Position numbers and translations under genes: made by a program
Shown: piece by piece, positions 1 through 30,249 of the stretch
Layout of the letters: each line of letters opens with the position of its first letter
How positions within the stretch are numbered: position 1 is the stretch's first letter
The notes under the pieces: model-generated
Database searches by the model: none
What the model saw: only the letters and a program-made list of their open reading frames with translations
What the model was told of the DNA's origin: nothing
From: a virus
Taxonomy: Duplodnaviria; Caudoviricetes
Strand: one strand, 5' to 3'
Length of the DNA stretch: 30,249 nucleotides
Virus record (IMG/VR): IMGVR_UViG_3300016476_000331
Location: 1 to 30,249 of that record

Positions 1-4
1 GCCA

Positions 5-33
5 TTGCTGCATCCTCACGATGATTGCATAAT
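5..33 (+). promoter_or_regulatory. Putative sigma70 promoter for the HNH gene (probably leaderless mRNA)
   Basis: TTGCTG (5-10), 17-nt spacer, CATAAT (28-33). ATG at 40 lies 7 nt after the -10 and has no SD. Confidence 0.5.
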
Positions 34-39
34 CACAAC

Positions 40-639
40 ATGTTGGAAGAGAAGCCGACTCGCTATTTCGGGAAAGTGTGCCTCAAGCACCCTGAACTTA
101 ACGGCGAACGGCGACTCGCTAACAGGTCTTGTGTGGCGTGCAGCAGGGAAGCTGTCCAAGAACGTCAGCGCAAGAGACGAGAAGAGGGTGATGCGCAATT
201 TCTTGAGATGCGCCGCCGACACAGTCGAGATTCCTACTATCGGGATCACGAACGGTCGAAGGAGCGTCAACGAAGGAATGTTGCGGCCTACCGAGAGCGC
301 CATCCAGAGTCTCTGGAACGCCAAGCGGAATGGCTCAAGCAATACCGCGCACTGAACCCTGATCGTTTCAAACGCTACGATCAGACAAAGTACCAGCGGC
401 ATTACGCCAAGATTGTGCAGAGGGTACGGCTAAGAGAGCTCGCGCTTGAACAGCGCACTCCCACTTGGGCGAACCGGGAAGCCATAGATGCCATCTACGC
501 CGAGGCCCGGCGTACGAACATGACGGTAGACCACATTGTCCCTCTGCGGGGCAAGACAGTAAGTGGACTTCATGTGGAGAGCAATTTGCAATTGCTAACG
601 CATGAGGAAAACGCCAGAAAAGGCAACCGTTTTAATTAA
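40..639 (+). CDS. Free-standing HNH homing endonuclease
   Basis: C-terminal TPTWANREAI...VDHIVPLRGKTVSGLHVESNLQLLTHEENARKGN is a typical phage HNH motif. The N-terminus has a Cys/His cluster (CLKH...CVAC) and a basic helix. The ORF track starts at 25; ATG 40 is preferred. Confidence 0.88.
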   Translation: MLEEKPTRYFGKVCLKHPELNGERRLANRSCVACSREAVQERQRKRREEGDAQFLEMRRRHSRDSYYRDHERSKERQRRNVAAYRERHPESLERQAEWLKQYRALNPDRFKRYDQTKYQRHYAKIVQRVRLRELALEQRTPTWANREAIDAIYAEARRTNMTVDHIVPLRGKTVSGLHVESNLQLLTHEENARKGNRFN

Positions 640-650
640 GGAGCATCGAA

Positions 651-1622
651 ATGAGCTTTCCAAACGTCTCAGATATCGTGGCGACCACGATCCAGTCGCG
701 CACTCGTCAAATTGCTGACAACGTCACCAAAAACAACGCTCTGCTGAGCCGCCTGAACCAGCGCGGCAACGTCAAGACCATCAGCGGCGGTAACGTGATC
801 TATGAAGAACTGTCTTTCGCAGAAAACGCGAACGGCGGCTTCTACTCTGGTTACGACCTGCTGCCCGTGGCCGCCCAGGACGTGATCAGCGCCGCCGAAT
901 ACCAGATCAAGCAGTACGCCGTTCCGGTCGTGATGTCTGGCCTGGAAATGCTGCAGAACAGCGGTAAAGAGCAGTTCATCGACCTGCTGGAAGGTCGCCT
1001 GAACGTCGCAGAAGCGACTATGGTGAACCAGCTGGCCCAGTCGATCTACTCCGACGGCACCGGCTCTGGCGGTAAGGAAGTCACCGGCCTGAACGCCGCT
1101 GTGCCCTCTGACCCGACCACCGGCACCTACGGCGGCATCAACCGCGCTTCTTGGACCTTCTGGCGTTCCAAGCTGTACGACTTCAGCGCCCAGTCGGTCA
1201 CCCCCAGCGCGACCACCATCCAGGCTGGTCTGAACGCTCTGTGGGCCTCGCTGGTTCGCGGCACCGATCGTCCTGACCTGATCGTTCTGGACAACAACTA
1301 CTGGTCGTACTACATGGGCAGCCTGCAAGCGCAACAGCGTTTCACCTCGCCCGAAACCGGCAACCTGGGCTTCCCCACACTGAAGTTCATGGACGCCGAC
1401 GTGGTGCTCGACGGTGGTATCGGCGGCTACTGCCCGGCCAACACCGGCTTCATGCTCAACAGCAAGTACATCAAGTGGCGCCCGCACAAGGACCGCAACA
1501 TGGTGCCGCTGAGCCCGAACCGCCGCTACGCCATCAACCAGGACGCTGAAGTTCAGATCCTGGCTTGGGCTGGCAACCTGACCACCTCTGGCGCTCAGTT
1601 CCAGGGCCGTATCCAGAACTAA
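651..1622 (+). CDS. Major capsid protein
   Basis: 323 aa, strong SD (AAGGAG), highly biased codons. Has IADNVTKNNALL and TGTYGGINRA motifs typical of HK97-fold capsid proteins of this phage type. Followed by a terminator. Confidence 0.9.
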   Translation: MSFPNVSDIVATTIQSRTRQIADNVTKNNALLSRLNQRGNVKTISGGNVIYEELSFAENANGGFYSGYDLLPVAAQDVISAAEYQIKQYAVPVVMSGLEMLQNSGKEQFIDLLEGRLNVAEATMVNQLAQSIYSDGTGSGGKEVTGLNAAVPSDPTTGTYGGINRASWTFWRSKLYDFSAQSVTPSATTIQAGLNALWASLVRGTDRPDLIVLDNNYWSYYMGSLQAQQRFTSPETGNLGFPTLKFMDADVVLDGGIGGYCPANTGFMLNSKYIKWRPHKDRNMVPLSPNRRYAINQDAEVQILAWAGNLTTSGAQFQGRIQN

Positions 1623-1638
1623 GTTTTGGTGGACCGTC

Positions 1639-1675
1639 GTGGGTCAACCTTTCCCGAGGGGTTGGGTTGACCCAC
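1639..1675 (+). promoter_or_regulatory. Alternative (antiterminator-like) hairpin
   Basis: GTGGGTCAACC (1639-1649) is the perfect reverse complement of GGTTGACCCAC (1665-1675) and overlaps the terminator stem. Confidence 0.6.
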
Positions 1676-1691
1676 ATCCCTCGGGTTTTTT
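1653..1691 (+). terminator. Rho-independent terminator after the capsid gene
   Basis: CCCGAGGG (1653-1660) pairs with CCCTCGGG (1678-1685), with an inner TGGG-TTGA-CCCA stem-loop, followed by T6. Confidence 0.8.
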
Positions 1692-1705
1692 GAAGGAGAA
1701 ATGAG

Positions 1706-1891
1706 ATGGCAGCAACTTTCAGCGCAGCAGTGTCTGCTGCAGCCCCCGCAGTCGTTGACACGGCCGCGTCCCAAGATACCGGCGCAGTCTGTGAAGGCAT
1801 TGGCCTCACCGGCGTTGACGGTGCAAGCATCGGCGGCTCCCGCATCGGCGGCGACCCCGGTACCGACCTGGTGATCGACACCAACGAGTGA
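1706..1891 (+). CDS. Small hypothetical protein (possible head-associated)
   Basis: SD GAAGGAG, phage-like codon usage, directly after the capsid gene. Confidence 0.65.
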   Translation: MAATFSAAVSAAAPAVVDTAASQDTGAVCEGIGLTGVDGASIGGSRIGGDPGTDLVIDTNE

Positions 1892-1906
1892 TAGAAAGAA
1901 AAAAAG

Positions 1907-2521
1907 ATGCAACCCACGACACCCACTATTTTTGAAGAGCCCAGCGACTGGGAAAAGCCTGACGAGTCCCGCTTTGCGATGGACTCCAAGCTGTACGTCG
2001 AGTTTTACCGCAAGCCTGTCCTGCAGCCCGGCAAGAGCCGCGAAGCAGGCCGAGCCGTGTACGAGGAGGTGGACTACATCCGCATCCACGTCCCCGGCGA
2101 CAAGCATTCTGTGGTCGAGCGCCCGATGAGCGATCAGGACGCGTTCCGCTTTGCTGATCGATACGCCAAATGGAAGGCTGGCCAGGAAGAGGCCGTCACT
2201 GGCACGCCGCTCACCGCCCTGCCTGGCATGACGCCGTCCAAGGTTGAGGAATACAAGTTCTTCAAGATCGTGACGATCGAGCAGCTGGCAGAAGCCAACG
2301 ACAACCTGGGCGGTAAGTTCATGTCGTTCCAGCAGGACAAGCAGCGCGCCAAGGCGTTCCTCGAGGTGGCCAAGAACAACGCCCCCATCGAGAAGATGAA
2401 CGAAGAGCTGGCCAAGCGCGATGCGGAGCTCGAAGAGCTGCGCAACATGGTGACGGCCCTCCAGGCCAACGCCAAGAGCAACAAGCGGGCTGTCGCGGCA
2501 ACGGCCGAGACGACCGAATAA
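1907..2521 (+). CDS. Hypothetical phage protein with C-terminal coiled coil
   Basis: 204 aa, good codon bias, located between the capsid and adaptor genes. Confidence 0.75.
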   Translation: MQPTTPTIFEEPSDWEKPDESRFAMDSKLYVEFYRKPVLQPGKSREAGRAVYEEVDYIRIHVPGDKHSVVERPMSDQDAFRFADRYAKWKAGQEEAVTGTPLTALPGMTPSKVEEYKFFKIVTIEQLAEANDNLGGKFMSFQQDKQRAKAFLEVAKNNAPIEKMNEELAKRDAELEELRNMVTALQANAKSNKRAVAATAETTE

Positions 2522-2533
2522 GAGGAGCAGGGG

Positions 2534-3283
2534 ATGGCCTTTCAAATTGTTGACGAAACCACGCTGTCGGCCATTGTCCGCAATGTGGCCTCGATGGTGG
2601 CCTTCCCCGTCCCCGCCGACCCCGCTGGTGATCCTGACCCGACTGTCCAGCAGTTCGTGCAGGCCGCCAACATGGCGGGCATCGAGCTGCTGACCATGTA
2701 CGACTGGCAGGAGCTCATCAAGAACTACGAGATCCCCATCCAGTCGGACTTCAACCAGCAGCGCCAGAAGGGCTTTCCGCTCCCCGAGGACTTCTTCGAC
2801 TGGATCGACCAGACCAACTGGAACGCGACCACGCAGTTCCCGTCCCTGGGCCCGGTGTCGCCACAAATGTGGCAGCAGCTGATCATCCGCACGACGCTGC
2901 CGGTGCTGTCGTTCTACTGGCAGGTGCGCGACAACATGATCTACGTCCTGGCGCCCCCTGACTCGCCGCAGACGATGAGCGTCTACTACCTGTCCCAGGC
3001 TTGGGTGCAGGACCAGGACGACCCGACCCTGTTCAAGAACCGCATTACCAAGAACGGCGACAAGTCTTTGCTCGACCCCACGCTGATCACGCTGTACACC
3101 CGCGTGAAATGGTTGGAGATGAAGGGCCTGGACACCGCCGCGGCAATGCGTGATTTCCAACTGACTTTTGAGAACCGCAAGGGCATGGAGAAGGGTGCGC
3201 CGGTGCTGAGCATGGCCCGCGACTTCCGCTTCCCGTACATCCAGCCGCTGGTCAACACGCCCGACACCGGCTATGGAGTCTGA
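2534..3283 (+). CDS. Head-tail adaptor / tail tubular protein A-like
   Basis: 249 aa, SD GAGGAG. YDWQEL and FPLPEDF motifs, size, and position before the nozzle gene fit podovirus adaptors. Confidence 0.65.
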   Translation: MAFQIVDETTLSAIVRNVASMVAFPVPADPAGDPDPTVQQFVQAANMAGIELLTMYDWQELIKNYEIPIQSDFNQQRQKGFPLPEDFFDWIDQTNWNATTQFPSLGPVSPQMWQQLIIRTTLPVLSFYWQVRDNMIYVLAPPDSPQTMSVYYLSQAWVQDQDDPTLFKNRITKNGDKSLLDPTLITLYTRVKWLEMKGLDTAAAMRDFQLTFENRKGMEKGAPVLSMARDFRFPYIQPLVNTPDTGYGV

Positions 3284-3285
3284 CC

Positions 3286-4878
3286 ATGCCCTTGATGCCG
3301 CTTCAAAGCCCGCGAGTCCCTAGACGGTCATACGCGGCGCAGACAGCACAGGTTGCAGTCGTTCCGGCCCCGACAGGCGGCCTGAACTACCGCGACCCCA
3401 TCACAGCGATGTCCCCCTTGGACGCGCTGGTCTTGACCAACTTCATCCCCAAGCAGCAGGGCGTCGAACTGCGCAGGGGCTGGAAACAGACCACCGCCAC
3501 GCTGGGCGAATCAATTGAATCGGTGTTCGGCTACACCGCCCCCAGCTCCGCGAACAACAAGGTTTTCGTGGCTGCCAACGGCAACATCTACGACGTGACC
3601 GACGGCACCTACACCGAGGTCGTCACCGGCACTGGCAGCGATACCGACGAGTGGTGGACCACGCAGTTCTCCACGCCCGCGGACACGTTCCTGCTGGCCG
3701 TCTCGCCTGGCGCCGGGTACTGGACCTACAGCACCAGCACAGGCTGGGTTGACCGTACCGCGACCACCACCGGCCTGCCGACAACCGTGCGCACTGTGGC
3801 CGTATGGAAGCAGCGCGTCTGGTTCACGGCCGAGGGCGACTCCAACGTCTACTACCTTGACAACGTGGATGTGATCTCGGGCAGCTGCACATCGTTTGCG
3901 ATGGGCTCGACCCTTCGCAACGGTGGCTACGTCTCCTCGCTGATCAACTGGACGATGGACGCTGGTTTCTCGGTCGATGACTTCCTGATTGTCGTCGGCA
4001 CTGAAGGCGACATCGGCGTGTGGCAGGGAACTGATCCGACCAGCGCTGACACCTTCAGCCTGAAGGGCGTCTGGTACGTCGGCCCGGTGCCGCGGCATGG
4101 CCAATACTTCACGCCCTTTGGTGGCGACGTGATGATCGTCTCCGAGCTCGGCCTGGTGCCCATGTCAAAGCTGGTGGCCGGGCAGTACAGCCAGGATCAG
4201 CAGATCGGCCCCGCGTCCAAGATCCAGTCAGTGTTTGCGCCTCTGGTGCGCAAGCAGCTCAACCAAAAGTACTTTGACGTGTTTGTGGTGCCGTCGTCCG
4301 ACGTGCTGGTGATTAAGATGCCTGCCGATGCTGGCACTTATCGCCAGTTCGCCATGAACGTCACCACGGGTGCCTGGTGTCAGTTTGTGGGCATGCCCAT
4401 GCGCAGCGCGGCTGTCATCGACGGCAAGCTGTACTTTGGCACCGAGGACGGCTTCACCTGCTTGGGCCTGTTTGGCGACAAGGACGGCGTGGACGAGGCG
4501 GGTGCCGGTGGCAACTCTATCGAAGGCGAAGTGCAGACGGCCTTTCAGGCATTCAACACGCCCGCGCAGCTCAAGAAGTTCGGCATGGCCCGTCCGATCT
4601 TCATTGCCACCGCCCAGCCCGCGGTCAAGCTGGTGGTGAACACGCAGTTCCAGTTCAACACGGTGGGCGGCTCGCCGTACTTCTTCGAAGACGACAACGG
4701 CATCTGGGACGCAAGCGTGTGGAACGGTGCTAATTGGGTTGGCCAGAATACCTACCAGGCATGGTACGGGACTCAAGGCCTTGGCTACTACGGCTCGCTG
4801 CGCATGAAGGTGCGCGGCCTGCCTGCAACAGTTTTTACTTCAGCTCACATGTCCACTGAGCTGGGAGGAGTGATGTGA
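3286..4878 (+). CDS. Tail nozzle / tail tubular protein B-like (P22 gp10-like position)
   Basis: 530 aa, beta-rich. N-terminal PAPTGGLN motif and propeller-like segments; follows the adaptor. Confidence 0.7.
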   Translation: MPLMPLQSPRVPRRSYAAQTAQVAVVPAPTGGLNYRDPITAMSPLDALVLTNFIPKQQGVELRRGWKQTTATLGESIESVFGYTAPSSANNKVFVAANGNIYDVTDGTYTEVVTGTGSDTDEWWTTQFSTPADTFLLAVSPGAGYWTYSTSTGWVDRTATTTGLPTTVRTVAVWKQRVWFTAEGDSNVYYLDNVDVISGSCTSFAMGSTLRNGGYVSSLINWTMDAGFSVDDFLIVVGTEGDIGVWQGTDPTSADTFSLKGVWYVGPVPRHGQYFTPFGGDVMIVSELGLVPMSKLVAGQYSQDQQIGPASKIQSVFAPLVRKQLNQKYFDVFVVPSSDVLVIKMPADAGTYRQFAMNVTTGAWCQFVGMPMRSAAVIDGKLYFGTEDGFTCLGLFGDKDGVDEAGAGGNSIEGEVQTAFQAFNTPAQLKKFGMARPIFIATAQPAVKLVVNTQFQFNTVGGSPYFFEDDNGIWDASVWNGANWVGQNTYQAWYGTQGLGYYGSLRMKVRGLPATVFTSAHMSTELGGVM

Positions 4879-5822
4879 TGGCGACTGATTACGACCAACT
4901 TGTAAAAGACGCATATGCCGGGATTGGCCGTACTGGCGTCGGTTCTGCGACAAACCAAATTGACCCGGAAGGTCTGGCCTATTGGGTCAATCAAGCTCAG
5001 ACAAACAACTGGAGCCCGCAGCAGTTTTCCAACATTTTTGGAAACTCGGTGGCCCAATACATGGGGGAAAAGCCGCAGGATCGCTATTCCCAAGGAGTGG
5101 CCGACTACCTTGTGGATGCCGCGTATGGAGACATTGGGCGCACGGGTGTCGGGGCAACCCCGCAAAACGTTGATCAAGGTGGACGTGACTATTGGAGAAA
5201 TGAATTGCTGAGCGGAACAATAACGCCGTCTCAATTTCAAAATGAATTTGACAATGCCGTCACGCAATACATAAAAGCTAATCCAGCAGACCCCGTTTCA
5301 AGGTACGTTCAAAGTTACCTTGGCGCGAATCCATCGACGCAACTGCCAGTGACGATGAACTATCTGCAGCCTGGCGGAACGCTTCAGCAAGCGAATTCCA
5401 ACACCGGCCGTGAATGGGGCACTCCCGAGACTGTCGGCGCGTCCAATGGCCAACTGATGGGCGCAGGCAACGCGAATTACAACAGCGCGTTGATTCGTTC
5501 GCTGCGTCAGAGCTCGCTGACCCCGTTCAGCACCAACACAGGCGTGCTGATGGCCCCGAATCAAGGTGCAAGCACTAGTTTGGCGGCCGCCCCTTCTATG
5601 GACCAGATGGGGGGCGCGTTCAGTCCGCAGGTGCTGAATCCTCGCGCAGCTTCTGATCAAGAGGTGTCCGACTGGAACGCTTACAGCACCTACCGCACCA
5701 ACGCACTGAATGCAAAAACGCCGATTCTGAGCATGTCCGAGTGGCTAGCCGGCGGCAAGTCGGACGGAAAAGCGCCAATCGCCCCGCCCGCCACCAACGA
5801 CGAATACCTTTATTGGGCATGA
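4875..5822 (+). CDS. Hypothetical virion-module protein with two DUF4214-like repeats
   Basis: Repeats AYAGIGRTGVG...DPEGLAYW and AYGDIGRTGVG...DQGGRDYW. Overlaps both neighbours by 4 nt. Confidence 0.7.
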   Translation: MMATDYDQLVKDAYAGIGRTGVGSATNQIDPEGLAYWVNQAQTNNWSPQQFSNIFGNSVAQYMGEKPQDRYSQGVADYLVDAAYGDIGRTGVGATPQNVDQGGRDYWRNELLSGTITPSQFQNEFDNAVTQYIKANPADPVSRYVQSYLGANPSTQLPVTMNYLQPGGTLQQANSNTGREWGTPETVGASNGQLMGAGNANYNSALIRSLRQSSLTPFSTNTGVLMAPNQGASTSLAAAPSMDQMGGAFSPQVLNPRAASDQEVSDWNAYSTYRTNALNAKTPILSMSEWLAGGKSDGKAPIAPPATNDEYLYWA

Positions 5823-6223
5823 GGCTGGTGACAGACAAGCCTGGCGAGCACCCAGTGATCTGGGAATGGATGAGTCGGCACGTCGGTTTGCCTTGGTCGT
5901 CGGACCTGCGCACGATCGGGGTGATGCGAGAGGATGGGACAATAGCGGCAGCAGTTGGATTCAACTCCTGGACGCATGAGAGCTGCTGGATGCACGTCGC
6001 GTTCGACGGGCCTCACAGCATGACCAGAGACTTGATTCGGGCGGCGTTCAAGTACCCGTTCAAGGACTGTGGCAAGGCGGCGATTTACGCGCTGCCGTAT
6101 GCGGACAACGATGAGGCAATGCGCTTCATCCCGAAGATGGGTTTTAAGGAATTGGCGCGGACTGTGGACTGCGTGATGTTTGAAATGAAGGCAGAGGACT
6201 GCCGCTGGATCAAGGAGAACTGA
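5819..6223 (+). CDS. GNAT-family acetyltransferase-like protein
   Basis: ATGA overlap at 5819-5822. AAFKYPF...NDEAMRFIPKMGFKE resembles the GNAT C-terminal motif (N..A..F..K.GF). Typical position before ejection genes. Confidence 0.75.
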   Translation: MRLVTDKPGEHPVIWEWMSRHVGLPWSSDLRTIGVMREDGTIAAAVGFNSWTHESCWMHVAFDGPHSMTRDLIRAAFKYPFKDCGKAAIYALPYADNDEAMRFIPKMGFKELARTVDCVMFEMKAEDCRWIKEN

Positions 6224-6224
6224 C

Positions 6225-7517
6225 ATGGGTGGAAAAGGTGGAGCTCCAGAGACGCCCGACTATCTCGGTGCAACGCAACTTCAGGGCGAGCTCAACAAAG
6301 AGAACCTGAACACGCAGAACTACGCCAACCGGCCGACGATCAACACGCCGTTCGGCACGCAGTCGTGGGGCACTCAGTCGGTCACCGATCCGGCCACCGG
6401 CCAGGTGGTTACTGCCTGGACGCAGAACAACACGCTCGCGCCCGGCCTGCAAAGCGCGCTGCAGGATCAGATCAACATCCAGGCTGGCCGCAGCGACCTT
6501 GCCAACAGCTTCATGGGCCGCGTGGCCAATGAGTACGCCAGCGCTCCTGACTACAGCAACCTGCCTCAGATGGCCCAGGCTGCTCGGCCTACCAGCCTGC
6601 AGACCGGCACCACTGACTATGTGCCGGGCTTGGCCACGTCCTTCAACTTTGGCAACCCCCTGCCGCAGTTCGACTCGTCCTACCGCGACACGGTGGCCAA
6701 CCAGCTGATGGAGAAGATGCAGCCGACGCACGACTACCAGCAGCGACAGCTCGAGGCCAAGCTCTCGAACATGGGGTTTCGCGCTGGCACCGAAGGCTAC
6801 GACCGCGAGCTGCGCAACCTGAACAACCGCCAGGCTGCCGAGCGCTACAACGCGCTGGACACGGCTGGCAACGAGGCTCAGCGTCTGTACAACATGCAGA
6901 TGGGCACCGCGCAGCAGGGCTACAACCAGAACCTGCAGGCTGCTCAATTCCAAAACCAGGCGCTCAACCAAGCGCAAGGCATGGACCTGGCCAACATGCA
7001 AGCGGGCAACCAGGCAGCCGCACAGCAGTACGGCCTCAACCAGCAGTTTGCCAACCAGCAAAACCAACTGCGCCAGCAGGCCATCACCGAGATGCTGCAG
7101 CGCCGTGGCACGTCGCTCAACGAGATGAACGCGCTGCTGTCGGGTCAGCAGGTGCAGATGCCCCAGATGCCGTCGTTCAATCAATCCGGCATGGCGCAGA
7201 CGCCCAACATCATGGGCGCCCTGCAATCGCAGTACGACTCACAGCTCGGCGCGTACAACGCTCAGCAGGCGGGCCTGAACAACCTGCTTAGTGCCGGTGC
7301 TCAGCTCGGCTCGGCCGCGTTCATGTTCTCCGACCGTCGCCTGAAGGCCAACATCAAGCGCGTTGGCACTCACGCGATCGGTGTGGGCATTTACGACTAC
7401 ACAATGATGGGAATGCCGCAACGCGGTGTGATTGCCCAAGAAGTTCAAGCGGTGCGACCTGACCTCGTCAAGCGTCATGCCAACGGTTACTTGATGGTGA
7501 ATTACGGAGGCCTGTGA
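6225..7517 (+). CDS. Internal virion / DNA ejection protein with C-terminal peptidase S74-like domain
   Basis: MGGKGG start and Gln/Asn/Ala-rich helical body. C-terminal SDRRLKANI...GVIAQEV...VNY is the S74 (intramolecular chaperone) signature. Confidence 0.75.
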   Translation: MGGKGGAPETPDYLGATQLQGELNKENLNTQNYANRPTINTPFGTQSWGTQSVTDPATGQVVTAWTQNNTLAPGLQSALQDQINIQAGRSDLANSFMGRVANEYASAPDYSNLPQMAQAARPTSLQTGTTDYVPGLATSFNFGNPLPQFDSSYRDTVANQLMEKMQPTHDYQQRQLEAKLSNMGFRAGTEGYDRELRNLNNRQAAERYNALDTAGNEAQRLYNMQMGTAQQGYNQNLQAAQFQNQALNQAQGMDLANMQAGNQAAAQQYGLNQQFANQQNQLRQQAITEMLQRRGTSLNEMNALLSGQQVQMPQMPSFNQSGMAQTPNIMGALQSQYDSQLGAYNAQQAGLNNLLSAGAQLGSAAFMFSDRRLKANIKRVGTHAIGVGIYDYTMMGMPQRGVIAQEVQAVRPDLVKRHANGYLMVNYGGL

Positions 7518-7885
7518 TGAATGACGATCTGATGTTCGACTACCTGGTGTCGATGGGCCAGATGCGCCCAGAAGAGGCCGAGCTGAAGAAGCGCCAGGCA
7601 ATGGTGGACGCGCTGCGCAAGAATGCCATGACGCCCATGCAGGGCGAGATGATCGGCAAGCACTACGTCGGCCCCGGCATTGCAGGTGCGATCAGCCAAC
7701 TGGGCCAGGCGTACATGGCCAGCAAAGGCCAAGAAGGCCTCGACACCAAGATGCGCGACTTCAATTCGCGCCAGGCTATGGAGCTCGAGAGGCTGCGCCG
7801 CCGTCGTCTTGGCAATGCTCCTGGCGGCTCCGCATGGGGCATGGACCTTGGCGTAGATGACGGCTACGGTTTTGGAGGCCAATGA
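7514..7885 (+). CDS. Hypothetical (probable internal virion) protein
   Basis: 123 aa, coupled to both neighbours by 4-nt overlaps, SD GGAGG. Confidence 0.7.
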   Translation: MMNDDLMFDYLVSMGQMRPEEAELKKRQAMVDALRKNAMTPMQGEMIGKHYVGPGIAGAISQLGQAYMASKGQEGLDTKMRDFNSRQAMELERLRRRRLGNAPGGSAWGMDLGVDDGYGFGGQ

Positions 7886-8961
7886 TGGACTACAGCCTCA
7901 TGCCTGATGAGGATCTGCCATCGCAGGGCCTTGTCCTCAAGAAAGCTCGCGCCAAGATGTCGGCTGGCGGCACGTTGTCCAACGTCGCGCCGAGCGCTGA
8001 AACCATGCTGCCCACCACGCGCCAGCGCTTGAGCAAGATCTACGGCGAACTGGACAAGCTCGACACGCAGGACGTGGACACCGGCGCGCTGCAGGCTTTT
8101 GCCAAGCAGCAAAGTGAGCAGGGCCAGGGCGCCATGCTCAACGCCCTGGCAGCGCAGTTTGCTGGCGAGAGCTTTGACCCGATCCAGGCGCAGTACATCA
8201 AGCGAGCAAACGCAGCCTCTGAACCCATGAAGGTCGGCGGCGGCATCCTTACGCCCGATGGTCAGTTCATCAAAGACCCGTTCGCAGCACGCGACGCTCG
8301 CCGCACTTCGCTTGAGCGCCAGGCTCTTGGCATGGAGAAGATGATCACCGACGAGCGCGAAAACGATCGCCGCCGCGAGGATCGTCTTGCGCAGCAGGCT
8401 TCGCTGGACGCATATCGTCAAGCATCCTTGGCCCTCCGAGGCAACGACAGTGCCCACGACTCGCGTTTGTGGCGCGCCGAGGACACGCTGCGCGGCGACT
8501 TTGACAAGATCACCAAGGATCTGCGCGATGAGCTGACAGCCACCAGCAAGATCACGCAGATCGTTGGCGCAACACCGCCTGGCCAAAAACCTGACGCGAT
8601 CACTCAGCAATCGCTGGTGATCTTGCTCAACAAGTTCCTCGACCCAGGCTCGGTGGTGCGCGAGGGCGAATTCGACCGCGTGGTAAAAGCACAAGGCCTC
8701 GAGGGCCGCGCCCGCAACCTAGCCGACCGCATCCTCAAGGGCCAGCCCTTGGATGCCAACACGATCGGCCAGATCAACGGCCTGGCGCAGCTCTACAACC
8801 AGGCGGCCGAAACTAAGATCCAGAAGTACGCCGACGACTACACCGCGATCGCACAGCGTCGCAAGCTGAACCCCGAGAACGTGATCAGCGATCCGCGCTT
8901 CCGTCGTGGTGGTTCGTCTGCAGGCGGCAACGTGGTGGACTTCAACAGCCTGCCGAAGTGA
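7882..8961 (+). CDS. Probable internal virion / ejection protein
   Basis: 359 aa, helical. LDPGSVVREGEF motif is characteristic of podovirus DNA transfer proteins. Confidence 0.7.
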   Translation: MMDYSLMPDEDLPSQGLVLKKARAKMSAGGTLSNVAPSAETMLPTTRQRLSKIYGELDKLDTQDVDTGALQAFAKQQSEQGQGAMLNALAAQFAGESFDPIQAQYIKRANAASEPMKVGGGILTPDGQFIKDPFAARDARRTSLERQALGMEKMITDERENDRRREDRLAQQASLDAYRQASLALRGNDSAHDSRLWRAEDTLRGDFDKITKDLRDELTATSKITQIVGATPPGQKPDAITQQSLVILLNKFLDPGSVVREGEFDRVVKAQGLEGRARNLADRILKGQPLDANTIGQINGLAQLYNQAAETKIQKYADDYTAIAQRRKLNPENVISDPRFRRGGSSAGGNVVDFNSLPK

Positions 8962-8966
8962 GGTGA

Positions 8967-10886
8967 ATGATGGATGTGCGACTTCCTGACGGCACGGTTA
9001 TCACGAATGTCCCCGAAGGGATTTCGCAATCGGAGCTGATGCGCCGCCTGGGCAAGCAGCAGACCTCGGATCTGGTTGCAAAGGCCCGCAACGCTGGCAT
9101 CTCGATGCGCGGCGACGCGGTCAACTGGGGTGTGGAGCTCGAGAAGCAGAAAATCGACGAGATGAGTTTGCCCGAGCGCGTCTTCAAAGGCCTGGGTGCA
9201 GGCTTTGCCGACATCCCGCTTGCGGTGCGCCAGATCTTCGCAAAAGACAAACCAGAGAACCTGTCCGACCTGGTCAGCGGCGACACGCCAACCAAGCGCC
9301 TGCAGCGCGAGGCGGCCGACAAGCGCGAAGTGGACAAGTACCTGTCGAAGAGCACCGACCTGGGCGTGCTGCCCGATCAGATCTACAGCGTGGACACGCC
9401 GACCCTTGGCTCAACCGCGCAGTTTTACGGCAAGACCGCGCCGACCACGCTGCTGCCTGCGGCGCGTCTGGCCGGGCTCAAGGGCTTTGCGTCCAATGTT
9501 GGCGTGGGCACCGCCCTGTCCGCGCTGGACCCGACCGTTGAAGGTGAAAGCCGGGCTTGGAACATGGCCACCGGTGGAGCTCTCAGCGGCGTGCTGCCGA
9601 TGGCCACCTCGGCCGTGAAGGGCGTCTACAACTCGGTCACCCGCGGCGGGGGGCAGAACCGTGCTGGCAAGGAAGTGGCCAAGGTTCTGACCGAAGGTGG
9701 TGCTGACGAGCAAACCGTGCTGCGTCAGACAATCGAGCGCCTGCGCAATGCCAAGCAGGGCGACATTCCCCTGTCCACGGCCGCTCAACTCAAGGACGCC
9801 CAGATCGCCCGGCTAGAGCAAGGTAGTCGAGCCCGTAACGGGGCCAACTGGTACGACTTCGACCAGAACCAGGCTCGCGCTGTGGCTGGTGCGTTTGATG
9901 ATGCCACCGCCGAGGCTGCGGAACTGGCCGCCCGGCGCACCACTCGCGGCGGCAACTGGGACGCCAACTGGGCAGCTGCTCAGGCTGGCGCCGACGCGGC
10001 CAAGTTCGCCAAGGACTTGCCACAGTTCCGCGCCAACCTGGACGTGGCCTTGCGCTCGCCCGAGGCATCGAACCCGGCTACCAGGGGTATGCTCGAGGCC
10101 ATCGCGGCCGACATCGATCGCGTGACGGCTCAGGGTATCCCCTATACCCCGGCCCACCTGCAGCAGATCCGCGCCAACTTGAGCGCCAAGTGGCACCCCA
10201 AGAACGACACCGCGTTCACCAAGGCCGACCGCAGCTCGCCTGCGCGCCTGTCGGTCATGCAGGAGGTGGACAACATCCTCAACAACACCACCGGCGGCAA
10301 ATGGGCCGACGTGGTGGGCGGGTATGCTGCCGACAGCAAGCTGGTGGAAGCCTCCAAAGCCGCTGGTCGCGCACGCAACCAGTTTTACGACCCGCAGACG
10401 GGCCGGGTGCTAGGCGTCTCGGCCGACCCGAGCGGAGACATTCCCAAGATCACAGAAGCGGCCCTGGGGCGTTCAATCAACGCAGGCAAGGGGCAGTTCT
10501 CGACCGACGCCGAAACGCGCCTGGCGGCCATTCTGGAGGCCCTGCGGGCCCAGAACATCGTGCAGGGCGTCAAGCGCTCGGCCACGGCTGGCGGGGGCAG
10601 CGATACCGCCTCCAACCTGTACGCCGCAAAAGCTGCCGGTAAGGCTGCCGAGGCCCTGGGCGCGTCAGGCAGCATGACTGCAACCGGCGTGAGCGCCACC
10701 CTGAACAAGCTCAGCGAGCTGGCCACGGCCACCAAAGACCGCGCCCTGGCAGAAGCGCTGCAGAACCCCCGGCAAATGATCGCCGTGCTTGAGCGAAAAT
10801 TGAAGGCAGGCGCACCGCTGAATGCACAAGAACAATACCTGCTGTCCATGCTGCGCGCAGCACCGGCGGCCGCCACATCGAATTGA
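8967..10886 (+). CDS. Large internal virion / ejection protein
   Basis: 639 aa, Ala-rich and helical. N-terminal VRLPDGTVITNVPEG motif; last gene before the tail fibre. Confidence 0.7.
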   Translation: MMDVRLPDGTVITNVPEGISQSELMRRLGKQQTSDLVAKARNAGISMRGDAVNWGVELEKQKIDEMSLPERVFKGLGAGFADIPLAVRQIFAKDKPENLSDLVSGDTPTKRLQREAADKREVDKYLSKSTDLGVLPDQIYSVDTPTLGSTAQFYGKTAPTTLLPAARLAGLKGFASNVGVGTALSALDPTVEGESRAWNMATGGALSGVLPMATSAVKGVYNSVTRGGGQNRAGKEVAKVLTEGGADEQTVLRQTIERLRNAKQGDIPLSTAAQLKDAQIARLEQGSRARNGANWYDFDQNQARAVAGAFDDATAEAAELAARRTTRGGNWDANWAAAQAGADAAKFAKDLPQFRANLDVALRSPEASNPATRGMLEAIAADIDRVTAQGIPYTPAHLQQIRANLSAKWHPKNDTAFTKADRSSPARLSVMQEVDNILNNTTGGKWADVVGGYAADSKLVEASKAAGRARNQFYDPQTGRVLGVSADPSGDIPKITEAALGRSINAGKGQFSTDAETRLAAILEALRAQNIVQGVKRSATAGGGSDTASNLYAAKAAGKAAEALGASGSMTATGVSATLNKLSELATATKDRALAEALQNPRQMIAVLERKLKAGAPLNAQEQYLLSMLRAAPAAATSN

Positions 10887-10897
10887 AGGAGTGACAC

Positions 10898-13288
10898 ATG
10901 CCACGCAACGCATCCGGCGTCTACACGCTGCCCGCAGGGAACCCGGTCGTACCGGGTACCACGATCGACGCCGCCTGGGCGAATGACACGCTCGAAGACC
11001 TGGCAAACGAAGTCACCAACAGCCTGTCGCGCACCGGTGCTGGTGGCATGCTGGCTCCCTTTCGTTTGGCTGACGGCACCGTTACCGCTCCCGGCATTGC
11101 CTGGCTGAACGAAACCAACAGCGGCCTGTACCGCAGCGGCGCAGGCTCGACCTGGATGTCGATCCTCGGCGTGAACACCGCCCAGTTCTCGACCGTCGGC
11201 CTGACCATCCCGTTTGGCAAGGCGCTGACCGCGCAGGGCAACGCCAGCGTGGCGGGCACATTCTCTGTCGGTGGCCACACAACGCTGTCCTCTACGCTTG
11301 CCGTGACTGGTGCGCTTACCGCATCGGGTGGAGTTATTGGCAACGTCACAGCGGCAACCGGAACCTCCACCTTCAACGATGTGGTAATTGCTGGCGCGCT
11401 GGACATGACGGCTGGCAGTTCGGCCACCATCACTGGCCTGAACAACCCCACCAATCCCAGCGATGCGGCCAACAAGAGCTACGTCGACGCGCAGGACGCG
11501 CTCAAACTGTCGCTCACAGGTGGCACGATGTCCGGCGTTATCGCTATGGGAAACAACAAGGTCACTGGCCTTGCTACCCCCACCGCGGATGCTGACGCAG
11601 CAACCAAGGCCTACGTTGACAGCGTGGCTCAAGGCTTAGATGTCAAAGGCTCCTGCCGCGCTGCCACCACTGGCAACATCACCCTGTCGGGCACTCAGAC
11701 GATCGACGGCGTGGCTGTTGTGGCTGGTGACCGTGTGCTGGTCAAGGATCAATCCACCTCGTCGCAGAACGGCATCTACGTCGCCGCGGCTGGAGCCTGG
11801 TCGCGTGCATCGGACGCCGATACTTGGGCCGAGCTGGTTGGAGCGTTCACCTTTGTCGAAGACGGCACAGTCAACGACAACTCTGGCTGGGTCTGCACAG
11901 TGGCTCCTGGCGGCACGCTCGGCACCACTGCGGTGACTTGGGAGCGGTTCTCTGGCGCCGGTCAGATCAATGCCGGCACCGGCATGACCAAGACCGGCAA
12001 CACGCTCAACGTTAACACCGCCTCGTCTTCGCGCATCGTTGTAGGCGCTGACGAGATTGACCTTGCAACCACTGGTGTGACTGCTGGCACCTACAAGTCG
12101 GTGACAGTTGATCAGTGGGGCCGCGTGACTGCAGGCACCAACCCGACCACGTTGGCCGGGTACGGCATCACCGACGCGTACACCACCACGCAGGTGGACA
12201 CAGCTCTTGCGCTCAAGCTGAACCTGACCGGCGGCACGATGTCTGGCGCGATCGCGATGGGCGCCAACAAGATCACCGGCATGGGTGATCCGACCAACCC
12301 GCAGGACGCGGCCACCAAGTCGTACATCGACACCATCTTTGGTTCGACCACTACGGCGGCTGCTTCTGCTGCTGCAGCAGCGGCCTCCGCATCTGCGGCA
12401 GCCACGTCGGCCACGAACGCAGCCAACAGCGCCACCGCGGCTGCAGGCTCGGCCACATCGGCCGCCAACTCGTTCACGACGTTCAACGATCAGTACCTGG
12501 GCAGCAAGACCAGCGACCCGAGCACCAACAACAGCGGCGGTGCGCTGGTGGCTGGCAACCTGTACTGGAACAGCACTGTCAGCGAGATGCGCGTCTACAA
12601 CGGCTCGACTTGGGTCGCTGCGTACATCCCCGCTGGCGGCTACCTGCCGCTCACCGGCGGCACGATGACCGGCGTGATCACGTTTGCCAGCGCGCAGACG
12701 TTTGATGGCACCAAGGTGTCGGGCAACATTTCCGGCAACGCGGCCAACGTGACGGGCACTGTGGCGGTTGCCAACGGCGGCACGGGGTCGACCACGGCGT
12801 CGGGCGCTCGCACTTCGCTGGGCTTGGTCATCGGCACCGATGTGCAGGCGTACAGCGCCAACCTCACTACTTGGGCTGGCAAGACCGCCCCTACCGGCAC
12901 GGTGGTGGGCACGACCGACACTCAGACGCTGAGCGGCAAGACGATCAGCGCGGGCATCTTCAATGACGGCTACACCGAGGAAACCGTCACCGCCAACACC
13001 GGCACCGCGTACACGATTGCGCTGGCCAACGGCACGGTGCAGATTCTGACGCTGACGGGCAACTGCACGTTTACTTTCCCCACGGCCACCGCTGGTCAGT
13101 CCTTTATTCTGCTGCTCAAGCAGGACGGCACCGGCTCGCGCACGGTGACCTGGCCCGCGGCTGTGAAATGGCCTGGCGGCACTGCGCCGACGATCACTGC
13201 AACCGCGTCTAAGCTCGACAAGTACATCTTCACCAGCGACGGCACGAACTGGTACGGCAGCAACGCTGGTCAGAACTACACGGTGTAA
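10898..13288 (+). CDS. Tail fibre protein
   Basis: MPRNASGVYTLP N-terminal anchor, repeated LTGGTMSG and DAATKxYVD motifs, GDRVLVKDQ...NGIY domain, Ala/Ser linker, C-terminal QDGTGSRTVTWP domain. Confidence 0.88.
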   Translation: MPRNASGVYTLPAGNPVVPGTTIDAAWANDTLEDLANEVTNSLSRTGAGGMLAPFRLADGTVTAPGIAWLNETNSGLYRSGAGSTWMSILGVNTAQFSTVGLTIPFGKALTAQGNASVAGTFSVGGHTTLSSTLAVTGALTASGGVIGNVTAATGTSTFNDVVIAGALDMTAGSSATITGLNNPTNPSDAANKSYVDAQDALKLSLTGGTMSGVIAMGNNKVTGLATPTADADAATKAYVDSVAQGLDVKGSCRAATTGNITLSGTQTIDGVAVVAGDRVLVKDQSTSSQNGIYVAAAGAWSRASDADTWAELVGAFTFVEDGTVNDNSGWVCTVAPGGTLGTTAVTWERFSGAGQINAGTGMTKTGNTLNVNTASSSRIVVGADEIDLATTGVTAGTYKSVTVDQWGRVTAGTNPTTLAGYGITDAYTTTQVDTALALKLNLTGGTMSGAIAMGANKITGMGDPTNPQDAATKSYIDTIFGSTTTAAASAAAAAASASAAATSATNAANSATAAAGSATSAANSFTTFNDQYLGSKTSDPSTNNSGGALVAGNLYWNSTVSEMRVYNGSTWVAAYIPAGGYLPLTGGTMTGVITFASAQTFDGTKVSGNISGNAANVTGTVAVANGGTGSTTASGARTSLGLVIGTDVQAYSANLTTWAGKTAPTGTVVGTTDTQTLSGKTISAGIFNDGYTEETVTANTGTAYTIALANGTVQILTLTGNCTFTFPTATAGQSFILLLKQDGTGSRTVTWPAAVKWPGGTAPTITATASKLDKYIFTSDGTNWYGSNAGQNYTV

Positions 13289-13918
13289 ATGATGGGACGC
13301 TTCCGTGATTTAACTGGCGAACGATTTGGCAGGTTGCTTGTTTTGCAGCGCGACGGTTGCAACAAGCACGGCCAAGTTAAATGGTGGTGCCGCTGCGACT
13401 GCGGTACGGAAAAGCACGTTCTTGGCATGTGCTTGTCTCGCGGAGAAACGCAATCGTGTGGGTGCTTGCACAAAGAAAAAACTTCTGAGGCAAGCAAAAT
13501 TCACGGCATGACTCAAACGCAAATTTATGGACTTTGGCGCGGCATGATTCAGCGTTGCACCGACATAAACCACCCGCGTTATTCGGATTACGGCGGCAGG
13601 GGAATAAACGTTTGCCCAGCGTGGCAGACGTTTGAAGGCTTTTATGCCGCGATGGGTGACAGGCCAACTGGAATGTCGCTTGAAAGAAAAGACGTAAATG
13701 GCGATTACTGCCCAGATAATGTGGTGTGGGCAAGCGCCAAAGCGCAAGCAAACAATCGACGCAGCAATGTCGTTCTTGAACACGCAGGAAAGAGGCAAAC
13801 CATGCAGCAATGGTGCGATGAACTTGAACTAAAGATTGGCACCGTGTGGGCGCGAATCAATCGCGGCTGGGCCGCCTCCCGCGCTTTGACTCAGGAGGTG
13901 CGTCATGTTCAGTGCTAA
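13289..13918 (+). CDS. Homing endonuclease-like protein (HNH-related)
   Basis: DLTGERFGRL, WWCRCDCG, SCGC, YGGRGI, SLERKDVNGDYCPDNVVWA...QANNRR motifs. More AT-rich than its flanks. Confidence 0.85.
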   Translation: MMGRFRDLTGERFGRLLVLQRDGCNKHGQVKWWCRCDCGTEKHVLGMCLSRGETQSCGCLHKEKTSEASKIHGMTQTQIYGLWRGMIQRCTDINHPRYSDYGGRGINVCPAWQTFEGFYAAMGDRPTGMSLERKDVNGDYCPDNVVWASAKAQANNRRSNVVLEHAGKRQTMQQWCDELELKIGTVWARINRGWAASRALTQEVRHVQC

Positions 13919-15818
13919 CACCTCCCAAGTTTCTCAAGACGCTGTTTTTATCGAAGACACGTTTTCGAGCTATTTGTACACCGGCACCGGGGCTGCACTG
14001 ACGATCAACAACGGCATTGATCTGGCGGGAAAGGGCGGGTTGGTTTGGTTTAAATCGCGTTCTAATGCCTATAGCAATGCATTGTTGGATACAGCAAGGG
14101 GAACTAACAAGATGCTGCAGTCAGATTCGACGGCAGCTAACTCCACATTCAATTACTTAACCTCGTTCAATTCAAACGGTGTCACATTTCCCGGAAGCTT
14201 TGCCGTCAACAATAACAACGGAGCAACTTACGCTTTATGGACCTTCCGCAAGCAGCCGAAGTTCTTTGATGTGGTGACGTATACGGGTGATGGTACTGCA
14301 AATAGAAGTGTTTCGCATAGCCTTGGTAGTACACCCGGATGCATTATTGTTAAACAAACAAATACAACAAGAAGTTGGTTTGTCTTTCATCGCTCTCTTG
14401 CTAATGGCGGCACAACAGAAGAATTGAGTTTGAATTCAACCGCAGCCGCTAGTGGTAACGGGTATTTCCCGGCAGTATCTTCCACAACCTTTAGCGTCAG
14501 CGCATCATCTGCTGTTAACCAAAGCGGCGGCACCTACGTCGCCTACCTGTTTGCCCACGACGCAGGCGGCTTTGGCCTGACTGGCACGGACAATGTGATT
14601 TCGTGTGGGTCTTATACCGCAAGCGGTACATCTACAACTGTCACGCTAGGTTATGAACCTCAATGGGTGCTAATCAAGAAGACCAATGTGGCAGGCGACA
14701 ACTGGAGATTGCTGGACACCATGCGGGGGATGACTGTCGCAGGCTCTACCAAATACACACTTGCACCAAATACATCAGCGGCAGAAGAGTCATGGTCTGA
14801 TGCGGCTTCACCAAGCGCAACTGGTTTTACTGTTGATGGTGCGGGTTTAAATGATGGTGGCGATTCCTACATCTACATCGCCATCCGTCGCGGCCCGATG
14901 AAGACGCCGACGAGTGGGACGAGTGTGTTTGCGCCTGTAACGTATACAGGTGATGGGACAAATACGCTAGACATCACGGCTGGATTTCCTGTTGATATGT
15001 TCCTCAACAGCCTTACCAATGTTGCCGATGAAAGGCTTTTAAAGGATAGACTGCGCGGCGGTGGTGTGACGTTGAGTGTCACTGAGACAACCGCTGAAAG
15101 CACCTCCTACACCATCGGGTTTGATTCAAATACGCAAATTCTGAACATGCCTTCATCGTGGTACAGCCAGAACGGTGTTCCGTATGTTGACTGGCTTTTT
15201 AGACGTGCTCCAAGTTTTTTTGATGTGGTGTGCTACACGGGGACGGGTTCTGCTCTCACGGTGAATCACAACTTGGGGGCGGTGCCGGAGCTGATGATTG
15301 TGAAGCGGCGCGACAGCACTGGTTTTTGGGCTGTCTATAGTGCTGCTACCGGAGCCGCAAACGTACTTGAACTCCAAAGCTCAGCGGCATCAACAAGCGG
15401 TACGGCGTGGAATTCCACTGCTCCAACAGCGTCTGTATTTACAGTTGGAAATACGATCGCCACGGGGGTCTCTGGAGGAACCTACGTCGCCTACCTCTTT
15501 GCCTCCTGCCCCGGCGTGAGCAAGGTTGGCAGTTATTCAGGCACAGGTGCACTGCAAACCATCAACTGTGGCTTTACATCAGGGGCGCGGTTCGTCCTCA
15601 TCAAGCGCACCGACAGCACAGGTGACTGGTGGCTCTACGACTCAGCCCGTGGAATTACTAGCGGCAACGACCCGTATCTGTTCTTGAACACACAGTCGGC
15701 TCAAGTCACCAACACCAACTACGTTGACACCGACACCACCGGCTTTAAGGTAACCGCAGCAGCCCCGGCAGGACTGAATGCGTCGGGTGGAACCTATATT
15801 TTCTTGGCGATTGCCTGA
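13905..15818 (+). CDS. YTG-repeat virion structural / receptor-binding-like protein
   Basis: Repeated YTGxG, FFDVVxYTG, HxLGxxP, GxTYVAYLFA motifs; two tandem units of about 317 aa. SD AGGAGG lies inside the upstream gene. Confidence 0.75.
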   Translation: MFSANTSQVSQDAVFIEDTFSSYLYTGTGAALTINNGIDLAGKGGLVWFKSRSNAYSNALLDTARGTNKMLQSDSTAANSTFNYLTSFNSNGVTFPGSFAVNNNNGATYALWTFRKQPKFFDVVTYTGDGTANRSVSHSLGSTPGCIIVKQTNTTRSWFVFHRSLANGGTTEELSLNSTAAASGNGYFPAVSSTTFSVSASSAVNQSGGTYVAYLFAHDAGGFGLTGTDNVISCGSYTASGTSTTVTLGYEPQWVLIKKTNVAGDNWRLLDTMRGMTVAGSTKYTLAPNTSAAEESWSDAASPSATGFTVDGAGLNDGGDSYIYIAIRRGPMKTPTSGTSVFAPVTYTGDGTNTLDITAGFPVDMFLNSLTNVADERLLKDRLRGGGVTLSVTETTAESTSYTIGFDSNTQILNMPSSWYSQNGVPYVDWLFRRAPSFFDVVCYTGTGSALTVNHNLGAVPELMIVKRRDSTGFWAVYSAATGAANVLELQSSAASTSGTAWNSTAPTASVFTVGNTIATGVSGGTYVAYLFASCPGVSKVGSYSGTGALQTINCGFTSGARFVLIKRTDSTGDWWLYDSARGITSGNDPYLFLNTQSAQVTNTNYVDTDTTGFKVTAAAPAGLNASGGTYIFLAIA

Positions 15819-15830
15819 TAGGAGCAACAA

Positions 15831-16274
15831 ATGGAAATCAGAATTCGAGACACGGGCAACGTGGTGACGGAGCAAGAGTTCCGCGCCATGTTCCCTAACA
15901 CAGGCTTTCCTGTGCCGTTGACCGCCGAGATCATCAGCGAGTTTGGTGGCGATGTGGTGCTCGAGGGGCCGCAAGCCCAACCGACACGCTACCAAATTGC
16001 TTTCCGTGACGGCGTGCAGCAGATCGAGGGCCAGTGGTTCACCAAGTACAGCGTGGCCGACATGGAGCAGGAGGCCAAGGACGCGCTGGACGCTCAGCAA
16101 GCCGCATCGCAGCGCGCCTACCGCAACACGCTGCTGAGCGACTGCGACTGGACCCAACTGCAGGACGCGCCGGTCAACCAGCAGGCCTGGGCGAACTACC
16201 GCCAGGCGCTGCGCGACGTGACCAAGCAGGCGGGGTTCCCTTGGGATATCGCCTGGCCCGAAAAGCCGCAGTGA
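15831..16274 (+). CDS. Tail fibre assembly chaperone
   Basis: C-terminal RNTLLSDCDWTQLQDAP...WANYRQALRDVTKQAGFPWDIAWPEKP is the classic Tfa-like motif. Confidence 0.88.
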   Translation: MEIRIRDTGNVVTEQEFRAMFPNTGFPVPLTAEIISEFGGDVVLEGPQAQPTRYQIAFRDGVQQIEGQWFTKYSVADMEQEAKDALDAQQAASQRAYRNTLLSDCDWTQLQDAPVNQQAWANYRQALRDVTKQAGFPWDIAWPEKPQ

Positions 16275-16334
16275 GCGATGCGATAATCACCCCACAAAAA
16301 TTATTTCTCAACCCACGACGCCACTGGAGATTAC

Positions 16335-16514
16335 ATGGAACTGACAATTCAACTGGAGCTGAACGAAGTCAACGCGGTGCTGGACGCAATCGGGGCCCTC
16401 CCGACGCACACCAACACATGGCCCATCGCGGCCAAGATCCGCGCACAGGCTGCCGCTCAACTCCCGCAGCAACAGGAGCAGCAAGATGGCGGGCAGGGAA
16501 GTACAGCTGACTGA
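16335..16514 (+). CDS. Small hypothetical protein (59 aa, not in ORF track)
   Basis: SD GGAG at 16326-16329. Translates MELTIQLELNEVNAVLDAIGALP...GSTAD*, with good codon usage, and fills the gap. Confidence 0.7.
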   Translation: MELTIQLELNEVNAVLDAIGALPTHTNTWPIAAKIRAQAAAQLPQQQEQQDGGQGSTAD

Positions 16515-16674
16515 CGAGCAGATCGAGGCGATCGCGGAGCGAGCTGCCGAGGTCGCCTTCGAGAAGATCTACAAGGAGGTCGGCAAGTCGGTCTTGACCA
16601 GACTTGCATGGATGGCCGGCGCGGCAGTTGTCGGCCTCTTCATGTGGGTGGGCACCTGGCACACGCCCAAGTGA
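16486..16674 (+). CDS. Small single-TM membrane protein (lysis region)
   Basis: 62 aa, acidic N-terminus, hydrophobic LAWMAGAAVVGLFMWVG. Confidence 0.7.
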   Translation: MAGREVQLTDEQIEAIAERAAEVAFEKIYKEVGKSVLTRLAWMAGAAVVGLFMWVGTWHTPK

Positions 16675-16681
16675 GCCTGCC

Positions 16682-17146
16682 GTGATTGCCGAGCTGGCCG
16701 CTGCCAACGCTGCGTTCGCGGTCATCAAGCACGCCGTCGCCAACGCGGGCGACATCATGGCCGCCGGCCAAAAGCTGTTCGATTACTTCGACGCCAAGGC
16801 GGCCATCCAGCGCAAGGTCAACGAGCGCGCACAGGGCAAGGGCAGCACCGAGGGCTCAAGCGACTGGGAAGAGTTCCAGGCCCTCGAGCAGCTCAAGGCG
16901 CAGGAAGAGCACCTGCGCGAATCCATGATTTATGCCGGCCGCCCAGGCCTCTGGGACGACTGGCTCAAATTCCAAGCCGAGGCTGCGCGCAGGCGCAAGG
17001 CCGCCATTGAGGCCGAGATCAAGCGCAAGAAGGCACTGCGCGACCGCATAGAGCAGGCGTTCTGGTGGGGTGCGCTGGTCGTTACGCTGAGCTGCGCTGC
17101 GGCGTTTTTTGTCGTCATGTATTCGATGTTCAATGGAAGGGGCTGA
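16682..17146 (+). CDS. Membrane-anchored coiled-coil protein (lysis region)
   Basis: Probable GTG start at 16682 (MIAELAAANAAF...). Helical body with one C-terminal TM segment. Confidence 0.7.
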   Translation: MIAELAAANAAFAVIKHAVANAGDIMAAGQKLFDYFDAKAAIQRKVNERAQGKGSTEGSSDWEEFQALEQLKAQEEHLRESMIYAGRPGLWDDWLKFQAEAARRRKAAIEAEIKRKKALRDRIEQAFWWGALVVTLSCAAAFFVVMYSMFNGRG

Positions 17147-17148
17147 TC

Positions 17149-17652
17149 ATGCTGTCGTTGTTGTCCACCCTCGGAGGCCTGCTCATCAGCGGCCTGCCCA
17201 AGCTCTTGGAGTATTTCCAGGCCCGAGCTGACCACAAGCATGAGCAGGAGCTGGCGCGCATCCAGACCCAGCGCGACCTTGAGATGGCTGCCAAGGGCTT
17301 TGCCGCACAGCAGCGCGTCGAGGAGATCAAGTTTGACCAGATCGCCCTGCAGACCGACGCGCAGATGACCACGGCCGCGCTGGATCACGACAAGGCTGTG
17401 CTGGCCAAGGCTTCGCGCTGGGTGGCCAACTACGTCGGGACGGTGCGCCCCACCGTCACCTACATCTTCGTGTTTGAGCTGGTGTCGATCAACGCCTTCC
17501 TGTGCTACTACCTGTGGACCCACCCGGCCCTGGTGGTCAGCATCGAGGACGTGCTGCGCTACTCGGACATCATCTTCAGCACCGACGAGATGGCCATGCT
17601 GGGCGGCATCATCGGCTTCTGGTTTGGCAGCCGGGGCTGGAGCAAGAAGTGA
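17149..17652 (+). CDS. Putative holin (3-TM type)
   Basis: ATG 17149 (MLSLLSTLGG...). VRPTVTY and IIGFWFGSR motifs, hydrophobic segments, GTGA overlap with the lysozyme. Confidence 0.7.
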   Translation: MLSLLSTLGGLLISGLPKLLEYFQARADHKHEQELARIQTQRDLEMAAKGFAAQQRVEEIKFDQIALQTDAQMTTAALDHDKAVLAKASRWVANYVGTVRPTVTYIFVFELVSINAFLCYYLWTHPALVVSIEDVLRYSDIIFSTDEMAMLGGIIGFWFGSRGWSKK

Positions 17653-18179
17653 GGCTGTCGGATCAGGGCGCGGCCCTGATGCACCGCTACGAGGGGTGCC
17701 GGGACCGTCCCTACCTGTGCCCGGCCCACATGTGGACCATCGGCTACGGCCACGTCCTGTACCAAGACCAGCTGCGGCTGCCGATGGCCAGGACGCCCGA
17801 GACGCGCACGCTGCCCAAGATCCGCAAGGAGTACCCGCTGCGGCCCGAGCATTTCCGCGTCTGGGGCAAGGAGGAGATTGATGCGCTATTCCAGGCTGAT
17901 GTCGCTTCTTTTGAGCGCGGTGTTCTACGACTTGCTCCCGGCTTGGCTGGCCATCAAGGCGCTTTTGACGCTTGCGTCTCTTTCGCGTTTAATGCCGGGC
18001 TAGGCAACTTCCAGCGCTCCCAGATCCGCATGAAGGTGAACCGGGGCGACTGGCAGGGCGCGGCCGATGCATTTATGCAGTGGACCAAAGGCGGGGGCAG
18101 GGTGCTGCCCGGCCTGGTGGCCAGGCGCAAAGCAGAGCGCCAGCTTTTCTTGTCAAGCGCTCAAGAAACTGTGCCATAA
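17649..18179 (+). CDS. Endolysin, GH24 phage lysozyme
   Basis: GTG start at 17649. EGCRDRPYLCPAHMWTIGYGH, FDACVSFAFNAG and LPGLVARRKAE motifs. Confidence 0.93.
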   Translation: MRLSDQGAALMHRYEGCRDRPYLCPAHMWTIGYGHVLYQDQLRLPMARTPETRTLPKIRKEYPLRPEHFRVWGKEEIDALFQADVASFERGVLRLAPGLAGHQGAFDACVSFAFNAGLGNFQRSQIRMKVNRGDWQGAADAFMQWTKGGGRVLPGLVARRKAERQLFLSSAQETVP

Positions 18180-18188
18180 ATGTGCCGC
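18170..18188 (+). repeat. Left pair of integrase arm-type direct repeats
   Basis: TGTGCCAT (18170) and TGTGCCGC (18181), 11-bp period. Confidence 0.65.
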
Positions 18189-18223
18189 GCACCGTGACGA
18201 TTGCAGTTGCCATTGCAAACCTT

Positions 18224-18247
18224 GGCCCGTTAATTCGGGCCTTTTTT
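18224..18247 (+). terminator. Rho-independent terminator ending the late operon
   Basis: GGCCCG-TTAATT-CGGGCC followed by T6. Confidence 0.85.
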
Positions 18248-18257
18248 GTATCCTTTA

Positions 18258-18269
18258 GGATTGTGATTC
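18258..18269 (+). other. Candidate attP core (copy of tRNA-His anticodon loop)
   Basis: GGATTGTGATTC is identical to 18394-18405 in the tRNA and is centred between the two arm-repeat pairs. Confidence 0.65.
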
Positions 18270-18330
18270 TGGTGAGTTTTTCTCCTAAGCCCTTGTCACT
18301 GTTGAGTTTTTGTAGGCGTAGAATCGGATT

Positions 18331-18349
18331 TGTGCCATTTTTGTGACAC
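18331..18349 (+). repeat. Right pair of integrase arm-type direct repeats
   Basis: TGTGCCAT (18331) and TGTGACAC (18342), 11-bp period, same orientation as the left pair. Confidence 0.65.
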
Positions 18350-18364
18350 AAACAAGGTTTCAGT

Positions 18365-18441
18365 GGTGGCTGTAGCTCAGTTGGTAGAGCCCTGGATTGT
18401 GATTCCAGCCGTCGTGGGTTCGAGTCCCATCAGCCACCCCA
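18365..18441 (+). tRNA. tRNA-His (GTG), complete with G-1 and encoded CCA
   Basis: GGTGGCTGTAGCTCAGTTGGTAGAGC-CCTGGA-TTGTGAT-TCCAG-CCGTC-GTGGG-TTCGAGT-CCCAT-CAGCCAC-CCCA folds as a cloverleaf and is close to proteobacterial tRNA-His. Confidence 0.97.
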
Positions 18442-18446
18442 TTTCT

Positions 18447-19403
18447 TCACAGCCCGACCCTTTCCGCTGCCGCGGCCAGGTGCTCGGGCGAGAGGTGGGC
18501 ATAACGCTGCACCATCTCATGCGAGTGCCATCCCCCCAGCTCCTGCAGCACTGACAATGGCGTCCCGGCCATCGCGTGCCAGCTTGCCCAGGTGTGGCGC
18601 AGGTCGTGGAATCTGAAGCCAGGCACGCCAGCGCGCTTGCAAGCCGCCTCCCAGGTGTTGGCCCACACCCGCGTCATATCGCCCCATACGCGGCCTGTGC
18701 GGGGCTCTGGTAGCGATGCCAACAGCTCCCTGGCCTGACTGTTCAATGGCACCACAATGCGATGCCCAGCTTTGGCCTCGTCGGCCTCCACAACCGCCAC
18801 CCCACGCTCCAAGTCCACCTTCTCCCAAGTCAGGCCAAAAACATTCGATCTTCTCAACCCGGTGAGCAAAGCGAAACGGACTGGCATCCGATACTTTTCC
18901 GGGAGATTTGCGATCAAAACCTCAGCTTGCTCGCGTGACAGAAATGCGACACGACGCTTGGGCTCTGCCTCGGACTTGAGGACGGGGGCGCGGTCCAGCC
19001 AATCCCAATCGCGCTCGGCAGAACGCAACATGGCCCGCACCAGAGCGCGGTACCGGTTCCTGGTGCTTCCGGTCACGTCCTGGGGAAGTGCCTCCTCGAT
19101 GTCGTCGCGGGTGATGTCGGCAAGTTGCTTGGCCCCCAGCTTGGGCAGGAAATAGTTGATCTTGTCCTGATCCTCGCTGATTGACTTCTTATGGCCGCGC
19201 TCTGTGAGCCAGCGCGCACAGGCGTCCTTGAAGGTCTTCTTGGGGCGAGCCTTGAGAACCTTGCCCTGCCACAGCTCGGCCCTGCGAATGTCGTACAGGT
19301 TCTGCGCTTGCTTTTTGTCGTTGGTCTTGAGTGATTCCCGGATGCGAACGCCATTGATTTGAACGTCCATCCAGTACACGTCGCCGCGAAGTTTGATAGC
19401 CAT
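18447..19403 (-). CDS. int: Tyrosine recombinase (phage integrase)
   Basis: TGLRRSNV (R), EAKAG (K), FHDLRHTWAS (HxxR), LGGW (W), RYAH (Y). ATG 19403 follows SD AAAAGGA. Confidence 0.95.
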   Translation of the reverse strand: MAIKLRGDVYWMDVQINGVRIRESLKTNDKKQAQNLYDIRRAELWQGKVLKARPKKTFKDACARWLTERGHKKSISEDQDKINYFLPKLGAKQLADITRDDIEEALPQDVTGSTRNRYRALVRAMLRSAERDWDWLDRAPVLKSEAEPKRRVAFLSREQAEVLIANLPEKYRMPVRFALLTGLRRSNVFGLTWEKVDLERGVAVVEADEAKAGHRIVVPLNSQARELLASLPEPRTGRVWGDMTRVWANTWEAACKRAGVPGFRFHDLRHTWASWHAMAGTPLSVLQELGGWHSHEMVQRYAHLSPEHLAAAAERVGL

Positions 19404-19442
19404 GTCGTGGGTTCCTTTTGGTTCGTTTGTCCATATATGGTG

Positions 19443-19471
19443 AGAATAGCGCAACATTTAAGCGATGGCAA
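19443..19471 (-). promoter_or_regulatory. Putative sigma70 promoter of int
   Basis: Minus strand TTGCCA - 17 nt - TATTCT. Confidence 0.6.
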
Positions 19472-19478
19472 CAGATTT

Positions 19479-19958
19479 TTATGGCACGCCGACGCCCCAC
19501 AGGGCGATCAGCCCAGCCTCAGCCTTTCCGTCGTCCTTCACGCGCTTGAATTCCCCGGCGTGCGCTGGCCAGACCTGGGCAGCCTTGGCCCTGGCCGCGT
19601 CCTTGCCGCCGTTGAGCTTCATGTCCTTCTTCCACTTGGCTGGTGTCACCGTCTGCGTGGGGATGGCCAGCCCGGCCATGACGCCCAGGACGATGCCGAA
19701 GGCCTGGCCGAAGGCGAACATGGAGCTTACCCCCTGGCCAGGCATGGCGCCCACCTGCTCAACGTAGGCGACGGCGCCCTGGTCTGCGTACAGGCGCAGC
19801 TCCGCGGCCAGCATTTCGGGGCTCACGCGGCGCTTGGCCTTGCCCCCACTGATCACCTCCACGCTGGGCATATCGAACACATGCACCAGCTTGCCGGTGT
19901 CCTCGAGGATGGCGATCGCGCCCGCTGCGCCGGGATCGACGCCGATGATGAAATTCAT
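19479..19958 (-). CDS. RuvC-like Holliday junction resolvase
   Basis: IIGVDPG, YVEQV, GVSSMFAFG, TPAKWKK, DDGKAEA acidic motifs. Confidence 0.85.
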   Translation of the reverse strand: MNFIIGVDPGAAGAIAILEDTGKLVHVFDMPSVEVISGGKAKRRVSPEMLAAELRLYADQGAVAYVEQVGAMPGQGVSSMFAFGQAFGIVLGVMAGLAIPTQTVTPAKWKKDMKLNGGKDAARAKAAQVWPAHAGEFKRVKDDGKAEAGLIALWGVGVP

Positions 19959-20350
19959 TGCTGCTCTTCTTTCTTTCTCATGGCCCGCAGCTGTGCGCGT
20001 GACAGGCCCAGGTTGAACACACTGTTGGCCCGCAGCTTGAGCTGCGACCGCGCCCAGTACCGGCGCTTGATTTCTTTCTTGTCGGACTCTGGCCGCTTGG
20101 CATTGGGCTTGTCGCCTATGGCATACACGGCCCGCGGATATGTCCGCTCGCCCTCCATGTCGTAGACGTACTCCCTGACGTAAATGCGCCTGCCCGCGAC
20201 GGGCGAGCGCTTGTTGAGGCGAGAGACGACGGCGGCGATCTCGTCTTTGGGGCGGCCCAGGCGCTTGCAGATCTCCGCACGCGTCATCGGGCCCTCCTCA
20301 TCCAGCAGGCGCATGATCTCTTTGACAATGGCACCGCGCTCGACTTTCAT
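19955..20350 (-). CDS. Winged-helix DNA-binding protein
   Basis: ATG 20350 overlaps the upstream stop. GPMTRAEICKRLG...AAVVSRL is HTH-like. Confidence 0.65.
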   Translation of the reverse strand: MKVERGAIVKEIMRLLDEEGPMTRAEICKRLGRPKDEIAAVVSRLNKRSPVAGRRIYVREYVYDMEGERTYPRAVYAIGDKPNAKRPESDKKEIKRRYWARSQLKLRANSVFNLGLSRAQLRAMRKKEEQQ

Positions 20351-20523
20351 TTTTTCCTCAACGCCTTTCGTGTCCAGCACGCGGCGCAGATCCAACGACC
20401 GCGCCCCATGTCCATGCCGCCCTCGGGCGGCTTCTTGGTTTCGCACTTGTCGCACGTCTTGAAGCGGTGCGCGGGCTGCGCCACGTTGCCCTTAAGGTTG
20501 ATGCTTTGCTTGACGAAACTCAC
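20347..20523 (-). CDS. Small Zn-finger-like protein
   Basis: CDKC...CAAC. The GTG at 20523 overlaps the stop of the upstream ORF (GTGA). Confidence 0.65.
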   Translation of the reverse strand: MSFVKQSINLKGNVAQPAHRFKTCDKCETKKPPEGGMDMGRGRWICAACWTRKALRKK

Positions 20524-20651
20524 AGCGCGTTCCACCCCAACATGAAAATCAAATACCAGGCCTTGAGGAACAGGCCGATGAGTGCAAGGGCCACGCCAAA
20601 GATCAGGTAACTGATCAGCAGCGTTGGCACGACTTCAGTGAACCATCTCAT
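20520..20651 (-). CDS. 43-aa hydrophobic membrane peptide (not in ORF track)
   Basis: MRWFTEVVPTLLISYLIFGVALALIGLFLKAWYLIFMLGWNAL*. 4-nt overlaps at both ends and SD GGAGG. Confidence 0.7.
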   Translation of the reverse strand: MRWFTEVVPTLLISYLIFGVALALIGLFLKAWYLIFMLGWNAL

Positions 20652-21838
20652 GCGCCACCTCCGATCTTCTTCATTGCCTCGACCGCGGCTGCAGTCTTCT
20701 TGCGCAGCTCGCGCTTGGGCGGCGCGTCAGGCTTGACAGGGATGTCGTCGGGGTGCGTGGCCAGCTCCTCGAGCCAGTCCATGTGCACGCCGCCGCTGAC
20801 CATCGTGCTGCCGGGGATCTGCTGCTTGATCTCGGCCACCTGAGTGAGCAGCTCACCAGGGCAGCTGTGCAGCTCTTTGCTTGAAAAGTGCGGGCCGTAG
20901 CCGGTGCAGGGGCCCGTCGAGTTGCTGAAGTGCACGCCCGTGACCTTGTGCTTGTACGCAATCCACGTCTCGCCACCGTCCACAGGCTCGCCGTAGGGCA
21001 CCAGCGTGGGAATCATCAGGTGATCGTTGCAGGCCTGGCGCTGCATCTCGGTGGTGATCTCCGCGTTGTGGTGCTGGCACTGCCATGCGGCATTCTCAAC
21101 AGGCGTGGCGTGGCAGCAGGTGCGGCAGTTGACCTCGGCGGCCACGCCACCGTGGCAGTGCTTCCACATGCTGCACATCTTGCAGACGTAGTAGGCCGGA
21201 TCTTCGCTCAGCTTCACCGGCGGGTTCGGGGCCTCGATCAGGTACTCGGCCTTGAGCTTGAGCGCGATGAATCGGTCTTTGTCGAAGTGGACCCACTCGG
21301 TGTACACGTCGTCGGTGTTCTTGTTGACGCCCATGTAGAGGGCGCGATCGATCTCCATGAGGCCCATGTAGACCTGCATCTGGTCGTAGTGCTGGGGCTT
21401 GGCCACCTGCACCTTATTCTTCACCAAATCCTGGTGGGACTTGTCGCTGTGCGTCTTGAACTCCAGCACGCACACGCTCTTGGGGGCCTCGGGCACGCCC
21501 TTGGCCACGCCGTCCAGGCTGCCGCCGAAGTGGCCGTTGCAGGCGCGGACCTCCCACTGCTTGCCGGTCTGCGGATCTGTGTCCCAGACCTCCGCGCCGA
21601 TGCCGCGCAGTTCCTCGATCAGGCGGGCCTCTTCGCGCTTGCCGGTGTCGAACAGGCGCAGGATGCGGCCGGGGAACTCGGGCTTGAGCGCCCAGCGCCA
21701 GGTCAGCCAGATGTAGCGCTCGCACTCATGGCCGATCAGGGACGCGCCCATGTGCGGGCGGTGCTCCTGCGGCTTGGATTCGTACCAGCGGACGATCGCC
21801 GCGCTGGTGGTGTGTTGTGATTCAGGTAGGGCTGCCAT
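20648..21838 (-). CDS. Cas4-like / PD-(D/E)XK exonuclease
   Basis: GASLIGHECER, GSLDG, LEFKT and QMQVYM motifs. Split Cys ligands C...CKMCSMWKHC, plus an extra CRTC...C...C-H cluster. Confidence 0.85.
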   Translation of the reverse strand: MAALPESQHTTSAAIVRWYESKPQEHRPHMGASLIGHECERYIWLTWRWALKPEFPGRILRLFDTGKREEARLIEELRGIGAEVWDTDPQTGKQWEVRACNGHFGGSLDGVAKGVPEAPKSVCVLEFKTHSDKSHQDLVKNKVQVAKPQHYDQMQVYMGLMEIDRALYMGVNKNTDDVYTEWVHFDKDRFIALKLKAEYLIEAPNPPVKLSEDPAYYVCKMCSMWKHCHGGVAAEVNCRTCCHATPVENAAWQCQHHNAEITTEMQRQACNDHLMIPTLVPYGEPVDGGETWIAYKHKVTGVHFSNSTGPCTGYGPHFSSKELHSCPGELLTQVAEIKQQIPGSTMVSGGVHMDWLEELATHPDDIPVKPDAPPKRELRKKTAAAVEAMKKIGGGA

Positions 21839-22124
21839 CGCTCTCGCCATTCAATTTGTTGATCAGTGCCTGCGTCTGCTGGTGCCATTTGAGGGAAATC
21901 ATTGGCATCCCGCAAAAGTGAATGCCTTTCTTGCTTTCCTCAAAAGCATCAAGCAACAACTCCAGCAGTTCTGGCGCGGCCGCGATGAGCCGAGCGTTCG
22001 TGCTGTATGGATGCTTGTAGCCTCTCAGGGTTGCGATGCTTTTGTCGTTGTTGGCCATGATGTGAATGACGCCACCAAATGTCTTGAGGGTCGTCCACGG
22101 GCCTGGAGTGTGTTTTGTTGCCAT
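21822..22124 (-). CDS. Phage hypothetical protein (KHTPGPW...NARLIAAAPELLE family)
   Basis: Both signature motifs of this common phage early-gene family are present. Confidence 0.8.
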   Translation of the reverse strand: MATKHTPGPWTTLKTFGGVIHIMANNDKSIATLRGYKHPYSTNARLIAAAPELLELLLDAFEESKKGIHFCGMPMISLKWHQQTQALINKLNGESDGSPT

Positions 22125-22140
22125 CGTTGTCTCAAAAGGT

Positions 22141-22218
22141 GGGGCCTACTCGCTGCGTCTGGTGCATATGACGGACGCCTCCTAAAAGGCATCACTCCCA
22201 GCATCCGCTTTCGGCCCC
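22141..22218 (-). ncRNA. Candidate structured RNA motif
   Basis: Minus strand GGGGCC-GAAAGCGGATGCTGG...CCAGACGCAGCGAGTA-GGCCCC with nested stems. Fills the intergenic gap. Confidence 0.6.
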
Positions 22219-22223
22219 GTTGA

Positions 22224-22433
22224 TTACTGTCGTCCGAACCAGCTTTCCATCGTTCTGATGGAGCTTTTCAATTCGGTTTCGGAGGGCCTCGACTTGTTGT
22301 AAGTCTTCAGCGCCTTCGCGTGGTCTTTCCTGTAGTTGCGGACCTCTTGGATGCTGCCGCCGCTCTTAATGTACGGTGGTAACTGTTCAACAAGGGGGCG
22401 CAACACATCCTTGAGAGCCGCACTCAAGATCAC
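22224..22433 (-). CDS. Small basic hypothetical protein
   Basis: GTG at 22433 overlaps the SSB stop (GTGA); 69 aa. Confidence 0.6.
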   Translation of the reverse strand: MILSAALKDVLRPLVEQLPPYIKSGGSIQEVRNYRKDHAKALKTYNKSRPSETELKSSIRTMESWFGRQ

Positions 22434-22918
22434 TTCTCCCAGGGCTTGCGGGCCGGTGCTGCGGCCGCCGGGGCGGGCGCTGCGGGGCGCGCTGCAGGTG
22501 CTGCGGGCTTGGCTGCAGCCGGTGCGACACCGGCGCTCAGGTAGCCCACGATGCGGTTGCGCTCGGGATCTTTGCGGTCGATCTCGACGTTGGCCACGAA
22601 GGGGATGTCGTGCAGCTGCACGGTGTCGTCCATGTCGGTGACGCCCACAGCAAAGCACAGGGCCGCGAGCGCTTCCTTGGCGATCTCCTCGGCCTGCTTG
22701 TTGGGGTTGTCCACGTTCAGGCGCTCCCAGTGGCGGCGGCCGCTGTGCTCGCCAGCGATGACCTGCATCTCCAGCTCGAGGTAGTGGCCGGTGCCGGCCT
22801 TGGTCGGCTTCACGTCCGACTTGACGATCATCATGTCGTAGGCGCCAGCGGGCAGGGGCCCATAGGTGCGCGGCTGCATCGGCTCGACAGAGTTGGCGTT
22901 GAAGTTAAAGGTTGCCAT
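22430..22918 (-). CDS. DUF669-type single-stranded DNA-binding protein
   Basis: PLPAGAY, TKAGTGHYLEL, WERLN motifs and an Ala/Pro tail ending in PW. Adjacent to the Sak4-like gene. Confidence 0.85.
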   Translation of the reverse strand: MATFNFNANSVEPMQPRTYGPLPAGAYDMMIVKSDVKPTKAGTGHYLELEMQVIAGEHSGRRHWERLNVDNPNKQAEEIAKEALAALCFAVGVTDMDDTVQLHDIPFVANVEIDRKDPERNRIVGYLSAGVAPAAAKPAAPAARPAAPAPAAAAPARKPWEK

Positions 22919-22928
22919 CGTTTGCTCC

Positions 22929-23684
22929 TTAGTTGGCAGGGGTGGTTGATGCGGTCAGAGCCGCGGCGAATGCTTCCCAGTCGAGAGGCATGTTTTTGAG
23001 GCCGAACCGATTGCCACCCATGTGCGCGGGGTGCGGTTCGACGTGGAGGATTCGCTTGCCGGTGGTGCGTGCTTTGACTTCCTTGTTGCCAAAGCCCGAG
23101 GCCGACTCGGTGGTCACGATCTGGTAGTTGGCCCAGCCGATCACGTCGGCCCACTCCTGCACCAGGGCGGCAGCGCGGTCGTGCAGCTTGAGGACGTACT
23201 GGTCGTAGCCGTCGTGCATGGGCGACTCAAAGTGCTTGATCTTGTCGTGCGCGATCAAGATCACGGCCATGTTCTTCTGCTGGCGCAGCTCCTCGAAACC
23301 GCTCAACAGGTTGCGCCACTCCTCCGCGGCCGCGATGTAGCCCTTGCCGTAGCCTGGCGCTTCGATGTTGGCCCACTTGTTCTCAGCGCAGACGTGCGCG
23401 TGCAGCAGGGGTTCGAGCCAGTCCAGCGAGTCGAGGAACACCGAGTTGAAACCGTGGTCCTCCTTGAGCAGCGTGCCGATTGCGGAATACACATCGGCAA
23501 GCGATAGGCACAACGGAAAGGCCGAAGCATCGACCGCATCGGCGCCATCCTCAGTGAGGATGCCGACCGCGTTGGGGGCCATCGCGGCGAAGGTCGTCTT
23601 GCCGATCTTGCCTGGGCCGGCGATGACGATCTTGGGGGCGCGCAGGCGCTTGGTGCGCGAAATGGATGAGAGATTAAAAGCCAT
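22929..23684 (-). CDS. sak4: Sak4-like ATPase (AAA_24), single-strand annealing recombinase
   Basis: GPGKIGKTT Walker A, VFLDSLDWLE Walker B, GYGKGY, LIAH, EWADVI motifs. Confidence 0.85.
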   Translation of the reverse strand: MAFNLSSISRTKRLRAPKIVIAGPGKIGKTTFAAMAPNAVGILTEDGADAVDASAFPLCLSLADVYSAIGTLLKEDHGFNSVFLDSLDWLEPLLHAHVCAENKWANIEAPGYGKGYIAAAEEWRNLLSGFEELRQQKNMAVILIAHDKIKHFESPMHDGYDQYVLKLHDRAAALVQEWADVIGWANYQIVTTESASGFGNKEVKARTTGKRILHVEPHPAHMGGNRFGLKNMPLDWEAFAAALTASTTPAN

Positions 23685-23686
23685 GT

Positions 23687-23989
23687 TCATTTCCTTTTGT
23701 AGGTTCGTGTGAGCCTGGCGTGGGCGCTCAGGCGAAGTGATTGTCGATACCCGACGGGCTCGATCAGGTGAGCGAACTTCTTGGCCAGGCCGCCCCACGC
23801 GTTGACGTGGTGAGGTTGGCCGATGCCGTAGCGCTCGACGCAGGCGCGGAAGTCCTCAAGCGCAAACTCCTCTGGGGCTTCAGTCTCAAGCCACCAGCGA
23901 AACGCAAGCCCGACTTCATCGGCCCACGCGGCAGCGTTGTCCAGCACCTGGTCGATGCCAGCATCACGCAGCTGTTGCCCGGTGCTCAT
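23687..23989 (-). CDS. Hypothetical protein
   Basis: ATG 23989 overlaps the upstream stop. MSTGQQLRDAGI...PHHVNAWGGL. Confidence 0.7.
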   Translation of the reverse strand: MSTGQQLRDAGIDQVLDNAAAWADEVGLAFRWWLETEAPEEFALEDFRACVERYGIGQPHHVNAWGGLAKKFAHLIEPVGYRQSLRLSAHARLTRTYKRK

Positions 23990-24372
23990 TCCTTGAACAC
24001 CACCTTGACGCCGGTCTTGGCTGGCGTGACGGTGACCGCCGGGGCGATCTGCCGCCAGGCATCGGGCGAGTGCTCGCGCAACGCCTTGAGGATGGATTCG
24101 TCGGCCTTGACCTCGGTCTTGATGGGCCGGGCCTCCTCGGGCCAGTTGGCCGTGAGCTCCTGCAGCTTGGCCACGTCGGCCTTGTAGGTAAGCTTGCCGG
24201 TCAGCGAGATCTTCACGCCCTGGGGCGTGGCGAACGTCTCCGAGCCTTCCTCGCGTGCAGGGTGCAGCGCCAGGATCTGATCCTCGACGCTCACGCGCTC
24301 TTTGCGCGCAGCGTCTTCCTTCTGTTTGGCGATCGACCACTTGTGGGCCAGGATGTCTATCTGTTCCATCAT
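23986..24372 (-). CDS. Hypothetical protein of the recombination module
   Basis: 128 aa, N-terminal coiled coil, good codon bias, coupled to neighbours. Confidence 0.75.
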   Translation of the reverse strand: MMEQIDILAHKWSIAKQKEDAARKERVSVEDQILALHPAREEGSETFATPQGVKISLTGKLTYKADVAKLQELTANWPEEARPIKTEVKADESILKALREHSPDAWRQIAPAVTVTPAKTGVKVVFKE

Positions 24373-24554
24373 TTTTTTTCCGTTGTTTTGGTGGTTGGAG
24401 GCAAACAGTCTTTTGGAAGATCGTCCGATCTCACAAATTCAAGGGTTGTGAAACGATGGTTGTTTGCGCACTCATAGCGGCGGCGTTTTGTGTGATCAGA
24501 CCGAGTTCGTGTTTCCAAAACGTCAGCCCAGGCGTTGCAGCGAGGACAATTCAT
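24369..24554 (-). CDS. NrdR-like / Ogr-like zinc-ribbon protein
   Basis: MNCPRC...VLETR...RRRYECANNHRFTTLE mirrors the NrdR N-terminal ribbon. No ATP-cone. Confidence 0.75.
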   Translation of the reverse strand: MNCPRCNAWADVLETRTRSDHTKRRRYECANNHRFTTLEFVRSDDLPKDCLPPTTKTTEKK

Positions 24555-24733
24555 TGTGAAAGCCCCATCACCAAGCATGCGGCAAAACCAACGCCAATGA
24601 AAGCAGCCAGCGCATAGCCAGCCCATCGTTCCCACCTTGGGATGCGGTAAGCCATCGGGCGCACAGAGGCGTAACCGTAGGTAAAGGTGCAGTCCGCAAG
24701 GGTGCGGGGGGTGGTGGTGTGGGAAGGTTTCAT
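24551..24733 (-). CDS. Small protein with C-terminal TM segment
   Basis: ATG 24733 after SD AGGAG. TPRTLADC motif and hydrophobic C-terminus. Confidence 0.65.
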   Translation of the reverse strand: MKPSHTTTPRTLADCTFTYGYASVRPMAYRIPRWERWAGYALAAFIGVGFAACLVMGLSQ

Positions 24734-24936
24734 TGGTGGGCTCCTGTCGTGTGGTGATTTCGTTCCAGCTCGGCGAACTGCCAGGTAAGGCTCTGGTACT
24801 TGCGCCAGAGCTCTGTGCTGCGCTCCTGGTCGCTGATGCAACCGTGGCGGCTGTACTTGACCTTTTCGTCCCAGCGCAAGGCGGCCGCTTTGGCCTCCTC
24901 GCGTTGTTGTTTGAGTTCTTCGATGGTCATGGCCAT
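24730..24936 (-). CDS. Hypothetical protein
   Basis: 68 aa ORF coupled to the downstream gene. Confidence 0.6.
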   Translation of the reverse strand: MAMTIEELKQQREEAKAAALRWDEKVKYSRHGCISDQERSTELWRKYQSLTWQFAELERNHHTTGAHQ

Positions 24937-24940
24937 GAGC

Positions 24941-25156
24941 TCAGGCCATCATCTTGTTGCGAAGCGATTCCTCGCGGATGCAGTCCACGCGCTCCATGTG
25001 GTGAGCGATGTGCTCGATGGCAGTGCGCAGACCTTCCAGGCTGCTTGCGTTGCGGGCCGCGTTAAGGATCTTGCTGACGGCCTCGGCGCGGTTGTTGGCG
25101 GTGTCCGACAGGAATGCTGTCAGCAGCTTGTCGTTGTGGTTCAGAGTGGTTTGCAT
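24941..25156 (-). CDS. Hypothetical protein, first gene of the leftward early operon
   Basis: ATG 25156 preceded by GGAGCAAACG. Confidence 0.6.
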   Translation of the reverse strand: MQTTLNHNDKLLTAFLSDTANNRAEAVSKILNAARNASSLEGLRTAIEHIAHHMERVDCIREESLRNKMMA

Positions 25157-25189
25157 CGTTTGCTCCATTGCGTTGTTGACAATGGAATG

Positions 25190-25218
25190 ATTACAACACA
25201 ACGATGCGAAAAACACAA
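25190..25218 (-). promoter_or_regulatory. Putative leftward early promoter with overlapping operator
   Basis: Minus strand TTGTGT - 17 nt - TGTAAT. Quasi-palindrome ATGCGAAAAACACAA at 25204-25218. Confidence 0.55.
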
Positions 25219-25263
25219 CAACCAAGCAAAAAAATCAGGATTAGTGAAAACCCCGACAAAAAT

Positions 25264-25845
25264 TCACGACGGTTTGATCCACAGCACGGGGGAGGCCCAC
25301 GCGATCTGCACGTCGGTAATTGTTTCGTGACTGGGCCACAGGATCAGGTTCTGGCTTTCGCGCCTGTAGCCTTTCCTGATCAAGCCCATCAAATGCTTCC
25401 CGTCTTTGGTGGCGCAGACACACATGTTGTCAATATGATTGCCTGGGTCGCCTTGAGCAGGACTCACAAATAGCAGCCATCCATCCTTAATGCTGGCGTG
25501 CGTTCTTACCTGGACTGCATAGGCTCCAACAGGGCAGTCACCAGGCCCAATGACAATGTCGTGCGTGCCGTTGGGCATCGCAATGATGTTGCCATATGAG
25601 TCCATGTGCGCCGCAATTGGCACTTTGCGTACGTCCTCGGTAATATCTATTCCGGCTGCGCGCATGACCTCAAGGATCGGTACGCCAAGAATCATCGAAA
25701 TTTGATGAGCTTCGTGTGGCGTCATCTTGCGTTTTCCTCGCAACATAAGCGACACGGCTGCCGCATCAAGTTCCAGCAACTTCGCCAGCCCTCGTTGCGA
25801 AATATTTTTGTCAGCCAATCTGTCTTTGAACCACAAAGTATCCAT
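25264..25845 (-). CDS. cI: CI-like repressor (XRE HTH plus degenerate S24-like C-terminal domain)
   Basis: ISQRGLAKLLELDAAAVSLMLRGKR HTH. Divergent from the cro-like gene; AT-rich. Confidence 0.8.
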   Translation of the reverse strand: MDTLWFKDRLADKNISQRGLAKLLELDAAAVSLMLRGKRKMTPHEAHQISMILGVPILEVMRAAGIDITEDVRKVPIAAHMDSYGNIIAMPNGTHDIVIGPGDCPVGAYAVQVRTHASIKDGWLLFVSPAQGDPGNHIDNMCVCATKDGKHLMGLIRKGYRRESQNLILWPSHETITDVQIAWASPVLWIKPS

Positions 25846-25877
25846 GTGTGCCTCTTAATATTTGAGGAAGGGCAATC

Positions 25878-25983
25878 ATGGTGTCATATTCTCCCTGTTG
25901 AGTCAATCTCAATATGTTGATCGTACAGGATCTTGTAATGTTTTGTGCGCTAACGCACTTGCGTTAAGATGATAAAACCGCAT
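25878..25983. promoter_or_regulatory. Divergent promoter/operator region (genetic switch)
   Basis: Leftward TTGACT-17-CACCAT (25906-25878) and rightward TTGTGC-16-TAAGAT (25943-25970). Palindromes TTGAG-N5-CTCAA (25898-25912) and ATGAT-N5-CGCAT (25969-25983). Confidence 0.6.
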
Positions 25984-26002
25984 CACATTACGAGGATCGA
26001 AA

Positions 26003-26245
26003 GTGACCATTGAAACCATCCATACCCACAACCCCGCGTACACCGTAATCGAAAAGCTGGGTGGCAAAAGCTATGTGGCCGAGCAACTTTCTCTTGACAA
26101 ATCAACGCTCTCCAGGTGGTGTCAACCCAAGCCGATGGGTACCGGTGGCACGATCCCGCAAAAGCATTGGGCACGTCTGCTGGAGATGGCTGCTGCGCAG
26201 CGCGTGCGCATCACGCTCAAGGAGCTGGCCGCGATCGAGGCTTGA
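26003..26245 (+). CDS. cro: Cro-like HTH protein
   Basis: VIEKLGGKSYVAEQLSLDKSTLSRW...GGTIPQKHW. Divergent from cI. Confidence 0.8.
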   Translation: MTIETIHTHNPAYTVIEKLGGKSYVAEQLSLDKSTLSRWCQPKPMGTGGTIPQKHWARLLEMAAAQRVRITLKELAAIEA

Positions 26246-26247
26246 TC

Positions 26248-28404
26248 ATGGTCTACGAAGTGCAGCAGACCATGACCAACAGCGACTTCCTGGCCGAGGT
26301 GTACGGACACCTGGGCGACAACGAGTTCGGCTGGATCACCAACTTCCGAGCTGACCCAAGCAATGCGCCGCCGCTCGTCTGGGGCGGCCGCTTCTACAAG
26401 GGCACACCCAACCAGGCCGCCCTGATCGACAACGCGGGCGAGGACAACACCTACTTCTGCACCGCCGTGCTCAAGCCCACTGAGGACGGCGAGTTCTTCC
26501 GGCGCAAGGACTGCTTCGTGCGCCTGGCCGTGCTCACCCTGGACGACGTGCCGCTCGAGGACATCACCAGTTGCTCGTACGCCATTCAGACCAGCCCAGG
26601 CAAGCACCAGGTCGGCATCTTCCTGGACTGTGACGACCCCGACACCTACAACCGACAGCTGGTCGATCGCGTCATGCAGGCGTTCGCGGCCCGCGGTCGA
26701 TCGAACGATGCGTCGGGCAACGCGTGCGTGCGCTTCGTGCGTTGCATCGTGGGCACTAACACCAAGCCGCGGGCGGCCGGGCCCTGGAAGGTGCAGCTGG
26801 TCACCTGGGCCCCGAACATTCGCTGGACCTTGGCTGACGCGTGCGCCGCGTTCGGTGTCGATCTGGACAACCTGCGCATGGCAGCCGCGATCGAGCGCAC
26901 TGGCTCGAGCACCAAGGGCGCGGGAACGGGTACGCACGCAGGCGAGATGATCGCCAGCCTCACTGACCCACAACCTGAGCAGCGTGCGTATCACGACAAC
27001 ATCACCCGCTTGGCAGCGTCGTTGATTTCGGGCGGCATGTTCCCTGGGGCCGCGGTGGAGTTTCTGTACAGCCTGATGGACCAGGCTAAGCCATCGACGC
27101 GAGAGGAAGAGGAGCTGCGTCGGTGGGAAACGCGAAGGGCTGAGATTCCGCGGGCCGTAAAAAGTGCCGAGAAATTTGCACCCGAGGAACGTAAGGCGCC
27201 GGAGATTACGGTAAACCTCCAACTTGCGCAAGATGATCAACGAGTTACAGACGAGGGCCAGCAACACAGCAGCGGTGATCTGGCGCCTCTTGACTGGCAC
27301 AAGTTGTCCGAAACAGAGCCCGAGCCAACCAACTGGCGCGTCGATGGCTGGCTGCCCGAGCGCACAGTCACCCTGCTGGCCGCCAACGGGGGCGTGGGCA
27401 AGTCCAACCTGAGCCTGCAGATGGGTGTCGCAATGGCCACAGGCAGCGAGTTCATCGGCGTGGCCACCAAGCCCAGCCGCGTGCTGGTGATCTCAGGCGA
27501 AGACGAGGGCCGCACCGTCCATTTCCGCGTGGCCAACATCTGCCAAGACCTGGCCATCCCGATGTCGAGCCTGGCCGGCAGGATGATGGTCTACGACATG
27601 ACCCAGACCGACTGCGTGCTCTGGCGTGATGGCAACCCGACCGAGCGCATGCAGTGGCTGGCCGACGCCGTGGTGCGCCACAAGGCCGAGGTCGTGATCA
27701 TCGACAACGCCTCCGACGTGTTCGCCGACAACGAGAACGACAGGACGGCAGTCCGGGGCTTCATGCGGTGCCTGAACACCATCGCCCACGGCACGGGCGC
27801 GGCCATGCTGCTGCTGGCCCACGTTGACAAGGCCAGCGTGCGCGCCGGCGCAGGCCTGGACAGCAACAGCACGTTCTCGGGATCGACCGCCTGGAACAAC
27901 AGCGCACGCTCGCGCTGGGCGATGGTCCGCGAGGACTCGGGCGCGATCGTCGTGCGCCATGAGAAGTGCAACCTCGGGCCGCTGCAGGAAGAGATTCGCT
28001 TGGAGTTCGACATCGAGGCCAAGGTGTTCAAGCGCTTTGGCACCAGCCCAGGCAACCAGCTCGCGCAGACAGTGATGCGAAATGCCCACCGCGCTGCGAT
28101 TCTTCGATTGCTCAGCCAGGCAGACGGCGCGGGCCAGCGCTTGTCCATGAAGCTGCGGTCCAACAACAACGCCTACGTCATCCTGCGCAAGTCCCAGGAC
28201 TTCCCGCGCATCGCCCGCGATGACTTCTTTTCGATCCTCTACGACATGCAGCGCGAGGGCCTGATCACCGAGGTCGAGTACACGCACGACCGCAAGAAGC
28301 ACCTGCGCATCGCCCTCACGCCGGCGGGCGAGGCTCGCGTGGCCGTGGGTTCAGGAGCTGCGCCGATGTGGGTGCAGAGACAGCAACAAGGAGCACAGGA
28401 ATGA
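26248..28404 (+). CDS. Primase-helicase fusion (RepB'-type primase plus AAA_25/RepA-like helicase)
   Basis: N-terminal LTLDD, QTSPGKHQ and VGTNTK primase motifs. AANGGVGKS Walker A, VVIIDN Walker B, LLAH, SGSTAW motifs. ATG 26248 follows the cro stop. Confidence 0.85.
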   Translation: MVYEVQQTMTNSDFLAEVYGHLGDNEFGWITNFRADPSNAPPLVWGGRFYKGTPNQAALIDNAGEDNTYFCTAVLKPTEDGEFFRRKDCFVRLAVLTLDDVPLEDITSCSYAIQTSPGKHQVGIFLDCDDPDTYNRQLVDRVMQAFAARGRSNDASGNACVRFVRCIVGTNTKPRAAGPWKVQLVTWAPNIRWTLADACAAFGVDLDNLRMAAAIERTGSSTKGAGTGTHAGEMIASLTDPQPEQRAYHDNITRLAASLISGGMFPGAAVEFLYSLMDQAKPSTREEEELRRWETRRAEIPRAVKSAEKFAPEERKAPEITVNLQLAQDDQRVTDEGQQHSSGDLAPLDWHKLSETEPEPTNWRVDGWLPERTVTLLAANGGVGKSNLSLQMGVAMATGSEFIGVATKPSRVLVISGEDEGRTVHFRVANICQDLAIPMSSLAGRMMVYDMTQTDCVLWRDGNPTERMQWLADAVVRHKAEVVIIDNASDVFADNENDRTAVRGFMRCLNTIAHGTGAAMLLLAHVDKASVRAGAGLDSNSTFSGSTAWNNSARSRWAMVREDSGAIVVRHEKCNLGPLQEEIRLEFDIEAKVFKRFGTSPGNQLAQTVMRNAHRAAILRLLSQADGAGQRLSMKLRSNNNAYVILRKSQDFPRIARDDFFSILYDMQREGLITEVEYTHDRKKHLRIALTPAGEARVAVGSGAAPMWVQRQQQGAQE

Positions 28405-28874
28405 CACCGAAACAAGAGGCCGCGCTGCGGCTGGCGTTGGAGGCGTTGAAAAAGTGCGACTCCGCACTGGCCGAAGAACTTGCGGCTTGGGACATAGACC
28501 CGCCGCTGCATCATGTGCTGGAGGCTTCAAACGCTTGCGGCCCTGCCATCGCCGCCATCGACGAGGTGCTGGCCGAGCAGCCAGCACAGCAGCGGGAGCC
28601 GGTGGCTTGGAAGTTCACCGACAAAGAAGGCACTGAGTTCTTTGAGCAACGCGAGGAATGGGAAGGTAAATGGACACCCCTTTACACATCCCCACCAGCA
28701 AGCAAGCCGCACGGCTTTGCTGGGGTGACTGCTTGGATTGGTGATGCAACAGTCACTCGGATCGTGACGCGAGTGCAAATTCAGCATGAGCGCGTAGCCG
28801 GTCAATCCATGACGCAAGCGGCCCGAGTGTGCCTTGACATGCTTGCCGCCCACGGCATCAAGGGGGACGCATGA
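28401..28874 (+). CDS. Phage hypothetical protein (EPVAW...PLYTSPP mosaic family)
   Basis: ATGA overlap at 28401. LRLALEAL, QREPVAW and PLYTSPP motifs. Confidence 0.75.
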   Translation: MTPKQEAALRLALEALKKCDSALAEELAAWDIDPPLHHVLEASNACGPAIAAIDEVLAEQPAQQREPVAWKFTDKEGTEFFEQREEWEGKWTPLYTSPPASKPHGFAGVTAWIGDATVTRIVTRVQIQHERVAGQSMTQAARVCLDMLAAHGIKGDA

Positions 28875-29011
28875 ACTGGCTAAAAAGATTTGCGTTGGCA
28901 ATTGCCGACTGGGCCATGCGTGAAGCCCGTAAATGCCCTGACATTTCTGCCCATGAATTTGAACAATGGAAGCGCGAGTACAAGAAAGATTTTGGAAAGG
29001 ACTTCAAATGA
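28871..29011 (+). CDS. 46-aa hypothetical protein (not in ORF track)
   Basis: MNWLKRFALAIADWAMREARKC...DFK*. ATGA overlaps at both ends. Confidence 0.6.
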   Translation: MNWLKRFALAIADWAMREARKCPDISAHEFEQWKREYKKDFGKDFK

Positions 29012-29244
29012 ACATCACCATCTACACCAAGAGCAACTGCCCAAACTGCATGACAGCCAAGCAACTGCTCAAGAGCAAGGGCCGCGACTTCACCGAGATC
29101 AGTTTGGACGAGGAGGGCAGACGCGCCAACTTCATGGCCGCGTACCCAGAGGCCAAGCAGATGCCGCAGATCCTGATCAACGGCCAGCGCGTGGGCGGGT
29201 TGGCTGGGCTGCGCGTGGCGCTTAATCAGATGGAGCTGCTATGA
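29008..29244 (+). CDS. Glutaredoxin
   Basis: IYTKSNCPNC active site and MPQILINGQRVGG motif; 78 aa. Confidence 0.9.
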   Translation: MNITIYTKSNCPNCMTAKQLLKSKGRDFTEISLDEEGRRANFMAAYPEAKQMPQILINGQRVGGLAGLRVALNQMELL

Positions 29245-29369
29245 GCACGCACGGTGACGGCGGCAAAGGCTCGCAGCGGCGGCCAGGCGAGGGATATCAG
29301 GAGGCTTGGGAAAGGATCTTCGGGAAGAAGCCTCAGCAGCCTGTGCCCGCTCCTAAGGAGCCCAAATAA
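29241..29369 (+). CDS. 42-aa hypothetical protein (not in ORF track)
   Basis: MSTHGDGGKGSQRRPGEGYQEAWERIFGKK...; ATGA overlap. The GKGS..RP...W..IF pattern occurs in small phage proteins. Confidence 0.65.
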   Translation: MSTHGDGGKGSQRRPGEGYQEAWERIFGKKPQQPVPAPKEPK

Positions 29370-29373
29370 TGGG

Positions 29374-29427
29374 TGCGCTCGCATCGTGCCTGCTATGCGA
29401 TCGCATTGCGGGCGCACTGCAGGCGCA
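29374..29427. repeat. Five 10-mer quasi-palindromes at 11-bp period (iteron-like)
   Basis: TGCGCTCGCA 29374, CGTGCCTGCT 29385 (degenerate), TGCGATCGCA 29396, TGCGGGCGCA 29407, TGCAGGCGCA 29418. Confidence 0.7.
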
Positions 29428-29431
29428 GCAT

Positions 29432-29462
29432 GGGGGAAGCCCCCCTCCAAGGGGGCTCCCCC
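29432..29462. other. GC-rich hairpin
   Basis: GGGGGAAGCCCCC-CTCCAA-GGGGGCTCCCCC (one bulged A). Confidence 0.65.
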
Positions 29463-29492
29463 TGCGCTTTTGCATACTTTTGACGGACGGAG

Positions 29493-29547
29493 AAAGTGCG
29501 CCTGCACCTGCTCTGTATAGGGTGTGGGATGCAGGCGCACTTTTTTT
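29493..29547 (+). terminator. 14-bp perfect inverted repeat with T tract (terminator-like or origin hairpin)
   Basis: AAAGTGCGCCTGCA (29493-29506) pairs with TGCAGGCGCACTTT (29530-29543); T run to 29547. Confidence 0.55.
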
Positions 29548-29565
29548 GGCTGGATGGAGGTGGTG

Positions 29566-29679
29566 ATGGTGATTGATCTGTTTTTTGTGGCCGGGGTGGT
29601 GTTGATGCTGCTCGGGCTGTGGTGGGAGGGCCTGGTGTGTATTGGCCTGGCCTGGCTGGTCTGGCGTGCGTGCCGGTGA
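29566..29679 (+). CDS. 37-aa hydrophobic peptide (not in ORF track)
   Basis: SD GGAGGT. MVIDLFFVAGVVLMLLGLWWEGLVCIGLAWLVWRACR*. Confidence 0.55.
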   Translation: MVIDLFFVAGVVLMLLGLWWEGLVCIGLAWLVWRACR

Positions 29680-29691
29680 GAGAATCGAAGC

Positions 29692-30249
29692 ATGGAAGTG
29701 AAACAGCAACTCGATGAGGTCGGGCAGCAGCTCCAGCAGGCCGTGCTGCAGGCTGCCATGCCCGCGGACGACGAGCCTTTCAACGTGGACGAGTGGCGCA
29801 AGGAGGCCCTGGCGCGCAAGAACGGCGCGTCTGGACAGGCAGACAGTGGCGACGCAAAAAATGCGGCCGAAATGCGGGAACAGCCGCCGAGCCCGATCAA
29901 CGGGGCGCGGCTGCCGGCGGGGCGGCCGAAGGGCGTGCAGAACAAGGTCACGCGCACGATCCGCGAGGCCGTCGAGAAGGCGGCCCGCGACTGCCACCCT
30001 GACGGCCTGGCCGGCTGGCTGGTGGAGCGCGCCCAGGGCAGCCTGGGGGACCGGCAGATCTTCGCGCAGATGGTCAACAAGGCCATGCCGCTGCAGGTGC
30101 AGGCGCAGGTCGGCGGTGGCGTTCAGATCCAGCTGAGCTGGCTTGGCCAGCGCCAGATTGGCACAACCGTGGCACAACAGCCTGAGCAGCGCACGCAAGT
30201 CCTTGATCTGCAAGCAGAAAGCGACGGCACCTATCGGATTATTGATCCG
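29692..30249 (+). CDS. terS: Terminase small subunit, truncated by the window end (not in ORF track)
   Basis: Open from ATG 29692 to the end. GRPKGVQNKVTRTIREAVEKA motif is typical of TerS-like proteins; position at the start of the late genes. Confidence 0.75.
   Translation, partial: MEVKQQLDEVGQQLQQAVLQAAMPADDEPFNVDEWRKEALARKNGASGQADSGDAKNAAEMREQPPSPINGARLPAGRPKGVQNKVTRTIREAVEKAARDCHPDGLAGWLVERAQGSLGDRQIFAQMVNKAMPLQVQAQVGGGVQIQLSWLGQRQIGTTVAQQPEQRTQVLDLQAESDGTYRIIDP

Follow-up and report, generated by a model that had tools for sequence, protein, structure and literature searches.

The question raised by this locus is which partner is addressed by a short box that recurs at translation starts of a tailed phage. 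It was examined in the window, i.e. the whole stretch of 30,249 nucleotides of the IMG/VR record IMGVR_UViG_3300016476_000331 (Duplodnaviria; Caudoviricetes). The box AACCCACGAC is present as exact 10-mer at 1911-1920 (+), 16310-16319 (+) and 19404-19413 (-). A fourth exact copy is the complement of 18411-18420, the part of a whole tRNA-His (18365..18441, +) that shares the seed sequence described below. The original prediction had named the three start regions and the tRNA-His complement with the same coordinates, and had proposed an antisense circuit over these starts with tRNA-His as partner. Antisense pairing was retained in our analysis, the partner was not. A one-mismatch inverted copy at 1636-1645, just 3' of the stop codon of the major capsid gene, had been missed and is the key to the box partner.

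Boxes at translation starts

The first box covers codons 2-5 of a 204-aa gene (1907-2521) and begins 4 nt past the A of the ATG; the N-terminus of the protein is predicted to be disordered (pLDDT <50). The second is located in the leader of a 59-aa gene (16335-16514), 25 nt 5' of the ATG, and is kept in the leaders of orthologues. Neither the 204-aa nor the 59-aa protein could be assigned through Pfam, Atlas or PDB folds, and the former designation of the 59-aa frame as first lysis-region ORF is supported by no family match. The third box lies between SD and ATG of the tyrosine integrase gene int (18447..19403, -; PF00589, E 5.8e-26; phrog_1), with the real start at 19403 and a product of 318 aa. 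All three contexts had been described correctly. The core of the int box is kept in 11/20 close int relatives, while the leader further upstream diverges, and a sigma-70-like promoter match is found near int at 19471-19443. Furthermore, a degenerate box with one mismatch, absent from the earlier description, was detected at 24746..24753 (-), 5' of a 60-aa early-region gene (24551-24733), the orthologues of which carry exact boxes in 4/9 other genomes.

A function of the box as integrase core or arm site was rejected, since most sites are far from att and the box persists with other integrases. The probable attP core, to which this role is tentatively assigned, is a copy of the tRNA-His anticodon loop at 18258..18269 (+), flanked by arm-like repeats at 18170-18188 and 18331-18349.

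The four exact copies in the window compare with 0.10 expected, and 0/100 shuffles of the window reach this number. As the box was chosen post hoc, the chance evidence from the window alone is modest: 28 different 10-mers are present at least four times, and some 10-mer occurred in at least 3 of 42 simulated start windows in 14/500 simulations. A reading in which A/C-rich starts and P-T-T codons yield the motif, by chance or by amino-acid constraint, can refer to the post hoc probability of about 0.03 in this window and to the two conserved sites that are coding. The counts against a background argue otherwise. With a Markov model restricted to start windows, the expectation for this 10-mer was 0.007-0.012. 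The 10-mer was found in 0/474 and the 8-mer core in 1/474 control start windows, taken at 26 loci where capsid relatives have no loop. The Mx8 region likewise served as control only. Relatives also keep the boxes at the corresponding starts. Within 779 start windows, 60 boxes are in mRNA sense and 0 in antisense; all 60 fall between -30 and +12. Boxes are predicted to be largely unpaired within their own mRNA context. The box is therefore confirmed as genuine.

Structure of the capsid 3' element

The inverted copy belongs to an element at 1623..1691 (+), proposed as a regulatory RNA of ~70 nt, which consists of a seed hairpin, a terminator-like stem and a U tract (MFE -35.4 kcal/mol, z -3.56). 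Its parent transcript is that of the major capsid gene (651..1622, +; phrog_9953 major head protein, E 1.5e-114). One strong copy is found per genome, with additional weak matches only at E>=0.05. Rfam gave no match over the element at E<=1 in the window and no gathering-score match in 8 relative loci, of which 2 hold the element. Between positions 1 and 3000 no sigma-70-like promoter was detected.

Hairpin P0 (1628..1649, +) contains the anti-box GTCGTGGGTC at 1636-1645, with the seed in the loop at 1636-1641. According to the predicted folds of 48 distinct element variants, seed positions 1-5 are unpaired in 90-100%, and in 31 of the 48 the P0 stem exceeds 95% of upstream shuffles in stability. 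The terminator-like stem P2 (1653-1685) with six T (1653..1691, +) shows compensatory change at 6/7 consensus pairs (42 sequences); it is absent from the output of a simple terminator scan. An alternative helix P1 (1639..1675, +), pairing 1639-1650 with 1664-1675, would mask the larger part of the seed, in competition with P2. P1 reaches at least 7 bp in 39/61 distinct elements in an automatic scan and, unlike P0, is not universal; 19 double changes were counted in it, versus 0/500 shuffles. Predicted folding favours P1 solely in transcripts ending at 1675-1683. Prediction and covariation together show that the two-hairpin fold is conserved. Of 18 RNA runs, all available as contigs only, 4 were compared. 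They contain relatives of the phage but give no ends or levels, and a depth drop 3' of the capsid gene was set aside as a readout.

Covariation of loop and boxes

Across 102 capsid loci the capsid-tail loop exists in several versions. Upstream of the capsid gene lies a gene of 378 aa, which carries the box in relatives. It has no Pfam or PHROG match and is termed scaffold-like because of its position alone. A usable start of this gene, from a simple custom caller as for all gene starts in relatives, was available at 80 loci. Here, loop GTCGTGG goes with box CCACGAC (33/33), GTGGTGG with CCACCAC (27/32, the other 5 loci being without scaffold box), GTGGTAG with CTACCAC (2/2) and aGGTGGTG with CACCACCT (4/5). 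The 7/7 loci without loop are also without box; at L082 the loop is mismatched. Mean pairing is 9.0 nt with the own element versus 5.7 for other-type swaps. At the 204-aa start, CCACGAC is present in 39/39 GTC-loop loci and also in 3 non-GTC loci; 6/42 GTGGTGG loci lack a box, and 4/4 aGGTGGTG loci show none of the patterns counted.

Non-coding sites covary as well. The box in the leader of a DUF7173 gene, present in 8/12 genomes, is of the own-loop type in every one, and the 59-aa leader box switches to CACCACCT along with the loop in one genome (G046). Start copies in 11 GTC genomes are 45 cognate versus 4 other-type, and in 7 GTG genomes 15 versus 0; at the starts of the two GTGGTGGC genomes, 0 cognate 8-mers were counted. 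A pattern scan of metagenomes yielded 120 loci, only 18 of which follow a capsid homologue. The remaining 102, unrelated or lacking a capsid match, were discarded, and the new starts follow the loop in 6/6 and 4/5 cases. The capsid tree was built by a quick method, leaves many forks open and includes relatives that are not independent; in it the loop types are interleaved, with several concerted switches and, inside a GTC clade, a joint loss of loop and boxes at L237. The cultured relative BUCT555 (72% capsid identity) was rejected as a model, being by eye without seed and boxes.

Thus, seed and box covary across relatives. The reading by chance or amino-acid constraint, to which we assign a negligible probability, is on the present set already refuted by this covariation: apart from the control windows without the 10-mer, the silent Thr position in the coding box tracks the loop, and the non-coding sites change with it.

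Pairing continues beyond the box into flanks specific to the element and reaches 24 bp at most. The degenerate box region at 24746-24753 forms an 18-bp duplex with the element (-26.1 kcal/mol). In another proposal, a phage protein binds both the boxes and the copy in the element, as DNA operators or as targets of an RNA-binding repressor, and its specificity changed with the sites. A short shared motif near starts suits a repressor site, and HTH proteins are encoded by the phage. Wobble-compatible changes exceed others (21 vs 5), but transition bias confounds this excess: the allowed changes are themselves transitions, so that RNA and DNA cannot be told apart by it. However, the strict polarity, with the sole inverted copy in a conserved hairpin loop, argues against protein sites, and an RNA-binding protein would not need a complementary copy. 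Complementarity that continues into element-specific flanks, the repeated concerted switches and the joint loss point in the same direction, and we consider a protein site improbable.

tRNA-His as candidate partner

Within the window alone, duplex energy cannot distinguish the element from tRNA-His as partner. The tRNA match of 10 nt is one base longer than that of the element, duplex energies are similar at int and the 59-aa gene, and in a free 3' half of the tRNA the six bases of the seed loop are again predicted to be exposed in a loop. The variable-loop/T-arm sequence of tRNA-His is identical to the seed of the GTC lineage. All 20 int starts retrieved with a pattern that left the variable base open read CCCACGAC. 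Furthermore, the anti-box was found in a cellular-type tRNA-His from the Polaromonas bin in which a related phage contig is also found.

The comparison of relatives argues against this partner. A whole tRNA is present in 6/38 related contigs and in 5/18 near-complete ones (hits of a relaxed ARAGORN scan were noise and were disregarded), and boxes persist without any phage tRNA-His. Four complete genomes (G007-G010) that differ in attachment site and contain no tRNA-His sequence retain them, and two relatives whose tRNA-His is without the anti-box still keep the int box. The covariation with the tRNA that had been suggested as a check was not observed: the boxes follow the capsid-tail loop instead (2 informative genomes vs 1). 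In G067 the tRNA-His has the anti-box, yet the boxes including that of int match the capsid-tail loop, and in G083 the boxes follow the element as well; G032 has a GTG loop but an int box of the tRNA type (GTC-type). For the 7 GTG-loop genomes, the tRNA-type 8-mer was counted in 0 start windows versus 15 of the own type, and a tRNA-type box in 0/40 non-GTC scaffold-like starts. The T stem of the intact tRNA engages half of the anti-box in base pairs.

The 24-bp duplex with the element in one relative (G033) has -44.6 kcal/mol, versus -23.0 with the tRNA half. Of 23 non-coding boxes, 9 favour the element and 8 the tRNA when the exact match is extended into the flanks. Flank covariation between phage tRNA and element was seen in 1 of 3 cases compared and is not supported. 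In general, tRNA-His is probably not the box partner, and we regard a tRNA-His of phage or host, whole or as 3' half, as a very improbable working partner of the boxes.

Proposed mechanism

Since the boxes are complementary to the capsid-tail loop and change with it, the 3' end of the capsid mRNA is likely a base-pairing RNA of ~70 nt, predicted to block ribosome loading at the boxed starts. The element is presumably expressed and processed, and from the box position alone we infer repression rather than activation. Late transcripts would stop at stem P2, and a 3' piece would be freed near the stop codon or would work while still attached. The P0 loop would nucleate pairing, which would then extend through the 5' arm to 9-24 bp, and the duplex would cover positions -30 to +20 of the start codon. 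With rising capsid mRNA, translation of the scaffold-like gene, the 204-aa and 59-aa genes, int and some early genes would decrease. Such feedback would fix capsid-to-helper ratios and shut off integration late in lytic growth. In read-through transcripts, P1 would mask the seed.

The same RNA-RNA pairing could have termination control as its main output. Box mRNA would bind the nascent seed and break P1, P2 would form, and read-through to the downstream morphogenesis genes would depend on untranslated box mRNA, e.g. the scaffold-like start on the same transcript. The compensatory change in P1, its exclusion of P2, its cover of the seed and its place as favoured fold just ahead of P2 completion fit this proposal. 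It leaves unexplained why all boxes fall in the ribosome footprint, and P1 is absent or weak in 22/61 elements of the automatic scan, including clades keeping the seed-box covariation, whereas P0 is universal. Termination control as main output is therefore regarded as unlikely; it is compatible with the block of ribosome loading, and both may coexist.

A more far-reaching and rather doubtful version takes the capsid message as late master regulator with a two-state 3' end, the switch of which is flipped by box mRNAs. The terminated form would expose the seed and silence the scaffold-like gene, int and early genes, and in the GTC lineage host tRNA-His halves could feed the same boxes.

If the proposed block of ribosome loading is correct, the tail of the most abundant phage message would serve to regulate multiple targets within the phage's own genome, and capsid output would be linked to scaffold supply and integration shut-off. 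To our knowledge, targets are known for few phage small RNAs. Here the entire target set is readable from the sequence, because seed and targets change together. Comparing the hairpin loop behind a gene with start windows across relatives would be applicable to all phage genomes and may reveal hidden RNA regulons.

Comparison with known systems

The element is a proposed ~70-nt RNA that is undescribed so far and has no Rfam match. Sites of a tRNA-derived fragment would follow the tRNA sequence, which most of the boxes do not. The C4 antisense RNA of phages P1/P7 (RF01695) and the CI RNA of P4 are, in the sections of PMC8198154 and PMC4825925 considered, likewise phage RNAs with short pairing to transcripts of the own phage and developmental control. 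Their source is an immunity or anti-repressor leader, and their targets for lysogeny lie on the same operon. The element, in contrast, follows the capsid gene, has predicted targets in many operons, and shows neither the Rfam match nor the immunity-leader location.

Small phage RNAs with post-transcriptional action, as presumed for the element, are VpdS (VP882), PreS (lambda) and 24B_1, acting in trans, and sar, OOP, aQ and STnc6030, which are cis antisense RNAs (PMC12197685, PMC7067206). Among the phage sRNAs described in the sections considered of these two sources, none is a 3' piece of a capsid mRNA. Unlike the element, the cis antisense RNAs are each fully complementary to a single long target, and PreS targets a host gene rather than phage genes. 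In the podovirus P22, scaffold synthesis is also under translational control. There the scaffolding protein autoregulates its translation, as far as taken from 10.1101/2022.12.13.520362; here the capsid-message RNA would be the regulator, the scaffold label being positional only.

The closest likeness is to bacterial sRNAs derived from 3' UTRs, i.e. OppZ and CarZ of Vibrio cholerae, CpxQ and SdhX, as presented in the part of PMC9438474 considered. OppZ, an RNA from an operon 3' end that represses its own operon, is the precedent (PMC9438474). As in OppZ and CarZ, a conserved seed is located between stop codon and a terminator-like stem, complementary and covarying sites are found at target starts, and a target within the parent operon would tune stoichiometry. 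Unlike these RNAs, the element is phage-encoded behind a capsid gene inside a longer late operon, and its predicted targets are late, early and integration genes. Furthermore, its seed sits in the loop of a hairpin with which a second helix competes, and seed and targets covary across genomes.

Box copies at start codons

The window covers 30 kb of a temperate podovirus-like phage and contains a capsid gene (651-1622), a tRNA-His (18365-18441), an integrase gene (int, 18447-19403), tail genes, endolysin, recombination genes, a repressor and a primase. Two HNH-type endonuclease genes are located directly before the capsid gene (25-639) and among the tail genes (13289-13918). The host is probably a betaproteobacterium, the weak basis being a Polaromonas bin that contains a relative with 83% capsid identity.

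The 10-mer box near start codons was located correctly in the original prediction; four copies were counted in the window versus 0.10 expected. With the post hoc choice allowed for, the signal is modest in the window alone (14 of 500 simulations). None of 474 control start windows, from 26 loci without the capsid-tail element described below, contained the 10-mer. The box is a real feature, and chance is a highly improbable explanation of its copies. It is conserved in relatives at the start of the 204-aa gene (1907-2521) and in the leader of the 59-aa gene (16335-16514). Its 8-nt core directly precedes the int ATG in 11 of 20 close integrase relatives, where the upstream leader is divergent, and was not found before int in the other nine. 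Additional box-bearing starts in relatives belong to scaffold-like, DUF7173, Sak4-like and 60-aa early-region genes. The scaffold-like gene (378 aa) adjoins the capsid gene upstream, outside the window, and is so named by position only. In 779 start windows of 18 genomes, 60 8-mers of the genome's own element type (cognate) were detected, all 60 in mRNA sense and with the first base between -30 and +12 of the start.

An extra cognate box lies about 90 nt 5' of the capsid ATG, after the scaffold-like gene, in three related genomes (G017:10322, G019:33505, G020:25331). The DUF7173 leader of the window is without a box; 10 nt at 24385-24394 (-) are complementary to the 5' tail of the element (1623-1632). 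This match may reflect chance or an additional way of pairing. The 59-aa gene is preceded by TGCGATAAT at 16279-16287, which is kept in relatives. We take it to be an extended -10-like motif, and it may be a separate promoter for this gene.

Element behind the capsid gene

A search with one mismatch identified an inverted box copy at 1636-1645, 13 nt 3' of the capsid stop codon. It had been overlooked in the original prediction and is part of a conserved element of about 70 nt (1623-1691), with one strong copy per genome in a model search and no match in Rfam. The predicted fold (-35.4 kcal/mol, z -3.56) consists of a small hairpin P0 (1628-1649) with the inverted copy, the seed, in its loop, a terminator-like stem P2 (1653-1685) and six U. 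Predicted folds leave the seed single-stranded in 90-100% of the 48 distinct variants. Compensatory changes were found at six of seven consensus pairs of P2. A competing helix P1 (1639-1675), masking most of the seed, occurs in 39 of 61 elements and is the favoured predicted fold just ahead of P2 completion. Among the 42 of 61 elements selected as alignable, P1 showed 19 double changes versus 0 of 500 shuffles.

Covariation of seed and box

Loops and boxes were compared in 102 of 136 distinct capsid loci (cut-off at least 63% identity). At the scaffold-like start, loop GTCGTGG (GTC type) was paired with box CCACGAC in 33/33 loci, GTGGTGG (GTG type) with CCACCAC in 27/32, the other five being without box, GTGGTAG with CTACCAC in 2/2 and aGGTGGTG with CACCACCT in 4/5. 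One locus had a mismatched loop, and all seven loci without loop were also without box. At the 204-aa start, a cognate box was present in 39/39 GTC loci; the 42 GTGGTGG loci comprised 34 with an exact or wobble cognate box, two with both types and six with none. Here the difference between GAC and CAC boxes is a silent Thr position.

The whole-genome count took in 21 genomes. In the 11 GTC genomes, start copies were 45 cognate versus 4 other-type, a rate about 26-fold above that elsewhere, and in the seven GTG genomes they were 15 versus 0; no cognate copies at starts were found in the two GTGGTGGC genomes. The non-coding DUF7173 leaders carried a box in 8/12 cases, of the own type in 8/8, and the box type of the non-coding 59-aa leader switches in one genome (G046). 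Pairing often spans the whole 5' arm of the element, up to 24 bp. New starts from a metagenome scan agreed in 6/6 and 4/5 cases. A quick capsid tree shows interleaved loop types, with one GTG group nested within GTC loci; since many forks are open, independent switches are roughly put at a few. In one locus (L237) loop and boxes are both lost. Attenuation, which would act through the same RNA-RNA pairing, is considered unlikely, and boxes serving as protein-binding sites are less likely still.

tRNA-His and attachment sites

The original prediction regarded the T-arm of tRNA-His as partner of the box. This was not supported, as the boxes mostly track the capsid-tail loop. A whole tRNA is present in 6 of 38 contigs. 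G007-G009 and G010 keep boxes without any tRNA-His sequence, and we read their attachment sites as tRNA-Cys and tRNA-Ser 3' parts. In G083 and L013 the int box is kept, although their tRNA-His lacks the anti-box. In G067, the tRNA-His contains the anti-box and the integrase is 76% identical, but the capsid-tail loop is of GTG type; the int box reads CCCACCAT and the three other boxes CCCACCAC. A counter-case is G032 with GTG loop and GTG-type boxes, but CCCACGAC as int box; this could be explained either by a recent exchange of the int module or by tRNA cross-talk. All 20 int starts recovered with a pattern scan belonged to the GAC type. When pairing was extended exactly into the flanks of 23 leaders, the element came out ahead in only 9 and the tRNA in 8. 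The six bases displayed by the element are also predicted to lie in a loop of the free tRNA 3' half, so cross-talk is conceivable. Nevertheless, the match of seed and tRNA is most likely a coincidence in one lineage, and the tRNA as box partner is improbable.

The tRNA-His attachment sites form a series of designs (window 18170-18441; L004-L010, L017, L018; G017, G019, G020, G029, G030, G033, G067). G033, G032, L008 and L010 have a 3'-half copy only, G029 and G030 this copy plus a whole tRNA. The window, G017, G019, G020 and G067 combine a short anticodon-loop core with a whole tRNA outside arm-like repeats, which would break the host tRNA and bring a whole replacement. An arm-like repeat at 19481-19488 (-) immediately precedes the -35 match in the promoter-like int sequence (19471-19443) and suggests integrase autoregulation. 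Related integrases (33-69% identical) of G007-G010, G013, G024 and G066 adjoin, in our reading, tRNA-Cys-, Ser- and Met-like sites; this variety would fit repeated retargeting within the family. In L013/L387 and L381 (G083) the T stem of the phage tRNA-His is recoded, with both strands altered together.

Proposed mechanism and known systems

The analysis demonstrates the element, the positions and polarity of the boxes and the seed-box covariation; the fold is supported by prediction and covariation. The transcript would end at 1691 by termination, and pairing would begin at the loop and cover the ribosome footprint of the targets. Release of a 3' piece would take place near the capsid stop codon, in line with what is known of bacterial 3' UTR sRNAs (PMC9438474). 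The targets would be repressed; sRNA pairing close to the start codon is established to stop initiation (PMC12197685). Rising capsid mRNA would thereby turn down the scaffold-like gene, two small late genes, int and some early genes.

The element would work like a 3' UTR-derived sRNA. Two features of this class are readable from the sequence: the seed lies between stop codon and terminator, and complementary sites occur at target starts. PMC10690425 contains 8,495 unannotated candidates, and the P0/P2 hairpin may be one of them, although the searched motifs were absent from the readable tables of that paper. No RNA from a capsid 3' end targeting phage starts was found in the searched literature, which most subscription papers lie outside. 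The element is not a member of the C4 or CI phage RNA families. OppZ feeds back on its own operon (PMC9438474), and the same logic is proposed here. In P22, scaffold synthesis is under translational control (10.1101/2022.12.13.520362).

Follow-up and report, generated by a model that had tools for sequence, protein, structure and literature searches.

Destroy-and-replace integration at tRNA genes has already been published (PMC10865867; PMC11476347). tRNA-dependent lysogeny is proven in mycobacteriophages, and the phages described with it are Fionnbharth (K4), Cain (K6), cluster L, Gaia (X) and Gordonia CQ2/DL (PMC10865867). The same account leaves open the relation of this strategy to canonical integration and its extent beyond Actinobacteria, and none of the phages in the paper's Table 2 rebuilds the tRNA while also carrying a copy. 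Prophages of Sinorhizobium meliloti AK21 and RU11/001, similar to vB_MloP_Lo5R7ANS, break and replace tRNA-Leu (PMC11476347).

The locus described here lies in a linear virus record that is 84% complete, analysed as a window of 30,249 nucleotides. Its attP combines a short core with a full tRNA-His located outside the right arm, and we consider it highly probable that crossover in the anticodon loop splits what is likely the single host tRNA-His gene without repairing it, with the phage tRNA serving as the replacement. The locus resembles the actinobacteriophage systems in its tyrosine integrase, pairs of arm-type sites, lack of a 3′ half, divergent tRNA of the same isotype and canonical close relatives, and its core is similarly short (8-17 bp over the anticodon loop in actinobacteriophages; PMC10865867). 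It differs in targeting tRNA-His in a probably betaproteobacterial host, as judged here from tRNA sequence. Further, its tRNA sits directly outside the right arm without an evident promoter, whereas that of Fionnbharth lies in gene 37 and has its own promoter, a comparison based on the text of PMC10865867. The window's clade also contains a state with both a tRNA half and a full tRNA, which is absent from Table 2 of that paper. The Sinorhizobium prophages share a proteobacterial setting, a host tRNA gene broken in its centre and a divergent same-isotype copy, but concern tRNA-Leu(UAG) in Alphaproteobacteria and were seen as prophages (PMC11476347). P22/APSE/HP1-like site A integration resembles the window in integrase family (about 40% identity), loop crossover and an int gene ending at attP, but its canonical attP carries a contiguous 3′ fragment that the window lacks (PMC4383910). 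While the strategy itself is not new and the mechanism is very likely right for this locus, the added value is a three-state series, a strict pairing of short core and tRNA and a chimeric host gene. A literature search, with most subscription journals outside it, found neither capture of a host promoter at attL nor an intermediate with both forms described in any paper.

Anatomy of the attachment site

Profile matches identify capsid, tail, endolysin, tyrosine integrase and CI-like repressor genes in the window. Two HNH or endonuclease VII-like genes lie amid the structural genes (25-639 and 13289-13918). The attP region is bounded by the endolysin, the last late gene (17661..18179, plus strand; PF00959, E 5e-34; phrog_7), whose stop overlaps the first left arm site, and by the gene int encoding the 318 aa tyrosine integrase (18447..19403, minus strand; PF00589). 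Integrase residues R184, K211, H265, R268, W292 and Y301 are invariant, their roles being assigned from established knowledge. The CI-like repressor (25264..25845, minus strand; phrog_4, E 2e-9) supports a temperate life style.

Re-reading of the sequence found all parts of attP at the coordinates given by the earlier note. Two pairs of putative Int arm-type sites, recognized by sequence and fixed spacing and each with repeats 11 nt apart, flank the core on both sides: TGTGCCA/TGTGCCG on the left (18170..18187, sites at 18170 and 18181) and TGTGCCA/TGTGACA on the right (18331..18348, sites at 18331 and 18342), both on the plus strand. The pair pattern occurs three times in the window against 0.00 expected. 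The third occurrence, an arm-like TGTGCCA pair on the minus strand (30159-30176), lies close to the window end, with an IHF-like site (30196-30208) about 20 nt away. A terminator scan located an intrinsic-terminator-like hairpin followed by a T-run at 18224..18247 (stem 18224-18241, plus strand), the putative end of late transcription; it has a counterpart in the window's subgroup and in canonical forms, and none is evident at the corresponding position in subgroups L012 and L104.

The 12-mer GGATTGTGATTC at 18258-18269 is identical to 18394-18405 inside the phage tRNA-His and occurs twice in the window against 0.01 expected. It had been equated with the anticodon loop region of the tRNA; this identity holds, but the 12-mer reflects only the match to the phage's own tRNA, and what stays invariant is the 7-nt loop TTGTGAT (18261..18267, plus strand), the predicted 7-bp overlap. 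The common core (18259..18273, plus strand) comprises 15 bp shared with the CCAGA/TCTGG tRNA-His allele, a common Comamonadaceae-type form, and not with the phage copy; it was delimited by allele comparison, and a metagenome contig diverges at 18273. This short core is all that attP has in common with the host tRNA gene, the T arm and 3′ end being absent. IHF-like sites were read by eye against a consensus. A degenerate one on the minus strand (18286..18298), at +25 from the loop, matches 7/9 positions; the site at +25 matches 9/9 in L012 and L104, 8/9 in L004 and L116 and fewer than seven in L002 and L003, and none was found there in L193. The claim that no terminator separates core and tRNA needs qualification, as one weak terminator-like hit with three G-C pairs is present (18315-18336), while shuffled sequences give 2.0 such hits per region.

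The complete phage tRNA-His(GTG) occupies 18365..18441 on the plus strand (tRNA 18366-18441, G-1 at 18365), as established by tRNA search, fold and comparison. It folds as a cloverleaf and carries G-1, C73 and CCA, the established histidine identity marks. As the earlier note had it, this tRNA lies outside both arm pairs with the int stop 5 nt past its end. No terminator is present in the intervening 18442-18446, and transcription from a host promoter could therefore enter int antisense in a prophage. The anticodon stem is CTGGA/TCCAG, unlike the targeted host alleles, and this stem, G-1 and CCA are found in all 38 full phage tRNAs of the integrase-selected loci described below. Within the candidate host family, the stem occurs in only 2/401 genomes, and a stricter version of it was found in 17/301 genomes of the class; its rarity in the family indicates that the spare tRNA is foreign to the likely host. 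The CTGGA/TCCAG gene of G141 sits in a Pro-Arg-His operon and was rejected as unrelated. The spare tRNA diverges exactly at the positions of the integrase core sites. Core and phage tRNA do differ in their flanks, as had been argued, but it is the core's right flank that copies the host stem and the phage tRNA that deviates. The altered stem fits avoidance of self-targeting, and shared ancestry accounts for it equally well.

Three attP states among integrase relatives

From IMG/VR and metagenome contigs, loci were selected by integrase similarity only, at 74.5% identity or above and with the end of int included; less similar or truncated loci were set aside. This gave 46 loci, 29 of them distinct, since many represent the same contig twice. 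TTGTGAT is present between two arm groups in 46/46, with variable flanks. Three attP states can be distinguished. Type A, the canonical form (8/46 loci, six distinct), has the tRNA 3′ half after the loop and no full tRNA. Type B (13/46, six distinct) has the 3′ half after the loop and a full tRNA-His starting 126 nt past it. Type C, to which the window belongs (25/46, 17 distinct), has only WCYGG after the loop and the full tRNA at 103-113 nt. The contiguous 3′ fragment missing from the window is thus present in 21/46 close relatives, and a core-only attP without a full tRNA was found in 0/46 integrase-selected loci.

The first left arm site lies 90-93 nt ahead of the loop in nearly all relatives where it was matched; for L005/L112 and L009/L199, only the inner left sites matched. 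The right arm is found at +91/92 in types A and B and at +69 to +71 in type C, placing the type C sites 21-22 bp closer to the core, or roughly two turns of the helix. The spacer left of the loop averages 38% identity among 13 type C clusters while arm distances are kept; conservation of the core in this comparison is by construction and is not counted as evidence. Two variations in layout were observed: in L207, whose His attP is canonical, the left arm sites lie only 34-57 nt from the loop, and ten loci (L104, L105, L109, L193, L198, L203, L018, L118, L120, L128) carry 250-450 nt of extra DNA, often with a small gene, between attP/tRNA and the int stop, a cargo slot.

A second search of viral loci used the pattern arm, core, arm without any tRNA letters. 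It returned 42 loci, 38 of which are real attP sites. Each of these is followed at 102-113 nt by a full tRNA-His, and 35 have an integrase within the locus. The remaining four read as chance hits, with neither an integrase match nor an arm pair. As the 38 are related, they amount to roughly a dozen lineages. This covariation of short core and full tRNA, complete in both sets (25/25 and 38/38 loci), supports the destroy-and-replace integration that the earlier note had read from the window, a strategy already published for other phages.

Relatives at 55-74% integrase identity have a Cys or Ser loop and 3′ half in the same slot, and His, Cys and Ser targets all begin at the loop, the sole invariant part. 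Because the 3′ half of canonical relatives starts in this slot, the isolated loop corresponds in position to the canonical core and is its homologue. Crossover at the isolated core, and specifically in the 7-nt loop at 18261-18267, is likely on this basis, and a contig from run X4, discussed below, diverges at the core end. Where a full tRNA adjoins an integrase gene, it is usually the mark of attL or the source of a 3′ half (PMC4383910), and the window might on that precedent integrate canonically with the full copy as its core, leaving the upstream 12-mer incidental. We consider this very improbable: the isolated loop is what the two arm pairs enclose, with no pair past the tRNA, which ends 5 nt from int; canonical sisters use the loop slot without possessing a full tRNA; and every attP core in the clade has host-type flanks that the phage stem does not match.

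More distant loci show further arrangements. L121, L122, L129, L130 and L131, with integrases at 57-61% and forming a clade at 100/100, have an attP in which the arm sites are inverted and a tRNA-Ser-like gene is represented by its 5′ part. Core-only attP with full tRNA-His also occurs with a 48% integrase (L268) and, in L256, L273 and L285, with an unrelated PF00589 integrase; in these three, the loop lies 42 nt ahead of the tRNA between two IHF-like sites. Among the cultured-phage matches listed, no integrase exceeded about 41% identity, with none at 60% or above, and no DNA match extended beyond the tRNA.

Likely host, junctions and expression of the putative replacement tRNA

The attP retains only the anticodon loop and has a complete spare tRNA-His adjoining it, which suggests that the host's sole tRNA-His is likely split and then replaced. 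In the proposed mechanism, the tyrosine integrase would cross over in the loop at 18261-18267 and split, without repair, what is likely the only tRNA-His gene of the probable Comamonadaceae-type host. The resulting attL would run from the host promoter through the host 5′ portion, in which the anticodon stem-loop is rebuilt but the T arm and 3′ end are missing, and some 98 nt of phage arm to the intact phage tRNA, while attR would contain the left arm, terminator, core and orphan host 3′ half. The phage tRNA would then take over from the broken host tRNA-His, and the lysogen may come to depend on it.

The host is probably Comamonadaceae-type, judging from the tRNA sequences. The 3′ halves in types A and B copy the CAGGA/TCCTG and CCAGA/TCTGG host alleles, and these two stems account for 148/150 tRNA-His matches listed. 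In a Hydrogenophaga bin (Comamonadaceae), a 51% integrase accompanies a His attP of the canonical form (L029). According to the match table, which includes the unpublished genome G150 as one entry that carries no conclusion by itself, the tRNA-His pattern was matched in 361/401 genomes of the candidate family, once in 348 and twice in 13. Two host-type tRNA-His genes lie 213 bp apart at G193:C1:2453156-2453416. If the real host belonged to the 13/361 genomes with a second copy, some of which may be binning artefacts, the phage tRNA would be useful and not required; this appears improbable given that a short core never occurs without a tRNA (0/25 and 0/38 loci).

Prophage junctions were searched for in IMG/VR, in 401 genomes of the order (0/401) and in seven sequencing runs, and no attL with a split host tRNA was found. 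No integrase closer than about 50% was found in the bacterial genomes searched; with generic motifs, a search covering 34/64 parts returned only relatives of 35-51%, and matches of E 1e-70 or better occurred in 3/401 genomes at 41-48% identity, none of them close. Among 23 integrase loci inspected for prophage context, the close ones show phage-type context. None of 21 loci with a left arm and 3′ half is an attR of the window's clade or has the window's left flank. One 38% integrase relative (L184) is found as an integrated element in the predicted orientation; the tRNA-His that precedes it is rebuilt and follows a ppiD-like gene. The inspection of prophage ends called for by the earlier note thus yielded an integrated relative at tRNA-His and one ambiguous attR-like contig, and no attL. 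This 157-nt contig from run X4 equals 18132-18273 with 0 differences, followed by 15 letters of a host-type T arm. It fits the predicted attR and would equally fit a type A or B sister phage. A type B sister is somewhat favoured, since no window-like right arm was found in run X4 and a short contig there joins CCCA to the int end; missing right-arm coverage there proves nothing by itself. Under either origin, the contig marks 18259-18273 as a site continuous with the host 3′ half.

The failure to find clade prophages in the searched genomes and IMG/VR, together with an unbroken attP in runs X1, X2, X3 and X5, could also mean that the core is a decaying relic with integration rare or absent, the tRNA serving lytic growth through translation or defence against anticodon nucleases. 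Such a relic is hard to reconcile with a loop, arm spacing and intact integrase that are kept although the spacer drifts to 38% identity, with the repressor gene, and with canonical relatives that manage without a tRNA. Moreover, the phage anticodon loop is identical to that of the host and so offers no loop-based escape from nucleases. We therefore rate this reading as improbable and retain integration with replacement of the host tRNA.

How the phage tRNA would be expressed is less certain. A scan restricted to the sigma-70 consensus found no promoter-like match in the spacer between core and tRNA of the window or of 17/17 distinct type C loci, and candidate host tRNA-His genes have, by eye, a -10-like box just ahead of G-1. 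Since the phage tRNA has no recognisable promoter in its retained piece, read-through from the host tRNA promoter is the reading towards which we lean, although the weak terminator-like hit at 18315-18336 speaks against it. The distance is greater than the roughly 100 bp past the host promoter first supposed: in the modelled attL, phage G-1 follows host G-1 by about 136 nt. In the modelled transcript, the phage acceptor stem forms with a pair probability of at least 0.96 and the anticodon and T stems with about 0.65, and no hybrid acceptor stem arises. The same destroy-and-replace integration with a promoter of the tRNA's own in the spacer, and no capture of the host promoter, is a less likely possibility. 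It has a precedent in the Fionnbharth tRNA (PMC10865867) and could escape a sigma-70 scan, but the lack of a promoter-like match in the 17 spacers and the window, the -10-like boxes of the candidate host genes and the fixed place and orientation of the tRNA, 103-113 nt past the core in all core-only loci, argue against it.

Probable origin of the layout and a chimeric host gene

Outgroup integrases are mostly canonical, the exceptions being L268 and the Ser group with 5′ halves. Within the His clade, the tree shows an A/B group at 100/100; it also has several C groups, and two type A rows fall among these. Type C requires 3-4 changes on this tree, although a single origin is not rejected (AU p 0.21). 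The near-identical integrases of L011 (type A) and L008 (type B) imply rapid gain or loss of the tRNA. As the probable origin of the layout, a canonical attP would first have acquired the tRNA and later lost the 3′ half, its right arm becoming shorter by two helical turns; type B falls in a separate integrase clade, which makes it only a possible direct ancestor of type C. Gain of a tRNA followed by loss of the half is one of the routes listed in PMC10865867.

The tRNA-His gene of genome G284 (L215:10015-10090) is a sole copy at its native locus with no prophage beside it. G284 as a lysogen was ruled out, the genome having neither an integrase match nor a split tRNA. Its two congeners share one identical tRNA-His allele, from which G284 differs at nine sites (positions 25-60). 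Compared with the phage alleles of L003 and L012, the gene differs only at acceptor pair 7:66, where the genus form is kept. It is thus chimeric, with a phage-type interior at 9/9 differing sites and a host acceptor pair. Conversion of the host gene by a phage tRNA would be the simplest reading of this one genome. The same interior is found in bacterial genes of G641 and G508, and the G284 lineage could instead be a donor of the phage tRNA.

Tentatively, the clade may show a path from repair to replacement, on which a promoterless tRNA is active only through the host promoter and hidden from the integrase by its altered stem, and on which a permanent swap as in G284 rewrites the host tRNA-His and may close attB to the phage's own family. 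The clade provides all three attP states, including the half-way one, with near-identical integrases. Mapping of prophage ends by the tRNA 3′ repeat will miss or misplace prophages of this kind, and the chimeric gene of G284 suggests that a vertically inherited host tRNA gene can take up sequence from a phage tRNA.
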